Shown: positions 1-64,000 of the stretch, piece after piece | Layout: the number at the start of each line of letters is the position of its first letter | How positions within the stretch are numbered: position 1 is the first letter of the stretch | Assembly (NCBI GenBank): GCA_021789915.1 | Contig: JAJYIV010000002.1 | Location: 613 to 64,612 of the forward strand | Source of the DNA: a bacterium | GTDB lineage: Bacteria > Patescibacteriota > Patescibacteriia > UBA9934 > GWF2-40-263 | Reading direction: 5' to 3' | Length of the DNA stretch: 64,000 bases | Translations under genes and position numbers: made by a program | Notes under the pieces: generated by a model | Database searches by the model: none | What the model saw: the letters and a program-made list of their open reading frames with translations, nothing else | Told to the model about the DNA's origin: nothing

Positions 1-23
1 GCACGGACGCCGCGCGCACGCAG

Positions 24-1502
24 GTGAAGGATCCGGCGAACTGCCCGGCCGGCTCGGCGGCGCAGACGAAGTACGTCTGCACGAACGGTCAGACGGTCGA
101 CGACCCGTCCGCGTGCGAGCACGTCTGCCGCGGCGGGTACGCGCTCGACGAATCGACCGGCGCGTGCGTGAAAGTCTGCCCCGAAGGGCAGACGCTGGAT
201 TACGCTGGCGACTGCGAACCGCTGCCGCCGAACGACTGCCATGCGGACGCGGACTGCAGCGCCGGCGAGCGCTGCAACGTGAATGGCCACTGCGTCGTCC
301 CGTGCCATCGGGACGCGGATTGTCATGATCCGTCGCTCTGGTGCAACGCGCCGACGATCGTCGGCGACGACACGATGGGAAGCTGCCAGCCCGCCCCGTC
401 GGAAACGACGGGGACGGGGAAGCTCACCGTCACGACGGACGGAACGTCGCCGAAGTCGTCCATCGTGCTCGGCGGCAGCACGAGCGTTCCCGCCGCCGTG
501 TACGCTTTGGAAGCGACGAACAAGAACGCGACGATCCGCGGTCTGACGCTGTTCAACTGCGTCGGCATGCAGCCGGAACCGAAAGACGACTGCAGCGGCG
601 CAAACGAAAGCCACGAGGACGACGCGGCCGTCGAGGCCGTGTATCTGCACTACTTCGGAGCGGACGGGAATTCCGTAACCAAAACGGGGTTCCTGCAGTT
701 CGGCAAGGTGACGTTCGTCGGGCTCGACATGCCGGCGAACGTCGACGTGCACACGCTGCTGACGGTGACGGTGGACGCCGGCCTTGTTTCGTCCGTGAAC
801 GGCGTGCCGTCCGGCACGAAGTTCCAGCTGAACCTCGTCGCGACGGACTTCGATGCCGTCGCAACGGACGACGGGACGCCGATCCAGGCGACGTTCACGG
901 CCGCCGGCGACGCACAAGCGGTCGCCAGTCCGATGACGTTGCGCAAGACCAAGCCGACCGTGACGCTCGCCTCGGGTTCCCCGAGCGGCGCCGGAGTGCC
1001 CGGGTTCTCCGAGGTGCTTCGGTACAACGTGTCGGCGGCGTCGACCGGCTTCGTCGGCCTCGACATGATCACGTTCAAGCTCACGTCGACGGACATGGCT
1101 GGCAGCGGCTGGAACACGGACGCCCGGCTTGAGGGCAAGTTCCAGTTGTACGACATGGCGGATCCGTCGGCAGCAATCGGCGCGGCCGTGTGGCTGCACA
1201 ACTCCACCGGTGCGGTGGCGGGGCCGAATGACGTTGTGACCTACGTCACGTTCGTCTTCGACCCGGGCGAAGTACAAGTCTCCGCCGGCATGACGTCCAC
1301 CTTCTCGCTGAAGATGGACACGACGGGCGCGAACTCCGCGGACAACGACATCATCCGCATCGACATCCCGGCCCAGAGCGAGCTCGACCAGCTCGCGACG
1401 CCGCAGACATCGATCCGGTGGGAAGATGATATCGAAGCGCAAAGCCTCGACGGGACGCTCGTCAACAATCTTCCGATGACGGGCGGAACGATCGTCTTCT
1501 AA
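24..1502 (+). CDS. Cysteine-rich secreted/surface protein, hypothetical (N-terminal Cys-spaced repeats then Thr/Val-rich beta region)
   Basis: 492-aa ORF with GC3-rich codons; repeated C-x-C spacing in first ~110 aa; no family recognised; upstream context cut by window start. Confidence 0.5.
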   Translation: MKDPANCPAGSAAQTKYVCTNGQTVDDPSACEHVCRGGYALDESTGACVKVCPEGQTLDYAGDCEPLPPNDCHADADCSAGERCNVNGHCVVPCHRDADCHDPSLWCNAPTIVGDDTMGSCQPAPSETTGTGKLTVTTDGTSPKSSIVLGGSTSVPAAVYALEATNKNATIRGLTLFNCVGMQPEPKDDCSGANESHEDDAAVEAVYLHYFGADGNSVTKTGFLQFGKVTFVGLDMPANVDVHTLLTVTVDAGLVSSVNGVPSGTKFQLNLVATDFDAVATDDGTPIQATFTAAGDAQAVASPMTLRKTKPTVTLASGSPSGAGVPGFSEVLRYNVSAASTGFVGLDMITFKLTSTDMAGSGWNTDARLEGKFQLYDMADPSAAIGAAVWLHNSTGAVAGPNDVVTYVTFVFDPGEVQVSAGMTSTFSLKMDTTGANSADNDIIRIDIPAQSELDQLATPQTSIRWEDDIEAQSLDGTLVNNLPMTGGTIVF

Positions 1503-1508
1503 GGCGCG

Positions 1509-1576
1509 AACCCCTCCGCCTGCCAAAAAGGAAGCCAGCAGGCATCCTCCCCTTGGCAGGGGAGGTTCTGCCGCGG
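1509..1576. repeat. GC-rich palindromic repeat (family P, reverse orientation), intergenic copy downstream of CDS 24..1502
   Basis: rc reads CCTCCCCTGCCAAGGGGAGG-ATGCCTGCTGGC-...-TTGGCAGGCGGAGGGG, matching copies at 15583, 52544, 60812, 62622 and 63803. Confidence 0.7.
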
Positions 1577-1696
1577 ACACTCTCTGCCGGCTCACGTGCG
1601 TGCAACGCGCGCGTGGGCCGGTTTTTCTTTTTGCCCACGTCAGTCTTGCCAATCGCCCTTTTTCCGGCTACATTTCCGTCCGTTCCCGCCTTGCGT

Positions 1697-1767
1697 TCGG
1701 GGGTCGTCTAACGGCAGGACAGCAGCCTTTGAAGCTGTGAATCGTGGTTCGATTCCACGCCCCCGAA
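1697..1767 (+). tRNA. tRNA-Gln (anticodon TTG)
   Basis: Cloverleaf folded by hand: acceptor TCGGGGG/CCCCCGA, D-arm GTCT-AACGGCA-GGAC, anticodon arm GCAGC-CTTTGAA-GCTGT, T-arm CGTGG-TTCGATT-CCACG; CCA not encoded. Confidence 0.8.
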
Positions 1768-1782
1768 CGTAGAGCAGGAACG

Positions 1783-1814
1783 CATCCGACCGGACAACCG
1801 GCCGGATGTTTTCG
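1783..1814 (+). terminator. Hairpin plus T-run downstream of tRNA-Gln
   Basis: CATCCGACCGG-ACAA-CCGGCCGGATG followed by TTTTCG. Confidence 0.5.
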
Positions 1815-2117
1815 TCGCCTGTTGATATCTCGCGCCGACGGGAAAAATGCGGCTTGTGGATAAGGTCGCCGACCGTCCGTTTTTCAAGCATTGACGGCAC
1901 GTTGAGAGGTTGCACGCGCGGCGGTATCCTAAAGAGTGTTCGATGCGATGACGCCCCGTCGTCCGATGGCCGCTGCCGCTCATGCGTGTTTCCCGCCGAG
2001 GAACGCCGCGGAGCGTTGGCTTGAAATCGCCCAGGGAGGCACCGCGAAGGTTCCCCTTGTTCCTCTGGCGGTTTTTTTGCGCCGCCGATTCCCCTTTTTT
2101 CCGCGTTTATTCATCGT

Positions 2118-3944
2118 ATGTCCACCCAGACCCTCGTCCATCAAGACCCCGTCGTCTGCTCCATCGACCCGATCTCGACCATTGACGAGTATATCCACCA
2201 GGCCGACTGGCGGGTCAACGCGAACGCCAACCAGGGGTATTCGCTGGGCGGCATGATCCTGAACACCGTCGGCAAGGTGGTGGCGAATTACTGGCTTAAC
2301 AAGATTTACACCAAGGACATACGCGACGCGCATGTCCAGGGGGATTTTTACATCCACGATTTGGACGTGTTCGCCGGCTACTGCGCGGGGTGGAGCCTGC
2401 GCCAGCTGCTGGAGGAGGGCTTCAACGGCGTGCCGGGCAAGGTGGAATCGCTGCCGCCCAAGCACTTGGAGACGGCCGTGGCGCAGATGGTGAACTTCTT
2501 CGGCACGCTGCAGAACGAATGGGCGGGCGCCCAGGCGTTCTCCTCGTTCGACACGTACCTGGCGCCCTTCGTGAAGAAAGACCAGATGACCTACGAGGGC
2601 GTGAAGCAGTGCATCCAGCAATTCGTCTTCAACCTCAACGTCCCGTCGCGCTGGGGCACGCAGACGCCGTTCACCAACATCACGCTGGACTGGGTGTGCC
2701 CGGAGGACATGCGCGAGCGCCATCCGCTGGTCGGCGGCGAAGAGCAGCCGTTCACGTACGGCGATTGCCAAAAGGAGATGGACGCCATCAACAAGGCCTT
2801 CATCGAAGTCATGATCGCAGGCGACGCCAAGGGCCGCATCTTCACCTTCCCCATCCCGACCTACAACATCACGCGCGATTTCGACTGGGAAAACCCGAAT
2901 GTCCAGGGCCTGTTTGAAATGACGGCCAAATACGGCACGCCGTACTTCCAGAACTTCATCAATTCCCCGCTCAATCCGAGCGATGTGCGCAGCATGTGCT
3001 GCCGCCTGCAGCTCGACCTGCGCCAGCTGCGGCAGCGCGGCGGCGGCCTCTTCGGCTCGGCGGAGATGACGGGCTCCGTCGGCGTCGTCACCATCAACAT
3101 GGCGCGCCTGGGCCACGTTTCCAAGTCGAAAGAGGAGTTCTTCACGCGGCTGGACCGGCTGATGAAGCTGGCGAAAGAATCGCTGGAGCTCAAGCGCGAG
3201 ACGGTGGAGGACAATGTCCGACGCGGCCTGCTGCCGTTCACGCGCCGCTACCTGCCGTCGCTGCACAATCATTTTTCGACGATCGGCTTGAACGGCGTAA
3301 ACGAGGCGTGCCGGAATTTCTTCGGCGGCGACACGGACATCGCTTCGCCGGAAGGCAAGCAGTTCGCCGCGGACATCCTGGACTTCATGCGCAAGCGCTT
3401 GGCCGATTTCCAGGAAGAGACGGGGCACTTCTACAATCTCGAGGCCACGCCGGCGGAGGGCACGACGTACCGCTTCGCCAAGGAGGACCAGAAGCGCTTC
3501 CCCGACATCATCCAGGCCGGCACGACGGAGAATCCGTACTACACCAATTCGACGCACCTGCCCGTGACGCACACGGACAATCCGCTGGAAGCGCTGGACC
3601 ACCAGGACAGCCTGCAGACGATGTACACCGGCGGCACCGTGCTGCACCTGTTCCTCGGCGAACGCGTGCAGGATTGGAAGACGTGCCGCGCATTCGTGAA
3701 GAGCGTCGCCTACGGCTACCGCCTGCCGTATTTCACGATCACGCCGACGTTCAGCGTCTGTCCGTCGCACGGCTACCAATCCGGCGAACACCAGTGCTGC
3801 CCCACCTGCGGAGCCACCTGCGAAATCTGGTCGCGCATCGTCGGCTATTTCCGCCCTGTCGACCAGTGGAACCGCGGCAAGAAAGGCGAGTATGCCGAAC
3901 GCAAGGAATACGCGGTGCCGAACGCGTGCGAGACCTGCGTATGA
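2118..3944 (+). CDS. nrdD: Anaerobic ribonucleoside-triphosphate reductase (class III RNR)
   Basis: 608 aa; C-terminal glycyl-radical motif RIVGYFRP and a CxxC...CPTCG zinc site; stop overlaps the nrdG start (ATGA). Confidence 0.9.
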   Translation: MSTQTLVHQDPVVCSIDPISTIDEYIHQADWRVNANANQGYSLGGMILNTVGKVVANYWLNKIYTKDIRDAHVQGDFYIHDLDVFAGYCAGWSLRQLLEEGFNGVPGKVESLPPKHLETAVAQMVNFFGTLQNEWAGAQAFSSFDTYLAPFVKKDQMTYEGVKQCIQQFVFNLNVPSRWGTQTPFTNITLDWVCPEDMRERHPLVGGEEQPFTYGDCQKEMDAINKAFIEVMIAGDAKGRIFTFPIPTYNITRDFDWENPNVQGLFEMTAKYGTPYFQNFINSPLNPSDVRSMCCRLQLDLRQLRQRGGGLFGSAEMTGSVGVVTINMARLGHVSKSKEEFFTRLDRLMKLAKESLELKRETVEDNVRRGLLPFTRRYLPSLHNHFSTIGLNGVNEACRNFFGGDTDIASPEGKQFAADILDFMRKRLADFQEETGHFYNLEATPAEGTTYRFAKEDQKRFPDIIQAGTTENPYYTNSTHLPVTHTDNPLEALDHQDSLQTMYTGGTVLHLFLGERVQDWKTCRAFVKSVAYGYRLPYFTITPTFSVCPSHGYQSGEHQCCPTCGATCEIWSRIVGYFRPVDQWNRGKKGEYAERKEYAVPNACETCV

Positions 3945-4627
3945 GGATCGCTGGGTTCCAGCCGCTGTCCCTGCTCGATTTCCCCGAACGCCCCTGCGCC
4001 GTCGTCTTCACGCAAGGGTGCCCCTTGCGCTGCCCGTTCTGCCATAATCCGGGGCTCATCCCGAACGGCCCGGGGAAGATGCGCGCGGACGAGGTCCTTT
4101 CCGAGCTGGAACGCCACGCGAACACCGTCGCCGCCGTCTGCGTCACCGGCGGCGAGCCGACCGTGCAGCCGGACCTTCCGGCCTTTTTGCGCCTGCTCAA
4201 GCTGCGCGGCTTCGCCGTGAAGCTTGACACCAACGGCGTGCACCCGCGCATGGTCGCCCGCCTGCTCTCCGACCGTCTGGTCGACTACGTCGCCATGGAT
4301 TTCAAACACCGGTGGAGCGCCTACGCGGGGCTTACGAAGGCCGCGGCGCCGGCCGTCGAACACATCCGCCGGACGTTTTCCCTGCTGCAGCAAAGCGGCG
4401 TTCCGCACGAGTTCCGCACGACCGTCGTCCCCGCCTTCCACACGGCGGAAGACCTTGAACGCATGGCCGTGGAGCTTGCGCCGGGAACGTCGTGGGCCTG
4501 GCAGCCGGTGCGCTACGGCATCACGTACGATCCGAACCTCCCGAAGGGGGAAATGCCGCCGCTGGAAGAGATCCGCAGCCGCATCCTGGCGGCGCATCCC
4601 GATCTCTCGATTACGATTCGCCGCTGA
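3941..4627 (+). CDS. nrdG: Anaerobic ribonucleotide reductase activating protein (radical SAM)
   Basis: CPLRCPFCHN radical-SAM cysteine motif; translationally coupled to nrdD. Confidence 0.85.
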   Translation: MRIAGFQPLSLLDFPERPCAVVFTQGCPLRCPFCHNPGLIPNGPGKMRADEVLSELERHANTVAAVCVTGGEPTVQPDLPAFLRLLKLRGFAVKLDTNGVHPRMVARLLSDRLVDYVAMDFKHRWSAYAGLTKAAAPAVEHIRRTFSLLQQSGVPHEFRTTVVPAFHTAEDLERMAVELAPGTSWAWQPVRYGITYDPNLPKGEMPPLEEIRSRILAAHPDLSITIRR

Positions 4628-4666
4628 CAAAAACGGATCCGCGCGCGGATCCGTTTTTGTTGCCTT

Positions 4667-5584
4667 TCACACCCGCAGGTACCGCCGCATGGCAAGCGAC
4701 GTCGCGATCAGGTTCAGGATGGCGAGCGCGGCGAATTGCCCGCCGAAGATGAGCAGCCAGTTCTGCTGGAAATACGCGACGAGCCCCGTCTGGTAGCCGG
4801 CGCCGAGGAACACGTCGAGCTTCGGCTCCATCACGGCCACGGTCGGCAGCACGATGGCGACGACCACGAGCGTCGCGAGCAGGCTGTAGAACACGGCCTC
4901 GGCCAGGAACGGCCCCTTGACGAAGCGATCGGTGGCGCCTACCAGCTTCATGATGCCGATTTCCTCGCGGTGGATGAAAATGCCCATGCGCACCGTGTTG
5001 AACACGATGAGGACGGCGATCGCGAGGAACAACGCGGCGATGCCGATGCCCAGCGCGCGCGCCCGGTCCGTCAGGAAGCGGATGCGGTCGATGAGCTGGG
5101 AATAATTGCCGAAGTCCTTCTCGCGGATCTGGTCCTGGAATTGCGGATCCTGCAGCGCCTGGAGGATCACCGGAAAATCGTCCGCCGCGCGCGCCTTGAC
5201 GATGAGCGACGGCCCGAACGGATTGCCGCCCACTTCCGCGAGCGATTTCATGATGGCGTCCTCGCCGGCGTGCCGCGCCTTGAACTGGGCCAGGGCCTGA
5301 TCCGCCGTGACCGTCTCCACGTCCCGCACCTGCGGCAGGTTGCGCAGCTGCCCGGCGGCGGCCGTCAACTGGTCCGTCGTCACCTCCGGCTTGAAGTATA
5401 CGGACACTTCGACGCGGTCCTCGACCGCCTGGATGGCTTTCTGCGCCACGTGGTTCAGGACGACGAGGATGTTCACTGACAGAAGCGTCAGGGCAAGCAT
5501 GCTGACGGTGACGACGGACAGCCAGAAATTGCGCCAAAAGTTCTGGAACGCGAATTTCAGCACGCGCAGGAGGGGCGCCGTCAT
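4667..5584 (-). CDS. ftsX: Cell division ABC transporter permease FtsX
   Basis: 305 aa; 4-TM FtsX-like architecture; overlaps ftsE by 4 nt. Confidence 0.8.
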   Translation of the reverse strand: MTAPLLRVLKFAFQNFWRNFWLSVVTVSMLALTLLSVNILVVLNHVAQKAIQAVEDRVEVSVYFKPEVTTDQLTAAAGQLRNLPQVRDVETVTADQALAQFKARHAGEDAIMKSLAEVGGNPFGPSLIVKARAADDFPVILQALQDPQFQDQIREKDFGNYSQLIDRIRFLTDRARALGIGIAALFLAIAVLIVFNTVRMGIFIHREEIGIMKLVGATDRFVKGPFLAEAVFYSLLATLVVVAIVLPTVAVMEPKLDVFLGAGYQTGLVAYFQQNWLLIFGGQFAALAILNLIATSLAMRRYLRV

Positions 5585-6261
5585 AGTCGGTATTTTCCCT
5601 CTTCGACGTCCGAGACGATCCGGCCGCCGTCGAGGGCGATCACGCGCTTTTTGAGGCCGTTCACGACTTCGCGATTATGCGTCACCAGCACGACCGTGGT
5701 GCCGAACTCGTTGATCTTGCGCAGCAGCTCCATGATTTCGCGCGTGTTGATGGTGTCCAGGTTGCCGGTGGGCTCGTCGGCCAGCAGGATTTTGGGGCGG
5801 TGGACGAGCGCGCGGGCGATCGCGATGCGCTGCTGTTCGCCGCCGGACAGCTGCCTGGGGAAACGGTCGGCCTTGTCCTGAAGGTTCACGATGCGCAGGA
5901 CCTGCGGGACGATGTCGCGCACGCGCTCCAGCGGCAATCCGGAGACTTCCAGCGCGAACGCGATGTTCTCCGCCACCGTTTTGCGCTGGAGGAGCTTGAA
6001 ATCCTGGAACACGACGCCGATCTGCCGGCGCAGGAGCGGAACGTCGCGCTCGCGGATGCGGGTGATGTCCCAGCCGCCGACCACCACCTGACCTTCCGTC
6101 GGATGCTCCTCCGCGAACATGAGCTTGGCGAGCGTCGTCTTGCCCGTGCCGCTTTGGCCCACGATGGAAACGAATTCCCCGGCCTTGATATGCAACGAGA
6201 CGTCGCGCACGGCCGCGACGTTCGGATGGTAGATTTTGGTGACGTTCTTGAAGCGGATCAT
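5581..6261 (-). CDS. ftsE: Cell division ATP-binding protein FtsE
   Basis: Walker A GQSGTGKTT, ABC signature LSGGEQQR, Walker B ILLADEP; start taken at MIRFKNV. Confidence 0.85.
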   Translation of the reverse strand: MIRFKNVTKIYHPNVAAVRDVSLHIKAGEFVSIVGQSGTGKTTLAKLMFAEEHPTEGQVVVGGWDITRIRERDVPLLRRQIGVVFQDFKLLQRKTVAENIAFALEVSGLPLERVRDIVPQVLRIVNLQDKADRFPRQLSGGEQQRIAIARALVHRPKILLADEPTGNLDTINTREIMELLRKINEFGTTVVLVTHNREVVNGLKKRVIALDGGRIVSDVEEGKYRL

Positions 6262-6311
6262 GCCGTCTTGCGATTGGTCGGAACGTCGGCTATTATAGCG
6301 CACGCCATCGC

Positions 6312-6385
6312 GCAGGTATAGTTTAGTGGCAAAACGACTGCTTCCCAAGCAGTAGTCGCGGGTCCGATTCCCGCTACCTGCTCCA
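6312..6385 (+). tRNA. tRNA-Gly (anticodon CCC), CCA encoded
   Basis: Acceptor GCAGGTA/TACCTGC, D-arm GTTT-AGTGGCA-AAAC, anticodon arm ACTGC-TTCCCAA-GCAGT, T-arm GCGGG-TCCGATT-CCCGC. Confidence 0.8.
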
Positions 6386-6510
6386 AAAATCCCCGACTTG
6401 GTCGGGGATTTTTGCTTGTAAACGGGATGGGGGGCGCAAAAAACGCCGCCTGTTCCAAGAGGGGAACGGGCGGCAGCGTCAGTCGGCGGAGGGCGGCGGC
6501 CGCAGAAACG

Positions 6511-7686
6511 CTATGGTTCGCCGCGCGGGCGCAACAGCCACAGGACGGCGGCGACAGCCGCGAGCAGCGCGCCGCAAACCGTCCATGTCAATCGGATCGT
6601 GTCCGGCCCGTCGAGAAAGCGGCGGTCGGCAAGCCACAAGACAAGCGGCACGACGGTGAAACCGGCTTTCGCGGCGAATGAATGAAGCGATCCGGCGGTG
6701 GCGCGGTAGGCGCTTTCCACGCGACGGTGGATGAAGCGGTCCGTAAGCGGTTGGAAGGATCCGCGCGGCAGCTCGTGCAGCGCGAGCAGCGCCAGGAAGC
6801 CGACGCGGCCGCCGGAGAGCGGCAAGGCCAGCATTGCCAGCCCTGCGACGCCCATCGATACCGCCGTCGCGGCCGCGTCGTGCATGCCGGCGTCGGCCAA
6901 CCGCGGCATCAACAGGCCGCCGATGGAAGAGGCGAGGCACATTCCCGCAAAGACCAGGCCCAGGCGCGCGCGGCCGAACAGCCGTTCGGCATACGGCGCC
7001 CAAAAATAATTGATCCCGGCCACGAGGCCAAACGCGAACAGGCAGGCGGCGATCCATCGCAGCGCGCGCTGCGCGCGCAGGGCGCCGATCGCGCGTGCGA
7101 ACGCCTCCGTGCATGGCAGGCGATGCGCCGGATCGCCACGTCCGCGCATGCGCGTGCGCACGAACGCGACGAGTACGGGCGCGCACAAGAGTTCGGGAAC
7201 CCAGATCGCCCGTAGATGCCATGCGCCCAGCCAGCCGCCAAACGCGCCACCGGCCATCATGGCCAGGCCGCGCGCCGCGGACGCGCGGCCAAGAACGCCG
7301 CCGATATTTTCTCCATGGCCTTCGGCATGCAGCGTATCTACGAGCCATGCCTGCAGCGCGCCCGACTCGAACGCGAGACCGGCGCCTAGGACGATCTCCG
7401 CCGTCAGCGCCGAACCGAGCCCGCGCGCCAGCAGGTACGCGAGCGCGCCGGCGAACCGGATGACAGCACCCACGGCTAGCGTTCGCGCGCGCCCGAAACG
7501 ATCCGCCGCGAGACTCGTCGGAACGTCCATGGCAATCACGGCCGCACTGAAGAAACCGTTGATGAGCGCCACCTGGCCCAAGGTCAGGCCGATGGATCGC
7601 AGGAACGGCACGTAGTCCGCCATGGACATGGCAATGCCGAACGTGCTCAAGAATGCGAACGTCACGTACGTGCGCGCAGCGCGCAT
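6511..7686 (-). CDS. MFS transporter
   Basis: 391 aa, about 12 predicted TM helices, typical MFS loop composition. Confidence 0.7.
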   Translation of the reverse strand: MRAARTYVTFAFLSTFGIAMSMADYVPFLRSIGLTLGQVALINGFFSAAVIAMDVPTSLAADRFGRARTLAVGAVIRFAGALAYLLARGLGSALTAEIVLGAGLAFESGALQAWLVDTLHAEGHGENIGGVLGRASAARGLAMMAGGAFGGWLGAWHLRAIWVPELLCAPVLVAFVRTRMRGRGDPAHRLPCTEAFARAIGALRAQRALRWIAACLFAFGLVAGINYFWAPYAERLFGRARLGLVFAGMCLASSIGGLLMPRLADAGMHDAAATAVSMGVAGLAMLALPLSGGRVGFLALLALHELPRGSFQPLTDRFIHRRVESAYRATAGSLHSFAAKAGFTVVPLVLWLADRRFLDGPDTIRLTWTVCGALLAAVAAVLWLLRPRGEP

Positions 7687-7883
7687 GGTTCCTCCTTGGA
7701 AGGATCAAAAACGGCCGGGGGGTTTCCCGGCCGTTCGGGTCCTGATGCGCGTCACGCGCCCATCAGACCCCTGCCGCCGGGAAACGAAAAACACATAGAC
7801 GGGCGTCAAGAAGAATGGTCAGATCTCTCAAACGGCCCTTGTCCGACCGGACGTTTCTTGATATGGTGCCCGCGCTCAAGACG

Positions 7884-7905
7884 GGTCAGTATATACATAC
7901 TGACC
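7884..7905. promoter_or_regulatory. Perfect 9-bp inverted repeat GGTCAGTAT-ATAC-ATACTGACC in the divergent region between the MFS gene and tRNA-Lys (operator-like)
   Basis: seen directly; AT-rich centre resembles a -10 element. Confidence 0.35.
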
Positions 7906-7926
7906 TCTCGTCGTTCGGGCACGACT

Positions 7927-7945
7927 AATGCGTTTAGAACGCATT
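7927..7945. promoter_or_regulatory. Inverted repeat AATGCGT-TTAGA-ACGCATT just upstream of tRNA-Lys
   Basis: seen directly. Confidence 0.3.
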
Positions 7946-7965
7946 GGTCGCACCGCTCACTCCTT

Positions 7966-8040
7966 GGGTCAGTAGCTCAGTGGTAGAGCCAGGGCCTTTT
8001 AAGCCCGCGGTCGTGGGTTCGATCCCCACCTGACCCACCA
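7966..8040 (+). tRNA. tRNA-Lys (anticodon TTT), CCA encoded
   Basis: Acceptor GGGTCAG/CTGACCC, D-arm GCTC-AGTGGTA-GAGC, anticodon loop CTTTTAA, T-arm GTGGG-TTCGATC-CCCAC. Confidence 0.85.
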
Positions 8041-8041
8041 G

Positions 8042-8165
8042 AAAACCGCCTAAAGCAGCGATCTATCGGCTCAGGCCTCGCGTGCTCGCTCACCGTACAT
8101 ATCAGTACGGCTCGCTGCGCCCGCTTCGGCCTTCACCGATATCTCATCTGCTTTAGGCGGTTTTT
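8042..8165 (+). ncRNA. Structured element immediately 3' of tRNA-Lys, closed by a 17-bp perfect inverted repeat (AAAACCGCCTAAAGCAG ... CTGCTTTAGGCGGTTTT) and ending in a T-run
   Basis: Long-range perfect stem enclosing internal hairpins (CCGTAC-ATATCA-GTACGG; UUCG-containing stem); could be a compound terminator or a small RNA. Confidence 0.4.
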
Positions 8166-8408
8166 AAGATGGGATCGAACCGGAAGCCGGAGAATGGTCG
8201 AGTCTTGCAACGGTCTCAGTGCAGAAGCTTGACGGAATCCTCATTCCTGGTATCTTTCGTCCTTGCTCTTTTTATGTTTTCAACGTTTGATTGAGCCATG
8301 AGGCAAGCGTTTTTCCGATCTTTTCGAAGGCCGGCAAGCCGCTTGTCTCATGGAAATGAGTCAGCCGCACCGGGAGTCCCCCGACTGCGAAACAAAAGGA
8401 GAATGACG

Positions 8409-9296
8409 ATGCCGGCCACGCCGATCACGTCACCTCAGAAGCGCAAGATCGCAGCCCTCGTCTCCGAAGCGACCGAGAAGGTCATCGAGGAGATGGGACT
8501 CGACAAGGAAGGCGCACAGTGGGTCATAGAGATGAACGGCGACGAATTCGCCGCCGCCGTGCGCGAGAAGGTTCGCGAGCTGCTCACCCGTCTCTCCGTC
8601 TCCGACCAGTTCGCCGACGAGGAAGTCGCCTCGAACTACGGCTATCTCTCCGGCTACAAGCAGCCGAAAGGGATCACCGAGCAGACCAACCGCCTGCGTG
8701 AGCTGATCCGAGGCGTCGGGTTCGCGGACGAGAAGTTGGCGGAGCTCCCTCTGCCGAAGCTCGCGGAAGGCTTCTTCGCCATCCCGAAGTGGGAGACGGT
8801 CGCCCCGACCTACGGCGAGGCCGTCCAGAAGGTGCAGGATCTCCTGAGGGCCCAGCGCGGCGGCAAGTTCTACAGCTACCGCGAAGGCCAGCTCGGACCC
8901 CTGCACCTCCGGCAGAGCGCCCGCTCCGTCGCGTTCTGGAAGCGGCTCGCCGACGCGCAGAAGGGCTACGACATCCTCGTCGTTCCCGCTCAGTTCGGCA
9001 AGCGCGACGGGATCTCTCGTTCCGTCCGCCGCTCTCGTGTGGTCTTCACGGCGCAGGAGTTCGGTCTCGGGGCGTTCGCTTCCGGGATCATGCTCCTCAC
9101 CCACCCGGAGCGTCTGCAGCACTACGACGATCTCTGGATCGACTGTGCCGGAGACGAGTACGCTCCGGGGGCTGACGACCAATTCGTCAACGCGCCGTAC
9201 TTCTACTTCGACGTTGACGGGCTCGAGTTCGACGCGTTCGGTGTCGGCAGCTACTACGACTTCTGCGGGTCTGCGTCGGCCTTCTCCCCGGAGTAG
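8409..9296 (+). CDS. Hypothetical protein (about 296 aa)
   Basis: GC3-rich ORF with SD AAAGGAG 7 nt upstream of the ATG at 8409; GC slightly lower than neighbours; no family recognised. Confidence 0.55.
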   Translation: MPATPITSPQKRKIAALVSEATEKVIEEMGLDKEGAQWVIEMNGDEFAAAVREKVRELLTRLSVSDQFADEEVASNYGYLSGYKQPKGITEQTNRLRELIRGVGFADEKLAELPLPKLAEGFFAIPKWETVAPTYGEAVQKVQDLLRAQRGGKFYSYREGQLGPLHLRQSARSVAFWKRLADAQKGYDILVVPAQFGKRDGISRSVRRSRVVFTAQEFGLGAFASGIMLLTHPERLQHYDDLWIDCAGDEYAPGADDQFVNAPYFYFDVDGLEFDAFGVGSYYDFCGSASAFSPE

Positions 9297-9439
9297 AGTC
9301 CTCGTCCCTCAGTTCCTTTGTTACTCTTTCCGTTCTTTCCGTCTTGTCCCTTTTCGGGACACTACCGGCGTTCGTTTCAACAAACGCCGGTATTTCTTTT
9401 TCTTCGGCGGGGATCGGAGAGTGTTGTAAATCTCCTTTT

Positions 9440-9568
9440 CTCGTCATTGCGAGGAGCTGGTCCCAGTCGTGGCGACGAAGCAATCCTGCAGTTTCCTTCG
9501 AGAACGGAAGGATTGCTTCGCTCCGGCCTCCGGCTTTCGCTCGCAATGACGAGTTTTGCAACGGTCTC
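9440..9568. repeat. Nested palindromic element (14-bp outer stem CTCGTCATTGCGAG/CTCGCAATGACGAG) ending in TTTTGCAACGGTCTC
   Basis: Nested inverted repeats (GAAGCAATCCT/AGGATTGCTTC; TTCCTTC/GGAAGGA); its 3' motif matches the 3' ends of elements at 13610..13713 and 24242..24411 and the motif at 8207. Confidence 0.45.
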
Positions 9569-9659
9569 TGATCGAACGCTTGACGCGGCGCTTGACGCTC
9601 CCTTCCCTCCCGTTCAACGTCCTTTATAATGAAGGGATACTCAATCATCCTTTCATCCT

Positions 9660-9797
9660 ATGAACGATTTCGGGACGTGCGAAAACTGCGGTGCGGAAGA
9701 TCAGGAGCTTGACGAGAACGGCCTGTGTCCGGACTGCAGCGCGCAGGGACACACGGAGCGCGGCCCCGACATGGGCGACGAAGAAGAGAGCGCCTAG
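9660..9797 (+). CDS. Small zinc-ribbon protein (45 aa, two CxxC pairs)
   Basis: MNDFGTCENCGAEDQELDENGLCPDCSAQGHTERGPDMGDEEESA; GC3-rich codons; TATAAT at 9625; its stop overlaps the murG stop convergently; below the length cut-off of the ORF track. Confidence 0.4.
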   Translation: MNDFGTCENCGAEDQELDENGLCPDCSAQGHTERGPDMGDEEESA

Positions 9798-10885
9798 CGT
9801 CCGGCCAGGGCGCGCACGCGTTCCGCCAGGCGTTCCGCGGCGCCTCCCGGGAACAGCGCCCCGATCCGTTCGGACAGGCGGCGCTGTTTTTCTTTGTCTC
9901 CGACAAGCGCCGCGACCTGCGCGACGAGCGCGGTCCCGCCGCGCGCCTGCTCCACGGCCACCGCCGCCCCGCGGCGCAGGACGGCGCGCGCGTTTTCCTC
10001 CTGCGGCGAGCGCGGCAGCGGCACGAGCACGCACGGCTTGCGCAGCGCCGAGAGCTCCGCAAGCGTGCCCATGCCGGCGCGCGCGACCACGACGTCGGCA
10101 GCCGCCAAGGCGTCGGCCAAATCGCGGCCAAGGAGCAGCTCCACGGCGGCGTAGCCGGGCCCGGCCGCGCGCAGGCCCTCGGTGACTTTCCCGCGGCCCG
10201 TCACGTGGATGACGTCGGCGACGGCGCGCATGCGCTCCATCCCCGCCTCAAACGCCCGGTTGATCCACGCCGATCCGCCCCCGCCGCCCAGCACGAGCGC
10301 CACCGGACGCGCGCCGGAAAAGCCGTAGCGCGCGCGGGCGGCCGACGCATCGCCGCGCAGGATCGACGGCCGCACGGGCTGGCCGACGACGAGCGTTTTG
10401 TCCTTCGGGAACGCCGCGGCCGTCTCGGGCCACGCGACGGTGATGAGCGACGCGGCGCCCGCACACAGGCGGTTGGACAAGACCGGCCGCACGTCGGGCT
10501 GATGGATCCACGACGGAATCTTGAACCGGCGAGCCAGCAGGACGAACGGCACGCCGGTGAAGCCGCCGGCCGAGGCGACGACGTCCGGCCGTTCGCGGCG
10601 GAGCAGGCGCCACGCGGCGAACAGCGCCGCGGCGGCTTTGAACGGGAACACCAGCCACTCGGCGGACGCGTAGCGCGTCAGGCGCGCCACGGGCACGGCG
10701 TGGAACGGAATGCCCGCCTGCTCCACCAGCGCGCGCTCCGGCCCGCGCGCCGTTCCCGCCCACGCGAACGACGCGTCCGGATCGGACGCGCCATGCCTGT
10801 CGGCAGGCAGGCGCAACGCTTCGGCGACGGCGAGCAGCGGCGTGACGGGACCAAGCGTTCCTCCGCCGGCAAAGAGGATTTTCAT
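9794..10885 (-). CDS. murG: UDP-N-acetylglucosamine--N-acetylmuramyl-(pentapeptide) pyrophosphoryl-undecaprenol N-acetylglucosamine transferase
   Basis: MKILFAGGGTLGPV start, glycine-rich MurG N-terminus and GT28 C-terminal domain. Confidence 0.8.
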   Translation of the reverse strand: MKILFAGGGTLGPVTPLLAVAEALRLPADRHGASDPDASFAWAGTARGPERALVEQAGIPFHAVPVARLTRYASAEWLVFPFKAAAALFAAWRLLRRERPDVVASAGGFTGVPFVLLARRFKIPSWIHQPDVRPVLSNRLCAGAASLITVAWPETAAAFPKDKTLVVGQPVRPSILRGDASAARARYGFSGARPVALVLGGGGGSAWINRAFEAGMERMRAVADVIHVTGRGKVTEGLRAAGPGYAAVELLLGRDLADALAAADVVVARAGMGTLAELSALRKPCVLVPLPRSPQEENARAVLRRGAAVAVEQARGGTALVAQVAALVGDKEKQRRLSERIGALFPGGAAERLAERVRALAGR

Positions 10886-10897
10886 AGCGGTAAGCCA

Positions 10898-10916
10898 ACA
10901 GCCGTCAGCCGTCAGG
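10898..10916. repeat. Heptamer array GCCGTCA x2, left arm of the inverted repeat bracketing the four-helix-bundle gene
   Basis: AGCCGTCAGCCGTCAGG is the reverse complement of CTGACGGCTGACGGC at 11338..11352. Confidence 0.6.
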
Positions 10917-11280
10917 GATTGGCCTTCGGCCTCGAAGAACACAAGACGTTCAACATACGCAAAACTTCATGCAAGAGACAGTCGGCTCGATCGTAATCGA
11001 GTGAACCGGTTCTCGGAAGCCGCCGAGCGATCGAGAGTTGCGTCTGAAGCTCGGCCGCCGAACCGTAAGCGATCGAGAGGAACCTGGCAAACTCATTGTC
11101 GTAGCCGCGCATCTTCCCTTCCGCGATATTCGATGGAATGGAAACCGCTGCTCGTCTCATTTGGCTTGTTAAACCGAATCGTTCGTCCGTCGGGAAAGAG
11201 TCGGTCAAGAGGTAAATCTCAAGGGAAAGATCCATGGCTTTTTGCCAGACAATGAGATCTTCGTATGGTCCTGTCGACAT
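10912..11280 (-). CDS. Four-helix-bundle protein (TIGR02436 / 23S rRNA intervening-sequence protein family)
   Basis: 122 aa, MSTGPYEDLIVWQKAMDLSLEIY... with the AVSIPSNIAEG signature; local GC is lower than surrounding sequence; inserted between murG and ftsW. Confidence 0.75.
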   Translation of the reverse strand: MSTGPYEDLIVWQKAMDLSLEIYLLTDSFPTDERFGLTSQMRRAAVSIPSNIAEGKMRGYDNEFARFLSIAYGSAAELQTQLSIARRLPRTGSLDYDRADCLLHEVLRMLNVLCSSRPKANP

Positions 11281-11322
11281 ATTGGTTCGCATGGTTGGCG
11301 TCAAATACGCGAGACGCTCGTG

Positions 11323-11352
11323 CCTGATGGCTGATGGCTGACGGCTGACGGC
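11323..11352. repeat. Heptamer array (CTGATGG x2, CTGACGG x2), right arm of the inverted repeat bracketing the four-helix-bundle gene
   Basis: seen directly. Confidence 0.6.
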
Positions 11353-11360
11353 CCGCCCCA

Positions 11361-12536
11361 TCACGCTATCTTCCGATGCTTCGAAATGTTCAGCACGACG
11401 CCGATCGCCGAGAGCAGCACCGCCAGCGACGTGCCGCCGTAGGAGACGAACGGCAGCGTAATGCCCGTCATCGGCATGATGGCGAGCATGGAACCGACGT
11501 TCACGAAGGCCTGCACGATGATCCACGCGGCGATGCCGACCACAACGTATTTCGAAAACGCGTCCGGCGCGCGCTTCGCCACCGTCAGCAGGCGCTGGAA
11601 CAGCAGGAGGAACAGGCCGATCAGGACCGCGCAGCCGATCAGGCCGAGCTCCTCGCCGATGACGGCGAAGATCGAGTCGCTGACGGCTTCCGGCAGGTAC
11701 TGGAATTTCTGGCGCGAATGGCCGTAGCCGAGCCCGAAGACGCCTCCGGAACCGATGGCCAAGAGCGCCTGGTTGACGTGATAGCCGATGCCCTGCGGAT
11801 CGAGCTGCGGGTTCAGGAACGTCATCAGGCGCGCGGCGCGGTACGGCGCGATCTTTATGAGCAGCGCCAGGCCGGAGGCGCCGGAAACCACCAGCCCCGC
11901 GATATACGGCAGCGGCGCGCCGGCGACGAAATACACCGCCAGGGCCTGCACGACGACGACGGACATCGTCCCGATGGCCGGTTGCGCGATCAGCAGGAGA
12001 AGGACGGCGCCGAGCGCGACGAGGAAGGGGACGAGGCCCGTGGAAAAACGGCGCATGCCGTCGGCGCCGCGGCGCTCGAGCCAGGCGGCGAGATAAAACA
12101 GAAAGGTCAGCTTGACGATTTCCGACGGCTGGAAGGAAAACCACGGACCGATGGAAATCCAGCTGTGCGCGCCGTTGATGTTGCCGGAGGAAATACCCGG
12201 GACGAAGACGAGCACGAGGAGTCCGAGCGAAGCCGCGAAGATCTTCATGGCGTGCCGGCGCCAGAACGTGTACGGCACGCGGCTGCACGCATACAGGCCG
12301 ATCAGCCCCGGCAGCAGGCCGAACACGAACTGGTGCTTGACGTAATAGGACGCGTCGCCGAACTGGTCGAGCCCCATGCCCGTGCCCGCCGACGCGAGCA
12401 TCAGCAATCCGAAAAGAAGGAGCGCCGCGACCAGGGCGAGCAGGACATAATCGACGCGATGAGGATCTTTCAGCGGCATGAGAACGGAAAGATGCTGAAC
12501 AGGCTCTTGGGCGTTGGCTAATGGCGAACGGCTCAT
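11361..12536 (-). CDS. ftsW: Peptidoglycan glycosyltransferase FtsW/RodA (SEDS family)
   Basis: 391 aa polytopic membrane protein with SEDS conserved blocks. Confidence 0.8.
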   Translation of the reverse strand: MSRSPLANAQEPVQHLSVLMPLKDPHRVDYVLLALVAALLLFGLLMLASAGTGMGLDQFGDASYYVKHQFVFGLLPGLIGLYACSRVPYTFWRRHAMKIFAASLGLLVLVFVPGISSGNINGAHSWISIGPWFSFQPSEIVKLTFLFYLAAWLERRGADGMRRFSTGLVPFLVALGAVLLLLIAQPAIGTMSVVVVQALAVYFVAGAPLPYIAGLVVSGASGLALLIKIAPYRAARLMTFLNPQLDPQGIGYHVNQALLAIGSGGVFGLGYGHSRQKFQYLPEAVSDSIFAVIGEELGLIGCAVLIGLFLLLFQRLLTVAKRAPDAFSKYVVVGIAAWIIVQAFVNVGSMLAIMPMTGITLPFVSYGGTSLAVLLSAIGVVLNISKHRKIA

Positions 12537-12543
12537 GACTTTT

Positions 12544-13602
12544 TCAAATCAGCGCGTCCAGCAGGGCAAGGGCGACGCCCAGCGCCGCGGCGACATACGC
12601 GACGACCCACAGGCGCATGACGATTTGCGGCTCCGGCCAGCCGCGCGCTTCCAAATGATGGTGGAACGGCGCGGACAGGAAGAGCTTGCGCTTGAACAGG
12701 CGCCGCCAGGCAAGCTGGAGCAGCACGGACAGCGATTCCAGCACGAACACGAATCCGATCACCGGCAACAGCAGGGCGGCGTTCGTCAGCATGGCGATGA
12801 CGCCCAGCGTGATGCCGAGCGACATGGATCCCGTATCGCCCATGAAGAAACGCGCCGGGTGGATGTTGAACCACAGGAAGGCGAGCAGGCCGCCGATGAC
12901 GGCGGCGCAGAAGACGGCCAAATCGTATTTGCCCTGCGCGAACGCGATCAAGGCGTAGGCGGCATAGGCGGGAAACAGGACGCCGCCGGCCAGGCCGTCC
13001 AGGCCGTCCGTCTCATTGACGGAGAAGGCCGTCGCGATGAGGACGGCCATGAAGACCGGCACGTACCACCAGCCGATGTCGAAGGTGCCGAAGAACGGCA
13101 CGTGCAGGATGCGCCAATCGAGCTTGACCGTGAACCACCAGGCGCCGACGGCGGCGATGGCCGCGTAAATGAGCAGGCGGTGGCGGGCGCGCAATCCGCC
13201 GCCATGCGCGCCGATGCGGCGGATGTTGAAATAATCGTCCACCAGGCCGACCAGCGCCGAGGCGACGAGGGCGCCGAGCGGCAGCAGCGTCTGCGCGCGC
13301 GTCAGGAAAGACAGCCGCGCGAACGCCGAATCCGGCAGCAGCCAGCCGAGCAGCGCGCACAGGAGGATCACGGCGAGCACCGTTCCCCACACGAGCAGCC
13401 CGCCCATGGTGGGCGTGCCCGCCTTCCTGGCATGCAGCCTGGCATAGACCGGCGTCTCTTCCGCCAGACGGATCGATTTGCCCATCTTGTGCGATTCCAG
13501 CCAATGCAGCAGCGCCGGCGCCCACAGGAACGCCAGCAGGAACGTAAGCGAGGCGATGACCAGAAGGCGGATCAGCTGGAAAGACGCGAGAGGGAGAGTC
13601 AT
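12544..13602 (-). CDS. mraY: Phospho-N-acetylmuramoyl-pentapeptide transferase
   Basis: 352 aa; motifs DDxxN, NxxNxTDGLDGLA, HHHLE typical of MraY. Confidence 0.85.
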   Translation of the reverse strand: MTLPLASFQLIRLLVIASLTFLLAFLWAPALLHWLESHKMGKSIRLAEETPVYARLHARKAGTPTMGGLLVWGTVLAVILLCALLGWLLPDSAFARLSFLTRAQTLLPLGALVASALVGLVDDYFNIRRIGAHGGGLRARHRLLIYAAIAAVGAWWFTVKLDWRILHVPFFGTFDIGWWYVPVFMAVLIATAFSVNETDGLDGLAGGVLFPAYAAYALIAFAQGKYDLAVFCAAVIGGLLAFLWFNIHPARFFMGDTGSMSLGITLGVIAMLTNAALLLPVIGFVFVLESLSVLLQLAWRRLFKRKLFLSAPFHHHLEARGWPEPQIVMRLWVVAYVAAALGVALALLDALI

Positions 13603-13609
13603 ACACGCT

Positions 13610-13713
13610 GAGACCCCTGAAAAACCGATGGGTGTTCGTTGTCCGCCGGAGGCGGATCCGGCTCTGCCGGAAATGGACTGCGGAACCCGCGAGACGAACA
13701 GGCGCGATTTTGC
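13610..13713. ncRNA. Structured element A with 10-bp terminal inverted repeats GAGACCCCTG...CAGAGGTCTC (MITE-like or intercistronic RNA; sits in the mraY leader if transcribed on the minus strand)
   Basis: Shares architecture and conserved single-stranded segments with element B at 24242..24411; internal hairpins CGCC-GGAG-GCGG, CCGGC-UCU-GCCGG and GCGG-AAC-CCGC. Confidence 0.5.
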
Positions 13714-13720
13714 AGAGGTC

Positions 13721-14116
13721 TCACAGGTTAAGCAGCACCATGAAGGTGGACGCGATGAGCAAGACGGTTTCGACGAACACGGTCAGGCCGAGAAAAAACA
13801 AGGCGATGAGGCGCTCGCGGCGGAAGGCCCAGGCGCCCACGGCGACATTCACCGCAAGGACGGCCAAGCCGAAGGCGGCCGGCGTGAAGAGCCGCCACCA
13901 CGGCCCGAACTGGTCCACGCCGAAATAAACCGTGCCGTGCAGCGGCACGTACATGCCCGGCGTCGCGCGCGGAAAGACTTTCCAAAACGGCAGGAAGGCC
14001 GTGAGCGCGACAAGCAGGAGAGAGACGGCGGTCAACCACCGGTAGGCGCGCGAACGGGCGAACAGATCGCGGAGAGAGGCGGCAGCGGCCCCCGACGCGT
14101 GACGGAGCGCGCGCAT
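13721..14116 (-). CDS. Hypothetical membrane protein
   Basis: 131 aa, 3-4 hydrophobic helices. Confidence 0.5.
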   Translation of the reverse strand: MRALRHASGAAAASLRDLFARSRAYRWLTAVSLLLVALTAFLPFWKVFPRATPGMYVPLHGTVYFGVDQFGPWWRLFTPAAFGLAVLAVNVAVGAWAFRRERLIALFFLGLTVFVETVLLIASTFMVLLNL

Positions 14117-14117
14117 A

Positions 14118-14402
14118 CTACTCGGCCGCAGGGATTTTTCGCCCGGCAGGGCCCGGGATGCCGACGTCTTCCGCCGTGGCCGACGCCGTCACTTCCTTCA
14201 CCCACGGCAACGCTTCCTGCAGCGCCATCTCAACGCCCATCCTGAGCGTGATCGCCGACATCGGGCAGCCGTGGCAAGCGCCCTGCAGGCGGACGCGCAC
14301 GACGCCCGTGGATTCGTCGAAATCGACCAGTTCGATGTCGCCGCCGTCCATGCGGAGCGCCGGCCGCACCCGTTTCAAGATTTCCTCGATTCGTTCGCGC
14401 AT
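14118..14402 (-). CDS. NifU-like Fe-S cluster assembly protein (Nfu C-terminal domain)
   Basis: GACHGCPMS CxxC motif; start taken at MRERIEEIL. Confidence 0.65.
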   Translation of the reverse strand: MRERIEEILKRVRPALRMDGGDIELVDFDESTGVVRVRLQGACHGCPMSAITLRMGVEMALQEALPWVKEVTASATAEDVGIPGPAGRKIPAAE

Positions 14403-14482
14403 AGGCGTGCAGAGTATAGCCCGAGGCGGGTCTTTGGCGCAATCAAAACGCCCCGTCTGCATGCAGGCGGGGCGCGTTTTTC

Positions 14483-14761
14483 TTACTTCGTTTCGACGCG
14501 GGCGAAGGTGCGCGTCTGCAGCTTGCCGGCGAAATTCGGCATGCGCTTCTTGGCGAACTTCACGATGCCGTCGACGGCCGCATACAGCGTGTCGTCGCCG
14601 CCTTGGCGCATGTTGGCGCCGGGATGGATCTTGGTGCCGCGCTGGCGCACCACGATCTGGCCGGCCTTGGTGACCTGTCCGTCGGCAATCTTCACGCCCA
14701 GGCGCTGACCATGGGAATCGCGGCCAAGGGTTGTGGAACCTGTCGCTTTTTTGTGAGCCAT
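14483..14761 (-). CDS. rpmA: 50S ribosomal protein L27
   Basis: MAHKKA...[18 protein letters not shown]... diagnostic of L27. Confidence 0.9.
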
Positions 14762-14771
14762 AAAGGAAAGC

Positions 14772-14800
14772 TTTTAGCCATTAGCCTTTAGCCATGAGCC
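14772..14800. repeat. Heptamer tandem array (TTAGCCA/TTAGCCT)
   Basis: GCTTTTAGCCATTAGCCTTTAGCCATGAGCC; same family as arrays at 21876, 26863, 55766 and 59468. Confidence 0.55.
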
Positions 14801-14885
14801 GGAAAAACCGACAGACTGGCAAGCGAATGCGGGCAGTGTAGAGGAAGGACGGCCGGACGTCAAGGCACAACCTTAGAGCACAACC

Positions 14886-16211
14886 TTAGAGCCTGTTCAT
14901 CCGGCAGACGAAGCTCTTCAAATACGCCGCCTCGGGGAAATACACGGACAACGGATGATCCGGGCTCTGACGCACGACCTCGAGCACCTGCAGGTCGACG
15001 CCCGCCTGCACCGACGCGCGGCGCAGCAGGAAGACCAAGTCCTCCTCCGGCAGGAAATGCGAACAGCTGGACGTGATGAAGATGCCGCCGTCCTTCACGA
15101 GCTTGAGCGCGGCGCGGTTCAGGAAATGATAGGCCTTCTTCCCTTCCTCGGCGTCCTTCATCGACTTGATGAGCGCCGGCGGATCCATAACGACGACGTC
15201 GAAAGCGCCGGCAACCCCCTCAGACTCCCCCTTGGCAAGGGGGAGATGGTGCGGGTTGGCGAGCCACTGGAAGACGTCCGCTTTCTCCGTCGCGCAGACC
15301 TCGTCGGACAAGCCGGCCGCCGCCGCCTGCGCGCGCAGCGATGCCAGCGCTTCCTCGGATCCGTCGACGTTCAGGACGGATTTCGCCCCGCCGGCGAAAG
15401 CGGCGAAGGACGTGGCACCGGTGTATGAAAAGAGATTCAGAACCGTCTTCCCTTGCGCGAGCGCGGCGACCCGGTCGCGCAGGTCCTTCTGGTCGAGGAA
15501 GAATCCCGTCTTTTGTCCGTGAAGAGGATCGGCGACGCAACGCCGGCCGTGCTCGAGAAATTCGACTTGACCCAATGCGCGTCCTCCCCTTTCCAAGGGG
15601 AGGCTGCCTGCTGGCCGCTTTTCAGCAGGCGGAGGTGTTGCCGGCGTGTGAATTCTGACGACCGCCTCCAGGTTCTCCTCGCGCCGGCTCGGCATGTCGC
15701 TGCGCTCGACGATCGCGCGCGGCTTGAACGTCTCTTCCAGCGCGGCGACGACGTCGTCACGCAGCGCGTCGAGACCGGCGGTTGCGATCTGGCATACGAG
15801 CACGTCGCCGTAGCGGTCGACGACCAAGCCCGGAATCCCGTCGGACTCGCCGAACACGCAGCGGTAGCCGGTCGTGAACTTCTCCCCCTTTTCAAGGGGG
15901 AGACTCTGCTCCAGAGGGGGTCGAGGGCCGTATCCCATCAAAACCCGTTTCTGGTGCGCATCCGCGATCTTGGCCGCCAGCCAGGCGCGGTCGATGACGG
16001 CCTCTTTGAACGCAAACACGCGCACGGCGATGGACGAGCTGGCGGAGTACGTCCCCGTGCCGATGATGCGCCCCTGGCGGTCCGCGACGTGCACGAGGGC
16101 GCCATGCTCGGGTTTCTTCTGACCGTCGGCCAGCGCGCGCGAAAAAATCCACGGATGGCGGAAGCCGACATTGGCCTCCTTCCCTTCTTTGAGCTTCAGG
16201 ACGGGGTACAT
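14886..16211 (-). CDS. rlmI: 23S rRNA (cytosine-C5)-methyltransferase RlmI (PUA + class I SAM MTase) carrying in-frame repeat insertions
   Basis: MYPVLKLKEGKE... PUA N-terminus and an Ado-Met MTase domain; 442 aa versus about 395 typical; extra segments coincide with repeat copies at 15225, 15583 and 15882. Confidence 0.75.
   Translation of the reverse strand: MYPVLKLKEGKEANVGFRHPWIFSRALADGQKKPEHGALVHVADRQGRIIGTGTYSASSSIAVRVFAFKEAVIDRAWLAAKIADAHQKRVLMGYGPRPPLEQSLPLEKGEKFTTGYRCVFGESDGIPGLVVDRYGDVLVCQIATAGLDALRDDVVAALEETFKPRAIVERSDMPSRREENLEAVVRIHTPATPPPAEKRPAGSLPLERGGRALGQVEFLEHGRRCVADPLHGQKTGFFLDQKDLRDRVAALAQGKTVLNLFSYTGATSFAAFAGGAKSVLNVDGSEEALASLRAQAAAAGLSDEVCATEKADVFQWLANPHHLPLAKGESEGVAGAFDVVVMDPPALIKSMKDAEEGKKAYHFLNRAALKLVKDGGIFITSSCSHFLPEEDLVFLLRRASVQAGVDLQVLEVVRQSPDHPLSVYFPEAAYLKSFVCRMNRL
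15225..15245. repeat. Partial family-P hairpin (CTCCCCCTTGGCAAGGGGGAG) inside rlmI
   Basis: seen directly. Confidence 0.55.
15583..15648. repeat. GC-rich palindromic repeat (family P, forward orientation) in-frame inside rlmI
   Basis: CCTCCCCTTTCCAAGGGGAGG-CTGCCTGCTGGCC-GCTTTTCAGCAGGCGGAGGTGTTGCC; near-identical to 63803..63868. Confidence 0.75.
15882..15922. repeat. Partial family-P hairpin (CTCCCCCTTTTCAAGGGGGAG) inside rlmI
   Basis: seen directly. Confidence 0.55.
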
Positions 16212-16333
16212 AGGAAATTCGTGAAGATAGATGCGCGAGAAGAAAGCGAGTATGACAGAACGCCGCCGTCTTGTCGAGGAGAAGGCCGCGCCAAGAAAAA
16301 GCCCTCGTCCAGCGCTGGACGAGGGAGAGTCTT

Positions 16334-18099
16334 TCAAGTGGCGTTCCCGATGTTGTGCCGGCAGTGATCCGGCAGCATCGGCTGCAGCTTCCTGCGGAAG
16401 GCGGACGGCACGCGCTGCCACAGCAGGCGCGCCGCTTCGGGCTCGGCGGCGAGTCCCCAGAAGAGATCCTTCCATCCGTCGAGGCCGACGCCCTTCACGA
16501 AATCGTCCGGCTGGTCGCGGGTAAGGAACGCGAGCAGCCACGCCAGGAAGCGGAAGTCCCCGCCCCACCGGACGCCGAATCCCGGACCGACGGCCTGTAC
16601 AAGTCGGTGCGGCGTCAGAGATCCGTCGAACGCGCCGGACGCGAACAGCGCGAGGATGCCGTCGCGCAGCGGTTGTTCGCCGGCTTCCCACGCGTGCATC
16701 CAGAACCCGAGATCGAGGCGCTTGTTGTCGGGCCGCAGAATTTCCGGACCGAGATGACGCACCGCCACGTTGAGGCACGCGTGCACATCCGACGGCGGCA
16801 GATCGCTCGCGATGACCGCCGCCCACGGATACTCGTCTCGCATGCGCCGCTTCACGTCCGACGGCCATCGTTCGGCCCCGCCGAGGTATTGGCGCAGCAG
16901 CTTGGGCGGCAGTCGCAGCAGCACGTTCGCGTCCGCCGTCGCGACGACCAGGTCGGCGATCGTGCGCGACGCGCCGACGCCGTGGACGAAGATCCAGGCC
17001 GACCACGTGCGCAGCACTTCCTCTTCGCCCACGTCGATGTCGTCGCTCGCGAGAAACCGCGCCTTCACGGCGTCCACGAACGCGAGGAACGACTCCCTGG
17101 CGAACGCGACGAACGCGTCTTCGTCGCGCGAATCGTCCAACGGAACCTTGTCAAAGATGCGCTCCGGTTCCATGCACACGGTCGACAGCCGCAGCCATCG
17201 GCGCAGCGCGTCGACGGCCGCCGGCAATCGGCGCGCCACGGCCTGCGGCTCGAAGAACGTCCGCTCGACCAGATCCTTGAGCGCCAGCGGCTCGACCTGG
17301 AAGTTCAAATCCATGAAGCGGTCGAGGGACGTGCCGAGCCCGCCCGACACCGGGAGGAACAACGCATCCGGAAGCGTGAGCGCCCGGACGAAGTAGCTGC
17401 GGACGAACAGGTCCAGCAAGCCGCCGTGCGGGCACGGCGCGTCGACAGCCGGACGCCGGAACAGCCGGCGGACGTACACGTTGATGATGTCGTCGCCGCT
17501 GAACCAGCCTCGGATCGGGAACTGCTCCGCCGCCCGGCGCAGCAGCCGTTCGTTCTCGTCGCACGAAGCGACAGCGGCCAGGTACGCGGCGCGATCGGAC
17601 GGCGCGGACGCGCCGCGCGCGAGCGAGGCCAGCGCCTGCTCGCGCCCGACGCTCAGAAGCCCGAAGGCCGAGCCGCTGAGTACGACGACGTTCCGCCGCG
17701 ACAGGGACGCGGCGCGCACGGCGAGCTCCGAAAGGAGCGCGGCGCCGACACCGTACATCTCGAACAGCGACGCGGCACGCAGCATCACGACCGCGGCGTC
17801 CGCGTCGCCCTCCGCCGCTTCTTCGAGGCCGAGCGACAGGCACGCGCCGACGCGTTCCATGGCGGCGCGCCGGCCGTCCGGCTGCAGGAGATCGAGCTTC
17901 CGCTCGGCCGCCGCCTGAACAAGGCAGGCCTGCACGGCGTCCGCATCCGCGTCGCGCGCGGCGAGCTCCGCGTCCTGCCGGGCCCGCGCGTACGCGGCGC
18001 GGAAGAACGCGGAGGCGGTGCCCGGCTCTCGGCATTCGGCGCTCGGCGCGCGGAACGACCGCGCGAGCGCGCCTCCCGCTTGAACAATCGCCGTGTTCA
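16334..18099 (-). CDS. Hypothetical protein (about 588 aa), GTG start overlapping the upstream stop (GTGA)
   Basis: Long GC3-rich ORF; no motif recognised; N-terminal third Ala-rich and helical; the listed 736-aa ORF is an upstream over-extension. Confidence 0.5.
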
Positions 18100-18939
18100 C
18101 GGCCGCTCCTTCTCCGCGACGACCGCCTGCGCACGCAGCCGCTCGATGAGCGACTTCGCACTGACGGCGCTCGTGCGCGTCTTCGCTTCCTCCTGCGTCC
18201 GGCGCAGCAGCGCGGCGGCGCCCTCGGTCACCTCGACCGTCGCCGGGTGCGCGTCGAGCCAGTCGAACCGCTCTTCGAGCACGTGCAACGCGAGCGTCTG
18301 CCGATCGCCGGTGTTCATCCAGTAGACCACGGCGGAAGCGGCATTGAACGCCGCGGCGGCGATCTGCGTCACCCGCTCTTCCGCGTCTTCCGCGTCCAGC
18401 AAGGCGAGCGCCCAGTACTCGGCAGGCATCGCCTCGAGCGCCGCGCGCTTCCACGCGGCGTCGTTGCCGCTGTCCAGGACGGCGACGAGACGCTCGTACG
18501 CCTCGCTCGCGCGCACCTGGCACGGAAAGTTGCGGACGCCCCACAGCGTCACGGACGTCCCGACTGGATTGAAGTGGAGCGGGACGAGCCGGTTCCCCAG
18601 CGTCTTCACGAGCCCGCGCGCCTTGAGCGCCGCGTACTCCGCCGCCGACAGCTCGAAGTACCCGCCGTCCGCCAGCTCGTCGCCAAACCGGCCGAAGACC
18701 GGATCGAACACGTGCGCATCGCGCCGCAACACCTCTGGCACCTGCCCGGTCGCAAGCGCGGCGATGACGGCGCTGCGCGCGCTGCGCGTCGGCAGCGTCA
18801 GGAGCGCGGCGGCGACCTGCACGGCCGGCAGCGACGCGACGGCCGCCAAGCCTTGCGGCGTGTCGAGCCGAACGATCGAAACCGGCACGCCCGCCGGACG
18901 CGCGAGAGCTTCCGTCTGGTTTTGAAGGGTCTCACCCAT
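18097..18939 (-). CDS. Hypothetical protein (about 280 aa)
   Basis: Start MGETLQNQ preceded by GGAGGAAG SD; translationally coupled to the downstream 588-aa gene. Confidence 0.5.
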   Translation of the reverse strand: MGETLQNQTEALARPAGVPVSIVRLDTPQGLAAVASLPAVQVAAALLTLPTRSARSAVIAALATGQVPEVLRRDAHVFDPVFGRFGDELADGGYFELSAAEYAALKARGLVKTLGNRLVPLHFNPVGTSVTLWGVRNFPCQVRASEAYERLVAVLDSGNDAAWKRAALEAMPAEYWALALLDAEDAEERVTQIAAAAFNAASAVVYWMNTGDRQTLALHVLEERFDWLDAHPATVEVTEGAAALLRRTQEEAKTRTSAVSAKSLIERLRAQAVVAEKERP

Positions 18940-19051
18940 CTGTCTTCCTCCGAGGAAGCCTGGGCACCCGGGAATCGGATGCGCAGGCGGCCGAAGGAAG
19001 ACGGCGGACCATAACAATAAAACCGCCGCGTGTCAATCAAAAGCCGTCCGC

Positions 19052-19477
19052 TTACGACGCCAGCCCGAGCTTTGCCTCGACGACCTGCAAACGCCCCTCG
19101 AAGCGATCCATCCGCAAGGTCGGCGCGACCAGCTCCTGCTCGATCGTCAGCTGCAGCCGCGCCACCTGGTCGCTCACGGCAAGGACTTCCTGACGAACGT
19201 CTTGAAGATCCTCCTTTGTCGCGAAACGGTCGAAATCGTCTTTCGTGGCAAAGTTCTGCAGATCGTCTTTCGTGGCAAAGTTCTGCAGATCGTCTTTCGT
19301 GGCAAAGTTCTGCAGATCGTCTTTCGTGGCAAAACGGTCGAAATCGGCCTTCATTGCCACATTCTCCTTTACGAAACCGATGAATTCGTGCATTTCCGAC
19401 GTTAAACCTTCGACCTTCCGTTCAAGGCCATCGAACTTCTGCGCCAGCTGATTTGTCGTCAGGTGTTCCTCACTCAT
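19052..19477 (-). CDS. Coiled-coil protein with four tandem 9-aa repeats (FATKDDLQN), low-GC gene
   Basis: 141 aa; encoded by 27-nt tandem DNA repeats; GC clearly below flanking sequence. Confidence 0.6.
   Translation of the reverse strand: MSEEHLTTNQLAQKFDGLERKVEGLTSEMHEFIGFVKENVAMKADFDRFATKDDLQNFATKDDLQNFATKDDLQNFATKDDFDRFATKEDLQDVRQEVLAVSDQVARLQLTIEQELVAPTLRMDRFEGRLQVVEAKLGLAS
19215..19345. repeat. 27-nt tandem repeat (GATCGTCTTTCGTGGCAAAGTTCTGCA, about 4.5 copies) inside a CDS
   Basis: Near-perfect direct copies seen directly. Confidence 0.8.
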
Positions 19478-19595
19478 ATATCGCTTCGAAGTATACGTCC
19501 TGAATTAAATCGCTTCAAACGAAAAGATCCCGCGTCTGTTTCAGACAGGGGATCTTTTGTCTCTGTGTGCATTTAAGCGGAAAAAACGGGTTTCG

Positions 19596-20252
19596 TCAAT
19601 CGTCGTGTGTGGATATCTTCCGCTCCTTCAACAAGATAAGCGCCCGTCCAGACAACGGATTCTTAAGAATGCCTTCGATCTTCCACGCCGCCTCCTTGAA
19701 ATGAATGCCTTCCCCTTCCAATTGCTTCTTCCATCGAGTGAGCGGCACCGCATGCAGTCCGCCGTCTAAAGCGGCGGCAGGCGCATCGATTTCTTCCAGG
19801 TCCATCACGTGAATGGCGATGCCGCCTTCCCGTAACGCATTCCATGAATTCATCAGGACGTCCCACTGCTTTTCCGTCTCGATGAACTTCAAGAAGACGT
19901 GCGCGTACGTGATGTCGTACGGCCCGCCGGGGAAAGGTTTTGTCGCGTCATGTCGAATGACGCCAGGCGCCCCAGCAAGATGCTCGATAGCAATGTCCGA
20001 GGTCGTGAGATCGACGTCTCGACCCAACAATGACGAAAAGATGCGACGATGGTGATCGATGAAGCGCCTGTCCCCGCATCCGACGACGAAGATGCGAACG
20101 TGTTCATGCGCAGGATGACAAGGAACAACCGAAAAGATAGTTTTCAATTCCCGTTCCTTGATGTCTGCTCGGCGTTGAATTTCCGCATCGGACAGCGCCG
20201 CATACTTTTTGTGATAGTCGGAGAGGGCCATATGAATTTTTCTATTGCGCAT
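19596..20252 (-). CDS. Class I SAM-dependent methyltransferase-like protein (low-GC)
   Basis: Motif I VVGCGDRRF, acidic end of beta-2 (DLTTSD), motif IV-like DITYAHVFL. Confidence 0.5.
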   Translation of the reverse strand: MRNRKIHMALSDYHKKYAALSDAEIQRRADIKERELKTIFSVVPCHPAHEHVRIFVVGCGDRRFIDHHRRIFSSLLGRDVDLTTSDIAIEHLAGAPGVIRHDATKPFPGGPYDITYAHVFLKFIETEKQWDVLMNSWNALREGGIAIHVMDLEEIDAPAAALDGGLHAVPLTRWKKQLEGEGIHFKEAAWKIEGILKNPLSGRALILLKERKISTHDD

Positions 20253-20253
20253 T

Positions 20254-21864
20254 CTATTTCGCGACCGCCTTCAGGAACGCCCTGAACAGCGGATGCGGCT
20301 TCAGGGGCGAAGACTGGAACTCGGGATGGAATTGCACGCCGACGAAAAACGGATGATCCTTCAGCTCGATGATCTCCACGAGCTGACCGTCCGGAGACGT
20401 GCCGGCGACCACCAGCCCCGCCTTCGTCAGCGTCTCGCGGTACGCGTTGTTGAACTCGTAGCGGTGGCGGTGGCGTTCGCGGATCGCCGCCGTCCCGTAG
20501 GCGTGGCGGCTCACCGTCCCGGGCTTCAGCGCGCAGTCCCAGCTGCCCAGGCGCATCGTCGCGCCGTATTCGCGGTTCAACAGCTTTTTTTCCTGATCAG
20601 GCATGATGTGGACGACGGCGTGCGGCGCCTGCGGATCGATTTCCGTCGTATGCGCGCCCTTCAGTTCGCACGCGTCGCGGGCGAATTCGACGGCGGCCAG
20701 CTGCATGCCGTAGCAGAGGCCGAAGTACGGAACTTTTTTCTCCCGCGCGTAACGGATCGCCGCGATCACGCCTTCGATGCCGCGCGAACCGAAGCCGCCC
20801 GGCACCAGGACGCCGTCATAGCCCGCAAGGATTTTCTCCGCTCCGTGCTTTTCGATGTCCGCCGCGTCGATCCACGTGATCGCCGGCTTGCGGCTGATGG
20901 CCCACGCGGCGTGCTTCACCGCTTCGATGACGGAGATGTACACGTCGGAAAGCATGAAATCGCCGACGGCGAAATACTTGCCGACGATGGCGATCTTCAC
21001 GTCCCTCTTTGCGCGCCGGATCGCGTCGACGACGTCGCGCCACGGCTTCAAATCGGCGCGCTTCGGCTTGAGGCCGAGCCGCGCGAGCAGCCGCTGCGCG
21101 AAGCGCTGGTCTTCCAGGATGAGCGGCACCTCGTAGATCGATCCGCAATCCGGGTTGCTGATGACGTCCTCCTTGGCGACGTTGCAGAACAGCGCGATGC
21201 GCTCCTTGCGGCGGCCGTCCATCGCCTGCGACGAGCGGCCGACGACGAAATCCGGCTCGATGCCCATGCCGTTCAGCATGCGGACGCTCTGCTGCACCGG
21301 CTTCGTCTTCATCTCGCCCAGCGCGCCGGGAATCGGCAGGTACGCGACATGCACGTGCGCGACGTTCTTCGGCTCGCGGCGGCCGAGCAGGCGCGCCGCC
21401 TCGAAGAAGATGCCGTTCTGGTACTCGCCGACGGTGCCGCCCAGCTCGACGACGCAGATGTCGGCGCCCTGCCCGCCCAGCTTGAAGCGGCGGATGATCT
21501 CGTCGGTGACGTGCGGAATCGCCTCGACATCTTCGCCTTCGTAGGCAAACGCGCGCTCGCGGCGCAGCACTTCCGCGTACACCTGGCCCGTCGTCGCGTA
21601 CTGCGCGCGATGCAGCGGCCGGCCGATGAAGCGCTCGTAGTTGCCCAGGTCCTGGTCGGTTTCCAACCCGTCTTCCGTGACGAACACTTCCCCGTGTTCC
21701 GAAGGGCGTATGGTGCCGGCGTCCTGGTTCAGGTACATGTCCACCTTCATCGGCGCGACGCGGTAGCCGCGCGCTTCCAAGAGCGCCGACAACGACGCGG
21801 CGGTGATGCCTTTGCCGAGGCCGGAGATGACGCCGCCGGAGACGAACACGTACTTGGTGGGCAT
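20254..21864 (-). CDS. pyrG: CTP synthase
   Basis: 536 aa; N-terminal synthase domain plus C-terminal glutamine amidotransferase (GLCYGMQ, HPEF). Confidence 0.9.
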   Translation of the reverse strand: MPTKYVFVSGGVISGLGKGITAASLSALLEARGYRVAPMKVDMYLNQDAGTIRPSEHGEVFVTEDGLETDQDLGNYERFIGRPLHRAQYATTGQVYAEVLRRERAFAYEGEDVEAIPHVTDEIIRRFKLGGQGADICVVELGGTVGEYQNGIFFEAARLLGRREPKNVAHVHVAYLPIPGALGEMKTKPVQQSVRMLNGMGIEPDFVVGRSSQAMDGRRKERIALFCNVAKEDVISNPDCGSIYEVPLILEDQRFAQRLLARLGLKPKRADLKPWRDVVDAIRRAKRDVKIAIVGKYFAVGDFMLSDVYISVIEAVKHAAWAISRKPAITWIDAADIEKHGAEKILAGYDGVLVPGGFGSRGIEGVIAAIRYAREKKVPYFGLCYGMQLAAVEFARDACELKGAHTTEIDPQAPHAVVHIMPDQEKKLLNREYGATMRLGSWDCALKPGTVSRHAYGTAAIRERHRHRYEFNNAYRETLTKAGLVVAGTSPDGQLVEIIELKDHPFFVGVQFHPEFQSSPLKPHPLFRAFLKAVAK

Positions 21865-21875
21865 AGGGGGAAGCG

Positions 21876-21912
21876 GTTAGCCATTAGCTGTTAGCCGTTA
21901 GCTTCTAACTGT
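21876..21912. repeat. Heptamer tandem array (TTAGCCA/TTAGCTG/TTAGCCG/TTAGCTT)
   Basis: seen directly between pyrG and rplI. Confidence 0.55.
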
Positions 21913-21950
21913 TGACGAGAAACGGAAACACCTGCGGCGAGCGCAGGTGG

Positions 21951-22397
21951 TCAAGGAGACGGTTCGACAATGAGGGTGAATGAGGCTTCCGCCGTCGGGG
22001 CGAGGCGTGCGACGATCTTCGAGGTACCGGCGTTCTTCACGGGCTTGAACCCGGCGAGCGCGTGCTCGGGAACGGCGAACCCGGCTTTCGCGAGCGCCTC
22101 CGCGACCGTGCGCGGCGTGACGGCAGCGTAGAGATGTCCGGTTTCGGTGGCGGATTCCTTGAGGACGAGGCGGAACCCGTTCAGCCGCCGCGCCGTCTGC
22201 TGCACGGTCCCCGTCGCCTGCTTTGCCCGGCGGGCTTCGGCGTCCTTCTTTTCCTTGAGTCGGCGCCGCGCGTCCGCCGATGCCGGCACGGCCGCGCCCG
22301 AGGGGAGCAGCTGGTTGCGCGCCTGGCCGTCGGAGACCGTCACCATGTCCCCGGCCCGACCCAATCCTTTGACGGCCTTCACGAGAATGACATCCAT
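21951..22397 (-). CDS. rplI: 50S ribosomal protein L9
   Basis: MDVILVKAVKGLGRAGDMVTVSDGQARNQLLP... L9 N-domain. Confidence 0.85.
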   Translation of the reverse strand: MDVILVKAVKGLGRAGDMVTVSDGQARNQLLPSGAAVPASADARRRLKEKKDAEARRAKQATGTVQQTARRLNGFRLVLKESATETGHLYAAVTPRTVAEALAKAGFAVPEHALAGFKPVKNAGTSKIVARLAPTAEASFTLIVEPSP

Positions 22398-22485
22398 AGC
22401 ACGGCGGCAGTATACGCCCGCGCGGCGTCAGCGGGAAATCGCGGGCGGTGGATAACGCGGACGGGGACAGTTCTATTTCCGTTTG

Positions 22486-22652
22486 ACATCTGCGTGTTCG
22501 CCGGTCTTCCCGCCTTCTGTACATCCGAGAAGGACGGCATGGTCGTCACCCTCCCCTACCCGTTAGCGAACGGTCGGGAGAATTCTGTCAGCTTCCGACT
22601 CCGCGGGAAGACAACGGTCCTCGCCGCGCCGCACATCGTCTACGTCCACTGA
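22486..22652 (+). pseudogene. 3' fragment (about 55 codons) of a paralog of the small membrane protein gene at 24740..25207; no plausible start codon
   Basis: ICVFAGLPAFCTSEKDGMVVTL...APHIVYVH aligns with ACVFGGLPAICETSKRGTDVAVFL...APHIIYVP; the downstream 81 bp is nearly identical. Confidence 0.55.
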
Positions 22653-22706
22653 CGCACGCGCGTCCGCGCGGTTCGTGAGCCCGACGCTCACGGCCGCCGC
22701 GGGCGC
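22625..22706. repeat. Left copy of an 81-bp direct repeat (4 mismatches to 25181..25261)
   Basis: GCGCCGCACATCGTCTACGTCCACTGACGCACGCGCGTCCGCGCGGTTCGTGAGCCCGACGCTCACGGCCGCCGCGGGCGC; contains palindromes GTGAGCCCGACGCTCAC and CGCGCGTCCGCGCG. Confidence 0.8.
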
Positions 22707-22749
22707 GATCTTTTTTGTAAACCAAACCCCGCCAGGTTTCTTTTTTGCC

Positions 22750-23205
22750 TCATGTCACTTCGTCGCGAACCGCCGCCAGCAAATCTTCCAACCGCGCGAA
22801 CAGCGGCAACCGGAACCGGTCGCAAACCATCTCGACGTTTCCCTTGCGCCAGAATCCGTCCGGGCAGCACACCAGGACGTGCTTGTCCTTCACCAAGCCG
22901 AGCTCGAGCAGGCTGATCGGACTCTTGGTCGCCGGATCGAAATAAAACGCGACGACGTCCGCCCGGTCGAGTCCGTCCATCTCCCACGTGACCTGCCGGT
23001 TGAACTCGGGGTTCGCCATGGATTGCTTCCAGGAGGCGTCCCATGCGGCACGCCGCGGATTCAGCACGGTCGCGTCGGTGTCCGCGAGCGCGGCGACCGC
23101 TTTCGCCTGCCAGGGTTCGGCGGCCCCCATCTCGATGCTGCCGGCGAGGAAGACGACGGGGGACGCGGCGTCGGCGAAGGAATCGGGCGGCTGGATGTGG
23201 CGCAT
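22750..23205 (-). CDS. Nucleoside 2-deoxyribosyltransferase-like protein
   Basis: 151 aa, PVVFLAGSIE...VCCPDGFW Rossmann-like NDT fold; the rest of the listed 487-aa ORF is GC-driven read-through. Confidence 0.55.
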   Translation of the reverse strand: MRHIQPPDSFADAASPVVFLAGSIEMGAAEPWQAKAVAALADTDATVLNPRRAAWDASWKQSMANPEFNRQVTWEMDGLDRADVVAFYFDPATKSPISLLELGLVKDKHVLVCCPDGFWRKGNVEMVCDRFRLPLFARLEDLLAAVRDEVT

Positions 23206-23343
23206 AGGAAGGAGACGGCCGTCTTTGTACCACGGCGCCCCGATCGGCGCGAGCCGCGGATGGCAGGCGGCGATTGACAAGGTGCGAAAAAAGACCGAAG
23301 GTACCCGCGGTTCATCGCGGCCGCAAGCCGCACGGAGGGAACC

Positions 23344-24144
23344 ATGATTTCCGAGACGAAGATCGAGATCGTCACGCACGTAACGATAGAGGAACAGCCC
23401 GGCCGGAACGTCTGCGCGAACGACTATCGCAGCATTCTGCCACGACCCAACGACGACGGCATCCTGCTCGACCGGGAGACGGTCGAGCGCTTGTTCGCCG
23501 CGACGGATCTCGATGCGTTCCTCTCGTCCCTGCCGGGAATCTCGACGGATACGTGGCACCGTCACGCCGTCCTCGCGAACGTCATCAAGTTCTCGGAACC
23601 GACGGACGGAAACGCGTTCGGCATCGTCCTCGCCTGGACGACGAAGCGCCACCCCGCCTTCGGCGGCGATCCGACGAGCATGATGGATTACGCCATCGGC
23701 GTGCTCCCCGTGCCGACCGAAACGGCGGCGGTGGCCGCGAAGCTCTTCGCGCGCCGCTCGCTCCTGGCGGACTTGAAACTCGACGACCGCGGCCAGCGCG
23801 AACGGCAGGAGGAAATCCTGAAGGCCATCGGATGGGACGACGGAGCCGAGACCGCGCAGGCGCTGCGCGCGCTGCGCGAGGAGATGATGAGACGCTTGGA
23901 CGAGCTCACAAAAGCGCTCGAGGCGCGCGAGCGGGCGCGGGTGCAGGCCGTCCTCGGCTTGGCCGGCGTGTCGAGCGCTCAGCTCGACGCGCGCGTCGCG
24001 GACGTCGATGGTCAGCTCGACGCGGCGTTCAATGCGATGGCGACGGATCCGAAGCGGCTCGAACCTACGGCGCTCGCGAAGTGCGAGCTCGACATCTACG
24101 GCGCCGTTCCGCCCATCCTGCACGCAAGACTCACGGCCCAATAG
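23344..24144 (+). CDS. Hypothetical protein (266 aa)
   Basis: SD GGAGGG 6 nt upstream of ATG; GC3-rich; no family recognised. Confidence 0.5.
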   Translation: MISETKIEIVTHVTIEEQPGRNVCANDYRSILPRPNDDGILLDRETVERLFAATDLDAFLSSLPGISTDTWHRHAVLANVIKFSEPTDGNAFGIVLAWTTKRHPAFGGDPTSMMDYAIGVLPVPTETAAVAAKLFARRSLLADLKLDDRGQRERQEEILKAIGWDDGAETAQALRALREEMMRRLDELTKALEARERARVQAVLGLAGVSSAQLDARVADVDGQLDAAFNAMATDPKRLEPTALAKCELDIYGAVPPILHARLTAQ

Positions 24145-24241
24145 CCGTTCTCGACGCCTCTCCGCGAGGCGTTTTTCTTTTCGGGTTCGAAAAAGCTCCA
24201 ACGGGATCGCCACCGCGGCGGGTATCGCTTTCTTTGGAGCT

Positions 24242-24411
24242 AAAGAAAGATTGAGACCTCTGAAAAACTGATGGATTTTCGTTGTCAGCCAAAGGCTGAT
24301 CAGCCTCTGGCTGAAATGGGCTGCCGAGCCCCGCGAACCCTACTGAAACGTAGGGAGAGCGGGGTCGGCGGGCGCCCATGAAACGAAAAGACGCCGTTTT
24401 GCAGAGGTCTC
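24242..24411. ncRNA. Structured element B with 10-bp terminal inverted repeats GAGACCTCTG...CAGAGGTCTC (homologous to element A)
   Basis: Compensatory changes relative to A: CAGCC-UCU-GGCUG versus CCGGC-UCU-GCCGG, and UUUUCGUU/AACGAAAA versus UGUUCGU/ACGAACA; conserved CUGAAAAAC-YGAUGG, AAUGG and UUUUGCAGAGGUCUC segments. Confidence 0.55.
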
Positions 24412-24420
24412 GATTCTTTG

Positions 24421-24456
24421 CAAACCAAACCCCGCCTGGCCTGCAGGCGGGGCGGT
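24421..24456 (-). terminator. Rho-independent terminator on the minus strand (CCCCGCCTGCAGGCCAGGCGGGG + UUUGGUUUG)
   Basis: Perfect GC stem followed by a U-rich tract on the minus strand. Confidence 0.6.
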
Positions 24457-24467
24457 TGGTCCCGGGT

Positions 24468-24543
24468 CGTGGTGGACCTGATGGGAGTCGAACCCACATC
24501 TTATGGTGCTAACTCAGGCGAGGTTACCGTTTCCTCCACAGGC
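24468..24543 (-). ncRNA. tRNA-like element with encoded CCA and a non-canonical anticodon arm (tRNA pseudogene or tRNA-like small RNA)
   Basis: Acceptor GGGCCUG/CAGGUCC (one GU pair), D-arm GAGG-AAACGGUAA-CCUC, T-arm GUGGG-UUCGACU-CCCAU, discriminator A plus CCA; the 21-nt anticodon region cannot form a 5-bp stem. Confidence 0.45.
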
Positions 24544-24654
24544 CCCTATCCCTTCCCCGGGTCATTGGATAACGAAAAATCCCTCAGGCCCTTTCGGACC
24601 ATGGGGGATTCTTCTAGCACCAGGAGCAAGCCGTATGCTCACCTGAGTGACTCA

Positions 24655-24683
24655 AGTAAAACAGATATTTCCGTATTTGTCAA
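24655..24683 (-). promoter_or_regulatory. Sigma-70-like promoter on the minus strand (-35 TTGACA, 17-nt spacer, -10 TTTACT) driving the tRNA-like transcript
   Basis: seen directly; predicted transcript about 220 nt, from about 24648 down to the terminator at 24421. Confidence 0.45.
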
Positions 24684-24739
24684 TCGTCGCGTGTGGACAA
24701 AATGGCGGGCGGAGGTTGACAAATGACTGGGAAGGGGCC

Positions 24740-25207
24740 ATGTTTATGCGTCCCACGCTCGGCGTTCGGGACGAACAAGCCACCTTCCGGCCCTGCGGGG
24801 GCCTCACACAGAAGGAGAAAGCCGTGATCCACAGAATCGTGATTGGAACAGTCGTCGCCGTCGGTGTTCTCTACCTCGCAAAGCCCATCGTCGGGTACTT
24901 CCACGAACAGGACGTGAAGGTACGCGCCGAGACCGACGTCGTGTGCGCGCACGTGACCCCGGCCAACTGGGGCGGCGAGGACAGCGCAACCTGCCGTAAG
25001 CTCGTGGCCAAGTTCATCAACATCGACCTCAAGCCGAAGGCCTGCGTCTTCGGCGGACTCCCGGCCATTTGCGAGACGTCGAAGAGGGGCACCGATGTCG
25101 CCGTGTTCCTCAAACGAAAAGACGGGCCGCTCCAGTACAGCCTGCTGCCCATCATGACCAAGGAACAGCTGGCGAACTCGGCGCCGCACATCATCTACGT
25201 CCCCTGA
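24740..25207 (+). CDS. Small membrane-anchored protein (155 aa)
   Basis: SD GGGAAGGGG upstream of ATG; single TM segment IVIGTVVAVGVLYLA; its 3' end and downstream 81 bp are duplicated at 22486..22706. Confidence 0.55.
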   Translation: MFMRPTLGVRDEQATFRPCGGLTQKEKAVIHRIVIGTVVAVGVLYLAKPIVGYFHEQDVKVRAETDVVCAHVTPANWGGEDSATCRKLVAKFINIDLKPKACVFGGLPAICETSKRGTDVAVFLKRKDGPLQYSLLPIMTKEQLANSAPHIIYVP

Positions 25208-25261
25208 CGCACGCGCGTCCGCGCGGTTCGTGAGCCCAACGCTCACGGCCGCCGCGGGCGC
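25181..25261. repeat. Right copy of the 81-bp direct repeat
   Basis: see 22625..22706. Confidence 0.8.
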
Positions 25262-25604
25262 TTCTTTATTTTGAATCGAGAGATCCCTTCGGCGCCATGC
25301 TCCGTCCGCCGTATCATTCAGTCCCGCGGCACCATTGCCCCGCGGACGGAACGGGCCCGGCACAAGCGAGCCGTTCAGAGCCGCATCGGCCCGGCTCGCG
25401 ATGACGGAGACCGTCCGGCCAAGCGGGGCCTGGTGCCAAGATCTTTCTTTCTCCGGTTTCTTGGGATCGGCCAAGAAACCGGACCGCCGGAGGCTTCCGG
25501 CTTAAGAGGGTCTCGTGATCCCTCGCCCCGCCTGCATGCAGGCGGGGTCGGGACGACACAAGAAGGATGGCGCGCGTCGCCGGAGGCCTCCGGCGAAAAA
25601 AGAT

Positions 25605-26861
25605 TTATTCATACCGCAGCGCCTCGACGGGATCCAGGCGCGCGGCGTTGCGCGCGGGCAGGACGCCGAACACGATGCCGATGGCGGCGGAGACGCCGAC
25701 GCCGAGCAGGATGGCGGAAGGCGGGACGGCGAAGGTCCATGCCAACTGGTTGGCGCGCGCCACGGCGGCCACGATCCACCCGAGCAGGGCGCCCCAGGCG
25801 ATGCCCAAAGAGCCGCCGAGCACGGTCAGCAGCACGGCTTCCAGCAGGAACTCGCGCAGGATGGCGCCGCGCGTGGCACCGACGGCCTTCTTGAGGCCGA
25901 TCTCCGCCGTCCGTTCCGTCACGACGACGTACATGATGTTCATGATGCCCACCCCGCCCACCAGCAGCGAGATGGCGGCGATCGCGATCAGCAGGGCCGT
26001 GATGCCACTGAAGATCACGTTGAACGTATCAAGCGCCTGCGTCTGCGTCTGCACCTCGAAATCGTCCTTCGCCGGATCCGTGATCCGGTGATTGCGCTCC
26101 AGCGTGCTCCGGATTTCCGCCGCCGTCGCGTCGCCGAGCGACGTGTCGCGCATCTGCACGATGCCGACCGAGAGATAGTCGATGCCGAGCATCTTCTTCT
26201 GCGCCGTGGCGAGCGGGATGTAGGCGGAGCTGTCCGCCGTTCCGCCGAACGCCAGCCCGCCCTGCGGGGCGTACACGCCGATCACCTGGAAATTCAGCGT
26301 GCCCAGACGCACCAGCCGGCCGACCGGCTCGTTCTGGCCGAAGAGATCCTTGGCCAGGTCGCTGCCGAGGATGATGACCTGCGCCGCGCCCGCATCCTCC
26401 GCGGGCGTGTAGAAACGCCCTTCCTGCAGCGTGTGCTGGTCGATGCGGAAGCGCTCGGCCCCGGCGCCGTAGTAGATGACGCTTTTCTGATGGTTGCCCT
26501 CGCTGGCCTCCGCCTGGCCCGTCACCATGCCGTAGGCGTCCACGACATTCGGCAAACGGCGGATATCGTCCAAATCGCGCGTCTTGAACGTGTTGATGAC
26601 GATGCCCGTCACGCCGCCGCCCACGCCGGCCGAGAACTTCTGCGCGCGGCTCTTCGTCGTCGGCGGCACGCGCGTGCTGACGAACAGCGTGTTGCTGCCC
26701 AGGGCGTTCACCTGCGACGTGACGAGGCTGCGGAAGCCCGCGCCCGCGGACAGCACCAAGATCACCGTCGAAATGCCGATGACGATGCCGAGGGTCGTCA
26801 AGACCGTCCGGACGGGATTGGACGCGAGGCCGCGGAGGGATTGGCGAAAGGCGGGGAACAT
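25605..26861 (-). CDS. ABC transporter permease, MacB/FtsX-like (YknZ-like)
   Basis: 418 aa; N-terminal TM segment, large extracytoplasmic domain, C-terminal FtsX 3-TM bundle. Confidence 0.75.
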   Translation of the reverse strand: MFPAFRQSLRGLASNPVRTVLTTLGIVIGISTVILVLSAGAGFRSLVTSQVNALGSNTLFVSTRVPPTTKSRAQKFSAGVGGGVTGIVINTFKTRDLDDIRRLPNVVDAYGMVTGQAEASEGNHQKSVIYYGAGAERFRIDQHTLQEGRFYTPAEDAGAAQVIILGSDLAKDLFGQNEPVGRLVRLGTLNFQVIGVYAPQGGLAFGGTADSSAYIPLATAQKKMLGIDYLSVGIVQMRDTSLGDATAAEIRSTLERNHRITDPAKDDFEVQTQTQALDTFNVIFSGITALLIAIAAISLLVGGVGIMNIMYVVVTERTAEIGLKKAVGATRGAILREFLLEAVLLTVLGGSLGIAWGALLGWIVAAVARANQLAWTFAVPPSAILLGVGVSAAIGIVFGVLPARNAARLDPVEALRYE

Positions 26862-26862
26862 A

Positions 26863-26943
26863 GATGGCTGTAGGCTTTTAGCTTTTAGCTGTTAGCCGAA
26901 ATAGTTCCCATCCGGCCAGTAGCCAATGGCTAATGGCCAAAAG
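26863..26943. repeat. Inverted heptamer arrays (GCTTTTAGCTTTTAGCTGTTAGCC ... GCCAATGGCTAATGGCC) forming an intercistronic hairpin between the two permease genes
   Basis: seen directly; arms are reverse-complementary heptamer runs with a 23-nt spacer. Confidence 0.6.
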
Positions 26944-26949
26944 CCTCGA

Positions 26950-28212
26950 TCATTCATATCTCAGCGCCTCGATCGGATCCAGCCGCGCGGCCTTGAGCGC
27001 CGGATACAATCCGAAGCCGACGCCGGTCAGGACGGAGATGACCAGCGCCAGGACGACGGAAAACGGCGAGACGACATACGCCCACTCATAGCCCAGCGCG
27101 TGCATGACGAGAGCGGCTGCGAGCGCGATCGCGGCCCCGAGCGCGACGCCGACGAGCCCGCCTGCGCCCGTGAGCGCCGCGGCCTCCAGCAGGAATTGCC
27201 GTGCGATGGCGCCGTTGGTGGCGCCGACGGCCTTGCGCAGCCCGATCTCGCGCGTGCGCTCGGCCACCGTCACCAGCATGATGTTCAGGATGCCGACGCC
27301 GCCGACCACCAGCGAGATGGCCGCCATCGCGGCAAGGAACAGGCTGAGAGCCGACGTGATGGATGACAGGATGTTCATGATGTCGGCCTGGCTGCGCACC
27401 GTGAAATCCTCCTGGTCCTGCGTCCGCACGTGATGGCGTTCGTCCATCACCCGCGTGACGTCCGCGATGGCCTGCGGCACGTGCGCGGCGGCGTCGACCT
27501 TCAGGTCGATGAGCTGCAGATGGCGGATGCCGAGCAGCTGCTGCTGGCCGATCGGCAGCGGGAGGAAGACCTGGTCGTCCATGTTCACCACGGCGATGTT
27601 GCCGCGCGGATTGATCACGCCGACGACGCGCAGCGGCACGCCGCCGGCTTGCGCCTGCGCCGCGTTGCGCACCTTGATGACCTGCCCCACCGGATCCACG
27701 CCGCGGCTGCCGAACAATTCGTCGGCCACGGTGGAGCCGAGCACGGCGACGTTGGCGCCTGCGTCCGCCTGGGCGACGCTGAAATACGTCCCTTCGCGCA
27801 TGGTGAACGTCAGCACGTCCGGATGATAGCCGTCCGTGCCGAAAAAGTTGGTGTCGATGCTCTGATTGCCCCACGTCACCGTGGCCGTCCCGAGCACCAT
27901 CGCATCCGCCGCCTTGATGTGAGGCACGCGGCGCAAGGCGTCCGCGTCCGCGTTCGTCAGCGTCGTGACGACGATGCCGAAGAGCTGGACGGGCGGGCCC
28001 TTCTCGTTGCTCTTGCCCGGCTGCACGCTGAGCAAGTCGCTCCCAAGCTTGGTCACCTGCCCCAGGATGAGAGACTGCGCGCCGGCGCCCAATGCCAAAA
28101 TCACGATGACGCCGGAGACGCCGATCACGATGCCGAGCATGGTCAGCAAGGACCGCCCCTTGCGCGCCAACAGGGTGCGGGAGACGAGGCCGAACGTGTC
28201 GCGGACGTTCAT
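26950..28212 (-). CDS. ABC transporter permease, MacB/FtsX-like (second copy)
   Basis: 420 aa, same architecture as 25605..26861. Confidence 0.75.
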   Translation of the reverse strand: MNVRDTFGLVSRTLLARKGRSLLTMLGIVIGVSGVIVILALGAGAQSLILGQVTKLGSDLLSVQPGKSNEKGPPVQLFGIVVTTLTNADADALRRVPHIKAADAMVLGTATVTWGNQSIDTNFFGTDGYHPDVLTFTMREGTYFSVAQADAGANVAVLGSTVADELFGSRGVDPVGQVIKVRNAAQAQAGGVPLRVVGVINPRGNIAVVNMDDQVFLPLPIGQQQLLGIRHLQLIDLKVDAAAHVPQAIADVTRVMDERHHVRTQDQEDFTVRSQADIMNILSSITSALSLFLAAMAAISLVVGGVGILNIMLVTVAERTREIGLRKAVGATNGAIARQFLLEAAALTGAGGLVGVALGAAIALAAALVMHALGYEWAYVVSPFSVVLALVISVLTGVGFGLYPALKAARLDPIEALRYE

Positions 28213-28225
28213 AGACAGGAGTCAA

Positions 28226-28939
28226 CTATTTTCCCAACTCCCCTCGGTCCCCTGCCCGCGTGCGCTTTTTCACGACGACGTCCGAAACGACGAGGCCGTC
28301 CTTGAGGCGGATGATGCGCTTGGCGTGGTTGGCGGTGTCCGTCTCGTGCGTCACCAGGATGATCGTGCGTCCCTGGTCGTTCAGCGTCTGCAGGATGTCC
28401 ATCACGACGTTGCCGGATTTGGAGTCCAGATTGCCCGTCGGCTCGTCGGCGAAGATCACGGCCGGATCGCCCACGAGCGCGCGGGCGATCGCCACGCGCT
28501 GCTTCTCGCCGCCGGAGAGCTGGTTGGAGAGATGGCCCAGCCGATGCGTCAGCCCGACCGCCTCCAGCGCCCGGCGCGCCAGCGCGTCTTGGTTCCTCTT
28601 CGTCCCGTACAGCAGCGGCAGGCGCACGTTGTCGAGCACGGTCGTGCGCGGCAGCAGGTTGAACGCCTGGAACACGAAACCGACCCGCTCGTTGCGCAAG
28701 CGGGCCAGCTCGGCGTCCGTGAACGTGCGCGTGTCGCGGCCTTCGAAGAAATACGCGCCCGCCGTCGGGCGGTCCAGGAACCCGAGGATGTGCATCAGCG
28801 TGGATTTTCCAGAACCGGACGGTCCCATGACGGCGAGAAATTCGCCCGGCTCCACGGTGAAGCTGACGCCGTGGAGCACGGGCGTCACGACGTCCCCGTT
28901 GACGTAGTCCTTGCGCAGGTTTTCGACGCGGATGAGCAT
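28226..28939 (-). CDS. ABC transporter ATP-binding protein (MacB/LolD-type, YknY-like)
   Basis: Walker A GPSGSGKST, signature LSGGEKQR, Walker B IFADEPT, H-loop. Confidence 0.85.
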   Translation of the reverse strand: MLIRVENLRKDYVNGDVVTPVLHGVSFTVEPGEFLAVMGPSGSGKSTLMHILGFLDRPTAGAYFFEGRDTRTFTDAELARLRNERVGFVFQAFNLLPRTTVLDNVRLPLLYGTKRNQDALARRALEAVGLTHRLGHLSNQLSGGEKQRVAIARALVGDPAVIFADEPTGNLDSKSGNVVMDILQTLNDQGRTIILVTHETDTANHAKRIIRLKDGLVVSDVVVKKRTRAGDRGELGK

Positions 28940-28947
28940 GGGGGGAG

Positions 28948-30501
28948 TCAGTCAATCGCCACCACGACCGTCTGCCCTTCCGACAGGCCGCGGACAATCT
29001 CGTCCAGACCGTCGTCGGCCATCAAGCCGACCGTCACCGGCACCTCGTGGTAGGCGCCGCGCGCGGCATCGTCCACGACGCGCACGACCTGGGAGCCGTT
29101 GCGGTCGATCACCGCCGCCGACGGCACGGCCAGAACCTGCGAACGCTCGGCCGTGAGCACCGTCAGGTTGGCGGTCATGCCCGGCTTGATGTCCGGCGCA
29201 CCCTCGATGGACGCCTTCACCTTGTAGTCCACCACGCCCGCGATCACGGTCGAAGCGGGATTGATGGACGTGACGACGCCGGAGAAGTGCCGGTCCGGGC
29301 CGAGCGCGTCGAACGTGTCGTCGACGCTCTGGCCGACCGCAAGCGACGCGATGTCGGCCTCGCTGACCTGCGCTTCGGCGTACAGGTCGCCCACGTCCTG
29401 CAGCACCATCGCCTCCTGCAGCGCCGTCGCCTGCTCGCCCGCCTTCACGCTGACCGACGTGATCGTGCCGTCCGCCGGCGAGGCCAGCACCGTGTTGTCG
29501 AGCGCGGATTGCGCCGTCTCCACCTGGCCCTGGGCCGACAGCACGGCGGCGGCGGCCGCGGCGAGATCCGCCTGCGTCGGCGCCGCCTGCGCCTGCGCGA
29601 GCGACGCCTGCGCCTGCGCGCGCGACGCCTGGGCGGCGTTCACGCTCGCCTGCGCCGCGGCGACCTGCGTGTCGCGCGTCTTCTGCGCCGCGTCATACGC
29701 GTTCCTGTTCGTCACGTACGAGGCGTCCGTCGTGTTCGGCACGGCGATGGTCCAGGTATCGTTCGAGGAAGGCGACGACGTGCTGAATTTGATGAACAGC
29801 CCGTGCGTGCCGAGCGCCACCGGCTGCGTGCTGACGAATCCGTTGGCCGTCTCGAGGCCGGTCGCGTTGAATTGGATGCCGTTGCCGGTCTGGTACAGGA
29901 CGACGTCGTACGTCCCCTGCGCGGTACCGGCGTACGTGCCGCTCACGGTGATGGCCGCGCCGTCCGCATTGGCCGTGCCCGGCACGGCGGTGAACGTCGT
30001 GTTCATCAGCGCGGCTTGCGCGTTGGCGACGGCCGTGTCCTGCTGCGCCTGGACGGCCGCCAGATTGTCCTGCGCGTTTTGCAGCGTCACGTTGGCCGCA
30101 TCGACGGCTTTCTGCGCCACGGCGATCTGCTCGCTCGTACTGCCTTGCCGCACCTTCTCTTCGTTCGCCTGGGCCTGGGCGAGCGCGCCTTGCGCCGTGG
30201 TCAGCGCCGCGTGCGCGGACGCCTGGTCGATCACGGCGAGCGTCTGTCCCTTTTTCACGCGGTCGCCTTCGGCCACGTCGACCTCCCGCACCAGGCCGCT
30301 CGTCTGAAACGCCAGCGACAAATCAACCGTGCTCGTCACCTGTCCGGTGGCGAGAACCGTCGCGCGCAAATCCTGCCGCGTCACGGCGGCCGTCTGCAGC
30401 TTCGGCGCCTTTCCGCGGCGCGCCCAAGCGGCGATGCCGCCGCCGGCGACAAGGACGACGAGCATCCAAAACCACCAACGCTTGAGGAAGGAGAACTTCA
30501 T
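28948..30501 (-). CDS. HlyD/YknX-like periplasmic adaptor with a long Ala/Gln-rich coiled coil
   Basis: Start MKFSFLKRWWFWMLVVLV (TM anchor); biotinyl-lipoyl-like segments (GQTLAVID, GMTANLTVL) and beta-barrel C-terminus; the listed 710-aa ORF is over-extended upstream. Confidence 0.7.
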   Translation of the reverse strand: MKFSFLKRWWFWMLVVLVAGGGIAAWARRGKAPKLQTAAVTRQDLRATVLATGQVTSTVDLSLAFQTSGLVREVDVAEGDRVKKGQTLAVIDQASAHAALTTAQGALAQAQANEEKVRQGSTSEQIAVAQKAVDAANVTLQNAQDNLAAVQAQQDTAVANAQAALMNTTFTAVPGTANADGAAITVSGTYAGTAQGTYDVVLYQTGNGIQFNATGLETANGFVSTQPVALGTHGLFIKFSTSSPSSNDTWTIAVPNTTDASYVTNRNAYDAAQKTRDTQVAAAQASVNAAQASRAQAQASLAQAQAAPTQADLAAAAAAVLSAQGQVETAQSALDNTVLASPADGTITSVSVKAGEQATALQEAMVLQDVGDLYAEAQVSEADIASLAVGQSVDDTFDALGPDRHFSGVVTSINPASTVIAGVVDYKVKASIEGAPDIKPGMTANLTVLTAERSQVLAVPSAAVIDRNGSQVVRVVDDAARGAYHEVPVTVGLMADDGLDEIVRGLSEGQTVVVAID

Positions 30502-30596
30502 AATGAATGCGCCCATTCTAGGCCGGCGGGCGGCCAAAAACAAGACGCCGGATCGCTCCGGCGCCTTGGGAATCCGTTCTTCTTCGTCCTGCGCGC

Positions 30597-33353
30597 TCAC
30601 GGCCTGACATTGCGGCTTTCCAACGCCTGCGAAAGCGTACGGATGTTCCGTTCGTTCATGTCCACCAGGTTTTGCCAGTCGGCCTTCAGGGTGAATGGAG
30701 CGGATGCCAGGGATCGTTGCGCTTGAGCCAATTGCTGATGGGCCGTCTCCAATGCCTGTTGGAGATGCGGCACCGTCCATGCGGAGATGTCTTCGCCGGT
30801 GCGCTGAGTGATGTCGGTAACCCCCATGGCCTGTTCCGCACCGCTTGACGTCTGCGTCTCGACGACCTTGTCGCCTGACACGCGTGACACAGCCGTTGGG
30901 CGTTCGAAGAATGAAGAGCTGGCGGCATGTCCAGCTGCTGTGTGCGCGGCCGCGGTTTCGGCGACAGGATGCGCGGCGGCAACCGTCTCCGCGGCGGTCT
31001 GCGCGCGCGCCGCGACCGCGGCGGCCGCCTGTTCGTGGAACGGCGCGACGGCGGGAATGCGCGCCAGCCTGTCCTGCCATCCTTGCGGAAGCAGACGGCC
31101 GAACGGCCCATGTTGCAGCGCGAGGACTTGCTGCGTCAAGGCATCGACCAACGGTTCCCTTTGACCAGGCGCGGCGGCAGTGGCCTGCTCCAGCGTTTCG
31201 CGGACCTCCATGAGCTGTTTTCCGAAGGCGGCCTGATCCGCGGCGGACAGATGCTCGAACGCGTTCTTCCCCAGCATCGCCTCGCCCGCGGCATGCTCGT
31301 GCGCGGCGACCTGCGCCAGCACTTCCGCGTGGTGCTGCGCGAGCTGCGCGGCTTCCGCAGCCTGGTCAATGGCCGCGTGCGGCACGGGCGCCGCCGTCTC
31401 TACGGCTGCATGCGTGGCCGTTGCTGTTTTCGCCGCCGTCTCCACGGCTGCCTGCGCGTGCGTTCCGACGGCCGCCGCCGCTTCGGCCGCGTGGCCTTGG
31501 AGTTCCGCCAGGGTCTTCCCCGGCGCCAGGAATCCTTCCTTGACCGCTTCGGCGACGCTCATGCGGACGCCCTTGGCCGATTCCAGCACCAGCTTGCCGC
31601 CGACTTCGCCGACTTGGAAATTGCCGATCGCCTTGCTCGTGAGAAACAGGTCCGGCACGCCGCCTTTGCCCCACGCGCCGGCCGCTTCGACGACGTCGTG
31701 CGCGTGCTGCGCCGCGTCGATGTCCGTCGGATGCAGGCGCTCGATGATGCCGCTCAAGCTGTCGCCCTTGTGCACCATGACGAAGCCCTGGGCGCCCGCC
31801 TCGACATGCGCGCCCGCCGCGGCCGCGCCGGCCTCCGCGGCATGATGCGCCGGCGCACCGGCCGCCGCACCCGCCTCGCGGGTGTGACCCAGCAGACGAT
31901 GAAGCGTGTCGCCCAAAACGCCGCCGCCGACGAAGAGGCCCATCATGGTGCCGAAGAGCTTGGCGCGGCGTTCGTTGACGTTGTTCTTTTCACGCAAATC
32001 CGCCATCTGCCCGTCGGTTCTGTTCATCGCCTCGGTCATCTGTCTTTCGGTGCCCTGGAATGTTTTTTCCGCGAGCGCTTGTTCGAGTTTCCTGTACTGG
32101 GCGCGGAAATGTTCCTGGGTTGCATCGACTTTGCCTTCAAGGCCTTCTTTTGGTTCCCCAAGACTTACACCGTCGAAAACCGCGCGCTCGTTCATCCGCG
32201 TGAGCCGCGTCATGATGTCCTCGGCGCTCATCTTTGAGATATCCGCATCGGTAAACTTCTCGGCGTCGCGATTTTCGCCCGCTCTGCGGACGGCGTCCAT
32301 GCTGCCGTAGCCCATGCCGAGCCCGGAAGCGGCGCGGTTCATGGCCATGATGCCTCCCGTTACCGCAAGTCCGGCGCCGCTCACGGCAGCAGCGCCCATG
32401 AGTCCGTAGGTAATTGCCGTGCGCGCGTTCAAGGCCTTCTCACTGATTTTCGTGATGCCGTATCGAAGCGCTTGCGCGTACATGAGCGGATTGAACCAGC
32501 TCTTTTCCCTGATATCCGCCCGCACGTTCCGCATGCTCTCCTCGTACAGTTCCTTCTGTCTCTTTCCAAACAAATTCGAAATATTGAACGCACCGAGCTT
32601 GCGATAGCCCTCGTAGAATTTGCGGCCGAATCCTTTGTCCTTGCTCAATTTCCCGGCACGGACATCCGCGAGTTCGCGCAGTTCTTCGGTAAACTTTTTG
32701 GCATCGGCGCCAATCGCTTCCGAGCGCATGCCGAGATATTCCTGGCGCGCCGCCTCGAGCTCCGCTTGCGCCTGAACGTATCCCTTTTTCGTCTCTGAGA
32801 AAATGCCTCGGCGCACGCCGCCGGTTACGCCGCCGTATGTCTTTTCCATCTGGGCAAGCAACGTCGCATAGCGGTCGCGAGCGTTGGAAAGACTTTCACG
32901 CGACGGCTTGGGGGGTTCTCCCTCAATGACGTCCACATATCCAGGCGGATGCGGATCGCGCCCACCTCCAGGGGTCGTCTCTCCACCTCCGCCTTGCGGC
33001 TCGACAATGGTTGGCGGCTCTGTCTCTCCGCCTCCGCCTGGCGGCGTAGGTTCATCTTGTTTCAACGCCGACTTTTCCCGCGCCGTGGCAATCTCATCAT
33101 CGATTTTGGCAAGCGCAATTTCATAGCTCAGCACGTCCTTGAACAGTTCCGTGTGTCCGTAGATCTCCTGTCGCCGCTTGTTCAATGCATCCATTTTCGC
33201 CTTGATGGCGTCTGTCGAATCCTTCGGCCTTTCCGCTTCGTCCGCCTTAAGATCCGGCGCTTCCACGCCGTTCAACTCCCGCGGATCCCCGAATTTCCTT
33301 CCGGGCTCCAAATCCGGGGCCATCCCCATGTTCGGTCCCTCGTACCCTGCCAT
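30597..33353 (-). CDS. Large hypothetical protein (918 aa): low-GC N-terminal half, two central TM helices, LysM-like segment (VMVHKGDSLSGIIERL), Ala/His-rich C-terminal half
   Basis: Continuous GC3-consistent ORF; strong composition shift at about 32.4 kb; Gly-rich PGGGGETEPP repeats. Confidence 0.55.
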   Translation of the reverse strand: MAGYEGPNMGMAPDLEPGRKFGDPRELNGVEAPDLKADEAERPKDSTDAIKAKMDALNKRRQEIYGHTELFKDVLSYEIALAKIDDEIATAREKSALKQDEPTPPGGGGETEPPTIVEPQGGGGETTPGGGRDPHPPGYVDVIEGEPPKPSRESLSNARDRYATLLAQMEKTYGGVTGGVRRGIFSETKKGYVQAQAELEAARQEYLGMRSEAIGADAKKFTEELRELADVRAGKLSKDKGFGRKFYEGYRKLGAFNISNLFGKRQKELYEESMRNVRADIREKSWFNPLMYAQALRYGITKISEKALNARTAITYGLMGAAAVSGAGLAVTGGIMAMNRAASGLGMGYGSMDAVRRAGENRDAEKFTDADISKMSAEDIMTRLTRMNERAVFDGVSLGEPKEGLEGKVDATQEHFRAQYRKLEQALAEKTFQGTERQMTEAMNRTDGQMADLREKNNVNERRAKLFGTMMGLFVGGGVLGDTLHRLLGHTREAGAAAGAPAHHAAEAGAAAAGAHVEAGAQGFVMVHKGDSLSGIIERLHPTDIDAAQHAHDVVEAAGAWGKGGVPDLFLTSKAIGNFQVGEVGGKLVLESAKGVRMSVAEAVKEGFLAPGKTLAELQGHAAEAAAAVGTHAQAAVETAAKTATATHAAVETAAPVPHAAIDQAAEAAQLAQHHAEVLAQVAAHEHAAGEAMLGKNAFEHLSAADQAAFGKQLMEVRETLEQATAAAPGQREPLVDALTQQVLALQHGPFGRLLPQGWQDRLARIPAVAPFHEQAAAAVAARAQTAAETVAAAHPVAETAAAHTAAGHAASSSFFERPTAVSRVSGDKVVETQTSSGAEQAMGVTDITQRTGEDISAWTVPHLQQALETAHQQLAQAQRSLASAPFTLKADWQNLVDMNERNIRTLSQALESRNVRP

Positions 33354-33385
33354 AGGACAAGAACATTAAAAAGTAAGGTCTGCTC

Positions 33386-33721
33386 TCAGACGGCCGGATG
33401 ATGTTCGGCGTTTTCCACCAGTTCGGCCTTGACCTTTTCGGTTTCTTCGGACAGGAGTCTTGGCATGTCGAACCTTTCGCTTAAAAATGCCATGAGCTTA
33501 TCCGAATCATCCGACAGATCCTCGGCTTTTTTGGCGTCCGCCCCATCGAGCTGGGTCATGACGTCCAGCATCACCCGCTTAAGGACGAGATCGGCCATCT
33601 GATCCAAAAGAGCGACTTTCTTCTCATCTGGCAAGGCCTCAATTCCGAGCAAAGCAATGATGTTTTGGTTTTCCGTGCTCGTTTGTTCGGTCATAAAATG
33701 AGAGAGTGAATAAGTTTCCAT
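33386..33721 (-). CDS. Small acidic helical protein (111 aa, low-GC)
   Basis: METYSLSHFMTEQTS...; first gene of the minus-strand operon; chaperone-like composition. Confidence 0.5.
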   Translation of the reverse strand: METYSLSHFMTEQTSTENQNIIALLGIEALPDEKKVALLDQMADLVLKRVMLDVMTQLDGADAKKAEDLSDDSDKLMAFLSERFDMPRLLSEETEKVKAELVENAEHHPAV

Positions 33722-33766
33722 TAAGATTAAACTGGCACATTGTCGGGAAACGTTAAGAATGCCCGT

Positions 33767-33795
33767 ATGGTAAAACAGCCGCGCGGACTTCGCAA
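33767..33795 (-). promoter_or_regulatory. Putative sigma-70-like promoter (-35 TTGCGA, 17 nt spacer, -10 TACCAT) for the operon 33721 down to 25605
   Basis: seen directly in an AT-rich leader. Confidence 0.35.
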
Positions 33796-33833
33796 TGGAA
33801 AAGACGCAAACGGCGGCGCACGGCGGTCTTCCG

Positions 33834-34736
33834 TCACGCCTTGGTCGCGTGCCCGCCGAATTGGCCGCGCAGCGCGGAGAGCAGCCGGCCGGCATAGCTC
33901 GGCGCGGCGGCGGAATCCTTGCGGAATTGCAGGGCGTCCGCAATGACGGGCACGGGCACGCCAAGATGCCTTGCCGCCTCGACCGTCCATGCGCCTTCGC
34001 CCGTGTGCGCGACGGAGCCCGTGACGCCTTCCATGTCCGGTCCGTAGGTTTCAAAAGCGGACTTCATCCAGCCAACGAGGCGCGACTCGACGACGCTGCG
34101 GTGCTGGTACACGTCGGCGACGCGGGCCAAGTCGAGCTGGAACGGCGCGGCTTTCATGACGGCGAAGCCTTCGGCGATGGCCTGCATCATGCCGTACTCG
34201 ATGCCGTTGTGGACCATCTTCACGAAATGCCCGGCGCCGGCCCCGCCGAAGAATCGATAGCCGTCCGGCACGGCCGCGTCCTTGAACAACGGTTCGAGTT
34301 CCGCGAACGCCGCGCGGTCGCCGCCGATCATGAGACAGGCGCCGGCGCGCGCGCCGCCGGGGCCGCCCGACGTGCCGCAATCCAGAAAGCGTATGCCTTC
34401 GGCCGCAAGCGCCGCGGCATGGCCCGCGTCATCGGCGTAATGCGTGTTGCCGCCGTCGACCACCGTGTCGCCGGGCGCGAGCAGCTCCGCCAGTTCCGCG
34501 ACCGCCTCGTCCGTCGGGGCGCCCGCGGGCAGCATGAGCCAGACGGTGCGCGGCGCTCCCAGAGCGGCGACGAGATCCTGCGGCGTACGCGCGGGGACGA
34601 GCCCTTCCGCCGCCATGCCTTCGGCGACCGTGAACGTGCGGTTCCATCCGATAACGCGCCAGCCCCGTTCCATCCAATGCCGCGCGAGGTTCGCTCCCAT
34701 CTTTCCGAGGCCGATGATGCCAAGTTCTTTGCGCAT
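33834..34736 (-). CDS. gnd: 6-phosphogluconate dehydrogenase (decarboxylating)-like, short NAD-binding form
   Basis: Start MRKELGIIGLGKMGANLA (GxGxxG) plus the 6PGD catalytic domain. Confidence 0.75.
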   Translation of the reverse strand: MRKELGIIGLGKMGANLARHWMERGWRVIGWNRTFTVAEGMAAEGLVPARTPQDLVAALGAPRTVWLMLPAGAPTDEAVAELAELLAPGDTVVDGGNTHYADDAGHAAALAAEGIRFLDCGTSGGPGGARAGACLMIGGDRAAFAELEPLFKDAAVPDGYRFFGGAGAGHFVKMVHNGIEYGMMQAIAEGFAVMKAAPFQLDLARVADVYQHRSVVESRLVGWMKSAFETYGPDMEGVTGSVAHTGEGAWTVEAARHLGVPVPVIADALQFRKDSAAAPSYAGRLLSALRGQFGGHATKA

Positions 34737-34779
34737 AGGTTCTGACAGGACCTGTCGGTCCAAGAGGTTTACGTCTCTC

Positions 34780-36015
34780 TCACACCGGTTCCGTTCCGGG
34801 CGCATACGTCCCCAGCGGCGTTTCGTTATTCCTCCACGCGCGCTCGATCGGATCCGTCCATGCCCACAATGCGTCGATTTCCTCCACGCTCAGGAACGGC
34901 GTCTGGTCGCCCGCGAAGGCGGCGAGGAACAGGGATTCGTACTCAACGACGTATTGCGCCCGCGCCTGCCTGGAATAGTCGAAGTCGAAGGTCTTGGACG
35001 AGCCGTCCTTGAAGGTGACGACGACGTCCTTTCTGGTCTCCGGCATGCGCTTGCCGGCTTCCAGGATGATCTCGACGCCCTGCCAGCGGCGCGGCGACAG
35101 CCAGGTCTTCGCGCGGAAATACGTTTCCGTGTCCGAGGCCGGGTCGACGCCGACGATGGCGCGGTAGCCTTCGTACTGCGCGCGGAACGTCTCGGCCGGC
35201 TGCGGCGGGACGAGGCCGCGCAGCAGTTCCACGCGCCGCGCGCGGACGGGGGCCGCGTCGAAGGACGCGGGCTTTTCCATCGTCGCGTACGCCAGCATTT
35301 CCAGCAGATGGTTCTGGCCGACGTCGCGCAGCGCGCCGAGGCGGTCGTAGAAGGCGCCGCGCTTCTCCACGCCGAGCGTCTCCCACAGGCGCACGCGGAT
35401 GCGCGCGACGCGCTCCGCATTCCAGCGCGGCTCGCCAGGGCCGTCCGCGAAACGGAAGCCGGCGAGCGCGCGCAGGGCGTCCTTGGCCAGATAGTGGTCG
35501 ACGCGGTAAATCTGCTCCTCCGCGAAGCAGCCGGCGAGCGCGGCGTCGAGGGCGCGGGCGCTCTCGCCGTCCCAGCCGATCGGCTTCTCCAGCATGACGC
35601 GCGTCCATGCGCCCGGCCGCCGCCCGATGCACAAGCGGGAGAACTGGGACAGGATCGGCGGCACGGACGCCGTCGGGACGGACAGGTACAGCAGCGCGTT
35701 CTGCCCCTGGATGTCCCGCCGCAGGCGGTCATATCCCTCCGGCGCTTCAAAATGCCCGCGGACATACGCGCACCGCCCCAGGAACGCATCGACGCTTTCC
35801 GCATCCGCCCGGGGCGCATGGCCGCGGAGGATGCCGCGCACGTGGACGCGGAAATCCTCGTCCGACCAGTCGCGGCGGGCGAAACCGATCAGCCGGAAAT
35901 CCGCCGGCAGGCGATGTTCCGCGTGGAGCTGGAACAAGGCGGGGGCGATTTTTCTGGCCATGAGGTCGCCGGTGGCGCCGAATACGACGAAAGCGGTGGG
36001 CAAAGAGGCAGACAT
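34780..36015 (-). CDS. zwf: Glucose-6-phosphate 1-dehydrogenase
   Basis: FVVFGATGDLMARK NADP-binding N-terminus and EKPIGWD active-site region; start at MSASLPTAF. Confidence 0.85.
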   Translation of the reverse strand: MSASLPTAFVVFGATGDLMARKIAPALFQLHAEHRLPADFRLIGFARRDWSDEDFRVHVRGILRGHAPRADAESVDAFLGRCAYVRGHFEAPEGYDRLRRDIQGQNALLYLSVPTASVPPILSQFSRLCIGRRPGAWTRVMLEKPIGWDGESARALDAALAGCFAEEQIYRVDHYLAKDALRALAGFRFADGPGEPRWNAERVARIRVRLWETLGVEKRGAFYDRLGALRDVGQNHLLEMLAYATMEKPASFDAAPVRARRVELLRGLVPPQPAETFRAQYEGYRAIVGVDPASDTETYFRAKTWLSPRRWQGVEIILEAGKRMPETRKDVVVTFKDGSSKTFDFDYSRQARAQYVVEYESLFLAAFAGDQTPFLSVEEIDALWAWTDPIERAWRNNETPLGTYAPGTEPV

Positions 36016-36598
36016 AGGCGAGAAGATGATGGGAACATCGAACCGAAACGGCATGAACGCCGGATGAAGCGGCGGAACCATTCTACCTTGCGATACGGCG
36101 GCGTCGAGGGATGAAAAACGCCCGGAAAAACCAGGCGAGACGTCCGTCGAGATACGGCGCGGCCAAGATCAGACCGGCGAGCGCATCCGCCTGGACACAG
36201 ATGAACAAAGCGTCCGGCAGGCCGGCGACGCCTCGCAAGCAGCCGCGGACGTATCGTGCAGGACGTCCACCGGCTTTTCCGGAGCGTTCGTCGATCCTCC
36301 TTGCTCCGCACGATGACGAAGCGCCCCGACCCTATGCCGTGCGCCGGGAAAAGAAAAAGCGCCGGGAACCCTTGCGGGAACCCGACGCAAGAAGCGTCGC
36401 GGCGTGAAGCGCCTAGAACTTCGGACCGCGCGGCGGGACGCCCTCCTCGCCGAAGGCGTCGCGGCGCGAACGGCCAACGGACGGCCTCGGCGGCGCGCCG
36501 GTTCCGACGAGCGCCGCCCACGGGATGGTCGCGCCGACCTGGCGCACGCCGATGACGGCAGGAAGGCCCGCTTCTTCTTCGTCGCCGAGGAAGGCCAC

Positions 36599-37354
36599 AT
36601 GGTGTGGTTCGACCTCAACCCGAATGCCGATGGTCCCCACGAGGTGGCCGCGCTTGTCTCGGCCCGGGGCGTCAACGCTCTCACGGGCCAGCGCCTGACC
36701 CCGCCGCCGCGATTGGAGCAGTACGCGCACCAGTGTCCCGTGCACGCCGTGCCGTTCACGCGCGTGGGGACGGAAACGAAGTTCTGCCCGACCTGCAACT
36801 TCGGCTGGGCGCCCCAGAACTACTTCTCGACCACGTCGGTCGGCCGCGGCCTCTTCTGGCGCGACGGCTTTCGCGGCCCCGACGGGAACACGCGCGAATT
36901 CGTCTTCACCGCGGAGCGGAATCGCGGCGTCGCGCGCGCCGTGATCGGCGACGACGCCGTGGACGCGTTCGGCGTCGCGCTGTTTCGCTCCGCGAAGTCC
37001 AAGGCGCCGCCCGTCGCATACCGCACGCCGTACGCGTTCAAGGGTTCGCCCTTTTCATTCGGAGGCGAATTCGGCGGCGTCCGACTCGAATCGTCCGCCA
37101 GTCACCGTCGGCACCTCGGGATTGCCGAACGGAACGAAGCGCTCGAGGTAGCCGCCGGCGCCGTCGTCGATCAGGGTGTCAGGCCGGACGAACACCGGCT
37201 CGACTTTTGGAGGGAAGCGCCCGACGCCTGCCTCATCCTGTACTACGTCGGACCGCATGCCTTCCGCGACATCGCCGGTTTCGACGGCACGGAAAATCCC
37301 GCCGACGAAGGCTGGCTCGGCAAAGCCGGCGTGCCGGTGGGCAACGACGCGTAG
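36599..37354 (+). CDS. Hypothetical protein (251 aa)
   Basis: SD GAGGAAGG 5 nt upstream of ATG; motifs QCPVHAVPF and CPTCNFGW; no family recognised. Confidence 0.45.
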   Translation: MVWFDLNPNADGPHEVAALVSARGVNALTGQRLTPPPRLEQYAHQCPVHAVPFTRVGTETKFCPTCNFGWAPQNYFSTTSVGRGLFWRDGFRGPDGNTREFVFTAERNRGVARAVIGDDAVDAFGVALFRSAKSKAPPVAYRTPYAFKGSPFSFGGEFGGVRLESSASHRRHLGIAERNEALEVAAGAVVDQGVRPDEHRLDFWREAPDACLILYYVGPHAFRDIAGFDGTENPADEGWLGKAGVPVGNDA

Positions 37355-37371
37355 AGCCTGTTCTCCCTTCC

Positions 37372-37398
37372 GCCCGTGCCATGTGCACGGGCTTTTTT
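37372..37398 (+). terminator. Rho-independent terminator (GCCCGTGC-CATG-TGCACGGGC + TTTTTT)
   Basis: seen directly. Confidence 0.7.
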
Positions 37399-37706
37399 AG
37401 AGCCTGTCCAGCATCTTTCTTCCAGGGACATTCGGATGACGTTTTGTGCGAAACATGTGATGGCTGACGAAGCGTAGCCAACGCTACGGTGAGGAGGCCA
37501 GCGCATGTTGCAGCCAAAACGGCGCCAAATGGAGCCGGGAGAGGAGATGTTGAACAGGCTCTTACGGACGCGCAAGACCGAAGGCTTGCCCTATGCGCGC
37601 CGATGCGCCGGCCCGCGAAGCTGCCATGGGCCGTACGGGATCGACCCGCCGCCCTTCTCTTCTCTTCCGCCGCCTCTTCCGGACCGGCGGTTTTCAGATA
37701 ACGAAA

Positions 37707-37732
37707 GGCACCCTCTCGCACGAGAGGGTGCC
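37707..37732. terminator. Bidirectional terminator hairpin (GGCACCCTCTCG-CA-CGAGAGGGTGCC flanked by AAA/TTT)
   Basis: Perfect 12-bp stem. Confidence 0.65.
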
Positions 37733-37741
37733 TTTGACAGG

Positions 37742-38857
37742 CTAGGATCGTGGCGCGGCCGCGGCTTTCACGGCGGCGTCGCGCGTCGAGCGCGCGGAGG
37801 CGAGGGCGGCTTGCTCATCGCCGTATGCCTTGGCCAAGGCCTGGCGATACGACGCCTGCGCCGACCTCACGGCGGCGAGATAGGCCTGGAGGGCGGCCTT
37901 CCGGGAAGCGGCGTCCTTCGCGGATGCGCGCGCGGCGGCCAGGGCCGTGCGGGCGGATGCGAAGGCCTGCTGTCGGGCCGAAAGAGCGGAGGCGTCGGCG
38001 CTGCGACGAGCGCTCACGGCCGCGGCGACCGCCTTTTCGAAGGCGCCGTGCGCCGCCTGAAGCGCGGCTTTGCGAGCTTGGACGGCGGCGGCAGCGGCCG
38101 TCTTTGCGGAAGCCACGGCCGCCTGCAGCGCCTGCTTCGCGGAAGCGACGGCGGCGTCATAGGCGTCCTGCGCGGCCTTCAGCGCGGCGCCGCGGGCCGT
38201 ACGGGCGGAGGCGAGCGCGGCCTGCTCGTCGCTTTGGGCTTTGGCGACGGCCTGTTGGAAAGCCGTCTGCGCCGCCTTCACCGCGGCGAGATAGGCCTGG
38301 CGCGCCGTCGTTTGAGCGGACGCGTCCGTTCCGGCGCAGGCGCTCTGCCAGGCGGCGAGCGCGGCGTCCACGGCATCTCGGCGGGCCTTCAAAGCCGCAT
38401 CCACGGCATCTCGGCGGGCGCTGACCGCGGCGTCCTGCGCCGCGCGGAACGCGTCGACGGCCGTCTTCACGGCTGCCTCGCGCGTCTGCGCCGCCGACTG
38501 GACGGCCGCCTGAAAGGCGGACACGGCCTCTCCGACGGAGGCCGGCGCCTTCGACGTCTCCCGTTTCTGCCACGCCGCCGTCAGGCGTTGCGCCAGCTTC
38601 GCGGGCGCATCCGCCGAACGCGCGTCCGCGGCTTCACGCGCCGACGCGATCCTCGCGTCGATGTCCGCGCGCCGCGACGCGAGCTTGGCGTCGGCGTCCG
38701 CGCGGGCGGCGTCAAGCGCATGTTCGCGATTCATCAGAGCCGACGGACAGGCGGCCGGAACCCTGGATGGCGCGCGCCCGGGCGGGGCCGCAAAGGCGGG
38801 AACGGCGAGCGACAGCACGGACGAAACCGTCACGATGGAAGCAAGGAGCTTCTTCAT
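37742..38857 (-). CDS. Secreted Ala-rich repetitive coiled-coil protein
   Basis: Signal peptide MKKLLASIVTVSSVLSLAVPAFA; about 340 aa of AxxAxxA helical repeats. Confidence 0.6.
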   Translation of the reverse strand: MKKLLASIVTVSSVLSLAVPAFAAPPGRAPSRVPAACPSALMNREHALDAARADADAKLASRRADIDARIASAREAADARSADAPAKLAQRLTAAWQKRETSKAPASVGEAVSAFQAAVQSAAQTREAAVKTAVDAFRAAQDAAVSARRDAVDAALKARRDAVDAALAAWQSACAGTDASAQTTARQAYLAAVKAAQTAFQQAVAKAQSDEQAALASARTARGAALKAAQDAYDAAVASAKQALQAAVASAKTAAAAAVQARKAALQAAHGAFEKAVAAAVSARRSADASALSARQQAFASARTALAAARASAKDAASRKAALQAYLAAVRSAQASYRQALAKAYGDEQAALASARSTRDAAVKAAAAPRS

Positions 38858-38932
38858 AGAAAGATGGAAACGGCCCGAAACGGGCGTATGCCATATGATA
38901 CCCGTCCCGCCGCCAAAACGTTACTGAGACCT

Positions 38933-39523
38933 CTACCGTCGGTTCCGATCTTTCGGAACGGAGGAACTTTTCAACAGCGTGGCGTCGGGCCGAGGCCCGC
39001 GATCCGGCTTCTCAAGACGGCGCCGGATGCGCACTTCGAGATCGGCCGTCGCCGGGTCGTCCCGGTCAAGCTTCGCGGAAACCGTGCGCAATCGCGTCTT
39101 GAGGGATTTGATCTCGGCTTCCGTCATGCGCGTCGATTTATGTTCGATCCGTTCCACGACGGCCTCCGATTCGCGCTTCCGTATCGTCTTCAAATAGAAT
39201 TCCGCCTTGGCATTCGGCGTGCGCTGCAGACGCTCCTCGACGGTTTCGATCTGGCGTTTGACCGGATACAGGATGGAATCGGGCCCGACCGTCGGACTGG
39301 CATAGGCGTATGCGCCCGTGGCAAAGCTCGCGCAGACGGCCAGCGAGGAAAACGAGGATATGGCCAGGCGGAAGCCGCGCGTGCGGTACCAGACGGACGA
39401 CGGCACGCGCCGCGCCTGCAGGGTCGCCGAAAGACGCCCCCACAGACGGCGGCGGAACGGGCGGGACGGGACGGCGCGGCGGCGGGCGAGCCGGAGGCGC
39501 GCGCGGAACAGCCAGGAGTTCAT
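38933..39523 (-). CDS. Putative anti-sigma factor (membrane-anchored)
   Basis: Overlaps the ECF sigma gene by 4 nt; single TM helix; Arg-rich cytoplasmic N-terminus. Confidence 0.4.
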   Translation of the reverse strand: MNSWLFRARLRLARRRAVPSRPFRRRLWGRLSATLQARRVPSSVWYRTRGFRLAISSFSSLAVCASFATGAYAYASPTVGPDSILYPVKRQIETVEERLQRTPNAKAEFYLKTIRKRESEAVVERIEHKSTRMTEAEIKSLKTRLRTVSAKLDRDDPATADLEVRIRRRLEKPDRGPRPDATLLKSSSVPKDRNRR

Positions 39524-40035
39524 ACGGAAGACCGAAGGCGCTTCAAGGCGCGGTGGACGGCGACTTTGACGGCCGTCTCCGTCATGCCGACGGCGGCGGC
39601 GACGTCCTTGTATCCATACCCGTCCAGATAGTGCATCGTTACAAGTTCGCGGTCTTTCGCGGGCAGGAGGCCCAGCAGCCAGGCGAGTTCGCGGACGGCC
39701 ACGTCGCGGGACTGGTGCAGCAGGCTGCGGGCCAGCAAAAGCCGGTCGGCCTCCAGGATCGCCTCTTCCCCGTCCGTCTTTTCCTCAACCAGGGACAAGG
39801 TCTCCTTGCGCGCGCGCCAAAAATTGATGAGATGGTTGCGCGCGATCGTCATGATCCAGGCGCTGCGGCTGATGGACGGATCATAGGCGTCGAAATGATC
39901 CAGGGCCTTCAAGAAAACGTCGGAGGTCAAATCCTCGGCTATGGCCCGGTCCTGCCCGCAGCGGAAAAACAGGAACCGATACACGCGGTCCATGTGGCGG
40001 CGATAAAACGCTTCGAACTCGCGGGCGTCGCGCAT
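39520..40035 (-). CDS. RNA polymerase ECF-type sigma factor
   Basis: Sigma-70 region 2 (FYRRHMDRVYRFLFFRC...DLTSDVFLKAL) and region 4 (LPAKDRELVTMHYLDGYGYKDVAAAVGMTETAVKVAVHRA). Confidence 0.8.
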   Translation of the reverse strand: MRDAREFEAFYRRHMDRVYRFLFFRCGQDRAIAEDLTSDVFLKALDHFDAYDPSISRSAWIMTIARNHLINFWRARKETLSLVEEKTDGEEAILEADRLLLARSLLHQSRDVAVRELAWLLGLLPAKDRELVTMHYLDGYGYKDVAAAVGMTETAVKVAVHRALKRLRSSV

Positions 40036-40114
40036 GCCGACGCATGGTCGAGGAAACATCCGGATCCGTCAAGGACGGACCAAAACCCCGCCGTCTCCGG
40101 CGGGGTCGGCGGCC

Positions 40115-40348
40115 TCAAGCCTTGGCCATCTTTGCCAGGTCGTATGTCTTTCCCTCCGCGTCCCACTTTTTGAGCGTGCGCAATCCGCGGGACGTAATGA
40201 ACACGCGGACCATCCGGCCGGTGGCCGGATTGCGCAATCTCCGCTGCTGCAAATTCGGATACAAGCGGCGCTTTGTGTGGCGGTTGCTATGGCTCACGTT
40301 GAAGCCCGTGGTGACTTTCTTGCCGGTGACGACGCAGGATTTGGTCAT
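40115..40348 (-). CDS. rpmB: 50S ribosomal protein L28
   Basis: MTKSCVVTGKKVTTGFNVSHSNRHTKRRLYPNLQ... diagnostic; the rest of the listed 617-aa ORF is spurious. Confidence 0.85.
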   Translation of the reverse strand: MTKSCVVTGKKVTTGFNVSHSNRHTKRRLYPNLQQRRLRNPATGRMVRVFITSRGLRTLKKWDAEGKTYDLAKMAKA

Positions 40349-40470
40349 AAACGTGGAACGTAGAGCGTAGAACGGCGGGACGGGGAACGGGGATGTTCGC
40401 GAATGAGATGGCGGAAGGATAACAAGAAGGAAAAAACTTGGCAAGGGGAGCAGAGATGTGAGACAGGCTC

Positions 40471-41595
40471 TCAGGAGACGAGGGGACGCGCGATCGCGGC
40501 GGCGAGCGCTTCCATCCCCTGCCCCGTCGCCGCGGACACCGGCGCCACGGCCGCGAAGGCCCCCGCGTCGAACGCCGGGCCAAGGCGTCGCCGCCAATCG
40601 GCGCCGGCGGCGTCGATCTTGTTCACCGCGAGCACGCGCGGCGTTTCCGCGGCGCCCAAGCGCTTCAGGATCTCGTCCACCACGCGCAGATGGTCCGCCG
40701 CATGCGCGTCGGCGGCATCCACGACCTGCACGAGCACGTCGGCGTCCGCCGCCTCCGAGAGCGTCGATGCGAACGCGTTCAAGAGCTCGGGCGGCAGATT
40801 TTGGATGAAGCCGATCGTGTCGGAGACGAGCACCTGGCGCGGCGGCTCGTTCTCTTTCCTTGCGACGTACAGCGAGCCAACGCGCGTGTCGAGCGTGGCG
40901 AAGAGCTCGTCGGCCGCATACTCGCGCCGGCGCGTGAGCCGGTTCAGCAGCGACGTCTTGCCGGCGTTCGTGTAGCCGACGAGCGCCGCCGTGGGCAGGC
41001 CCTGCCGCCGACGCCGTTCCTGGCGCGCGCGACGCATCGTCTGATACCGCGCGAGCTTCTCCCCGACCGCTTCGGCGCGCTCGCGCAGGTGCCGGCGCAT
41101 GATCTCCGTGTTCGTCTCGCCCTTGCCGCGCGTACCGGTGCCGCCGCCCTGGCGCGACAATTCCAGGCCCATGCCGTAGATGCGCGGGCCCATGTGCCGG
41201 ATGCCGGCCAACTCGATCTCCAGCCGCGCCTCCGTCGTGCGCGCGTGCTTGGCGAAGATCTTCAAGATGAGATCGAGGCGGTCCCACACCTGGAGGCCGG
41301 CCGGGCGCAGCGCTTCCGAGAGAAGATAGACTTGCCGCGGCTTGAGCCGGTCGTTGATGACCACGAGCGCCGCCCCGAGCCGCTTCCCTTCCTCGGCCAG
41401 CTGCTCGATCTTTCCCGTACCGAGGAATGTCGCCGGATGCGGCGCCGCGCGGCGCTGATGCGTCTTCACGACGACGATGCCGCCGTACGTGCGCACGAGT
41501 TCTTCCAATTCCTGCAGCCGATCCAAACTCTCCGCCTTCGTGAGCCGCGGCGGGATCAGATCGACGAGAATGGTTTTGAGGAGACGGTCGGCCAT
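40471..41595 (-). CDS. hflX: GTPase HflX
   Basis: N-terminal HflX domain plus G-domain (GYTNAGKTSLLN, DTIGF, NKID). Confidence 0.85.
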   Translation of the reverse strand: MADRLLKTILVDLIPPRLTKAESLDRLQELEELVRTYGGIVVVKTHQRRAAPHPATFLGTGKIEQLAEEGKRLGAALVVINDRLKPRQVYLLSEALRPAGLQVWDRLDLILKIFAKHARTTEARLEIELAGIRHMGPRIYGMGLELSRQGGGTGTRGKGETNTEIMRRHLRERAEAVGEKLARYQTMRRARQERRRRQGLPTAALVGYTNAGKTSLLNRLTRRREYAADELFATLDTRVGSLYVARKENEPPRQVLVSDTIGFIQNLPPELLNAFASTLSEAADADVLVQVVDAADAHAADHLRVVDEILKRLGAAETPRVLAVNKIDAAGADWRRRLGPAFDAGAFAAVAPVSAATGQGMEALAAAIARPLVS

Positions 41596-42074
41596 GCGGA
41601 GACAGCGTTTCAAAAAGATTGACGGGCGTCAAACGAAAAAAGCCCGGCGGTTCGCTCAACCGCCGGGGCGTGGACGTCGTCGCGGCGGTTTGCGTCATCT
41701 GCCGAACGCTCGACGCCGTTCCCGTGCCTGCGCGTTCAAAAGCGCCGTCAGCTCTTCGGCCATCGTACGATCGTCCTCGGCCACGACGGGGACTGACGCC
41801 GACGGCAGGTCCGGATGCCCCAAGTAATCGAGGAAGTGGGTTACGCCTCCGTCTCGCCGACGGACGACGGTTTCCCGCGGGACGAAAAACGTCTGCTTCG
41901 TCTTGCCCGTGCTTCGCCTCCTTTCTAGACGCGGATACGTGCCTGCACAAAGGTACCCGACGCAGCATGTTCCGACAAACTCGCGTCCGCGCCCATCAAA
42001 AATCCCCGCGCGAGCAGTGCCAAACAAAAAACGCTCCGTCCTTGTCCGGTGAGAGACGAGAACGGAGCCGTCGT

Positions 42075-42731
42075 TTAATCAGCCATGAAGACGCGGACTG
42101 TCTCGGCCAGAGACCGGCAGTCGTCCATGTCGGCGAGCCCGTACAACCGATGCCCAGTCCGCAAAACAATCAGGCAGTGGGCGTACACGTTCCCGCGCGG
42201 GCCTTGGAAACCGGGAGCGAAGTAATCACAGCTCCGATCGACCGGTTCGAGTCCCCTCGGGAACATCTCGCTCTCGAACAGCGCCCGCAGGACGTTGGAA
42301 GGCAGGCAGCGCGGCGAGCGCAGCGCCTTCACGAAGACGTCCAAGTCGAACCGACGGAGTCCCTTCGCATCGTCGAAGGGGTTGCGGGGCCAATACGCCT
42401 TGCCGTCGATGCTCACGCCAGTTTTGCCTGGCCCGATGGATTGAACGGCGACCCAGTGCGGCTCTTTCACTGGCTCATCCGGCGGATGCGGCGAACCGAC
42501 GACGGTTTCGTCGAACCACTGCGGACAATTCAGATCGACTTCCACCGTCTCCGCATCCGCGAGCCGCCACCTGGGAAAGAACTCGCGCTGAAGCGCGGCG
42601 AGCGCGCGTTCCACGCCATTCCTCCGGCGGATCTCACGGCCAAGCGCGGCCGTGAAACGGAAGTCGTGCACGAGCTGCACAACCGTTTCGAGCCCTTCGC
42701 CGAAGGGCCTGTCGAGCAGGCGTGCCGTCAT
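42075..42731 (-). CDS. Hypothetical protein (218 aa)
   Basis: SD AAGGAAGAGAGG upstream of ATG; followed by a hairpin plus T-run terminator at about 42030-42060. Confidence 0.45.
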   Translation of the reverse strand: MTARLLDRPFGEGLETVVQLVHDFRFTAALGREIRRRNGVERALAALQREFFPRWRLADAETVEVDLNCPQWFDETVVGSPHPPDEPVKEPHWVAVQSIGPGKTGVSIDGKAYWPRNPFDDAKGLRRFDLDVFVKALRSPRCLPSNVLRALFESEMFPRGLEPVDRSCDYFAPGFQGPRGNVYAHCLIVLRTGHRLYGLADMDDCRSLAETVRVFMAD

Positions 42732-42871
42732 GGCGTACCTCTCTTCCTTTGCGCATGCCGTCGGCGTACCACGGACGAGACGCATTCCCGTCGAGGTGGC
42801 GTACCCGTTTGTTGAATACGGCACCAACGTCGTATCACGACCGTGAACCTGCGTCAAGAATCGCGTCCATC

Positions 42872-42899
42872 AAAAATCCCCGCATGCGCGGGGATTTTT
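42872..42899. terminator. Bidirectional terminator (AAAAATCCCCGC-ATG-CGCGGGGATTTTT)
   Basis: seen directly downstream of hup. Confidence 0.7.
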
Positions 42900-42909
42900 C
42901 TGTCGACGT

Positions 42910-43191
42910 TTACAGCAGCGCGTCCTTGGCGGCCTTCGCGACGCGGAACTTCACCACCGTCTTGGCCGGGATCTGGATCGTGGCGCCCGTGGCCGGGTTG
43001 CGGCCCTGGCGCGCGGCGCGATGGACCTTCACCAGCTTGCCAATGCCAGGCAGGGCGAACTCGCCGGAAGACTTCACTTCCTTGTACGCCAGGTTGACGA
43101 GCTTCTCCATGAACATCGCCACGTCTTTTTTCGACATGCCGGACGCGTCCGCGAGAGCGCTCATCACCTGACTCTTCGTCATCTTGGCCAT
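42910..43191 (-). CDS. hup: DNA-binding protein HU
   Basis: 93 aa; GFGKF-type arm (LPGIGKLVKVHRAARQGRNPATGATIQIPAKTVVKFR). Confidence 0.85.
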   Translation of the reverse strand: MAKMTKSQVMSALADASGMSKKDVAMFMEKLVNLAYKEVKSSGEFALPGIGKLVKVHRAARQGRNPATGATIQIPAKTVVKFRVAKAAKDALL

Positions 43192-43262
43192 AAAGGCTGT
43201 GGATAAGATTAATTTTACGCAAATAGTATAGCAAGGCCTCTGAAAACGGGCCAGAAACGCCG

Positions 43263-43844
43263 TCAAGAGGATCTCGAGGGAACGGCCTTCCGATGCCCGA
43301 AGACGTATTCCATGCCCTTGCGCAGGATCGGGATCATGTCCGAATAACTGGAGGCCTGCAGAACCCGCTTGGCATTGACCCATCGCGCTTCGTACGCATG
43401 CTGGGTCGGATCCGGATGCAAGGCCGCCTGTTCCGGAGCCTCGAACAGATAATAATGAATGTCCTTGTGGACAAGGGCGCCGTGCTTCTCGAAGCGATCC
43501 CTGAACCAGATGTCAATCTTGCCCAGGTATTCCAGCAGGCGTATCTGCTCGAGGCCGAGCTCTTCCAAGGTCTCGCGCGCCGCGGCCTCCTCCAGCGTCT
43601 CCCCGTTTTCCACGCGGCCCTTCGGGAAGGCCCACTTGCCGTAGGAGTCGAGCATCACGGCGAAAAACACGCCGCGGGAAGTGCGCTTGAAGACGACGCC
43701 GCCTGCCGACACTTCCTGCACCGCCCGCTCGCCCGCCTGCCGGCCGCCGGACGGGCGGCCGGACAAGGAACGATCAACGCTTCCCGGCAAGGGCGGCCTG
43801 GATGATCGCAACGGCTTTTTCCTTTTGTACATCCCGCTTGTCAT
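43263..43844 (-). CDS. NUDIX hydrolase
   Basis: Nudix box GKWAFPKGRVENGETLEEAAARETLEELG; the start is uncertain because the listed ATG overlaps about 70 nt of the ctp 3' end (a GTG near 43720 is an alternative). Confidence 0.65.
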   Translation of the reverse strand: MTSGMYKRKKPLRSSRPPLPGSVDRSLSGRPSGGRQAGERAVQEVSAGGVVFKRTSRGVFFAVMLDSYGKWAFPKGRVENGETLEEAAARETLEELGLEQIRLLEYLGKIDIWFRDRFEKHGALVHKDIHYYLFEAPEQAALHPDPTQHAYEARWVNAKRVLQASSYSDMIPILRKGMEYVFGHRKAVPSRSS

Positions 43845-45030
43845 GAATGTCCTTGTCCGTGAGGGCGACGACGACGTCCGGCGTGATGCCCGTGCCGTTG
43901 ATGCTGCGGTCTTTCGGCGTGTGCCACGCGGCGATGGTGACTTTCACCGCCGAGCCGTCGGAAAGGTCGATGAGATCCTGCACGGAGCCCTTGCCGAAGG
44001 TCTGCGTGCCCACCAGGGTCGCGAAGCCGTCATCCTGCAGGGCGCCGGCGACGATTTCGGACGCGGATGCGGATCCGCCGTCCACCAGGACGACGGTCGG
44101 CAACCCTGCCAGGCGCGCCGGCCCGTGGCCGTCGTATGTCTGGTCGTCGTTCGGCCCCTTCTCGCGCACGACGGTCCGGTCGCCCACCCAAGCGGACGCC
44201 ACGTCGATGGCGTCCGTGAGCAAGCCACCCGGATTGCCGCGCACGTCGAGGATGACGCCCTTCGCTCCCTGGGCCAGGGCGTCGGTCACCGCTTTGGAAA
44301 ACAGCGATGGCGTATCCGGCCCGAAGATGGAAATGGTGATGGTGGCGATCCCGTGATCCACGTTCGACGTCACGCTGTCCACCGTGATCGTGGCGCGGGT
44401 GATCGCGACGTCCTTCGGCGCCTCCTTGCCATGGCGCACCGTCAGGGTCACCTGCGTCCCGGCCTGGCCGCGGATCTTGCTCACCGCCTCGTCGACGGAC
44501 ATGCCCTGCGTGGACGCCTTGTCGATGGCCAGGATGGCGTCCCCGGCCGCCAGGCCGGCGCGCATCGCCGGCGTGTCCGGCAGCGGGGCGATGATCTGCA
44601 GCTGGCCGTTCTTGACGCCGATCTCGGCGCCGATGCCGTCGAAGGCGCCGTCCAGATCGTCCGTGAACTGCTTCGCTTCGTCCGGCGTCATGAACAGCGT
44701 GTAGGGGTCGCCGGCGCCTGCCACCAGCCCCTTGACGGCGCTGTCGTACAGGTTCTTGTCATCGAGCGGTTTGTAGAACCGCTGTTTCAGGATGCCCCAC
44801 ACCTCCCAAAACTGGTTGAAATCGACGTCTTTGCCGAGATGCAGGGAGGCCGGAGCCGATGCGCCCTGATTCGCGACGTCCGACGGGCGGGCGGAGGCGG
44901 GGGGCGCTTCCCCGCGGCCGACGACCATGCCGCTTGCGAATGAAAGCCCGACGGCAAAAAGGACGATCAGGGCGAGGAGCGCGCGCGGGAACGGCGGGCG
45001 CGGGCGTGGAAGGAAGGCGGAGTCGGGCAT
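43774..45030 (-). CDS. ctp: Carboxyl-terminal processing protease (S41 family)
   Basis: N-terminal TM anchor, PDZ domain, catalytic GNPGG...SASASE region. Confidence 0.8.
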   Translation of the reverse strand: MPDSAFLPRPRPPFPRALLALIVLFAVGLSFASGMVVGRGEAPPASARPSDVANQGASAPASLHLGKDVDFNQFWEVWGILKQRFYKPLDDKNLYDSAVKGLVAGAGDPYTLFMTPDEAKQFTDDLDGAFDGIGAEIGVKNGQLQIIAPLPDTPAMRAGLAAGDAILAIDKASTQGMSVDEAVSKIRGQAGTQVTLTVRHGKEAPKDVAITRATITVDSVTSNVDHGIATITISIFGPDTPSLFSKAVTDALAQGAKGVILDVRGNPGGLLTDAIDVASAWVGDRTVVREKGPNDDQTYDGHGPARLAGLPTVVLVDGGSASASEIVAGALQDDGFATLVGTQTFGKGSVQDLIDLSDGSAVKVTIAAWHTPKDRSINGTGITPDVVVALTDKDIHDKRDVQKEKAVAIIQAALAGKR

Positions 45031-45108
45031 GGGCCACAGCATACCGGAACGGACGCGCTTCCGTCAAAAACTTCTCTTCTTCCCGCCGGCGCGTTACACT
45101 GCCTCGGT

Positions 45109-46440
45109 ATGTCCACGGGGATGCGCCGCGGCCTGGCTTGGGCGTTTGTCATCCTGTTCCTCATCAGCGCCCCGGTTGTCGTCCTGTACACGGCCGGGTA
45201 CCGGCTCAACCTCCCGTCCGGCCGCCTCGTGCAGACCGGCATCCTTTCCATCAGCAGCGTCCCGTCCGGCGCGCGGGTGCTGGTGGACGGCGTTTTGTCC
45301 GGCACGACGTCGGCGCTCGTCAAGAATCTGCTGCCGGGATCCCACCGCGTCGAGCTGCGCAAGGACGGCTATCTGCCGTGGAGCAAGACGCTGCCGATCG
45401 AAAGCCAGCGGACGACGTTCGTGCAGAACGCCGTCCTGAACGCGGACAAGCCGGCCGTGCTGCAACGCGCGGCTTCGGCCGGCGCGGGCGCGTTCGCCCG
45501 CGCGACGGGAAACGCCGCGTACGTGCGGCAGGGCAAGGTCTGGAATGAGATCTGGTCCTATCAGCCGCAGGACGGCGGCGACCGTTTGGTCGCGCGGCGG
45601 CCGTCTTCCGACGGCATGCCGGCGCTCGCCTGGTCGCCGGACGGCACCACGCTGGCGATTTCAACGGGTTCCGGCCCGTCGCGTTCCGTCTCGCTGGTCA
45701 ACGTGGACGACGGACGGCGCTTCGACCTTCCCGCCAAATCGGGAACGCCCGCCGGCTGGGATGCGGGCACGGGCGCGGCGTATCTTCTTTCGGCGAAGGA
45801 CGGGATCTCGAGCGCGGACGTGGACGGCGACGTGGTTTCCATCGCGCCGTCGCCCGCCCTGGCGCTCGAAACGTCCGCGGACGGCTCCTATGCCATCGTG
45901 GCGGCGGAAGGCGAGCGCCTTGCCGTCGTCCATCGGCAGGCGAACGGCGTTTCGCTGGTCGGCTATGTCCCGATGGGGAATTACCGGTTCGCGCCGGCGC
46001 CGGACGGCTGGCTTGCGCTGGACGACGCCGACCGCCAATCGCTCATCGTCCTGGACGGAAACGGATCGGGGGCCGCCGTGCTGACGGCGAATGCGTCGCA
46101 ATGGCAGTGGGAGCCGAAGGGACGCCGCCTGCTGTACACCGACGGACATGAGTTGCACCTGTTCGATCCGCTCGGCGGCGGAGACGAGACCTTGACCCGC
46201 GTCTCGGATCCCATCACCGGCATCGCCTGGCGCGTCGGGCTTGACGCCGCCTTGTACGCGCAAGGGGCGCAGCTCGTTTCGATCGAGTTCGACCGGCGCG
46301 ACGGGCGCGAAACGGCGACGCTGGCGCAAGGCAACGGCTTCCAAAGCCTGTGGACGGACCCGTCGGGAAAGACGGCATTCACGTTCGGAAGCTTGGACGG
46401 CGGAAAGACGAGCGGGCTGATCAGCCGGGGGCTGGAGTGA
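45109..46440 (+). CDS. PEGA-domain protein with C-terminal beta-propeller-like region
   Basis: TM anchor, PEGA motif (PSGARVLVDGVLSGTTSALVKNLLPGSHRVELRKDGY), then WD40/TolB-like repeats. Confidence 0.6.
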   Translation: MSTGMRRGLAWAFVILFLISAPVVVLYTAGYRLNLPSGRLVQTGILSISSVPSGARVLVDGVLSGTTSALVKNLLPGSHRVELRKDGYLPWSKTLPIESQRTTFVQNAVLNADKPAVLQRAASAGAGAFARATGNAAYVRQGKVWNEIWSYQPQDGGDRLVARRPSSDGMPALAWSPDGTTLAISTGSGPSRSVSLVNVDDGRRFDLPAKSGTPAGWDAGTGAAYLLSAKDGISSADVDGDVVSIAPSPALALETSADGSYAIVAAEGERLAVVHRQANGVSLVGYVPMGNYRFAPAPDGWLALDDADRQSLIVLDGNGSGAAVLTANASQWQWEPKGRRLLYTDGHELHLFDPLGGGDETLTRVSDPITGIAWRVGLDAALYAQGAQLVSIEFDRRDGRETATLAQGNGFQSLWTDPSGKTAFTFGSLDGGKTSGLISRGLE

Positions 46441-46600
46441 TGGAGTCAGAAGTCAGAAGTCAGAAGTCAGGGCGGAGGAGTAGCCAGGAGCATGTAGTTC
46501 GTAGTCAGGGCGAGACACGCGGGCTAAAGCCTAACACCTGCCGAATGCCGAATGCCGCCGGCTGAAACCTAGAACCTGAAACCTAAAGCCCAACGCCTCA
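46441..46600. repeat. Cluster of short tandem repeats (AGTCAGA x3-4, TGCCGAA x2-3, GAAACCT-type x3)
   Basis: seen directly in the convergent intergenic region. Confidence 0.6.
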
Positions 46601-46601
46601 C

Positions 46602-46649
46602 AAAAAATCGCCCCGCCTCCTCGTCGTGAGGAAGCGGGGCTTTGCGTTG
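46602..46649. terminator. Bidirectional terminator (A-run, CGCCCCGCCTCCTC-GTCG-TGAGGAAGCGGGGC, TTTGCGTTG)
   Basis: seen directly. Confidence 0.6.
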
Positions 46650-46659
46650 GAGCGCCGGT

Positions 46660-47520
46660 CTAGACGAGCGGCGGGAACACGTCGGGCTGCCGCGCGACGG
46701 CGCGCGTGTAGCGGTGCAGAGCCGCGAGCGTGAAGCCGTCGTAGAACGCGCCGCGCTCCTCGAGTTCGTCCGCCTGCGCCTGCGTGAAGTACTGCACACG
46801 CAGGATGGCCTCGTTGGGGTCGGTCATGTCCGGCGGCAGCGTGCGGGACGGATCGACGACGGCCGCCATCAAGTCCACGAGGTGGACCGACTGGCCGGTG
46901 TTGTCGCAGACCTGGCCGAGCGAACCGACGACGCGCACGGCCGTCCCCATCTCCTCCTGCGCCTCGCGGACGGCCGCGTCCGTACCGGCCTCGCCCGCCT
47001 TGGCGTAGCCGCGCGGGATTTCCCAGACCTCGCGGCCGAGCACGTCGCCGACGAACAGGCCGTCGAACGCCCGTCGAAACGCGCCGGCGGCGTACGCTCC
47101 GTTCTGCGAATCCGCAGCGAACGCCTTGGCGAAGGAGGAAAACCCTCCGGCCATCGCGAAATCGGCCAGCTCGCGCTTGAAACGCGCCCAAGCCGCGCGC
47201 ACGTCTTCCTCGCGCTCGGGCTTGATCTGGTAGCGCACGCGCTTCTGCAGGCCGAGCAGGCCGCCCGCTCGCACGTCGGCCTGGTCGATGAGTTTGACGA
47301 CGAGGGTCGCGCCGCCGCCGGCCTCGAGCCGCATGAGGTGCCTGTACTTGTGGCGCTCCACGCCGTCGGCACCGACGTCCACGAAGTCCAAACCGAGATA
47401 CCCCACCGGCACGGCGGGCTTCAGCAGGAGCAGAGCGGAGTCCACCCCCTCAGGACACAGCACCCACTCAGGCTTGTCGAAGAACGCATTGCCGCGAACT
47501 GCCTTGATTGCTTCCGTCAT
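46660..47520 (-). CDS. NUDIX-domain protein (286 aa)
   Basis: SD GGGAGGAACG upstream of ATG; Nudix box GEAGTDAAVREAQEEMG. Confidence 0.6.
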   Translation of the reverse strand: MTEAIKAVRGNAFFDKPEWVLCPEGVDSALLLLKPAVPVGYLGLDFVDVGADGVERHKYRHLMRLEAGGGATLVVKLIDQADVRAGGLLGLQKRVRYQIKPEREEDVRAAWARFKRELADFAMAGGFSSFAKAFAADSQNGAYAAGAFRRAFDGLFVGDVLGREVWEIPRGYAKAGEAGTDAAVREAQEEMGTAVRVVGSLGQVCDNTGQSVHLVDLMAAVVDPSRTLPPDMTDPNEAILRVQYFTQAQADELEERGAFYDGFTLAALHRYTRAVARQPDVFPPLV

Positions 47521-47655
47521 CGTTCCTCCCGTTCCATCCGGACCCCATGTCAGGACTCGGCCTGCCACTCAGGGCAAAACCGAGGCGGTACTTTAGCAAG
47601 CACGCCGAATCCGTCAATGGACAGGATGCGAGAGCATTGTTAGCATGGCCGGGCT

Positions 47656-48579
47656 ATGCGCATCATCCTTCTCGGCGCCGACGGGCGGCTCGGCACGGCG
47701 CTGCGGCGCGTGCTGCCGCAGTATGCGTGGATCGCGCCGACACGCGAGGCGCTCGACGTCCTCGACCGCGCGGCGGTCGACGCGTATCTTGCGGCGCATC
47801 CCGCGGACGTGCTCGTGAACGCGATCGCGGACAACCGCGTGGACGATGCGGAGACGGATCCGGCGCCGGCGCAGCGGCTCAACGCCGACCTTCCCGGCCT
47901 GCTCGCGGAAGCCGCGGCCGCGCACGACATGCCGTTCGTCCACTTCTCGACGGACTACGAGTTCGACGGGACGAAGCGCGACGGCTATGTCGAGAGTGAC
48001 GAACCGCATCCGCTCAGCGTCTACGGCCGCACGAAAGCGGAAGGGACGAAACGCGCGCTCGGAAAAAATCCGCGCGCGTACGTCGTCCGCCTCTCGCGTC
48101 TCTACGGCGAGCCTGGGACGTTCCCGGGCGCGAAGCGCAGCTTCGTGGAAATCATCCTGGACCAGGCCTCGCGCGAAGCGCGCTTCGAGGTGAACGACGC
48201 GGAAGTTTCCGCGCCGACGTGGGTGGATGACGTCGCGCGGCATTTGGACCAGTACATCCTGCAGCCCTCGTCCCTTCTACCCACTACCCACGACCCAAGA
48301 CCCCTTTCCCCCGGCCTCTACCACATGGCCAATCAAGGCGGCGCCACATGGTACGAGTGGGCCAAGGCGATCATCGAGCTGAAGGGGTTGCCCAACGAGA
48401 TCGTGCCGCGCGCGCCGACGGCGCGGCCGGCCAAGCGTCCGGCGTTTTCCGCGCTGCGCTCGACGAAGATTCCGCCCATGCGTCCGTGGCGCGAAGCGCT
48501 TGAGGAGTATCTTTGTTGTCATCCCGAGGGAGCACAGCGACCGAGGGATCCGCTAGATTCTTCGCTTTGCTCAGAATGA
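47656..48579 (+). CDS. rmlD: dTDP-4-dehydrorhamnose reductase
   Basis: MRIILLGADGRLG Rossmann start and the YGRTK catalytic motif. Confidence 0.75.
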   Translation: MRIILLGADGRLGTALRRVLPQYAWIAPTREALDVLDRAAVDAYLAAHPADVLVNAIADNRVDDAETDPAPAQRLNADLPGLLAEAAAAHDMPFVHFSTDYEFDGTKRDGYVESDEPHPLSVYGRTKAEGTKRALGKNPRAYVVRLSRLYGEPGTFPGAKRSFVEIILDQASREARFEVNDAEVSAPTWVDDVARHLDQYILQPSSLLPTTHDPRPLSPGLYHMANQGGATWYEWAKAIIELKGLPNEIVPRAPTARPAKRPAFSALRSTKIPPMRPWREALEEYLCCHPEGAQRPRDPLDSSLCSE

Positions 48580-48588
48580 CAAAGGATT

Positions 48589-49152
48589 ATGCCCATTCTT
48601 CCTCCCATCGAACTCGGCATCGCCGGCTGCCGGCTGGAACCCCAGCCGCTGTTCGGCGACGCGACCGGCGGCGTGCAGCACATTCTTTCCGGCGGCGAGA
48701 AAAACCCGCAATGGTTCGGCGGACCGATTCTCGACGTCTACGCCTGCTTCAGCACGCCCGGTACGTCGCGCGGCGGGCATTATCATCCCGTCCTAAACGA
48801 GCTGTTTGAAACGGTGTCCGGCACGTCGTTGTGGATCGTTTCCGATTTCCGAGACGATTCCCCGACCAAGGGGAAGACCGCCGCGTGCATCATAGGATGG
48901 AAGAAGCCGGCGGACGCGCACGGGCTTCCCTGCCACACGTTCGAAGGCGAAGGATCGCTCGCGCGCCTGCGCATCCCCGCCGGCGTGTATCACGCCGTCT
49001 TCGCGCTCGGCACCGGGCCTTCCTTGTCCGTGGCGCTCGGCACCACCGGCTTTGACGCGAACGATTACCGCTACCCCGCTCCCGAGGACGTCCCCGGCAT
49101 GAAAGAAATCCTGGACCGTTTCGGCCTGAAGATGCCGGCGAAGAAAACATAA
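48589..49152 (+). CDS. RmlC-like cupin sugar epimerase
   Basis: 187 aa cupin fold adjacent to rmlD. Confidence 0.5.
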   Translation: MPILPPIELGIAGCRLEPQPLFGDATGGVQHILSGGEKNPQWFGGPILDVYACFSTPGTSRGGHYHPVLNELFETVSGTSLWIVSDFRDDSPTKGKTAACIIGWKKPADAHGLPCHTFEGEGSLARLRIPAGVYHAVFALGTGPSLSVALGTTGFDANDYRYPAPEDVPGMKEILDRFGLKMPAKKT

Positions 49153-49198
49153 AAACCGCGTCTCTGACGATTGAGACGCGGGGAGGTTCATCGACGAG

Positions 49199-50092
49199 TC
49201 AGCCGGCGATTTTTTCGTCCGCGGACCGAACCTCGAGACGCTGCACCTCGAACAGTTCCGCTGTACGGGGACAGCGCTTCCACAGATCACTGATCAATGC
49301 GCACACATCCTCACCCTCACGGAAGAGGAGGTACGGCGGAGCGCCGTAGCGCCAGCGGCAGGCGATGATACCCGTCGTATGCCCGTGAACCGGCTGATGA
49401 CGCCGCCAACTCGTGTAACAGTAACTGTCCCAGTGTGCCTTCCGTCCATCATGCTCCGAGAGCTGTTCGACCGTCTTCTCCGGATCGCCGTCGTCGGCGC
49501 CCTGTTCCGGCAGATCGACGGCTTCGACATGCAGTTCCTCCGACGTCGGGTGCTCCACGGGCGGCGGGACGTTCAGGCTGCACACCGCGAACAGCTTGGC
49601 CGTGCGGGGGCAAAGCCTCCACAGCTTTTCGTACACTTCGTCGGGACTTTCGCCGAAAAGGAGAAACGGCGGGGCCCCGTAACGCCACCGACAGGCGAAC
49701 CATCCTTCCGCGTGTCCGTTGATCGGCCGTTGATCTCGCCACGACGCGTACTCCCTGCTGAGGTAAAGCACGCGCGTGCCGTCCTCCAAGAGCTGCTCGG
49801 TCGTCCTCTGCGGATCGCCCCTGTCGCCGCCCATGTCTGGAAGATCGACGGCTTCGACATCCATGGCATGAGCATCGTTCACGTTCACCGGCAGGCTTAC
49901 CTCGTCGCACTCGAGCCTTTCGCCCGTTCTGTGCGCCGTAAGGAAGACGCGCCAGCGCAGAACATCGACGGCGCTGTCGAGGTTTCCTTCCCTTCGCCAC
50001 ACCTCCATCATGGCCGTAACGAGGCTCTTGGTGAACCTCTTCTCGAAGAAGAGCGCCCAGAAAATCCTGACCTTCCAAAAGAACGCTCGCAT
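49199..50092 (-). CDS. Hypothetical protein with internal tandem duplication (two about 130-aa domains)
   Basis: Both repeats contain EAVDLP..G.D.GDP...EQL...W...SWR...P..GH..G..ACRWRYGAPP.LLF...RCPRTA.LF. Confidence 0.5.
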   Translation of the reverse strand: MRAFFWKVRIFWALFFEKRFTKSLVTAMMEVWRREGNLDSAVDVLRWRVFLTAHRTGERLECDEVSLPVNVNDAHAMDVEAVDLPDMGGDRGDPQRTTEQLLEDGTRVLYLSREYASWRDQRPINGHAEGWFACRWRYGAPPFLLFGESPDEVYEKLWRLCPRTAKLFAVCSLNVPPPVEHPTSEELHVEAVDLPEQGADDGDPEKTVEQLSEHDGRKAHWDSYCYTSWRRHQPVHGHTTGIIACRWRYGAPPYLLFREGEDVCALISDLWKRCPRTAELFEVQRLEVRSADEKIAG

Positions 50093-50235
50093 GACGGCCT
50101 CCAGACCGCCGGATGGCGGTCGAATCCTTCGGCTGTCGGACGACGCGCCGACCGCCTGGCCATACCGTAGAAAAAGGCGGCGGCCCTGTCAATCCGCGTC
50201 GCTTCGGTGTCGCTTCGGCCTGCCGCTGCCGGTGT

Positions 50236-51348
50236 TCACCACCTTACGATCGCCAGCACCAGCGCCTTGAAGGCCGCCAGCAGCGGATCGACCAGCGCGC
50301 GCTTCCAGGCGGGCGACACTTGCGCGGATTCCACCGTCGACGCCATCAGGCGCAGGAGATCGCGGTCAGGCACGGTGCGGATCTGCGCGGCCAGCGCCCG
50401 ACGCTCGGCGATCCACGCCCACGTACTCGGCTTCCAAAAGAACGCCCACGCCCGCAGTTTCTTGCCCGCCCAGCCGGAACGCAGCGCGAAGAGAAACGTC
50501 ACGGCGTCCGCCGCGAGCATCGGCAGCAGCAGCACGGCGAGCGTCTTCGCCTTGAGATTGGACAGCGCGCACACCCAGCGGTTGCGCTCCATCCAATAGA
50601 ACTTCTTCATGCTGCGGTTGAACTCGTAGTGATGGGACACGACCGACCGGTCCGCATAGCCGATGCCGAGCCCCGCAAGCCGCGCGCGCCACGAGAGGTC
50701 CGTGTCCTCGTGGTACATGTAGTAGCGCGCGTCGAAAATCCCGCCGATCTTTTCGAGCGCGGACATCCGCACCAGCACCGCGGCGCCGGACGCGTAGAAT
50801 ACGGGCGCCTGCCTGCCGGCAGGCAGGTCTTTGATCTTCGCCGCCGCCTCGGGCGTCAGGTTTTCGCCAAGCGCATAGCCGTAGCCCAGGATCTGCAGCG
50901 CGTTGCCGATCGAGTTGAGCTTCTCCGGATCCTGCAGCAGCATGAGACGCGACTGGATGACGGCGTCCTGGGGATGCATTTCCGCGTACGCGACAGCCTC
51001 GCGCAGAAACCCAGGATCCACCGCCGTATCCTGGTTGAGCAGATAGACGTACTCGGCGCCCCAGGCACGCGCGTGCTCCACGCCGACGACGTTCGCGCCG
51101 GCGTAGCCGAGGTCGCGCACGTTCGGATGCAGCTCCATCTCCGGCAACGTCTTCCCTGCTTTGGGCAGCCAGTCGCTCGTGAGGAATGGGATGGACGCCC
51201 CGTGCGGCGACGGATTCTCCACGTCGATGATGCGCCAACATTCCTTTGGGTAATCGACATGCTCGAGCGACGCCAAACATCGCCCGATTTCCTCCGGCGA
51301 GCTCGGCGTGTAGTACGAAAGGTAGATGACGGCGACCTTGGGAGGCAT
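50236..51348 (-). CDS. Glycosyltransferase family 2
   Basis: Start MPPKVAVIYLSYYTP; GT2 DxD region (YLLNQDTAVDPGF). Confidence 0.7.
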   Translation of the reverse strand: MPPKVAVIYLSYYTPSSPEEIGRCLASLEHVDYPKECWRIIDVENPSPHGASIPFLTSDWLPKAGKTLPEMELHPNVRDLGYAGANVVGVEHARAWGAEYVYLLNQDTAVDPGFLREAVAYAEMHPQDAVIQSRLMLLQDPEKLNSIGNALQILGYGYALGENLTPEAAAKIKDLPAGRQAPVFYASGAAVLVRMSALEKIGGIFDARYYMYHEDTDLSWRARLAGLGIGYADRSVVSHHYEFNRSMKKFYWMERNRWVCALSNLKAKTLAVLLLPMLAADAVTFLFALRSGWAGKKLRAWAFFWKPSTWAWIAERRALAAQIRTVPDRDLLRLMASTVESAQVSPAWKRALVDPLLAAFKALVLAIVRW

Positions 51349-51349
51349 A

Positions 51350-53398
51350 TCACCGCACGCGCGTCCGGAACAGCTCGTCCGGCCACTTGGCGAAATACTT
51401 GAGGAAGCTGATCGAGTGCGCGCGGGCCATCCGGTTGACGAGCAGCGTGCGCAGCAGGCTGCCCTGGCGCACCGATCCCTTGCCGTAGGCATGCTGCAGC
51501 GCCGCATCGGCCACATAGTACACCGGCCGGTGCATCGCCCACGAGCGGCGGCACAGATCCACGTCCTCGAAGTACATCCAGAAGCGCTCGTCGAAGCCGC
51601 CCAGCGCGCGCCAGTGCTCCATCGGCAGGAACAGCGCGGAGCCCTGCGCCCAATCCACCATGCGCGTTTCGCCTGGCGGCGTGTCGCGCATCAGGAAACG
51701 ATGGAGGTAGCGGCGGCCGAAGGCCGTGCCGCCGAGCGTCGTGCGCTGGACGAGCGGCAGCGGCCACGACGGGAAGCGGCGCACGGTTTCCTGCGCCTGT
51801 CCGTCGGGATAGACGATCTTGGGCGCGGCGATGCCGGCGCGCGGATGCGCGCGCATGAACGCGACGAGCTTGGCGAAGAGCCGATCGTCGACGAGTTCCG
51901 TATCCGGGTTCAGCACGAAGAGGAACTCGGCGTCGAGCTCGGCGGCGCCGCGGTTCACGGAGCTGCCGTAGCCGGCGTCCCAGTTGCGCTGGACGACCAC
52001 GCCGTCGGGAATCGCGTCCCACAGCACGGCCGCGGCATCGTACGCCGTCGACGCGTTGTCCACGACGACGACGCCGACGCGCAGGCCGGACGCCTTGCGC
52101 GCGCGATCGAGCGAACGCAGACACGCGGCGCTCAAATCGTCGTGCGAGACGATGACGACGGCGATGTCGAGGTAAGTAGCTGGCGGCTGGGGGCTGGCGG
52201 CTGGGGGAGAAAACGGGAGCGGGGCCTGCGCGCGCGCCGCGTCCGCGGGCGACGGCACGGCGCGAACCGCGCCGAACCGCGCGGCGTACGCGCGCCGCTT
52301 CGTGATCAGCTCATGCCGATGCTCCCACGTTTCCCGCCACGCCTCGGTGCACACGCGCGGCCGCATGACGAGCCAATATGCCGCCTTCGCCGCCTCATAC
52401 GGAAGCACGGCCCATGCGCGCGCCGGCGCCGAACGGAACTCCCCCTGGCTCCCTCTTGAAAAGAGGGGGAAGTGCATCGCCAGCGTCCAAAGATGGTTGC
52501 GGTACGAGTGGAACACCGGCCGCCAGGTTTGCGCGGTGCGGCCGATTCCCCCCCTGCCTGCCTCGCATACCCCCCGCCTGCCAAAATGCGGCCAGCAGGC
52601 AGCCCCCCTTGGCAGGGGGGCAATCCTGGCCGTGCCGAAGCTGCGGCGATGGTACGCGACGGCGTCGGACACGACGCCGGAGGCGAAGCCCGCGCGGCGC
52701 AATCTCCACGCAAGCTCGACGTCTTCCTTGTACGAGACGAACGACGGGTCAAACAAATTCCCGTCCAACGACGCCGCCTCTACCGCCGCACGGCGATACA
52801 TCGGCAGGCAGCCCGACACCCCGAACGCCTCGTGCACGCCCTCATGCAGCTGCGCCGTCGAAACACGCTCCCCTGCTCCGATGTCGCGCACGGCGCCCGT
52901 TGCCGACATCGCCAAGCCGAAACTGTCGATCACGTCCGTGCGCCCGCCGGACCCCTCTGCCCAGCTGAGCTGGGCCGTCCCCCCTTGGCAGGGGGGGACG
53001 ACACACGCCGCCCGATCGAAATCCCATCGATACACGCGCCCGGCGACGGACCCGAGCCGCGCGTCCGCGTCCAGCGCGGCGACGAGCCGCTCGAGATACG
53101 CCGGTTCCAGGATCGCATCGTCGTTGTGCAGCATCACGTACGCCGCCTGATGCTTGGAGAACAGCAGGTTATGCGCGCCGGCAAAGTCGACGTTGCGCGG
53201 CCCGACGTCCACGTACACGGCGCGGTCGCCGAGTTCCCGCGCGAACGCGCGCACCGCCTCGGCCTGCACGGGATCCGACGCATTGTCCGTCACGTACAGC
53301 GTCCAATCGCGGAACGTCTGCGCGCGCAGGGACGCCAAAATATGCGGCAGGTACCGCGCGCCGTCGTAGCAGGAAAGTTGGATGGCGAGTTTGGACAT
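51350..53398 (-). CDS. Tandem double-domain glycosyltransferase family 2, with in-frame family-P repeat insertions
   Basis: Two GT2 modules (LYVTDNASD...; VVVVDNASTAYD...); repeat-derived peptides VPPCQGGT and PLPRGAACWP. Confidence 0.7.
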   Translation of the reverse strand: MSKLAIQLSCYDGARYLPHILASLRAQTFRDWTLYVTDNASDPVQAEAVRAFARELGDRAVYVDVGPRNVDFAGAHNLLFSKHQAAYVMLHNDDAILEPAYLERLVAALDADARLGSVAGRVYRWDFDRAACVVPPCQGGTAQLSWAEGSGGRTDVIDSFGLAMSATGAVRDIGAGERVSTAQLHEGVHEAFGVSGCLPMYRRAAVEAASLDGNLFDPSFVSYKEDVELAWRLRRAGFASGVVSDAVAYHRRSFGTARIAPLPRGAACWPHFGRRGVCEAGRGGIGRTAQTWRPVFHSYRNHLWTLAMHFPLFSRGSQGEFRSAPARAWAVLPYEAAKAAYWLVMRPRVCTEAWRETWEHRHELITKRRAYAARFGAVRAVPSPADAARAQAPLPFSPPAASPQPPATYLDIAVVIVSHDDLSAACLRSLDRARKASGLRVGVVVVDNASTAYDAAAVLWDAIPDGVVVQRNWDAGYGSSVNRGAAELDAEFLFVLNPDTELVDDRLFAKLVAFMRAHPRAGIAAPKIVYPDGQAQETVRRFPSWPLPLVQRTTLGGTAFGRRYLHRFLMRDTPPGETRMVDWAQGSALFLPMEHWRALGGFDERFWMYFEDVDLCRRSWAMHRPVYYVADAALQHAYGKGSVRQGSLLRTLLVNRMARAHSISFLKYFAKWPDELFRTRVR
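52544..52625. repeat. GC-rich palindromic repeat (family P, reverse orientation) in-frame inside the tandem GT2 gene
   Basis: rc reads GCCCCCCTGCCAAGGGGGGGCTGCCTGCTGGCCGCATTTTGGCAGGCGGGGGGTATGCGAGG. Confidence 0.75.
52977..53000. repeat. Partial family-P hairpin (CCCCCCTTGGCAGGGGGGG) inside the tandem GT2 gene
   Basis: seen directly. Confidence 0.55.
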
Positions 53399-53404
53399 AG
53401 ATCG

Positions 53405-53535
53405 CTGGCAACCCCTCCGCCTGCCGATGGTCGGCCAGCAGGCAGCCTCCCCTTGGGGGGGCGCGTTTTTCCGCGTCCCCTCTTTTCCAAGAGCCTGTCC
53501 TGAGCGAGCGGAGCGAGTCGAAGGAAGGGGTCAAG
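53405..53535. repeat. Composite repeat (family P core plus the GCCTGTCCTGAGCGA..GTCGAAGGA.GGG module) filling the intergenic space
   Basis: seen directly. Confidence 0.65.
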
Positions 53536-53551
53536 GGGTGGTTGCCGCATT

Positions 53552-54418
53552 TTACGCTCTCGCCTTTCCCTTCAGGCCGAGCTCGTCCACGACGCAGGCG
53601 CCCAAGATCATCGGCCATCGCAGCGCGGCGAAGACGGCCGCCTGCCACCACGGATGCCACTTCGCAAAGTAGTGGACCATGCTGGCGGTGAAGATCGCCT
53701 GGGTTTCCGCGCGCGGCATCTTGGACGTGCCGCGGCCGACCAAGTCGTGGCAGGACACGTCCGCCAGATAACGGACGCGCAGCCCCGCTTCCTTCGCGCG
53801 CCGGCAATAGTCCACTTCCTCGAACCAAATGAAGTAGCCTTGGTCGAGATAGCCGACGCGGTTCAGCATCTCGCGCCGGAAGGCGAAGAACGAGCCGCGC
53901 ACCGCGTCGACGTCCTGCGATTTCGCGTAGTCGAAATCCGCCGGGATGTAGCGATCCAGCGCGTGCGGAAACAGATGCGGGATCTTGAGCAGCGTGACGA
54001 GCTGGTCGGCGAAGCCGGGAAAACGGCGGACCGACTTCAGCGGCTTGCCTTCCGCGTCGTTGAGCCGCACGCCGAGCACGCCGATGTCGCGCGCGGCCGT
54101 CAGCGTCTCGTACGCCGCATCCACGGCGCCGTCGCCCACGATCATGTCGGGGTTCAGCAGGATGACGACCTCGCCTTGAGCCAACCGCAACGCCTGGTTG
54201 TTCGCGTGCGAAAATCCGCTCCCCCAATCGTTTTGGACGTACTTTACCTGCGGAAATTCCTCGCGCACCATCTTCCCCGTCCCGTCGGCGGACGCGTTGT
54301 CCACCACGAAAACCTCAAAGGAATGCCGCGGCGGGTGCGCAAACAACCGGGCCAGGTTTTCGCGCAAATGCTCCCGGACGTTCCAGCTCACGATGACGAT
54401 CGAAATGTCCTTGACCAC
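53552..54418 (-). CDS. Glycosyltransferase family 2
   Basis: SIVIVSWNVREHL...VVDNASADGT GT2 signature. Confidence 0.75.
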   Translation of the reverse strand: MVKDISIVIVSWNVREHLRENLARLFAHPPRHSFEVFVVDNASADGTGKMVREEFPQVKYVQNDWGSGFSHANNQALRLAQGEVVILLNPDMIVGDGAVDAAYETLTAARDIGVLGVRLNDAEGKPLKSVRRFPGFADQLVTLLKIPHLFPHALDRYIPADFDYAKSQDVDAVRGSFFAFRREMLNRVGYLDQGYFIWFEEVDYCRRAKEAGLRVRYLADVSCHDLVGRGTSKMPRAETQAIFTASMVHYFAKWHPWWQAAVFAALRWPMILGACVVDELGLKGKARA

Positions 54419-54463
54419 AAAGGTGTTTGGCGTCTAGGATAAGCCTGTTATCGTCCGAATCCT

Positions 54464-55273
54464 ATGGAAACAGCCGCCGTCCGTCAACCCGTGCCCGTCG
54501 TCATTTTCTGCGGCGGCAAAGGCTCGCGCCTGAAGGAAGAAACCGATTTCCGCCCGAAGCCGATGGTCACGATCGGCGGCCGGCCCGTCCTCTGGCACAT
54601 CATGAAGGGCTTCGCCCGCCACGGGCACAACCGGTTCATCCTGGCGCTCGGGTACAAGGGCCAGATGATCAAGGAATATTTCCTGAACCACCGGCTGCTG
54701 GCGTCGGATTTTCACCTGGAAACCGGCAACGGCTTCGTGACGCTGCCGCACGGGTCGGCGCGGGATGATTTCCAGATCACCTTCGCCGACACCGGCGAGG
54801 AGACGCTGACCGGCGAGCGCCTGCTCAAGGTGATGAAATACATCCCGGGCGACCGCTTCATGGCGACGTACGGCGACGGCGTGACGGACTTGGACATCAA
54901 TGTCCTGCTCGCGCACCACGAGGCGCAGCGCACGACATACGGCACCGTCGGCATCGTCACGGGCGTGCATCCGCGCTCCAAGTACGGCCTGGTGCAGACG
55001 GACGAGCGCGGCGTCATCCGCGAGTTCCGCCAATATCCGGTGATGAAGGAATACACCAACGGCGGCTTCATGGTGTTCGAGAAGGCGGGCATCCTGCCGT
55101 ACCTCAAGGAGGGCGAGATGGTCGAGGACGCGCTGATGCGCATGGCGGCGGACGGCAAGCTCGCCCTGTACAACCATGACGGCTATTGGCACTGCATGGA
55201 CACGTACCAGGACATGAAGGAGCTCAACGCGCAGTGGGAAAGCGGGCCGAAGTGGAAAACGTGGACGGAGTAA
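54464..55273 (+). CDS. rfbF: Glucose-1-phosphate cytidylyltransferase
   Basis: VVIFCGGKGSRLKEETDFRPKPMVTIGGRPVLWHIMK matches the RfbF N-terminus. Confidence 0.8.
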   Translation: METAAVRQPVPVVIFCGGKGSRLKEETDFRPKPMVTIGGRPVLWHIMKGFARHGHNRFILALGYKGQMIKEYFLNHRLLASDFHLETGNGFVTLPHGSARDDFQITFADTGEETLTGERLLKVMKYIPGDRFMATYGDGVTDLDINVLLAHHEAQRTTYGTVGIVTGVHPRSKYGLVQTDERGVIREFRQYPVMKEYTNGGFMVFEKAGILPYLKEGEMVEDALMRMAADGKLALYNHDGYWHCMDTYQDMKELNAQWESGPKWKTWTE

Positions 55274-55319
55274 AACAACACCGCCTCTCTTCCGTGTCAC
55301 AGGGAGAGGCGGTGTTTTG

Positions 55320-55757
55320 TCATTCCAGCGGCCAGGTTTCCAGCGGCAGGTTCACGCTTTCGTCCGGCTCCCAGGCGACGGTCGCCCCGTTGCAGACGAT
55401 CGCGGCGCCTTCGCCGGCGCAGCGCCACGCATAGGCCACGCCCGGCGGGATCGTCAGCAGGAAGGACTTCCCTTCCGCCGGCGCCAGCTCGTACGTCTCC
55501 GCCGCGCCCCTGGCCGGCGAACCGTCGCGCTCGTCGCGGATCCAGAAGCGCATCGCGCCGGAGACGACCGCCATGTTGGACGTGGAACGGGCGTGCCGTT
55601 TCCATCCTTTCGTCACGCCCGGGTTCACGGTCGAAAAATACACCTCGCCGAAGCGCGTGAACGGCGCGCGCCCCTCGCGCAGGAAATGCATCACGCTTCC
55701 CCGCTCGTCGCGGACGATCTTGAGGGGCGTCAGCAGGACGCCGGGAATGGAGGACAT
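55320..55757 (-). CDS. RmlC-like cupin (sugar 3,5-epimerase/ketoisomerase family)
   Basis: MSSIPGVLLTPLKIVRDERGSVMHFLR resembles the RmlC start IPGVL...DERG. Confidence 0.55.
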   Translation of the reverse strand: MSSIPGVLLTPLKIVRDERGSVMHFLREGRAPFTRFGEVYFSTVNPGVTKGWKRHARSTSNMAVVSGAMRFWIRDERDGSPARGAAETYELAPAEGKSFLLTIPPGVAYAWRCAGEGAAIVCNGATVAWEPDESVNLPLETWPLE

Positions 55758-55765
55758 AGAAGTTC

Positions 55766-55836
55766 GCCGTTAGCCGTTAGCCGTTAGGAAAAAGGACGCG
55801 CAGCCCCCCAAAGCCAAAGGCTAATGGCTAATGGCT
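55766..55836. repeat. Inverted heptamer arrays (GTTAGCC x3 ... GGCTAAT x2) between co-directional genes
   Basis: seen directly. Confidence 0.6.
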
Positions 55837-55840
55837 TTTT

Positions 55841-56854
55841 CTACGACATCAGCGCGTCCGGGCTCGCGACCGCCGCGTGGTCCTGCGCGCGGAAATAATT
55901 CTTGTACCACTCGACCGTCTCGGCCAATCCTTCCTCCAGCGTATACGACGGCTTCCAACCGAGCAGCCGGCCGGCCTTCTCGCTGGAGAGCGTCTGGTCG
56001 TGGATTTCCGCCTTGGCCTGGTTCAGGATGACGGGCTGCAAGTCCGAACGGCCGACGGCGCGCAGGACGGCGCCGACGATCTCCGTCACCTTCATCCCGT
56101 TGCCCGTGGACAAATTGAACGCCTGGCCGGCGATTTCCGGACGATCCATGTTCTCGGCGATCGTGAGATAGCCGAGCGCCGCGTCGCGCATGAAGAAATA
56201 GTCGCGCACGAAGGTGCCGTCGGAACGAATGACCGGCGCCTCGCCGGCGAGCGCGTGCTTGATCGTCTCGGGCACCACGCGGCTGAAATTCAGGTCGCCA
56301 GGGCCGTAAAGATTGCCGCAGCGCGTGACGCACACGGGCAGCTTGTAAGTTTTGACGTACGCCTGCGCCAACAGATCGGCGCAGGACTTGGAGACGTCGT
56401 ACGGATGCCGCCCCTGCAGCGGCGCGTCCTCCGTGTACGGCAGCACCGGCTGGTCGCCGTAGGCCTTGTCGGAGGAAGCGACGAGCACGCGCTTCACCGT
56501 CGGCGCCAGGCGCGCGGCTTCCAGTACGTGGGCCGTGCCCAGGATGTTCGTGCGCAGCGTCGGCAGCGGCGCGCGGTTGGCGATCGGGGCGATGGCCTGC
56601 GCGCCCACGTGGAAGACCGTCTCGATCTCGTAGTCCGCGAGCGTGCGCAGGACGAGATCGAAATCCTCGAAGTCGCCGCGCACGACGGCGACCTCGCCGT
56701 GCGCGCCCGTCTCGAACAGGCGGCTGGTCGGGACGTGGTCGCGCTGCAGCACGACGACGGCGGCGCCGCACTCGACGAGGAACTCCGTGATGGTGGAGCC
56801 CAGCAGCCCGAAGGCGCCGGTCACGAACGCGCGCCGGCCGTTCCAGAACGCCAT
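55841..56854 (-). CDS. rfbG: CDP-glucose 4,6-dehydratase
   Basis: Start MAFWNGRRAFVTGAFGLLG (GxxGxxG) and the YDVSK catalytic YxxxK motif. Confidence 0.8.
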   Translation of the reverse strand: MAFWNGRRAFVTGAFGLLGSTITEFLVECGAAVVVLQRDHVPTSRLFETGAHGEVAVVRGDFEDFDLVLRTLADYEIETVFHVGAQAIAPIANRAPLPTLRTNILGTAHVLEAARLAPTVKRVLVASSDKAYGDQPVLPYTEDAPLQGRHPYDVSKSCADLLAQAYVKTYKLPVCVTRCGNLYGPGDLNFSRVVPETIKHALAGEAPVIRSDGTFVRDYFFMRDAALGYLTIAENMDRPEIAGQAFNLSTGNGMKVTEIVGAVLRAVGRSDLQPVILNQAKAEIHDQTLSSEKAGRLLGWKPSYTLEEGLAETVEWYKNYFRAQDHAAVASPDALMS

Positions 56855-56971
56855 CCGCTCCTTGGTTTTGAACGCGGGTTTCATGGGCATAGGAAGAAAG
56901 GAGAGTCCAACCTTAAACCAGCGGGCCGGCATCCGTCAAAAAAACGCCGCCCATCCAGAGGGAACGAGCGG

Positions 56972-57382
56972 CTAGGGATCGAAGAGCACCAGGCGCACGG
57001 CAAACTCCCACCGCTTCGGCGCTGGATCCGCGCCGGATTCCGGCGGCGGCGCGGGCGGCGTGGCATCGGCGAGCTTGAGGCGGCCGTACAGGACGGCGGC
57101 GGCGAGCCGCACGGCCGCGTCGCCGACGAGCCAGGCGAGATGGAACTCCTGGTGCGCGTCGAACGTCACGCCGGGCGGAAAGACGAAGTCGGTGTTTTCC
57201 CTCAGCACGTGGTCGAGCGCCACGTCATTGCCGCCCCCGTCCACGCGTTTCTGGACCTGCGCGTCCAGCCGCGCAAGAAAGGAGCTGAGAACGGCGAAGC
57301 GATGCCGCGCGTTTTCGATGCGTTCCTTGGCCGTGCTCCCGTACGGCGTCCCCGGGACGGGCGTGCCTTTCGTCGCGATCAT
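56972..57382 (-). CDS. Hypothetical protein (136 aa), paralog of 57474..57857
   Basis: SD GGAAGGAGGAAG upstream of ATG. Confidence 0.45.
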   Translation of the reverse strand: MIATKGTPVPGTPYGSTAKERIENARHRFAVLSSFLARLDAQVQKRVDGGGNDVALDHVLRENTDFVFPPGVTFDAHQEFHLAWLVGDAAVRLAAAVLYGRLKLADATPPAPPPESGADPAPKRWEFAVRLVLFDP

Positions 57383-57473
57383 GTCTTCCTCCTTCCGGAT
57401 CGTCTGGAAACCGGCGGACGGCATCGTGCCGCAGACGTAAAAAGACGTCAAGAAAAAACCGCCCGAAGGACGG

Positions 57474-57857
57474 TCAAGGCTCCTGGTAGAAGACGATGCG
57501 GACGGTGAAACAGCGTCCGATCGGCGTCGCTCCTTCGTCGACGAACTCCACGGCCCCGAAGAGCTGCGCCGCCGCGAGCCGAATGCGGGCAGCGGCGTCG
57601 AAGATCCACGACGGGTCGAACGCATCCTCGTCGTCGATCAGCGTCCCGTCCGGGAATCGGAAATCGACGGTCTCGATGAGGCGGAACACGTCGGCATGCG
57701 CGCGGCCTTCCTGTTGGGCGCTCTCGACGGCCCGACCAAACGTCTGGGCCGCATGGAGAGCCGTCAAGCGGCGGCGGCGCGCCTCGGCTTTGCGCTCGTC
57801 GAGCGTGGCGTCGCGCGGCAGGTCTCTCCCTCCCGGCAGAACGTGCGTGGCGATCAT
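57474..57857 (-). CDS. Hypothetical protein (127 aa), paralog of 56972..57382
   Basis: Shared F.FP.G....D..F...W...DAA.R.AAA.L.G motif. Confidence 0.4.
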   Translation of the reverse strand: MIATHVLPGGRDLPRDATLDERKAEARRRRLTALHAAQTFGRAVESAQQEGRAHADVFRLIETVDFRFPDGTLIDDEDAFDPSWIFDAAARIRLAAAQLFGAVEFVDEGATPIGRCFTVRIVFYQEP

Positions 57858-57943
57858 GGCGTCCCTCGTTTGCCGACAGCCGGCCGTCATGGCGGGCTGA
57901 TCGGAACACCCTAGAGAAAAATCCGGCCGCCGTCAATCGGCGT

Positions 57944-58354
57944 TCACGCGAGCGCGGCGCGGATCTTCGCGGCGACGTCGGATAAATGATGATCCCCTTC
58001 CGGCCCGTGCCACATCTTGTATCCGTCGGCGGCGAAACGCGGCATGAAATGGAAATGCGTGTGGAAGACGAGCTGCCCCGCCGCGCGGCCGTTGTTGGCC
58101 GTGAAGTTGAACGCATCGGCGCCGACGGCCTTCAGAATGGCCGGCGAGAGCGTCTGCGCCGCGCGCATCACCGCCGCCACGTCCTCCGGCGGCGTCACGG
58201 CGAAGGAATCGCTGTGGCGTTTCGGGATGATCAGCGTGTGGCCGGGATTGATCGGATGAATGTCGAGAAAGGCCAGCGTGCCGTCATCCTCGTATACGAT
58301 TTCGGCTGGAATTTCCCTGGCGATGATTTTGCAGAAGAGACAATCAGAGGGCAT
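57944..58354 (-). CDS. HIT family hydrolase
   Basis: Histidine triad HTHFHFMPR. Confidence 0.8.
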   Translation of the reverse strand: MPSDCLFCKIIAREIPAEIVYEDDGTLAFLDIHPINPGHTLIIPKRHSDSFAVTPPEDVAAVMRAAQTLSPAILKAVGADAFNFTANNGRAAGQLVFHTHFHFMPRFAADGYKMWHGPEGDHHLSDVAAKIRAALA

Positions 58355-58408
58355 AGGTTTCCTATATCGCGTGATCCTTCGACTTCGCTCGCCTTCGGCT
58401 CGCTGCGC

Positions 58409-58624
58409 TCAGGATGACACAGGGACGGGCTCTTCGTGAAGAGCCCCCCACCACGAGGCAAAGACGATCGCGGCGAGCAAAAACCAATGCACGGAAAAAT
58501 AATCCGAGACGAAGCCGGCGCGGATCGCGTCGCAGGCCCAGAAGACCGCGTATGAAACGATCGACGCGTAAAACCCGGTGCGGGCGACGGCTTGCTGGGC
58601 AGGGCTATCAAGGTGCAAGGTCAT
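58409..58624 (-). CDS. Small membrane protein (71 aa)
   Basis: Two TM helices; its start overlaps the upstream stop (ATGA). Confidence 0.4.
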   Translation of the reverse strand: MTLHLDSPAQQAVARTGFYASIVSYAVFWACDAIRAGFVSDYFSVHWFLLAAIVFASWWGALHEEPVPVSS

Positions 58625-59460
58625 ACGTGCAGGAGCGTTTTCAGCGTGTCGGCAAGATTCGGCCGCGTCATCGTCACGTCCATGCGGTGGATGACGAAGG
58701 AAATTGGGGGCAGGGGGGGATTCGCCACGCCGGGCACCGACAGGACGATCTTCCATGCGCCGTTCTGCCGCAGGGCCGTCTTCGGGTTCACGGTGAACGT
58801 CGCAACCGTCCAGCCGTCCACCGTCCGCGGCGTCGCGTAGCGCGCGATCACGAAATCGATTCCCGCCGCGTCCAGATCCAAGCTCGGCAGCAGGCGCGAC
58901 GCGCCGGCGGGCAGCAAGCCGTCGTAGCGGTACTGCGCCATGCGGCTCCCCGCCGGCGGATGCGCGAGGAAATCCGCGATCGACGCGTACGTCGGCGTGC
59001 GCTGCAGCAGCACGAGGCCGTCCGCATCCAGCCGATGCCACGGCGAATCGTCGATCAGGGTGTTTTCCAGCGGTTGCAAATCATACTGCTCGTCCGGTCC
59101 TGGCTTCGTCAATGCGCCCGCCTCGACGATCGGCACGCCGGCATCCTTGAACCACACGTTGACCGTGACCGCGTCGAAGCGGCGCAGCGGATGCACGAAC
59201 GTGTATACCGGATCGCCGACGACGGCCTGCGCCGCAAGATTTCCCCCCTGCCAAGGGGGGAACGCCCGGCCCGGCTGGGCAAGGGGGGTCGGTGCCTGAA
59301 CGCGCTGGTCCGGCCGCAGCGGATCGACGAAGGCGCTGCGTTCTCCCGGCTCCCAGGAGACGCGGAACGTTCCCGTCGGCACGAGGAATTGCCAGCCCAA
59401 CCAGCCGAAGATCGCGATCGGCACGGCGATGATCAGGATTTGGAACGGACGTGGGGACAT
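58621..59460 (-). CDS. Hypothetical membrane-anchored protein with an in-frame family-P repeat
   Basis: N-terminal TM helix; the repeat at 59243..59293 is translated as RAFPPWQGGNLAAQ. Confidence 0.5.
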   Translation of the reverse strand: MSPRPFQILIIAVPIAIFGWLGWQFLVPTGTFRVSWEPGERSAFVDPLRPDQRVQAPTPLAQPGRAFPPWQGGNLAAQAVVGDPVYTFVHPLRRFDAVTVNVWFKDAGVPIVEAGALTKPGPDEQYDLQPLENTLIDDSPWHRLDADGLVLLQRTPTYASIADFLAHPPAGSRMAQYRYDGLLPAGASRLLPSLDLDAAGIDFVIARYATPRTVDGWTVATFTVNPKTALRQNGAWKIVLSVPGVANPPLPPISFVIHRMDVTMTRPNLADTLKTLLHV

Positions 59461-59467
59461 GGGAAGC

Positions 59468-59530
59468 GTTTAGCCATTAGCCGTTAGCCTTTAGCATGTG
59501 TCTCTCGCCTGACGGCTGACGGCTAATGGC
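59468..59530. repeat. Inverted heptamer arrays (TTAGCCA/TTAGCCG/TTAGCCT ... CTGACGG x2, CTAATGG)
   Basis: seen directly. Confidence 0.6.
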
Positions 59531-61409
59531 TTGCAATGACATACAGCGTCTCGATCCCGAACGTCTGCACCGGCACGAACGTAAGGCCGTCGGCCTTCAG
59601 TTTGTCCGTGTTGAGATAGTTCAGATCTTGCGCCGGCAGCGTGATGCCGAAGTAGTACGTCGGCGCGTGCGCGACGAGCGCGGGCAGCAGCGCATAGGTC
59701 CGCGGATCGCGCAGCGGATAGCGCACGGCGCGATCCGGAAAGAAGATTTTGTCGTCGCGGTCAACGACGATGACGGCGTCCGCCGGCGTCAGGCGCATCA
59801 CGGCGTCATGCACGGCGCGCTCTTGCGCCAACACCTGCGCCTCAGCGAACAAGCCGTCCTCCGGGGTCAGGAACGCCGTGCGGAACCCGAGCGCCGCCCA
59901 GGCGACCCAGCCGACGACGAGCACGACGGAGCCGAGGCGCTTCGCACGCGCGGCAAGCTCGTCGAGCGCCACGGCCGCGAGCGGCACCCAGGCGACGAAG
60001 ATCGGCAGCCAGTACCGCACGTGCGAATTGCCGACGGTGATCTGCGTCGGATCCGGATTGTCCGTGAACGTCCAGCTGCCGTACATCAGCACGAGCCAGA
60101 CCGTCACGACGAGGGCGACGAGGAGATAGGGCCAAAAGCAGCTGGCAGCTGGCAGCTGGCAGCTGGGGGAAGAACCGCGACGGCGCTTCGACAAGACGCG
60201 GACGGCCAACAAGATGATGCCGAGCGCCGCCAGGACGAACTCCCACCAGAACATCCTCAAGCCATAGGCGACGAACTGCCGCCAGGCCAGGCGCGGATGG
60301 ATGCCGAAGGGAAAGACGAAGGAGAGCGCTCGCTCCATGGCGCGCCGCCACGCGGGCATGGAGGCTCCGGGGGCGAGCGCTGCCGCAGACGTGGATGATT
60401 CCCCCCCTGCCAAGCCTGTCCTGAGCGAAGTCGAAGGAGGGGGGCTGCCGGCTGACTCCATGACGGCCGGCGGGGGGGTATGCGCCACGGCTATGGCCGG
60501 CACGGAGACGAGATCGCCGCCGGACGCGTCCGCCGCCGCCTGGTAGCCCGTCGTCCACGGCGAACCGTACAGACGCTGGTTCAAAAACGGCATGGGCGAG
60601 AGGACGACGAGGAACCCAAGCACGCCGGCGGCGACGAAGCGGCGATCCAGCTGCCGCCATTGCCAGGCGAAGGCGGCCGCCGCGGGAACGACCAACCACA
60701 CGGCTTCCGACGCGCGGATGAAGAGCGCGAGCCCCAGCAGCGCGCCCGCGGCGAAACCGTCGAGCGCATGGTGCCAGCGCCCCGCGGATGCACGGGAAGC
60801 GCCCGCGAGGATTGCCCCCCTGCCAAGGGGGGCTGCCTGCTGGCCGTCATGCGGCAGGCGGGGGGTATGCGAGGTGGACGTGGTGGAAGCGTTTTGAAAC
60901 GGCCGCGCGAGGAAAAACCAGAAGGCGAAGCCCACGCATGCGAGGAACGGCACATTGGGCATGAGCGAGCGGGCCGTGTAGAACCACCACGCCGGCTGCA
61001 GCGCGAGCAGCGCGCCCGCGATCCATCCCGCGCGCCGGCCGAACAGGCGCCCGAAGACGGCCGCCCACGCGAGCACGCCGAGCGCGGAGAGCAGGATCGG
61101 CACGTACGGGATCGCCCGGGCGCCGAACGCCTTCGCCGCGACGCCGAGCGCGAGCGGCAAGCCGAGGAAGCTCGCGGGAACGAGCGCGCCGCGCGTCGCA
61201 AGCACGCTGCGCGGATGCAGCGCGTCGCCGAGCGCGGCGGCGAGCGGCTCGGGCGCGGACAGCGTCGACGTCGCCGCGTACGCCCCGGCGAAGAACGACA
61301 CGGCCGTTTCGTCCGGCGACACGAAGATGGCTCCCGACGCGCGCAGCGCGAGGGAACCGAGGACGAGCAGCAGGCAGGAAGAGGCGAGCAGCCAGCGGAC
61401 GGGGTTCAT
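59523..61409 (-). CDS. Polytopic membrane glycosyltransferase, GT39/GT83-like (ArnT/PMT family), with two in-frame family-P repeat insertions
   Basis: 628 aa, more than 10 TM helices; repeat-derived peptides HDGQQAAPLGRGAILAG and SPPPSTSLRTGLAGGES. Confidence 0.5.
   Translation of the reverse strand: MNPVRWLLASSCLLLVLGSLALRASGAIFVSPDETAVSFFAGAYAATSTLSAPEPLAAALGDALHPRSVLATRGALVPASFLGLPLALGVAAKAFGARAIPYVPILLSALGVLAWAAVFGRLFGRRAGWIAGALLALQPAWWFYTARSLMPNVPFLACVGFAFWFFLARPFQNASTTSTSHTPRLPHDGQQAAPLGRGAILAGASRASAGRWHHALDGFAAGALLGLALFIRASEAVWLVVPAAAAFAWQWRQLDRRFVAAGVLGFLVVLSPMPFLNQRLYGSPWTTGYQAAADASGGDLVSVPAIAVAHTPPPAVMESAGSPPPSTSLRTGLAGGESSTSAAALAPGASMPAWRRAMERALSFVFPFGIHPRLAWRQFVAYGLRMFWWEFVLAALGIILLAVRVLSKRRRGSSPSCQLPAASCFWPYLLVALVVTVWLVLMYGSWTFTDNPDPTQITVGNSHVRYWLPIFVAWVPLAAVALDELAARAKRLGSVVLVVGWVAWAALGFRTAFLTPEDGLFAEAQVLAQERAVHDAVMRLTPADAVIVVDRDDKIFFPDRAVRYPLRDPRTYALLPALVAHAPTYYFGITLPAQDLNYLNTDKLKADGLTFVPVQTFGIETLYVIASH
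60400..60490. repeat. Family-P repeat plus GCCTGTCCTGAGCGAAGTCGAAGGAGGGG module, in-frame in the GT39-like gene
   Basis: seen directly. Confidence 0.7.
60812..60872. repeat. Family-P repeat (forward orientation), in-frame in the GT39-like gene
   Basis: GCCCCCCTGCCAAGGGGGGCTGCCTGCTGGCCGTCATGCGGCAGGCGGGGGGTATGCGAGG. Confidence 0.75.
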
Positions 61410-61430
61410 ACCATCACTCCACCACTTTTC

Positions 61431-62012
61431 TCACAACCCATACGTGAACAAGCTGATCACGGCCAGCATGAGGGCGATCACGAGGATGGCGACGGACCAG
61501 GCGAACAGCATGGCGTTGCCCGCCCACACGGACACCAGCAGCAAACTGACGCCGAGCGCCTGCGCGAACATCTTGGCCTTGCCGAAGACGTTCGCGCGCA
61601 TGTGGCGGCCGTGCCGTTTGCCCCAATAGCCGCCCAGCGCGATCAGCACGTCCACGCCGAGGATGGACAGCGCGAAGCGCATGCCGACATAACGGGCCAC
61701 GATGAGCAGGATGACGGAGCCGATGAGAAGCTTGTCGGCGACGGGATCGTAAAACGACCCCCAGTCCGTGATCTGGCGGCGGACGCGCGCGAGGGAACCG
61801 TCCAGCGCATCCGTCAATGCCGCAAAGACGAAGAGCGGCACGCCCCAAGCCCATCGTCCGGCGACAAGCAGCGCCAGGACGATCGGCGTCAGCGCGAAAC
61901 GCAGCCCCGTGACCATGTTCGGCGTCACCGAGTCCGGAATGAACGGCAAGATCGTGCGCGCCAGCACCCGGTCGTGCGGATACAGGGCGCGCGGGTCTCG
62001 TTGCAATGGCAT
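61431..62012 (-). CDS. CDP-alcohol phosphatidyltransferase (PgsA-like)
   Basis: DALDGSLAR...G...DPVADK CDP-OH phosphatidyltransferase motif; the rest of the listed ORF is an upstream over-extension. Confidence 0.75.
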   Translation of the reverse strand: MPLQRDPRALYPHDRVLARTILPFIPDSVTPNMVTGLRFALTPIVLALLVAGRWAWGVPLFVFAALTDALDGSLARVRRQITDWGSFYDPVADKLLIGSVILLIVARYVGMRFALSILGVDVLIALGGYWGKRHGRHMRANVFGKAKMFAQALGVSLLLVSVWAGNAMLFAWSVAILVIALMLAVISLFTYGL

Positions 62013-62106
62013 ACGACGGACGTGATACACTCTTTGCGCTATGCCTCGCGGACGGTTTGTCGTTAAATCTACCACCATTTGGACGATTTTTCCATTCGTT
62101 TTTGCC

Positions 62107-64000
62107 GTGAACGCGCTTTGGGTGAAAAACGCGGCCCTGGGCCTCGTACTGCTTGCGGCGTTTTTGGCGCTGCTCGGCTCGGCCGTCGGGCGCGCGGCGG
62201 CGCCCGAGGAGGGACGCGCGGTGCGCTGGTGGCTGGGCGTCTGGCAGCTGCTGTCCGCCCTCATCATTGTCGCCGCAGCGATGTATTATGCCATGCCGTT
62301 TTCGCCGGCGGCGGCCGATGTGCTCGTCATCCTCGCCCTCGCCGCTGCCTGGACGATCCGCGGGCGCGCGAAGACGCCGCCGCCTCGCCGGGCGGACGCT
62401 CCGGCGCAGCGCGGATGGCCTTTGGCCGCCGGGCTCGCCGCGCTCGCGGGTTTCGCCTCCACGCTGTTCCTGCTGCGCGCCTCCGCGACCGTCCGCGCGG
62501 TCGCGTCGCCGTGGGACGTCGTGTCCCCGTGGACATTCGTCGCGTTCGGCGCGGGTGTCTTGGCGCTGTCCGCTCTCTGGTTCCAGGGCCGCGGACGCGC
62601 GTCCGTTCCTCCGCCGGGATCGCCCCCCTGCCAAGGGGGGCTGCCTGCTGGCCTTGCCCCCCTGCCAAGGCCTGTCCTGAGCGAAGTCGAAGGAGGGGCT
62701 GCCCGCTGTCCGCACGGCGCCGGGCGGGGGGTTCCGTCGGCAGGCGTGGGGTTCATCGTCCCGCTCACGATTCTGGCGCTGTTCGTCTTTCTCAGCGTGA
62801 ACCTCGCCGTCTTCCCGCTGGGCGCCGGCTTCGACGCCTTCATCCATCGCGCGACGGAAGCGCACATCGCCGCGACCGGCAGCATCACGCCCAAGCCGCT
62901 TTACTACGCCGGCCAGTACGCGCTCGTCGTCCTCCTGCACCACGCCTTCGCGCTGCCCGTGGACGCCGTCGATCTCTGGCTGCTGCCGCTGCTCGCCGCG
63001 TTCCTGCTCCCGTCGGCGTGGACGGATGCGGCCGACCGTCTTCTTCCCGAGCGCCGCTGGGCGCCGTTCACGCTCGCGCTCCTGTTCCTGCTGCCGCTCG
63101 GCGCGTTCGCCACGACGACGCCGCAAGGTCTGGCGGATCTTTGGATTCTGCTGCTCGTGCTGGCAAGCGTGCCGCTGCTGGCGGCGTCTCCGCTTGACGG
63201 CCCGGCGCGGCGGCGGCGCCTGTGGCTGCTCGCGCTCTCCGCGCTGGCGACCGCGGCCATTCATCCGCTCGCCGGACTGCCCGCGCTTGCCTTCGTCGCG
63301 TATCTTGCCGCCGCGCGCACGCGATGGTTGCGCCGCGCGATCATCGCCGTCGGCGCGCTGCTGCTGCCCGTCAGCTTCCTCGTGGAGAACCGCGGCCTGG
63401 GCGGACGCGGGCTGGATCTTGCCGGGCTCTGGACGAAGCTCGCCGCGCTGTTCCCCGCCCCGCCCGCGCTGGGCGCGCCGTACCATCCGGCGCTGGATTT
63501 CGCCGCGGCGCTCGGCTGGGCGGCGGGATGGATCGTCCTGCTGCTGGCCATCCTCGGCTGGCGGCGCGCGCCGAACCGCCTGCGCTGGGCGGCGGCGGCG
63601 ATGGCGGGCCTGTTGCTGGCGGATTACGTGTTACTCGGCACCATCGTGGATTTTTCGTACCTGATCGACTATGAACGCGCGAGCTATGCCGCGCGCCTGC
63701 TGCCGCTCGCGCTGTTCTTTCTCGCGCCGCTCGCCATGGTCGGGTTGGGACGGATCCGGCAGCGGCTGGATGGATTCCCCCGCGCACGGGAGTCTGCCTC
63801 GTCCTCCCCTTTCCAAGGGGAGGCTGCCTGCTGGCCGCTTTCTGGCAGGCGGAGGGGTTGCCGGCGCAGCGAACAGGAAGGAAGGAAAGCGCCGCGCGCG
63901 GTGCGCTGGTTCGCCGTCGCGCTCGCCGCGGGAGCCGTGCTCGGCGCGTGGTATGCCGCCTATCCGCGCGACGACGCCTATCTCAAAGGCCACGGCTACA
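62107..64000 (+). CDS. Polytopic membrane protein (3' end beyond the window), GTG start, with two in-frame family-P repeats
   Basis: Hydrophobic frame runs from 62107 to the window end; absent from the ORF track because no stop is reached; repeats at 62622..62740 and 63803..63868 are translated as PPCQGGLPAG...SEVEGG and SPFQGEAACWP. Confidence 0.5.
   Translation, partial: MNALWVKNAALGLVLLAAFLALLGSAVGRAAAPEEGRAVRWWLGVWQLLSALIIVAAAMYYAMPFSPAAADVLVILALAAAWTIRGRAKTPPPRRADAPAQRGWPLAAGLAALAGFASTLFLLRASATVRAVASPWDVVSPWTFVAFGAGVLALSALWFQGRGRASVPPPGSPPCQGGLPAGLAPLPRPVLSEVEGGAARCPHGAGRGVPSAGVGFIVPLTILALFVFLSVNLAVFPLGAGFDAFIHRATEAHIAATGSITPKPLYYAGQYALVVLLHHAFALPVDAVDLWLLPLLAAFLLPSAWTDAADRLLPERRWAPFTLALLFLLPLGAFATTTPQGLADLWILLLVLASVPLLAASPLDGPARRRRLWLLALSALATAAIHPLAGLPALAFVAYLAAARTRWLRRAIIAVGALLLPVSFLVENRGLGGRGLDLAGLWTKLAALFPAPPALGAPYHPALDFAAALGWAAGWIVLLLAILGWRRAPNRLRWAAAAMAGLLLADYVLLGTIVDFSYLIDYERASYAARLLPLALFFLAPLAMVGLGRIRQRLDGFPRARESASSSPFQGEAACWPLSGRRRGCRRSEQEGRKAPRAVRWFAVALAAGAVLGAWYAAYPRDDAYLKGHGY
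62622..62740. repeat. Two tandem family-P cores plus the GCCTGTCCTGAGCGAAGTCGAAGGAGGGG module
   Basis: seen directly. Confidence 0.7.
63803..63868. repeat. Family-P repeat, near-identical to the rlmI copy at 15583
   Basis: 64 of about 66 nt identical. Confidence 0.8.

Follow-up and report, generated by a model that had tools for sequence, protein, structure and literature searches.

The block between the tRNA-Lys gene and murG in the window, i.e. the whole 64,000-nt stretch analysed here, is best explained as a set of independent features that have come to lie between conserved flanks: the tRNA-Lys gene and its terminator on one side and, on the other, a small zinc-ribbon gene convergent with murG. 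At a probability of roughly 75%, we read it as a composite block that carries a variable-protein gene of a CPR-type DGR family and that is an insertion relative to the related locus L212. Apart from the variable-protein gene, its palindromes and zinc-ribbon gene are separate, mostly ordinary features. In order of position, the features are as follows.

7966–8040, plus strand: tRNA-Lys(UUU) gene (ARAGORN; Rfam 68.7 bits)
8042–8164, no strand assigned: 123-nt imperfect palindrome with 17-bp perfect outer arms and a T-run, the tRNA-Lys terminator
8171–8181, minus strand: 11-nt T-arm fragment of tRNA-Lys, GGTTCGATCCC, inverted and identical to the T-arm (repeat I20)
8199–8234, plus strand: copy 1 (D1) of a direct repeat, CGAGTyTTGCAACGGTCTC-N10-GCTTGACG
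8229–8256, plus strand: promoter-like site of the variable-protein gene (TTGACG, 16-nt spacer, TG, TATCTT)
8298–8351, plus strand: conserved 5′UTR hairpin ATGAGGCAAGC...GCTTGTCTCAT, which aligns with homologue loci
8409–9296, plus strand: DGR variable-protein (target) gene, 295 aa, with an N-terminal helical region and a predicted C-terminal C-type-lectin-like domain
9164–9294, plus strand: equivalent of the variable region (VR), comprising the final ~131 nt of the coding sequence and compared below with 30 TRs of other genomes; GGGTCTGCGTCGGCNTTCTCCCCGNAG is a sequence pattern for locating it or a cognate TR
9343–9404, plus strand: post-stop hairpin (9343–9358), then an intrinsic terminator (9363–9392) with a T-run (inverted repeat I12)
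9406–9418, minus strand: 13-nt T-arm variant fragment TCCGATCCCCGCC, inverted, abutting element C and identical to the tRNA-Lys of relatives
9418–9568, plus strand: element C, a 151-nt structured repeat whose imperfect terminal inverted repeats GAGAGTGTTGTAAA / TTTGCAACGGTCTC enclose a nested palindrome (9440–9553)
9592–9630, plus strand: promoter region of the zinc-ribbon gene, TTGACG...CTTCCCTCCCGTTCAA...TATAAT
9660–9797, plus strand: gene for a conserved 45-aa zinc-ribbon protein (double CxxC; synteny), convergent with murG
9794–10885, minus strand: murG, the block boundary (Pfam Glyco_transf_28 N- and C-terminal domains; mraY-ftsW-murG synteny in relatives)

In a complete DGR, the reverse transcriptase and Avd copy the TR into cDNA, misincorporating opposite adenines, and this cDNA overwrites the 3′ VR, so that the ligand-binding face of a C-type-lectin fold is re-randomised. 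Among 80 loci of the gene family surveyed in representative genomes, ~46 carry one or more of TR, Avd and RT next to the gene. At many homologue loci the last ~131 nt of the gene are a VR, paired with a downstream TR beside Avd and RT genes; L005, L006 and L007 have 131-nt VR/TR pairs, and in L005 bAvd and RVT_1 genes adjoin the TR. Nearly all VR/TR mismatches are at adenine positions in most surveyed loci with a forward TR, and all of them fall on TR adenines in L005 (19/19), L007 (17/17), L022 (24/24) and L030 (29/29). The window gene is 51–65% identical to genes with VR/TR pairs of 129–131 nt and is thus a homologue of DGR targets. Its own VR carries adenine-directed substitutions as well: it departs from the consensus of the 30 TRs of other genomes in 16 of the 27 columns with a conserved adenine, but in only 5 of the 52 conserved non-adenine columns (Fisher p = 5e-6). 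The comparison shows the VR of the window gene to be, on its sequence, a product of DGR-type adenine mutagenesis. DGR clade 2 is confined to CPR, the targets being without recognisable domains (PMC8144416).

The first-pass annotation had called this gene a hypothetical orphan of lower GC, and neither description survives. The gene has 1,657 full-length homologues at ~60% identity across Patescibacteria (CPR), and ~1,986 clusters (50% identity) match the family profile. Its GC of 0.649 equals the window mean (0.656) and that of its neighbours, being lower only than that of murG (0.745), and its GC3 of 0.868 lies among those of neighbouring genes (0.81–0.89). The profile search, which covered 1.84 billion representatives, gave no link to a named family, the matches listed being close family only, and the 295-aa protein matched nothing in Pfam, PHROG, NCBIfam or PADLOC. 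A profile search against PDB sequences likewise returned nothing, so similarity to solved variable proteins is undetectable at that level, and Foldseek of the full-length model against the PDB gave uninformative noise. The C-terminal domain models as a C-type-lectin fold, and in the model the VR is embedded in this fold. For the 45-aa zinc-ribbon protein, profile methods, which the first-pass annotation had proposed for both proteins, gave only sub-threshold matches to Pfam zinc-ribbon families.

The variable-protein gene forms a self-contained unit of predicted promoter, 5′UTR hairpin, coding sequence and terminator. Translation starts at ATG 8409, which is preceded by an AAGGAG ribosome-binding site; ATG 8298 was rejected as the start because it lies within the 5′UTR hairpin and the homologues begin at the equivalent of 8409. 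The promoter-like site at 8229–8256 is the only sigma-70-like site found in 7700–9900, and in homologue loci a TTGACA-N17-TAnAAT sequence is spaced similarly from the 5′UTR hairpin. This hairpin occurs in 28 of 77 family loci, 52–90 nt upstream of the start codon, and its arms change compensatorily. After the gene, the closest homologue (L003) has the same two hairpins in differing sequence. The surroundings of the homologues differ in every genome examined, rpsF-ssb-rpsR, ftsEX and terC being among them.

Known DGR variable proteins, such as Bordetella phage Mtd, Treponema TvpA, Thermus TaqVP and the clade 2 targets of CPR (Roux et al. 2021, PMC8144416; Wu et al. 2018, PMC5758913), have a C-terminal VR in a C-type-lectin-like fold, as modelled for the window gene, and like them the homologues of the window gene pair with adenine-specific TRs beside Avd and RT. 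As reported for CPR DGR targets, the 295-aa protein has no Pfam domain, transmembrane segment or signal peptide. The window copy differs from these proteins in that no TR, Avd or RT lies within the 64 kb. For a cognate TR, there is no second copy of 9050–9330 in the window, nor any match to the TR consensus beyond the VR itself; tblastn of the window with the RT and Avd of L005 gave a best E of 0.9, and the 64 kb hold no second variable-protein gene. Two candidates for cassette remains were considered and rejected. The four-helix-bundle gene at 10912–11334 matches 23S_rRNA_IVP (E = 2e-37) far better than bAvd (0.0018), is unrelated by tblastn to the Avd of the family, and is not accompanied by an RT. 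Nor is the segment 9297–9660 a decayed TR or DGR RNA, as it cannot be aligned with the conserved spacer that separates VR and TR in cassette-linked loci.

We lean towards the view that the window gene now encodes a binding protein of fixed specificity whose retroelement has been lost. Cassette loss does occur, as a few family loci retain just part of a cassette (a lone TR, a truncated Avd, or pieces of the RT), and at least 20 family loci with at least 3 kb on both flanks are without TR, Avd or RT. Two assemblies that are set apart elsewhere by SNPs and a structural junction have the same VR; as these assemblies may derive from the same or related samples, this identity is weak evidence of inactivity. 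A second possibility, which we regard as less likely, is that the gene is a remote target on which a cassette of TR, Avd and RT elsewhere in the genome acts in trans and keeps up its diversification. An intact ORF, together with an intact GC-rich 3′ end of the VR and an intact CT-rich post-stop tract, is equally expected of a still-targetable gene and so argues against a relic; the latter two resemble those of cassette-linked homologues, and the VR carries the adenine-mutagenesis imprint. DGRs are able to act in trans on non-adjacent targets (PMC5758913), and multi-target cassettes are known in the family (L080, L081). The remote targets of Treponema denticola and Legionella also lie apart from any cassette, as the window gene does within its 64 kb, but their matching TRs have been identified elsewhere in their genomes, whereas the window gene is without a TR in 64 kb. 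Neither flank of the gene in the window, one of >54 kb and the other of 8 kb, contains a cassette. Moreover, CPR DGRs typically have one target gene, and remote targets, including those >100 kb away, are reported only from other DGR lineages (PMC5758913). With partial cassettes in relatives and the same VR in two otherwise differing assemblies, these points favour a gene of now fixed specificity.

The left side of the block is formed by tRNA-Lys and its terminator. The 17-bp perfect inverted repeat (8042–8058 / 8148–8164) begins 2 nt past the tRNA, where the first-pass annotation had seen it; its assignment there to an element does not hold, because the terminator of relatives occupies the same position, a simple AAAAC...GTTTT structure after CCACCAG (L090, L212). 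With a GC-containing stem and a T-run at the 3′ end of a gene, the hairpin at 8042–8164 has the features of an intrinsic terminator, its 89-nt interior being atypical. Its fold energy is -65 kcal/mol on the plus strand and -81.5 kcal/mol on the minus strand, more stable than shuffled sequences (z = -8.5 and -11.9, respectively), and terminator-like sites occur at both arms on both strands. Neither the rest of the window nor any fetched locus contained a second copy. The 123-nt hairpin is an overgrown, bidirectional version of the conserved tRNA-Lys terminator.

On the right side, the first-pass annotation correctly described a 45-aa double-CxxC ORF with a TATAAT box (9625–9630) whose stop codon overlaps that of murG, by 2 nt within CTAG. 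A protein search with this ORF returned only itself, and its homologues were located through synteny. Orthologues occupy the same place, convergent with murG, in L089, L090, L091, L212 and L213, and all five retain both CxxC pairs and the acidic tail; over 29 codons, the orthologues differ by 7–8 synonymous and 10–11 non-synonymous changes. The promoter region is 72–83% identical to its equivalents in L089 and L212. On this comparative evidence, the zinc-ribbon gene is to be regarded as a conserved, coding core gene and not as island cargo.

Element C lies between the variable-protein gene and this conserved gene. Its nested palindrome has 14-bp perfect outer arms (9440–9453 / 9540–9553), agreeing with the first-pass description, and inner arms at 9476–9493 / 9503–9520, with a fold z of -5.7; the 14-nt terminal repeats of the element pair at 13 of 14 positions on the plus strand, including two G-U pairs. 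The element ends in TTTTGCAACGGTCTC (9554–9568), and the repetition of the end motif near 8207, also seen at first pass, is an exact 13-mer, TTGCAACGGTCTC, at 8205–8217. This match is part of a 36-nt direct repeat (8199–8234 / 9550–9585, 81% identity). Copy 1 looks like the solo right end of an element-C-type repeat, to judge from this similarity, and would supply the -35 box of the predicted promoter of the variable-protein gene; both right-end copies have a TTGACG -35 box ~10 nt further on. Up to 9569 a second assembly (L001) matches the window exactly; beyond that point the two have nothing in common, which marks either the right boundary of element C or a second copy. This alternative junction, exactly at the right end, together with one SNP, suggests that a second copy of element C may exist.

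A similar element with the same right end is present in the CPR locus L073, and the inner palindrome GTCATTGCGAGG...CTCGCAATGAC occurs in >120 metagenome contigs. TTGCAACGGTCTC was considered as part of this widespread palindrome and rejected, being absent from 159 of 159 metagenome copies. No target-site duplication of element C is evident, bar a possible 8-mer, GATCGAAC, found at 8173 and 9571 and hence flanking the gene and element C. Against Rfam, neither palindrome gave a match at gathering score in the window, only chance-level hits (E = 0.7 or worse), nor did 17 other palindrome-bearing loci, and searching the literature for the palindrome and motif sequences turned up nothing but unrelated primers. 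The first-pass statement that the terminal motif matches the ends of elements A (13612–13722) and B (24255–24411) is borne out to the extent that these ends read TTTTGCAGAGGTCTC and agree with TTTTGCAACGGTCTC at 13 of 15 bases; the bodies of A and B are unrelated to element C. Compared with other genomes, both A and B are insertions.

We liken element C to miniature inverted-repeat and REP-like elements, presumably of the kind represented by the Correia elements of Neisseria, REP/BIME, RUP and BOX. It would share with them a size of ~150 nt, the absence of coding sequence, a strong fold, an intergenic site, terminal inverted repeats and a sharp boundary. We know of no transposase partner for it, and conservation of an inner palindrome across many unrelated metagenomes is, to our knowledge, unusual for lineage-specific miniature elements.

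The first-pass annotation had proposed comparing the interval in relatives, with conservation at constant size counting against a mobile origin, and the comparison revealed size polymorphism. From the tRNA-Lys 3′ end to the zinc-ribbon promoter there are 48 nt in L212, terminator included, and 1,550 nt in the window; the tRNA-Lys genes of the two loci are 86% identical and have the same orientation to the zinc-ribbon gene. Given these distances between the same landmarks, ~1.5 kb looks inserted in the window relative to L212, a direction inferred from this one comparator, with deletion in L212 as the alternative. Each of the remaining four relatives either carries tRNA-Lys on the opposite strand or has a contig that breaks off within it. 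The extra ~1.5 kb holds the variable-protein gene, the repeat elements and two inverted T-arm fragments of tRNA-Lys. Outside tRNA genes, the fragment at 8171–8181 is among only four sites in the 64-kb window with a match of 11 nt or more to tRNA-Lys sequences, and that at 9406–9418 is the sole match of at least 12 nt. Recombination at repeats, rather than an integrase, is the most likely route by which the extra DNA arrived.

That the gene was always between tRNA-Lys and the zinc-ribbon gene, and was lost in L212 and other relatives, strikes us as improbable. Its composition is fully native, as such an ancestral arrangement would have it, and the relatives are only a handful, with MurG identities of 57–72%; yet none of the five has a variable-protein gene at this site, homologues elsewhere sit in unrelated contexts (rpsF-ssb-rpsR, ftsEX and terC), and repeat-element ends and tRNA fragments bracket the gene. 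Slightly poorer still, in our judgement, are the chances of the origin suggested at first pass, a decayed or miniature element that integrated at the 3′ end of tRNA-Lys and later lost its integrase. The size polymorphism of the interval (48 versus 1,550 nt), the flip of tRNA-Lys orientation among relatives, the 8-mer on either side of the gene and element C, and the two T-arm fragments in the interval (~0.1 expected from match density in the window) speak for it, the last being a post hoc test on inverted fragments of just 11–13 nt. Tracts of extra DNA 3′ of a tRNA gene, with size variation and tRNA-derived fragments, are shared with tRNA-gene-targeted islands. The window insert differs from such islands in having no integrase, no direct att repeat (no direct repeat involves 8000–8040, the tRNA 3′ end) and no compositional signal, its GC and GC3 matching the host, and in being ~1.5 kb with a single gene. 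There is no other mobility gene, the variable-protein gene being the only long ORF, the zinc-ribbon gene that had been taken for cargo is a core syntenic gene, and the 17-bp inverted repeat represents the terminator of the tRNA rather than the end of an element. A bolder reading, to which we give little credence, is that the gene moved as a 1.35-kb composite between the two element-C-type right ends (8199–8234 and 9550–9585), each followed by a -35 box; a small terminal-inverted-repeat family would then mobilise and drive stand-alone DGR targets in CPR, with tRNA-Lys as a recurrent recombination hot spot.

The kind of gene described here is known already, and the findings are not very surprising to a specialist. 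They document a small conserved zinc-ribbon gene partnered with murG and a metagenome-wide nested palindrome that is in no RNA-family library. What had been a hypothetical orphan now belongs to a very large class of CPR binding proteins, DGR-diversified and without domain annotation, that forms ~2,000 clusters at 50% identity. About one third of the informative family loci, the window included, are stand-alone without a retroelement, and RT-based surveys miss all such target genes. Were the window gene still rewritten in trans by a distant DGR, the CPR DGR lineage would have in it its first remote target. Whether the stand-alone genes are frozen relics or remote targets bears on how episymbiotic CPR cells tune their surface or ligand recognition.

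The gene between tRNA-Lys and the zinc-ribbon gene belongs to a family of diversity-generating retroelement (DGR) targets.

Features of the tRNA-Lys region and structured repeats elsewhere (window positions; strand where assigned)
7966–8040: tRNA-Lys(UUU)
8229–8256: promoter-like site TTGACG-16-TG-TATCTT, the sole sigma-70-like site within 7700–9900
8298–8351: 5′UTR hairpin ATGAGRCRAGC...GCTYGTCTCAT (ATGAGACGAGC...GCTCGTCTCAT), ~50 nt
8409–9296 (+): variable-protein gene, ATG at 8409 preceded by an AAGGAG ribosome-binding site, 295 aa
9164–9294: variable region (VR) equivalent, the last ~131 nt of the gene
9343–9404: CT-rich tract, small hairpin and terminator after the stop codon
9418–9568: element C, with imperfect terminal inverted repeats GAGAGTGTTGTAAA / TTTGCAACGGTCTC
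10912–11334 (−): 23S_rRNA_IVP-type four-helix-bundle gene between ftsW and murG, GC 0.53
13612–13722: element A, structured repeat
24255–24411: element B, structured repeat just beyond the tRNA-Ala terminator
1505–1564, 15580–15646, 52562–52621, 53405–53464, 60803–60875, 62611–62653, 63794–63866: REP-like palindromes

Searches of the 295-residue product against Pfam, PHROG, NCBIfam and PADLOC gave no match, and the first-pass annotation had described the gene as a lower-GC orphan. Neither part of that description holds, as there are 1,657 full-length homologs at ~60% identity in Parcubacteria, Zambryskibacteria, Howlettbacteria and other Patescibacteria, with ~1,986 clusters (50% identity level) matching the family profile, and the GC (0.649) and GC3 (0.868) equal those of the window mean and of neighbouring genes, the GC lying below that of murG only. 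The product is predicted to adopt a C-type-lectin-like fold. The family fits the published DGR clade 2, which occurs in CPR bacteria alone and whose targets have no recognisable domains (PMC8144416).

It is the genomic contexts of the homologs that allow the gene to be recognised as a DGR target. In locus L005, the gene is followed by a ~430-nt spacer, a 131-nt repeat of its 3′ end, a bAvd accessory (Avd) gene and an RVT_1 reverse transcriptase (RT) gene, and all 19 mismatches between the repeat copies fall at adenines of the downstream copy, as do 17/17 in locus L007. Such adenine-only mismatches between VR and template repeat (TR) are the defining DGR signature. Among 80 loci sampled from representative genomes, about 46 have a TR, Avd and/or RT beside the gene, either downstream or inverted upstream, and in most forward-TR loci nearly all VR/TR mismatches are at adenines. 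Cassette-linked loci also conserve a ~250-nt non-coding stretch from VR to TR (L005:5990–6330, L006:5980–6296, L007:5950–6273), a possible 5′ segment of the DGR RNA. TRs from many CPR classes are near-identical as DNA (e.g. L014:7279–7409 and L035:7274–7403), with 79 columns at least 90% conserved across 30 genomes despite a wide range of host GC, suggesting that this DGR lineage is strongly constrained or has spread recently.

The VR in the window carries an adenine-mutagenesis imprint. Compared with 30 TRs, all from other genomes, it differs at 16 of the 27 columns that are A in almost every TR but at only 5 of the 52 with a shared non-A base (p = 5e-6), an excess that marks this copy as itself a product of adenine mutagenesis. 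No RT, family-type Avd, TR or second variable-protein gene lies within the 64-kb window, and the conserved ~250-nt spacer is likewise absent from it. We favour, with a probability of roughly 0.55, the reading that the cassette has been lost and that the gene now encodes a binder of fixed specificity. Elsewhere in the family, at least 20 loci with at least 3 kb on both flanks have neither TR, Avd nor RT, and intermediates retain the TR alone (L009), a TR beside a truncated Avd, with the RT missing (L012, L032), or just fragments of the RT (L067, L088); we read the complete, partial and stand-alone loci as a decay series, which favours loss, as do the usual restriction of CPR DGRs to a single target and the fact that two assemblies share the same VR. 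A less likely alternative is that a DGR elsewhere in the genome rewrites this gene. Distant targets of this kind have been described in other DGR lineages (PMC5758913). That the ORF and the flanks of the VR are intact fits either explanation.

The comparison of the tRNA-Lys to murG interval among relatives that the first-pass annotation had proposed shows the interval to be size-polymorphic. The relative L212 has the same order and orientation of tRNA-Lys, terminator, zinc-ribbon promoter and zinc-ribbon gene, with 48 nt from the tRNA 3′ end to the promoter compared to 1,550 nt in the window, and the terminator and zinc-ribbon gene flanking the interval are conserved. In the other murG-locus relatives (L089, L090, L091, L213), tRNA-Lys is on the opposite strand or the contig ends within it. 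Beyond the tRNA, L090 has BipA, PBP and Mur ligase genes that are missing from the window, placing a synteny break inside the interval, and in other genomes the variable-protein gene is found in unrelated contexts. Furthermore, the interval contains two inverted T-arm fragments, one (8171–8181) matching the window's own tRNA-Lys and the other (9406–9418), which abuts element C, matching the T-arm variant of the relatives; matches to tRNA-Lys of at least 11 nt occur at four loci in the window, two of them in the interval, where ~0.1 would be expected (a post hoc test). The earlier suggestion of a decayed or miniature tRNA-targeted element is borne out as to size polymorphism, but no integrase, direct att repeat or compositional signal was found in the interval. 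On these comparisons, we read the ~1.5 kb as an addition at a rearrangement-prone tRNA locus, probably gained by recombination involving repeats rather than by site-specific integration; its loss from the relatives is a possible alternative.

Every sequence feature that the first-pass annotation named was confirmed. The 17-bp perfect inverted repeat noted just 3′ of tRNA-Lys (8042–8058 / 8148–8164) begins 2 nt past the tRNA. Since L090 and L212 have a simple AAAAC...GTTTT terminator at the exact place of its arms, this "long-range inverted repeat" is an enlarged terminator. The 123-nt hairpin closed by the arms folds at −65 kcal/mol on the plus strand and −81.5 kcal/mol on the minus strand (z = −8.5 and −11.9 against shuffles), and has no other copy in the window or any comparison locus. 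In a second assembly (L001), CG replaces AG at 7990–7991, in the uppermost part of the anticodon stem of tRNA-Lys, and the stem is better paired as a result. An ARAGORN call of a 94-nt tRNA-Ala(GGC) at 40523–40616 (−) scores below the Rfam tRNA gathering score and may be intron-containing or false.

Element C holds the nested palindrome reported earlier, with 14-bp outer arms (9440–9453 / 9540–9553), inner arms at 9476–9493 / 9503–9520 and TTTTGCAACGGTCTC directly after it (9554–9568). Its terminal repeats pair at 13/14 positions with two G-U pairs (plus strand). The recurrence of the terminal motif near 8207 was confirmed, the 13-mer TTGCAACGGTCTC being exact at 8205–8217 inside a 36-nt direct repeat (8199–8234 / 9550–9585, 81% identity). 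L001 equals the window over 5409–9569 save 3 nt and diverges completely beyond, which marks either the right boundary of element C or a second copy elsewhere; this structural variant is either strain-level or induced by repeats. In L073, an unrelated low-GC CPR genome, thyA is preceded by a similar element that has the same GAGTTTTGCAACGGTCTC end. The inner palindrome, of the form GTCATTGCGAGG...CGACGAAGCAATCC-loop-GGATTGCTTCG...CTCGCAATGAC, occurs in at least 120 metagenome contigs, L092–L171 and further loci among them; its side hairpins vary, its stem extensions covary, and L109:3969–5019 holds a tandem array of eight copies with a 121-nt period. The TTGCAACGGTCTC flank was found in 0/159 metagenome copies among the matches listed. 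The nested layout, GTCATTGCGAGG...GAAGCAATCC...GGATTGCTTC...CTCGCAATGAC, resembles a four-way junction.

The motif had also been matched to the ends of elements A and B. Their terminal inverted repeats are GAGACCyCTGAAAAA / TTTTGCAGAGGTCTC, and TTTTGCAGAGGTCTC does match at 13/15 positions, but their bodies, 80% identical to each other, are unrelated to element C. Element B folds at −97 kcal/mol (z = −10). L089 and L212 have no element A in their orthologous hyp131–mraY gap, so this element class does insert. Neither element C and its palindrome nor elements A and B match any Rfam family. The REP-like GC-rich palindromes (CCTCCCCTTnCCAAGGGGAGGCTGCCTGCTGGCC...) are scattered over both strands, and the window also holds a 27-nt tandem repeat of at least five copies (19196–19365) and an 81-nt repeat (22626–22706 and 25181–25261, 2.5 kb apart, 96% identity).

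The 45-residue double-CxxC ORF (9660–9797) has its TATAAT box at 9625–9630, and its stop codon and that of murG have 2 nt in common, as described. The first-pass annotation had listed it in one block with the palindromes; it is a conserved, syntenic gene and not cargo. The order PUA-methyltransferase, L27, NifU, hypothetical gene, mraY, ftsW, murG is common to the window, L089, L090, L091 and L212 (MurG identity 60–72%; 57% in L213), and all five relatives have a 43–45-residue ORF convergent with murG, stops overlapping or abutting. Both CxxC pairs are kept in every copy, an RGPDMG-EEE tail is common to the window, L089, L090 and L091, and the TTGACG...TATAAT promoter region is also conserved, which together identify a real small gene. 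The ftsW and murG genes adjoin or overlap in L089, L090 and L212, which makes the 23S_rRNA_IVP-type gene an insertion. Six copies of a GCTAA-repeat leader motif occur in the window, all just upstream of a minus-strand ATG start, and one (10883–10923) adjoins that gene.

The 5′UTR hairpin of the variable-protein gene is kept in 28 of 77 family loci, 52–90 nt upstream of the start codon, with compensatory changes in its arms (loci L010–L084), at cassette-linked and stand-alone genes alike. The layout after the stop matches that of the closest homolog, L003, with a different sequence. On balance, we lean towards a gene that has outlived its cassette and uses its own promoter to produce a binding protein of fixed specificity. 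In summary, we consider worth recording the size of this family and its missing annotation, the frequency of stand-alone members, the 5′UTR hairpin, the murG-linked zinc-ribbon gene and the widespread palindrome.

Follow-up and report, generated by a model that had tools for sequence, protein, structure and literature searches.

Two rod-like intergenic elements in a patescibacterial genome are likely copies of a MITE family found in CPR bacteria

In the 64,000-nt stretch of patescibacterial DNA that we analysed (the window), we found two homologous elements, A and B, in separate intergenic gaps. Their aligned columns are 76% identical, they have the closing stems GAGACCYCTG...CAGAGGTCTC in common, and the window contains exactly two occurrences of a 22-nt left-end motif, where 0 are expected. 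These data bear out the claim of an earlier note that two homologous elements share a closing stem. The limits given there needed correction: element A ends at 13722 rather than 13713, and element B starts at 24253 rather than 24242, the additional 11 nt being flank. The features of the two elements are as follows.

13610..13722, plus strand: element A, 113 nt, a decayed 'type I' copy (model R1, 52.9 bits)
13610..13638, plus strand: left terminal inverted repeat of A, GAGACCCCTGAAAAACCGATGGGTGTTCG
13642..13671, plus strand: 30-nt double-hairpin module in A, TCCGCC-GGA-GGCGGA then TCCGGC-TCT-GCCGGA
13695..13722, plus strand: right terminal inverted repeat of A, CGAACAGGCGCGATTTTGCAGAGGTCTC
24249..24252, no strand: left copy of the target-site duplication (TSD) of B, GATT
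24253..24411, plus strand: element B, 159 nt, an intact 'type I' copy (model R1, 62.7 bits)
24253..24281, plus strand: left terminal inverted repeat of B, GAGACCTCTGAAAAACTGATGGATTTTCG
24285..24314, plus strand: 30-nt double-hairpin module in B, TCAGCC-AAA-GGCTGA then TCAGCC-TCT-GGCTGA
24384..24411, plus strand: right terminal inverted repeat of B, CGAAAAGACGCCGTTTTGCAGAGGTCTC
24412..24415, no strand: right copy of the TSD of B, GATT

Element A makes up the whole gap between two minus-strand genes, from the stop of a 131-aa ORF (13721..14116) to the ATG of mraY (12544..13602), in agreement with its earlier placement between a membrane-protein gene and mraY, and its last two bases are the GA of the ORF's TGA stop codon. 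A has lost the central rod, and GG/GG stands in place of one of its GA/GA loops. Element B consists of a 129-nt core rod and the 30-nt double-hairpin module; it is flanked by a terminator-like hairpin (24153..24173) and by the convergent terminator-like hairpin of a tRNA (24453..24429). Same-strain contigs stop within element B, and we found no homologue of the protein that flanks it.

Both elements are predicted to fold as closed rods (fold z = -3.5 to -11). The predicted folds contain the AAAAC/GUUUU and UUCGU/ACGAA pairings by which the earlier note had extended the closing stem, and the covarying hairpin that it had described is present as TCCGGC-TCT-GCCGGA in A (13657..13671) and TCAGCC-TCT-GGCTGA in B (24300..24314). 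Across the family, 97.4% of cells are paired in the rod fold. Two-sided changes are found in 21 of 53 stem pairs, as compared to 8.9 +/- 1.6 in shuffles and 3-5 in slid controls, so the proposal of covarying stems was correct and is statistically strong. RNA genes and palindromic mobile elements cannot be told apart by covariation alone.

One reading of these folds takes up the suggestion of the earlier note that the elements are a structured RNA, either 6S-like or a cis-acting leader that regulates mraY; a riboswitch or an attenuator would fall under the same reading. The strong fold z-scores and the covariation are consistent with it, as is the position of A, which abuts the mraY start codon; the only Shine-Dalgarno-like sequence on the minus strand of A, AGGGG, sits within the closing stem. 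We consider this reading very improbable. In relatives L056 (MraY 86% identical), L059 and L060 (both 76%), there are just 4 nt between the two genes at A's place, and when the joined flanks of A were compared with L056 by blastn, the alignment (487 nt, 79.7%) ran unbroken over the junction. Thus, A is an insertion and not an mraY leader. The absence of the element upstream of mraY in L056, L058, L059 and L060 contradicts the leader proposal, and in L057 a different, unrelated palindrome is inserted there. Element B adjoins no related gene and lies beyond two terminator-like hairpins. In the window and 19 related loci, Rfam gave only tRNA and rRNA matches at the gathering threshold and nothing relevant at E <= 5-10 (HEARO, IS605-related RNAs, group II intron D5-D6 and SRP RNA included). 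The 6S-like proposal failed in the same searches, with no Rfam 6S match at the gathering score or at E <= 10. 6S RNA does resemble the elements in having a rod-like fold with internal loops; however, it is single-copy, ~180 nt long and has a large central bubble, whereas the A/B family is multi-copy and flanked by duplications, with dozens of copies in unrelated contexts.

The search for additional copies that the earlier note had proposed revealed a multi-copy family in dozens of unrelated intergenic places. A single genome-collection scan gave ~35 true copies. There are about 28 loci in MAG CAYJVP01 and 5 in CAZPPQ01, and further members come from Uhrbacteria (four MAGs) and Parcubacteria (one MAG). 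Within 8 kb of L026 there are four copies, and many copies are at contig ends. The copies range from 113 to 352 nt, most of them 127-129 or 158-159 nt with a core of 129 nt, and no ORF is found inside the element. A double-hairpin module of the kind seen in A is also inserted at loop positions of other copies. An empty site was also found for the copy in L020, the flanks of which are colinear with window positions 43570..44048, L043 and L026, where the insert is absent.

All copies have the left end G[GA]GACCTCTGAAAAACTG... and the right end ...CAGTTTTGCAGAGGTC[CT]C, and the imperfect terminal inverted repeats common to the family read G[GA]GACCTCTG[AC]AAAAC. The second position of the ends covaries with its partner (AU in 8, GC in 8). 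An exact 4-bp direct repeat flanks 20 of 37 complete copies, and a 4-bp repeat with one mismatch flanks 8 more; in a smaller set, the duplication is exact in 17 of 31 complete copies. When we paired flanks across different copies as a control, 0.4% were exact matches. Abutting repeats of 3, 5 or 6 bp were found in none of the copies, and the duplicated 4-bp sequences are diverse. The ends and the 4-bp TSD are common to subfamilies with unrelated interiors, as in the following copies.

L013: 352 nt, TSD TGAA, unrelated interior with family ends
L018:298-458: 161 nt, TSD TTGT, unrelated interior with family ends
L045:1743-1903: TSD with one mismatch, unrelated interior with family ends

MITEs, the defining features of which we took from a published account, are usually under 200 bp, reach up to about 400 bp and lack a transposase gene (PMC3184786). 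The small size of the A/B family, its lack of a transposase gene, its many dispersed copies, its terminal inverted repeats and its fixed-length TSD are those of a MITE. We conclude that A and B are likely members of a family of non-autonomous DNA transposons, namely MITEs 113-352 nt in length, and the earlier suggestion of a MITE with hairpin ends is supported by copy number, terminal inverted repeats, 4-bp TSDs, ends shared by unrelated interiors and the empty site. We regard the A/B family as a new family of MITEs, themselves well-known elements, that has dispersed among the genomes of the tiny bacteria of the "candidate phyla radiation" (CPR). Element A has no TSD at its flanks, which counts against the MITE reading. 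No autonomous element or transposase gene with these ends was found in ~0.5 Mb of sequence, the window, a viral collection and plasmids, and no transposase partner was found among the solo ends, the ORFs adjoining them and the tested window genes.

We infer a DDE-type transposase and a cut or copy mechanism. A transposase acting in trans would recognise the roughly 20-29-bp imperfect terminal inverted repeats (G[GA]GACCTCTG[AC]AAAAC...), the target would be cut with a 4-bp stagger and the element inserted, and gap repair would produce the 4-bp duplication. In this reading, element B (TSD GATT) is intact and fairly young and sits in the gap between two convergent terminator-like hairpins, and A is an old copy with an internal deletion. 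Insertion of A has moved the mraY start away from the TAA stop of the 131-aa gene (in relatives, just 4 nt lie between the two), and A now provides part of a new TGA stop. The entire element is imperfectly palindromic and folds as a rod that compensatory changes maintain, and additional hairpin modules have joined the rod only at loops.

In the family alignment, three symmetric 5'-GA/5'-GA loops are kept in 17/18, 14/18 and 17/18 copies. Because of these three loops and several G·U pairs, one strand folds ~10-13 kcal/mol better than the other, and the 'top' strand is the better fold in 30 of 33 copies as scored. Of the 3 exceptions, one (L026:3132) was judged to be misoriented. A strand-specific fold is unnecessary for a DDE transposon, which counts against the MITE reading, as does the retention of the GA/GA loops, and the rod-like fold is unusually well conserved for a MITE. 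As just one of the two strands can form the conserved 5'-GA/5'-GA loops and G·U pairs, its fold in single-stranded form is probably under selection too, the simplest such form being a transcript.

The strand-specific fold and the palindromic rod shape would also suit a palindrome that is REP/REPIN-like or derived from IS200/IS605 and moved as single-stranded DNA by an HUH (Y1) transposase, as G·T and sheared G·A pairs are stable in DNA hairpins too. These elements resemble the A/B family in being palindromic, multi-copy and intergenic, with an important hairpin structure. However, REP/REPIN and IS200/IS605 elements are not known to have transposon-type terminal inverted repeats or to make a TSD, and they insert beside a fixed short sequence, whereas the A/B family has true terminal inverted repeats and exact, varied 4-bp duplications. 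The lack of an IS605-related or HEARO match in Rfam also speaks against such an origin, as does the absence of a TnpA/RAYT or Y1 (HUH) transposase gene among the ORFs inspected, which were a non-exhaustive set, and we regard this origin as highly unlikely.

In the window, two diverged relatives of the rod, both overlooked by the earlier note, were also found.

8042..8164, minus strand: diverged relative of the rod family, 123 nt (model R1, 60.4 bits; model R2, 100.4 bits)
37418..37542, plus strand: weak, more diverged relative, 125 nt (model R1, 31.1 bits, E about 1e-5)

The relative at 8042..8164 lies 1 nt after tRNA-Lys, to which it is antisense. It has retained all three GA/GA loops as well as the tip GAGCCGTACTGATATGTACGGTGAG; its ends differ from those of A and B and are perfectly complementary over 17 nt (AAAACCGCCTAAAGCAG), and no TSD was seen around it. 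Model R2 gave no match to the relative at 37418..37542 at E <= 0.1, and the hairpin there reaches outward to an AGAGCCTGTYCARCATC inverted repeat (~37399..37562).

Homologous rods with other ends are harboured in tRNA/rRNA operon spacers of diverse bacteria, ranging from CPR bacteria to a Deltaproteobacteria MAG, which also counts against the MITE reading. This raises the possibility, which we think rather unlikely, that the rod is primarily a candidate strand-specific structured RNA of stable-RNA operons and that A and B are its mobile branch. The rod would then be a candidate processing, stability or protein-binding module, marked by a length of ~125 nt, three tandem G·A loops, conserved G·U pairs and a conserved tip (GAGNCGUACUNANAUGUACGNUGAG), and type I would have gained transposase-recognised ends. 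If true, it would be a bacterial counterpart of SINEs, which are derived from small RNAs: a small structured RNA module spreading as a MITE. In favour of this possibility, a scan for the tip motif yielded 18 distinct rods (122-126 nt, outer stems unrelated), which score 64-119 bits with model R2; however, the tip sequence was fixed in the scan pattern, so tip conservation is partly ascertainment. The broad alignment has two-sided changes in 25 of 30 predicted pairs and conserved G·U pairs (columns 59-78 in 19/20, columns 21-117 in 13/20), the 5'-GA/5'-GA loops are conserved, and all 20 diverse relatives have the same better-folding strand, with a mean advantage of 12.8 kcal/mol. For seven rods, a tRNA follows on the same strand after 1-14 nt, although any insert into a short spacer would show such tight spacing. 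Orientation is inconsistent: two rods are antisense beside tRNAs, two are antisense in 23S-5S spacers, the better-folding strand of A is antisense to the operon, and in type I copies with confident co-directional neighbours the better-folding strand is antisense in 8 of 8 (with crude gene calls). No 4-bp duplication was detected around the non-type-I rods; the ends of these rods are placed only approximately, and duplications could therefore have been missed. The strand-specific fold and the spacer rods lacking a detected duplication leave room for an RNA-level role.

Read as a MITE family, the A/B elements can be compared to known repeats. Correia elements (CREE/NEMIS) of Neisseria are a classic bacterial MITE, ~100-155 bp long, with ~26-bp terminal inverted repeats, a short TSD and dozens to hundreds of intergenic copies, the transcripts of which fold into long hairpins; to our knowledge, they have no transposase gene and no known parent IS. 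They share size class, terminal inverted repeats, a short TSD, the lack of a transposase gene and intergenic copies with the A/B family, which are general MITE features (PMC3184786). In contrast to the 2-bp TA duplication of Correia, the A/B family has a 4-bp TSD of varied sequence, its hosts are CPR/Patescibacteria, its fold is strand-asymmetric with three conserved 5'-GA/5'-GA loops, and there is no sequence similarity. ERIC/IRU elements of Enterobacteria and Vibrio are ~127-bp imperfect palindromes in intergenic, often transcribed regions, with larger variants that arise through insertions at few fixed internal sites and with reported orientation-dependent RNA-hairpin effects on mRNA. The A/B family is likewise an intergenic imperfect palindrome with variants enlarged by internal insertion; however, the ends and duplications of ERIC are far less clear-cut than 20/37 exact 4-bp TSDs and ends common to unrelated interiors, and the sequences are not similar. 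The bcr1 repeats of the Bacillus cereus group and RUP and BOX of Streptococcus pneumoniae are small structured intergenic repeats with stable RNA folds that are or formerly were mobile (PMC3184786). They differ from the A/B family in hosts, ends and duplication lengths. We know of none among bcr1, RUP and BOX that keeps regularly spaced tandem G·A loops.

The earlier note had also reported that a related 3' motif terminates two other palindromes. The motif itself is real: TYTTGCAACGGTCTC is present at 8203..8217 and 9554..9568 and is enriched (6 matches as compared to 0.23 expected, 4 of them within A and B). At 8203 and 9554, however, TTGCAACGGTCTC is part of a promoter-like direct repeat of 36 nt (8199..8234 and 9550..9585, 81% identity) in which the likeness runs 17 nt beyond GGTCTC, and the family model gives the palindrome at 9440..9553 a score of just 11 bits; because of this continuation and this low score, GGTCTC is not established as an element end at these sites. 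The first description as a whole is thus partly confirmed: the elements, stems and hairpins stood, the limits needed correction, and the account of the 3' motif elsewhere was right only in part. The 36-nt direct repeat ends in TTGACG, the -35 hexamer of the promoter-like site.

When we inspected the sequences of A and B, the two homologous structured elements, we found that A ends at 13722 and B starts at 24253; the earlier note had stopped A 9 nt too short, at 13713, and had started B at 24242, which takes in 11 nt of flank. The elements, their neighbors and two related rods (unbranched hairpin folds) are listed here by position, with scores from R1, the covariance model of core copies, and R2, a broader covariance model that includes rods with other ends.

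8042..8164, minus strand: 123-nt rod, 1 nt after tRNA-Lys (R1 60.4 bits; R2 100 bits)
12544..13602, minus strand: mraY (Pfam Glycos_transf_4 and MraY_sig1)
13610..13722: element A, 113 nt (R1 52.9 bits)
13721..14116, minus strand: 131-aa membrane-protein ORF
24253..24411: element B, 159 nt (R1 62.7 bits)
37418..37542: weaker rod (R1 31.1 bits)

A and B align with 76% column identity, which bears out the proposed homology, and in 64 kb there are exactly two occurrences of the 22-nt left-end motif, as compared to 0 expected. A closed rod is predicted for both elements on either strand (z-scores –3.5 to –11), and we confirmed the covarying hairpins, TCCGGC-TCT-GCCGGA in A and TCAGCC-TCT-GGCTGA in B; the double-hairpin module was not found as an independent repeat elsewhere in the window. 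A exactly fills the gap from the stop codon of the 131-aa ORF to the ATG of mraY. B is flanked by a terminator-like hairpin 3' of gene 23344..24144 and by the terminator-like hairpin of the tRNA at 24470..24545. This tRNA is an odd call (76 nt, anticodon AGC, an Rfam score of just 39.8 bits and anticodon-stem mismatches), as is a 94-nt 'tRNA-Ala(GGC)' at 40523..40616, for which ARAGORN is the sole caller.

In a single scan of GACCNCTGAAAAACNGATGG against one genome per species, we found 50 loci, approximately 35 of which are true copies, and the family has the end consensus G[GA]GACCNCTG[AC]AAAA. Approximately 28 true copies lie in one metagenome-assembled genome (MAG), CAYJVP01, and 5 lie in CAZPPQ01; the remainder are found in four Uhrbacteria MAGs and one Parcubacteria MAG. 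CAYJVP01 and CAZPPQ01, the records behind loci L001-L050, are deposited as 'uncultured Gammaproteobacteria', yet they hold most of the copies. The CAYJVP01 MraY is 70% identical to the window MraY, Uhrbacteria-named MraY proteins are 65–68% identical, and both records are probably mislabelled genomes of the candidate phyla radiation (CPR). Copies are frequent at contig ends, and contigs from the window's own strain break off within B. The core is 127–129 nt long, and longer copies of 158–206 nt carry added hairpin modules. At one copy (L043:522-664) the right end is tandemly duplicated, as TTTGCAGAGGTCCC-A-TTTGCAGAGGTCCC. The same MAGs also hold a second dispersed repeat family of approximately 110–130 nt, unrelated to the rods, which came to light when the left flank of the L050 copy gave cross-hits (L050:126-233, L035:4540-4664, L023:3580-3685, L045:1916-2009, L030, L025, L014 and L049).

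An exact 4-bp direct repeat flanks 17 of the 31 complete copies. When the set was enlarged with copies from a looser end search, the repeat was exact in 20/37 and had one mismatch in 8 more, as compared to 0.4% exact 4-bp matches when flanks were paired between different copies. Abutting repeats of 3, 5 or 6 bp were seen in no copy, and the duplicated 4-bp sequences vary among copies. B has GATT on each side and A has no 4-bp duplication. We also found the same ends and duplication on subfamilies with quite different interiors: a 352-nt copy in L013 (target-site duplication TGAA), a 161-nt copy at L018:298-458 (TTGT) and a copy at L045:1743-1903 (one mismatch). This is as expected if a transposase recognizes the ends and the interior is cargo.

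We then identified MraY homologues and compared their contigs at the junction between the 131-aa gene and mraY. A is present in L055, from the same strain as the window. In the nearest relative (L056, MraY 86% identical) the gap between the two genes is 4 nt, as it is in L059/L060 (76%), and the joined flanks of A run unbroken over the L056 junction by blastn (487 nt, 79.7%). Comparison with L056 places the insertion behind the first base of the ancestral TAA stop codon; A contributes the GA of the new TGA stop. The earlier note had suggested a cis-regulatory leader of mraY, which the empty sites in L056 and L059/L060 contradict: A is an insertion. A is shortened internally (113 as compared to 129 nt) and has GG/GG in place of one GA/GA loop (a 2x2 loop in which each side reads 5'-GA), which indicates an old, decaying copy and is consistent with its missing duplication. 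In L058 (80%) the junction is a plain short spacer, and in L057 (82%) it holds a palindrome of approximately 97 nt unrelated to A (AGGGTGTAGCGTGTAGGAGGTAGGG...CCCTAAACACTACGCCCTAAACCCTCC, L057:362-458, orthologous to window 13603..13720); the junction looks like a place where unrelated palindromic elements land repeatedly. Empty sites were sought for B and for the 8042 rod without result: the 266-aa protein flanking B has no homologue among 5.8 billion proteins and the MFS protein adjoining the rod has no close relative.

Small size, terminal inverted repeats, target-site duplications, absence of a transposase gene and a long stem-loop fold are the hallmarks of miniature inverted-repeat transposable elements (MITEs) (PMC3184786). 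Taken together, the copy number, the ends, the 4-bp duplications, the shared ends on different cargo and the empty site make it likely that A and B are MITE copies, and the suggestion of a MITE with hairpin ends holds up. Copies would be moved by a DDE-type transposase acting in trans with staggered 4-bp cuts. Insertion sequence families with 4-bp duplications include IS5, IS701, IS1380 and ISH3, which are candidates. No autonomous partner was found among solo ends and their adjoining ORFs (L002, L013:6531, L020:5693, L037, L043, L047, L049 and others), and on inspection the solo ends are truncated copies, chance matches or ordinary genes. Among 20 Pfam-scanned window ORFs, including those around 6.5–9.3 kb, 23–25 kb and 36–39 kb, none is a transposase. 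In a viral collection the end motif gave 2 chance coding matches and the tip motif (the conserved apex of the rod) gave 0, and a plasmid BLAST with the left end gave chance matches only.

The comparison with 6S RNA and other Rfam families came out negative: no family matched A or B at gathering score or at E ≤ 10, and the window at gathering score returned only tRNA and rRNA. The anatomy of the elements also gives no support to a hammerhead core, C/D box or K-turn, SRP RNA, integron attC or plasmid single-strand origin, and those modelled in Rfam gave no match.

The fold itself is strongly conserved. For 18 distinct core copies, RNAalifold gives an unbranched rod of 53 pairs in which 97.4% of cells are paired. 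Stem covariation was upheld, as two-sided changes occur in 21 pairs compared to 8.9 ± 1.6 in shuffles (0/500 reach 21) and in 3–5 pairs in a slid-partner control. The GA/GA loops are retained in 17/18, 14/18 and 17/18 copies; as the copies are related by descent, these counts and the strand count below are not independent events. Reading the copies against the structure, we found that all four sites of added hairpin modules are at loops or bulges of the rod. In 30 of 33 copies the GGGACCTCTGAAAAAC... strand gives the better fold, by approximately 10 kcal/mol over its complement; of the three remaining copies, L026:3132 has reversed end types and looks misoriented. The strand-specific fold arises from several G·U pairs and from the three symmetric GA/GA loops (tandem G·A).

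R1 also detects the 8042 and 37418 rods and a rod closely upstream of tRNA-Met in L018. These retain all three GA/GA loops and have an almost identical tip; their ends are different and mutually complementary. When metagenomes were scanned for the tip motif, 22 loci (18 distinct) were recovered, with rods of 122–126 nt, unrelated outer stems and R2 scores of 64–119 bits. In the broad alignment there are two-sided changes in 25 of 30 predicted pairs, and the same strand folds better in 20/20 diverse members, by a mean of 12.8 kcal/mol. Seven rods precede a tRNA by 1–14 nt and share its strand; of the antisense rods, two adjoin tRNAs and two occupy 23S-5S spacers. Hosts outside CPR are a Deltaproteobacteria MAG and a human-gut contig. 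No Rfam family matched rods with other ends (19 related loci gave tRNA and rRNA only), and no 4-bp duplication was seen around rods without A/B-type ends, the ends of which are uncertain.

The fold is conserved beyond the needs of DDE transposition, and transposition explains neither its strand specificity nor the wider rod family. All rods may belong to related MITE families in which the older members have lost their duplications; the fold would then be retained for a reason at the RNA level, for example processing or tolerance within transcripts. Rods could instead be a functional RNA module of stable-RNA operons, with the copies that share A/B-type ends (type I) as a mobilized branch, a reading to which the rods beside tRNA and rRNA genes are relevant and which we consider rather unlikely; a tRNA association was not found for type I copies. 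Relative to genes called with two home-made callers, which are imperfect and mis-called two known genes, orientation is mixed overall and type I copies are found both ways round. The better-folding strand is antisense in 8/8 confidently flanked co-directional cases, a hint from crude gene calls. The orientation data do not settle which of the two readings is correct.

The family is new and the kind of element is already known; no description of MITEs in CPR bacteria was found in the searchable literature. CPR (Patescibacteria) genomes are small and are usually regarded as having little mobile DNA. At roughly 30 copies or more in a genome of approximately 1 Mb, the family has practical consequences: it breaks assemblies, as contigs terminate within copies; it inserts between essential genes that are closely coupled, for example the 131-aa gene and mraY; and it is usable as a strain marker. 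Its notable feature is the unusually strong, strand-specific structural conservation. If the fold reflects an RNA function, the elements would be a way to spread a structured RNA module through a genome; for RNA-motif discovery, the family warns that covariation and a good fold alone do not indicate an RNA gene.

Several smaller observations concern the rods. On either side of the 8042..8164 rod lie 11 nt of the tRNA-Lys T-arm in inverted arrangement (8015..8025 and 8170..8180, GGTTCGATCCC / GGGATCGAACC), which suggests that part of a second tRNA gene, in inverted orientation, was left there. The weak rod at 37418..37542 is enclosed by a AGAGCCTGTYCARCATC inverted repeat (37399..37416 and 37546..37562), and a third partial copy, TAGAGCCTGTTC at 37353..37364, lies directly 3' of the upstream gene's stop codon, with a terminator-like hairpin between it and the left repeat. 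At the L063/L075 locus, where a rod is antisense in the 23S-5S spacer, the 23S rRNA match (L063:10786-12057) covers 864 model positions over 1272 nt, indicating an insertion of approximately 400 nt in that organism's 23S gene. The rod tip GAGCCGUAC-loop-GUACGGU (e.g. 8090..8115, minus strand) resembles the basal helix of group II intron domain 5; the group II intron Rfam model gave no match and the likeness may be coincidence.

The earlier note had also described a related 3' motif, TTGCAACGGTCTC, as terminating two other palindromic elements. We found that the motif at 8203 and 9554 is real and right-end-like (15/18 positions), but it was not demonstrated to be an element terminus, and there is no evident duplication or left end to match it. 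The two sites share a 36-nt direct repeat (8199..8234 and 9550..9585, 81% identity) that extends 17 nt past GGTCTC and ends in TTGACG, 11 nt after TTGCAACGGTCTC. The orphan gene 8298..9296 lies between the two copies, and its upstream region holds a promoter-like site (TTGACG-16-TATCTT with a TG) whose –35 hexamer is the TTGACG of the first copy. We interpret the two sites as paralogous repeats in promoter regions; alternatively, they may be what is left of a related end. The palindrome at 9440..9553 scores 11 bits with the family model and is not recognized. It lies within a 153-nt palindrome, 9416..9568 (CTCGTCATTGCGAG...CTCGCAATGACGAG, with an inner CGAAGCAATCC/GGATTGCTTCG hairpin), which the rod models do not recognize and which may be a different small repeat family; it has imperfect inverted ends (GAGAGTGTTGTAAA / TTTTGCAACGGTCTC) and GATCG on either side, one base out of register.

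Follow-up and report, generated by a model that had tools for sequence, protein, structure and literature searches.

Repeat copies and host genes

The window, the whole 64,000-nt stretch of DNA analysed here, belongs to a Uhrbacteria-like Patescibacteria MAG with a tiny genome and 65% G+C, and carries a G+C-rich palindromic repeat both between genes and inside an rlmI gene, two glycosyltransferase genes, a hypothetical gene and a gene for a membrane protein (Table 1). Repeat finding and structural scans placed 13 loci, corresponding to 15 units, inside the window and one further locus 3.9 kb past its end, in line with the roughly 14 copies of a preliminary description made on this DNA, whose span, beginning at 15200, nonetheless excluded an intergenic copy (1508-1566) cited in its own text. 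Eleven of the 15 units are intragenic, within five intact ORFs, and the only intergenic copies are those at 1508 and 53409-53535, as already stated there. Unit length ranges from 39 to 133 nt and is typically 53-60. The copies are clustered, with three in rlmI and nine between 52.5 and 63.9 kb; simple random insertion does not predict such clustering. The coordinates of rlmI are corrected here to 14886..16211, the 790-aa membrane protein starts at 62041 rather than at 62107, and the host previously labelled GT39-like matched PMT_2/ArnT-like homologues.

Table 1. Repeat units and their host genes in the window; the strand of a repeat copy is that of its C-run.
Feature	Position	Strand	Remarks
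Full intergenic copy (hairpin 1, hairpin 2, G-run-T)	1508..1566	-	6 nt past stop of ORF 24..1502; upstream of tRNA-Gln
Host rlmI, 441 aa, PUA_3 and Methyltrans_SAM domains, three units	14886..16211	-	
Short copy in rlmI, sense, made up of hairpin 1, a TCTGA spacer and a GGGGGT tail	15207..15245	-	encodes LPLAKGESEGVAG, RlmI site 3
Full copy in rlmI, antisense	15582..15641	+	encodes ATPPPAEKRPAGSLPLERGG, RlmI site 2
Short copy, 5-bp second hairpin, in rlmI, antisense	15882..15923	+	encodes RPPLEQSLPLEKGE, RlmI site 1
Host tandem GT2 glycosyltransferase, 682 aa, two units	51350..53398	-	
Full copy in tandem GT2 gene, sense	52566..52622	-	encodes IAPLPRGAACWPHFGRRGVC
Copy with different second hairpin (GCCCAGCTCAGCTGGGC) in tandem GT2 gene, sense	52947..52999	-	encodes VPPCQGGTAQLSWAEGSG
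Full intergenic copy	53409..53463	-	ends 10 nt upstream of GT2 start codon
D-like module (reverse-complement variant, 9-nt duplication) and small hairpin	53464..53535	-	adjoins 53409-53463 copy, fills remaining intergenic gap
Copy with third second-hairpin type (GCCCGGCCCGGCTGGGC), antisense in 279-aa hypothetical gene 58621..59460(-)	59241..59293	+	encodes APTPLAQPGRAFPPWQGGN
Host ArnT/PMT_2-like GT-C membrane glycosyltransferase, 628 aa, two units	59523..61409	-	
D module in hairpin-1 loop and compensated second hairpin, in ArnT/PMT_2-like gene, antisense	60400..60479	+	encodes TPPPAVMESAGSPPPSTSLRTGLAGGE
Full copy in ArnT/PMT_2-like gene, antisense	60813..60867	+	encodes HTPRLPHDGQQAAPLGRGA
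Host membrane protein, 790 aa, runs off window	62041..64413	+	
Nested composite, D-bearing unit in second-hairpin loop of another unit, in membrane-protein gene, sense	62621..62753	+	encodes PPCQGGLPAGLAPLPRPVLSEVEGGAARCPHGAGRGVPSAGVGF
Full copy in membrane-protein gene, sense	63802..63861	+	encodes SSPFQGEAACWPLSGRRRGC

Hairpin 1 of a unit consists of a C5-7 run joined by a loop (TGCCAA, for example) to a G5-7 run; it is followed by a second hairpin, whose stem sequence varies freely while the pairing is kept, and by a terminal G-run and a T. The terminal G-run is able to pair with the 5' C-run instead, making the whole unit an imperfect palindrome, and folding allows the C-run alternative pairings with two G-runs. 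Some units contain a second mini-element, the D module, and units and D modules are found within each other's hairpin loops. The non-palindromic flanks GGATTG...GTATGCGAGG and CGTCC...GTTGCCGGCG are part of recurring 55-70-nt units. Folding energies compared with shuffles are unexceptional for most copies (z = -0.7 to -3.7), and Rfam scans returned no family match for the repeat.

The 18-mer CCCCCCTGCCAAGGGGGG, allowing up to 3 mismatches, gave 10 matches against 0.11 expected, and copy pairs in unrelated genes share 91-94% nucleotide identity. The near-identity of the copies at 15582 and 63802, already remarked upon, was borne out at 94% across 67 nt. A Logan contig from the same organism terminates exactly within two repeat copies, as assemblies do at repeats.

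In-frame copies and host proteins

All 11 intragenic units add a multiple of three bases and are stop-free, the host ORFs are uninterrupted, the phase of the GC3 codon signal is unchanged on both sides of every intragenic copy, and Pfam domains are found on either side of copies in host proteins. Frameshifts or stops in most copies, which the preliminary description regarded as evidence against tolerated insertion, are therefore absent, and its observation that the same DNA is read in all three frames inside uninterrupted ORFs holds, as do the recurring peptides PPCQGG, PLGRGA and (G/E)AACWP. About five units are in sense orientation to their host genes and six in antisense, and the intragenic units use all three sense frames; the near-identical copies 15582 and 63802 are read as ATPPPAEKRPAGSLPLERGG in RlmI and as SSPFQGEAACWPLSGRRRGC in the membrane protein. 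Since near-identical DNA yields unrelated peptides, on both strands and in several frames, conservation lies at the DNA level and not at the peptide level: the repeats are a DNA-level family, not a protein motif.

Alignment to homologues of RlmI, tandem GT2 and the ArnT-like protein identified 7 of the 11 intragenic units as 13-40-aa insertions absent from the closest homologues. With three inserts, RlmI reaches 441 aa vs. about 390-403 aa in homologues, close to the 45 additional residues first estimated; the ArnT-like protein (628 aa vs. about 545-555 aa) has two inserts of about 38-40 aa missing from a 62%-identical homologue, and the two inserts of the tandem GT2 (16 and 26 aa) are missing from a 64%-identical one. 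Insert positions coincide with sites where homologues also differ in length. The AF2 model of RlmI has a mean pLDDT of 89.6 and falls to 49-69, in coil, in just three stretches (residues about 97-112, 190-212 and 322-336), and the inserts are accordingly predicted to lie on low-confidence coil between secondary-structure elements. The site-3 insert of RlmI is common to the distant orthologues P0036, P0045 and P0009, at the same position, and absent from closer ones, so that either the copy is old and was later lost in some lineages or the site was hit repeatedly; at least this copy may, judging from its distribution, be old. Orthologues carrying the same segment at the same position, which had been proposed as a sign of ancestral linkers, were found for this site; at 7 sites the insert is absent from the closest homologues.

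Occurrence in other bacteria

Beyond this genome, the hairpin core and its asymmetric architecture recur in Cellvibrio, Marinomonas, Planctomycetota, Bacteroidota, Cyanobacteria and other Patescibacteria, in genomes spanning 33-72% G+C, and the family is present in the cultured isolates Cellvibrio fontiphilus, Marinomonas alcarazii and Thiorhodospira sibirica. The same unit lies inside LigA, MetRS, UvrD, MiaA, HsdM and MmeI genes of other bacteria, with in-frame copies within the first four, and nested copies are also found in a LepA fragment (P0207). Intergenic copies in these bacteria show an approximately 2:1 sense orientation between tandem genes. Cross-phylum copies such as L091 match the short copy in rlmI at 15207..15245 almost exactly.

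The cross-phylum set was chosen with an exact 16-mer and may include convergence on simple C-run/G-run hairpins; among its 16-mer matches, 75 of 124 have the downstream G5+T tail vs. 1 of 124 in a mirror-image control, and flank conservation extends about 7 nt beyond the C-run on the upstream side and stops directly after the G-run-T. Perfect stems of at least 4 bp, with 14 different arms, form in 21 of the 29 distinct spacers vs. 11% of shuffles. GNA triloops, typical of very stable DNA mini-hairpins, are present in 14 of the 21 stem-forming spacers. Together with the compensatory changes seen in the second hairpin among window copies, these variable perfect stems indicate selection for hairpin shape.

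Probable origin and spread of the repeat

The repeat is likely to be a short, non-autonomous, G+C-rich composite hairpin of REP/MITE-like type, a selfish element whose in-frame copies survive in tolerant loops and are translated in the manner of Rickettsia palindromic elements (RPE). It would have spread, presumably by transposition, into many genomic sites in either orientation, most of them coding in a gene-dense genome. Because such a genome is mostly coding and hardly any stop codons occur in the six frames of the repeat, the surviving copies would be multiple-of-three additions in tolerant loops. Frame conservation suggests that transcription and translation of the host gene include these copies, and they would add 13-45 residues of Pro/Gly/Ala/Arg-rich surface loop, probably disordered. 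Tolerated in-frame insertion into unrelated genes, as originally proposed, is supported by the 7 inserts absent from the nearest homologues and by the RlmI loops.

The suggestion of recent mobility agrees with the near-identity of copies, but four independent assemblies of the organism are identical at every copy, with no presence/absence polymorphism, no target-site duplication is evident among window copies, and none of 3-5 nt rises above control in 87 cross-phylum copies. In the search for a cognate enzyme, neither the window nor the 7.4 kb beyond it yielded a gene for a transposase, integrase or HUH protein, and of the 128 ORFs lying no more than 1.5 kb from cross-phylum copies none matched Y1_Tnp. 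The intermediate could be a hairpin of single-stranded DNA processed by an enzyme whose gene lies elsewhere, e.g., a HUH/Y1 RAYT-like transposase, a step that we put forward tentatively and regard as rather doubtful; such a route would leave no target-site duplication.

Hairpins might instead be made and homogenized in place, through template switching or quasi-palindrome correction at replication forks and gene conversion, with no mobile-element enzyme. The missing duplications and transposases would suit this origin, as would the perfect stems of variable sequence, a tail that partially repeats the 3' arm of hairpin 1, the nesting of units in hairpin loops and the filling of the same RlmI site in several lineages. 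De novo generation would not, however, reproduce loop and tail sequences, and the recurrence of 55-70-nt units, non-palindromic flanks included, at 91-94% identity in unrelated genes, as well as of a sharply bounded unit in unrelated phyla of very different G+C content, makes it unlikely. Slightly less probable still is a selected cis-acting element rather than selfish DNA, serving mRNA stabilization, translational pausing for membrane-protein folding, recombination or protein binding, or acting as a G-quadruplex/hairpin switch. Covariation conserves the hairpin shape, the C-run has possible alternative partners, the copies concentrate in a gene cluster for cell-envelope glycosylation and intergenic copies elsewhere favor the sense orientation; yet inside window genes there is no orientation preference, the hosts are functionally unrelated (rRNA methylase and glycosyltransferases here, LigA, MetRS and MiaA elsewhere), the positions are generally indel-tolerant loops, and neither the mostly unexceptional folding energies nor Rfam points to such a function.

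Removal before the mature protein, as a mini-intron from the RNA or in intein-like fashion from the protein, appears very improbable: processing at strong hairpins is conceivable and the inserts do interrupt conserved domains, but removal would leave no need for multiple-of-three, stop-free copies, and all 11 comply. Moreover, both orientations are about equally common, lengths (39 to 133 nt) and sequences vary, Rfam scans gave no intron families, no intein-like sequence was found, and the inserts occupy sites where homologues also vary in length. The Pro/Gly/Ala-rich composition and the RlmI site-3 segment shared by three distant orthologues could recall ancestral low-complexity linkers alike through composition, an explanation already largely refuted, and highly improbable, given the nucleotide identity between copies read in different frames and strands, the lack of an insert in the closest homologues at 7 sites and the existence of intergenic copies. 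Short-read contigs break at copies, as an assembly or binning artefact with chimeric joins at simple G/C runs would have it; such an artefact is scarcely credible, since the NCBI, ENA and Logan assemblies give identical sequence, reading frames are kept across all copies and the family occurs in cultured isolates.

Relation to known repeats

The proposed selfish, REP/MITE-like hairpin has several counterparts. The resemblance to RPE (Ogata et al., 2000 Science, 2002 Genome Res, summarized in PMC10969869), noted in the preliminary description, is apt as a way of working and not as family membership. According to that summary, RPE too are dispersed palindromic repeats of a small genome, placed in-frame in unrelated genes that stay intact and in many cases have housekeeping roles, with inserts compatible with the protein fold and no known transposase; unlike the present repeat, they are A+T-rich, measure about 100-150 bp, have one conserved peptide per family and are confined to one genus (PMC10969869), whereas ours is modular, with two hairpins, a G-run and nesting of units, is translated from either strand and in more than one frame, and has a Patescibacteria host and a core present in many phyla, a distinction drawn by description.

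REP and REPIN elements, including intragenic REPs with GTAG and CGTC tags (Di Nocera et al., 2013, PMC3733652; Bertels and Rainey, 2011, PMC3116915), are likewise multicopy stem-loops, short and G+C-rich, that sometimes pair up as larger palindromes, leave no target-site duplication and occasionally lie inside genes for known proteins; like them, the present repeat lies, in other bacteria, chiefly in the gaps between tandem or convergent genes. It differs in having no conserved GTAG or CGTC tag, no RAYT gene nearby (in the window, 7.4 kb beyond, or the 1.5-kb surroundings of cross-phylum copies), mostly intragenic copies in the present genome (11 of 15 units), and an obligatory asymmetric G-run-T tail and second hairpin that are not features of described REPs. 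ORF-fusing bacterial MITEs (Correia, ERIC, BOX, QMITE) are also small non-autonomous repeats with inverted ends that enter genes in-frame and add peptides (reviewed in PMC10969869, PMC3184786). The present repeat is much shorter than these, its inverted ends are only a 5-10-nt C-run and G-run, and it has neither target-site duplication nor an identified parent insertion sequence.

The small dispersed repeats (SDRs) of Nostoc and other cyanobacteria are reportedly very small hairpin-forming sequences of tens of nucleotides (21-27 nt), found mainly between genes and only in cyanobacteria; they are said to enter each other as well as other repeats, and no enzyme is known for them. The present repeat, also tiny, hairpin-forming and self-nesting, is likened to them by description. 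What is new is that the hairpin core spans unrelated phyla, sometimes inside essential genes, and the family is thus not peculiar to the genome of the window.

Census and anatomy of the repeat units

The window (62-71% G+C) is found again, 99.9-100% identical, in NCBI assembly GCA_027328745.1 (contigs DAHWTR010000018.1 and ...06.1), in ENA ERZ27233565 and in Logan SRR13170411, one NCBI contig running 7,409 nt past its end, and the best matches of its RlmI, ArnT-like and GT2 proteins belong to Candidatus Uhrbacteria and other Patescibacteria MAGs. The preliminary description had reported about 14 copies of a GC-rich palindromic repeat, a number borne out when repeat detection, fuzzy searches for the modules and a scan for the structure together recovered 13 loci (15 units) in the window; a fourteenth locus lies beyond it, at window-equivalent positions 67858-67925, within a GT4 glycosyltransferase gene. 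The core CCCCCCTGCCAAGGGGGG alone was matched 10 times in the window at up to three mismatches, against 0.11 matches expected.

Every unit contains a hairpin, here hairpin 1, made of a C4-8 run, a 3-7-nt loop (TGCCAA, TTGCCAA, TTTCCAA and TTTTCAA were seen) and a G4-7 run, followed by a second hairpin and by a G-run ending in T. At least four kinds of second hairpin occur, the common one being CTGCCTGCTGGCC...GGCAGGCGG and the others GCCCAGCT-CAGCTGGGC, GCCCGGCC-CGGCTGGGC and CTCTG-CTC-CAGAG, with a single unit carrying TCTGA in its place; in the common kind, one pair shows compensated changes from T-A to G-C and to C-G (copies 60400 and 62654, named by their start in the window). Predicted folds alternate between two forms, either two local hairpins or one extended palindrome, its 5' CCCCCC-TGCCAA paired to the 3' TTGGCA-GGC-GGGGGG. 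Base-pairing of 5-10 nt is possible between the outer C-run and the terminal G-run, as with GAACCTCCCC...GGAGGGGTTC at 1508. In MAFFT alignments the subfamilies differed in the register of hairpin 1 and the variable second hairpin was left ungapped; in place of a covariance model, the units were therefore scanned for structural patterns and each sequence was tested for hairpins against shuffles. Rfam, applied at gathering thresholds to the window and 18 external loci and in E-value mode to 52-64 kb, returned only tRNA, rRNA and the S15 leader, leaving the units unmatched.

Two units additionally carry a 24-nt segment, the D module (CCTGTCCTGAGCGAAGTCGAAGGA), within the loop side of hairpin 1, and at 62621-62753 a whole D-bearing unit is nested in the second-hairpin loop of another unit. 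The D-module 18-mer CCTGAGCGAAGTCGAAGG was found at no fewer than 120 loci of JGI metagenomes (L161-L280; 35-69% G+C), where it usually centers a hairpin with a covarying outer stem (gtcatCC...GGatgac, tgtCC...GGaca, agcctgcCC...GGg) and in one case, L166, forms a tandem array of four units with a 27-nt period. Its abundance and its own covarying hairpins indicate that it is an independent, widespread mini-repeat, here nested in hairpin 1.

Features of the window and of external loci carrying the repeat
Feature	Location	Strand	Description
rlmI	14886..16211	-	441 aa; PUA_3 + Methyltrans_SAM
Tandem GT2	51350..53398	-	682 aa; Pfam GT2 domains
Hypothetical	58621..59460	-	279 aa; no Pfam match
ArnT/PMT_2-like GT-C	59523..61409	-	628 aa; PMT_2 in homologues
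Membrane protein	62041..64413	+	790 aa; no Pfam match
D module	53470-53520, 60414-60442, 62670-62698
GGCTAAN arrays	11329-11348, 12516-12535, 14774-14800, 21877-21903, 26878-26940, 46522-46534, 55763-55838, 59470-59533
27-nt tandem repeat	19196-19365		at least 5 units, in small ORF
81-nt direct duplication	22626-22706, 25181-25261		96% identity, on either side of region around tRNA-Ala
157-nt segment	24253-24409		inverted in NCBI contig L003
ARAGORN tRNA-Ala(GGC)	40523-40616	-	94 nt; inside HflX-like GTPase gene 40471..41613
Palindrome CCCCGCATGCGCGGGG	42878-42893		between genes, bordered by A-runs and T-runs
Hairpin tandem arrays	L070 3337-3768, L077 28-149		Marinomonas alcarazii CECT 7730
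NAD-dependent DNA ligase	L044		Nomurabacteria; copy within adenylation domain (Pfam)
MetRS	L043		Saccharibacteria (Pfam)
UvrD-family helicase	L031		Saccharibacteria (Pfam)
MiaA	L095		Saccharibacteria, 33% G+C (Pfam)
HsdM	L049		Thiotrichaceae (Pfam)
MmeI-family enzyme	L089		Synergistaceae (Pfam)
Multihaem cytochrome	L123		uncultured bacterium (Pfam)

Position inside genes and reading frame

As had been described, only the copies at 1508-1566 and 53409-53535 are intergenic in the window, and 11 of the 15 units lie inside five intact ORFs (Table). Since long spurious ORFs abound at this G+C, coding was judged from third-position G+C, the signal of which (0.8-0.95) keeps its phase and strand across every intragenic copy and dips only within the copy itself. 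In nearly all six frames the units contain no stop codon, and relative to their host genes similar numbers of them are sense (5) and antisense (6). The same DNA was said to be read in all three frames and all three sense frames are indeed in use, while one antisense frame was seen three times (TPPPA...AGS(L/P)P..RGG). Copies 15582 and 63802, already noted as nearly identical, share 94% DNA identity, and are read on opposite strands to give unrelated peptides. The use of both orientations and of all sense frames, together with near-identical DNA encoding unrelated peptides, places the conservation at the nucleic-acid level.

Absence of stops is trivial for so G+C-rich a sequence, but retention of the frame by 11 of 11 intragenic units is informative. 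Frameshifts or stops in most copies, the outcome that would have spoken for pseudogenes, are absent from all of them, and the preserved frame is the pattern that selection against frameshifts would produce.

Inserts in host proteins

Alignment of the host proteins with homologues lacking the element identified seven units as insertions, distributed among RlmI, the ArnT-like protein and the tandem GT2. With respect to 15 and then 60 homologues, RlmI carries three extra segments, RPPLEQSLPLEKGE at site 1, TPATPPPAEKRPAGSLPLERG at site 2 and LPLAKGESEGVAG at site 3 (units 15882, 15582 and 15207, respectively). The possibility that the same segments are ancestral linkers shared by related proteins, raised in the preliminary description, is contradicted at sites 1 and 2, which are filled in the window protein alone among 61 sequences, and finds support at site 3, which is filled also in the homologues P0036 (TPLSKGEEEGVAGAY), P0045 and P0009. 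In the DNA encoding P0045, from a genome of 54% G+C, site 3 holds two hairpin-1 units and then GGGGGTCTACCGGCG, a tail matching that of the window copy (GGGGGTTGCCGGCG). Since this site is filled in distant homologues and empty in closer ones (P0002-P0008, P0004 and P0010), it represents either an old insertion followed by several losses or a site hit repeatedly.

The ArnT-like protein is longer by two segments of about 38-40 aa; a 62%-identical homologue lacks both, as do almost all of 14 others. In the tandem GT2 the extra segments measure 16 and 26 aa, the first absent in nine of nine homologues and the second in eight of nine, a 64%-identical protein being among those with neither.

An AlphaFold2 model of RlmI, built on the 61-sequence alignment (mean pLDDT 89.6, pTM 0.86), located the inserts as had been proposed: the only poorly predicted stretches, at residues about 97-112, 190-212 and 322-336, are the three inserts, each modeled as a low-pLDDT coil between flanking secondary-structure elements. 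Other RlmI homologues vary in length at these three positions and at an N-terminal loop. The predicted insert positions are consistent with a filter for tolerant loops.

A hairpin family shared between phyla

Exact scans for the window subfamily, CCAAGGGG[N]GGCTGCCTGCTGGCC, matched nothing in 185,579 GTDB species-representative genomes or in JGI metagenomes, and its long second hairpin is seemingly confined to this lineage. The 16-mer hairpin core CCCCCTGCCAAGGGGG was found at 120 or more loci of the genome collection, the matches listed including Cellvibrio, Marinomonas, Thiorhodospira, Methylovulum and Competibacteraceae, then Planctomycetota, Bacteroidota, Cyanobacteria and Spirochaetes, and among Patescibacteria Saccharibacteria, Nomurabacteria and Paceibacterota, in genomes down to 33% G+C. 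Several of these genomes are from cultured isolates, among them Cellvibrio fontiphilus KCTC 52237, Marinomonas alcarazii CECT 7730 and Thiorhodospira sibirica ATCC 700588.

We define the family by a hairpin of C5+, short loop and G5+ followed, on one side only and no more than 50 nt away, by a G-run with a final T, an architecture present in all window copies. A downstream G5+T within this distance accompanies 75 of the 124 16-mer matches listed, vs. 1 of 124 in the mirror-image control. The external spacer is either about 5 nt long (e.g., AGGTTGGGAGGGGGT) or a small hairpin: among the matches listed, 29 distinct spacers measure 12 nt or more, and 21 of them form a perfect stem of 4 bp or longer (shuffle mean 11%, maximum 28%), and these 21 stems have 14 different 5' arms and GNA triloops in 14 of their loops. 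C-GNA-G triloops are a hallmark of unusually stable DNA mini-hairpins, and may hint, short of proof, at single-stranded DNA as the relevant form. In 87 copies among the matches listed, flank conservation stops about 7 nt upstream of the C-run, where the profile retains only YYCT beside it, and directly after the final T. The short window unit 15207 (CTCCCCCTTGCCAAGGGGGAGTCTGAGGGGGT) is nearly identical to the external locus L091 (CTCCCCCTGCCAAGGGGGAGTCGGAGGGGGT), and such likeness of short units indicates that the window copies belong to the cross-phylum family, with a locally expanded second hairpin.

The SufS genes L042, L065 and L074, whose native MPPWQGGG matches the 16-mer, were discarded as false positives. 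Viral contigs showed the full architecture in 12 of 34 matches; many of the others are plain terminators, and the viral matches are uninformative on vectors. In the M. alcarazii tandem arrays the units, five of them in L070, measure 104-106 nt and contain two different C-run/G-run hairpins each. In several proteobacterial MAGs (L038, L096, L097, L113, L114, L117) a further conserved repeat, AACCACCCCGGCGCTGCGCGCCACCCCTCCTTA, regularly recurs downstream of the hairpin element at a distance of about 30-60 nt, which suggests that several mini-modules can be assembled into larger composites.

When the count was restricted to matches listed at loci of no more than 58% G+C, 12 of 57 tail-bearing copies were inside ORFs and the others mostly between tandem or convergent genes, 36 being scored as intergenic; host genes confirmed by Pfam are listed in the Table. 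A search with concatenated repeat-encoded peptides returned one match and missed the window's own proteins, and is therefore unusable as a census. The match, P0207 (NCBI, 193 aa), is an N-terminal fragment of LepA/EF4 in which about 45 aa, a nested insert, separate the conserved ...KYTY from LNLIDTPGHVDF; its source is probably this genome or a close relative. The fragment closes with a tail that is out of frame, …NKIDLRPPTCRRARRSW, and may reflect a frameshift by another element or an assembly error. Restriction-modification genes are over-represented near the element, with copies in HsdM and MmeI-family genes and HsdS specificity subunits encoded by 5 of 128 neighboring ORFs; this could be due to chance, to repeated sampling of related loci or to a real association.

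Nature and possible mobility of the element

The literature searched, by sequence, peptide and topic, gave no account of this element or of palindromes within ORFs of Patescibacteria. The nearest precedents are Rickettsia palindromic elements (RPEs; PMC10969869), intragenic GTAG/CGTC REPs (PMC3733652) and MITE-ORF fusions (PMC3184786). With RPEs the units share the condition of a dispersed palindromic repeat lying in-frame in unrelated intact genes (11 units in five ORFs, seven of them shown as insertions) and inserted at fold-compatible positions, judged here from the RlmI model only. RPEs, however, measure about 100-150 bp and encode a family-specific peptide, whereas the present units span 39-133 nt, mostly 53-60, and encode unrelated peptides, and the base composition (a 65% G+C host, G/C-run stems) makes homology to RPE-1..10 unlikely. 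REPs and REPINs are likewise short imperfect palindromes in many copies, but they are predominantly extragenic; moreover, their GTAG/CGTC end tag is missing from the profile of 87 copies among the matches listed, CGTC preceding just two window copies. The cognate Y1 (RAYT) gene of REPs is typically flanked by the repeats. Nesting in other repeats is a trait also of the cyanobacterial small dispersed repeats. The element is thus of the kind of protein-coding palindromic repeats and intragenic REP-like elements, set apart by its small size, modular nested architecture, high G+C, Patescibacteria host and cross-phylum core.

Were the intragenic units self-splicing introns or inteins, preservation of the frame would be unneeded; in addition, no Rfam intron family was matched, both orientations are used and the 13-45 codons contain no intein-like sequence. 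Intrinsic terminators formed by antisense copies do not fit the orientation statistics, a Shine-Dalgarno function of the tail is at odds with its inconsistent spacing, and attC-like ends are not supported, the window tails not conforming to GTTRRRY. Unlike a MITE derived from a DDE transposase, the element shows no target-site duplication: none of 3-5 nt rose above a shuffled-pair control in the 87 cross-phylum copies among the matches listed. The outer C-run/G-run pairing is by itself too short and simple to be taken for a transposase-binding terminal repeat. A search for a cognate transposase or integrase, advised by the preliminary description, ended negatively, as no transposase, integrase, HUH or Y1 domain was found by Pfam (direct or precomputed) among ORFs with coding signal in the window or 7.4 kb beyond. 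Y1_Tnp was likewise absent from 128 ORFs within 1.5 kb of the cross-phylum copies among the matches listed, where the commonest families were HsdS (5) and rve (3), the latter not amounting to an association. No strain polymorphism was seen at the copies, all assemblies representing one strain.

Overall, the observation is confirmed and its first interpretation, an invasion of ORFs resembling that of RPEs, is supported with caveats, the data favoring a hairpin repeat that is selfish and non-autonomous. We infer that it spreads by transposition, given the identity of whole units lying in unrelated genes, their sharply defined ends, their nesting, the homologues that lack them and the distribution of the family across phyla. 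The route may be through single-stranded DNA, for instance with a RAYT-like HUH/Y1 enzyme acting in trans, or through template switching at the replication fork, both favored over DDE cut-and-paste by the lack of target-site duplication, the covarying stems and the GNA triloops. Copies would then persist in genes where the frame is kept and a tolerant loop is hit, and would be translated. This reading does not account for the clustered distribution of the copies (three in rlmI, nine within 52.5-63.9 kb), for the filling of RlmI site 3 in several lineages or for the strong likeness of so short a sequence between phyla. A more comprehensive scenario, which we advance tentatively and consider rather doubtful as a whole, is that hairpin mini-elements measuring about 35-60 nt make up a pan-bacterial family, of which the window copies are a branch that has expanded locally, with the D module as a second such family, moving as single-stranded DNA without target-site duplication by an enzyme yet to be linked, preferring existing hairpin loops and crossing phyla, and that in streamlined Patescibacteria, with almost no intergenic space, they are a major ongoing source of lineage-specific loop insertions in essential proteins such as LigA, MetRS, UvrD, MiaA, LepA and RlmI.

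Other features of the window

A second repeat family consists of arrays of three to four tandem heptamers GGCTAAN (26 matches vs. 1.4 expected), located in short intergenic gaps beside gene starts or stops and often as inverted pairs able to form long hairpins. Reminiscent of cyanobacterial heptamer repeats, they could act as terminators or operators, or be another mini-element. The product of the ORF with the 27-nt tandem repeat is 141 aa long in the assembly at NCBI and two units shorter, 123 aa, in that at ENA, the sole length polymorphism seen between assemblies of this organism. The 157-nt segment, inverted where contig L003 departs from the window, may be invertible or misassembled. The tRNA-Ala(GGC) called by ARAGORN is unsupported by Rfam and hence probably a false positive. 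The plain palindrome between genes looks like an ordinary bidirectional terminator and, devoid of a G-run-T tail, falls outside the hairpin family.

Significance

To our knowledge, in-frame "protein-coding palindromes" have been held a peculiarity of Rickettsia and Wolbachia for 25 years. The phenomenon is here extended to high-G+C Patescibacteria, through an unrelated and much smaller element whose core is common to Gammaproteobacteria, Planctomycetota, Bacteroidota, Cyanobacteria and low-G+C Patescibacteria. Such elements break short-read assemblies, seed spurious "hypothetical proteins" and can mislead homology searches. Their presence in cultured Cellvibrio, Marinomonas and Thiorhodospira makes the movement of REP-like elements without a known transposase experimentally approachable. 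If translated, the inserts would offer natural experiments on loop tolerance in enzymes, and a concrete mechanism for the many lineage-specific insertions that make Patescibacteria proteins look divergent.
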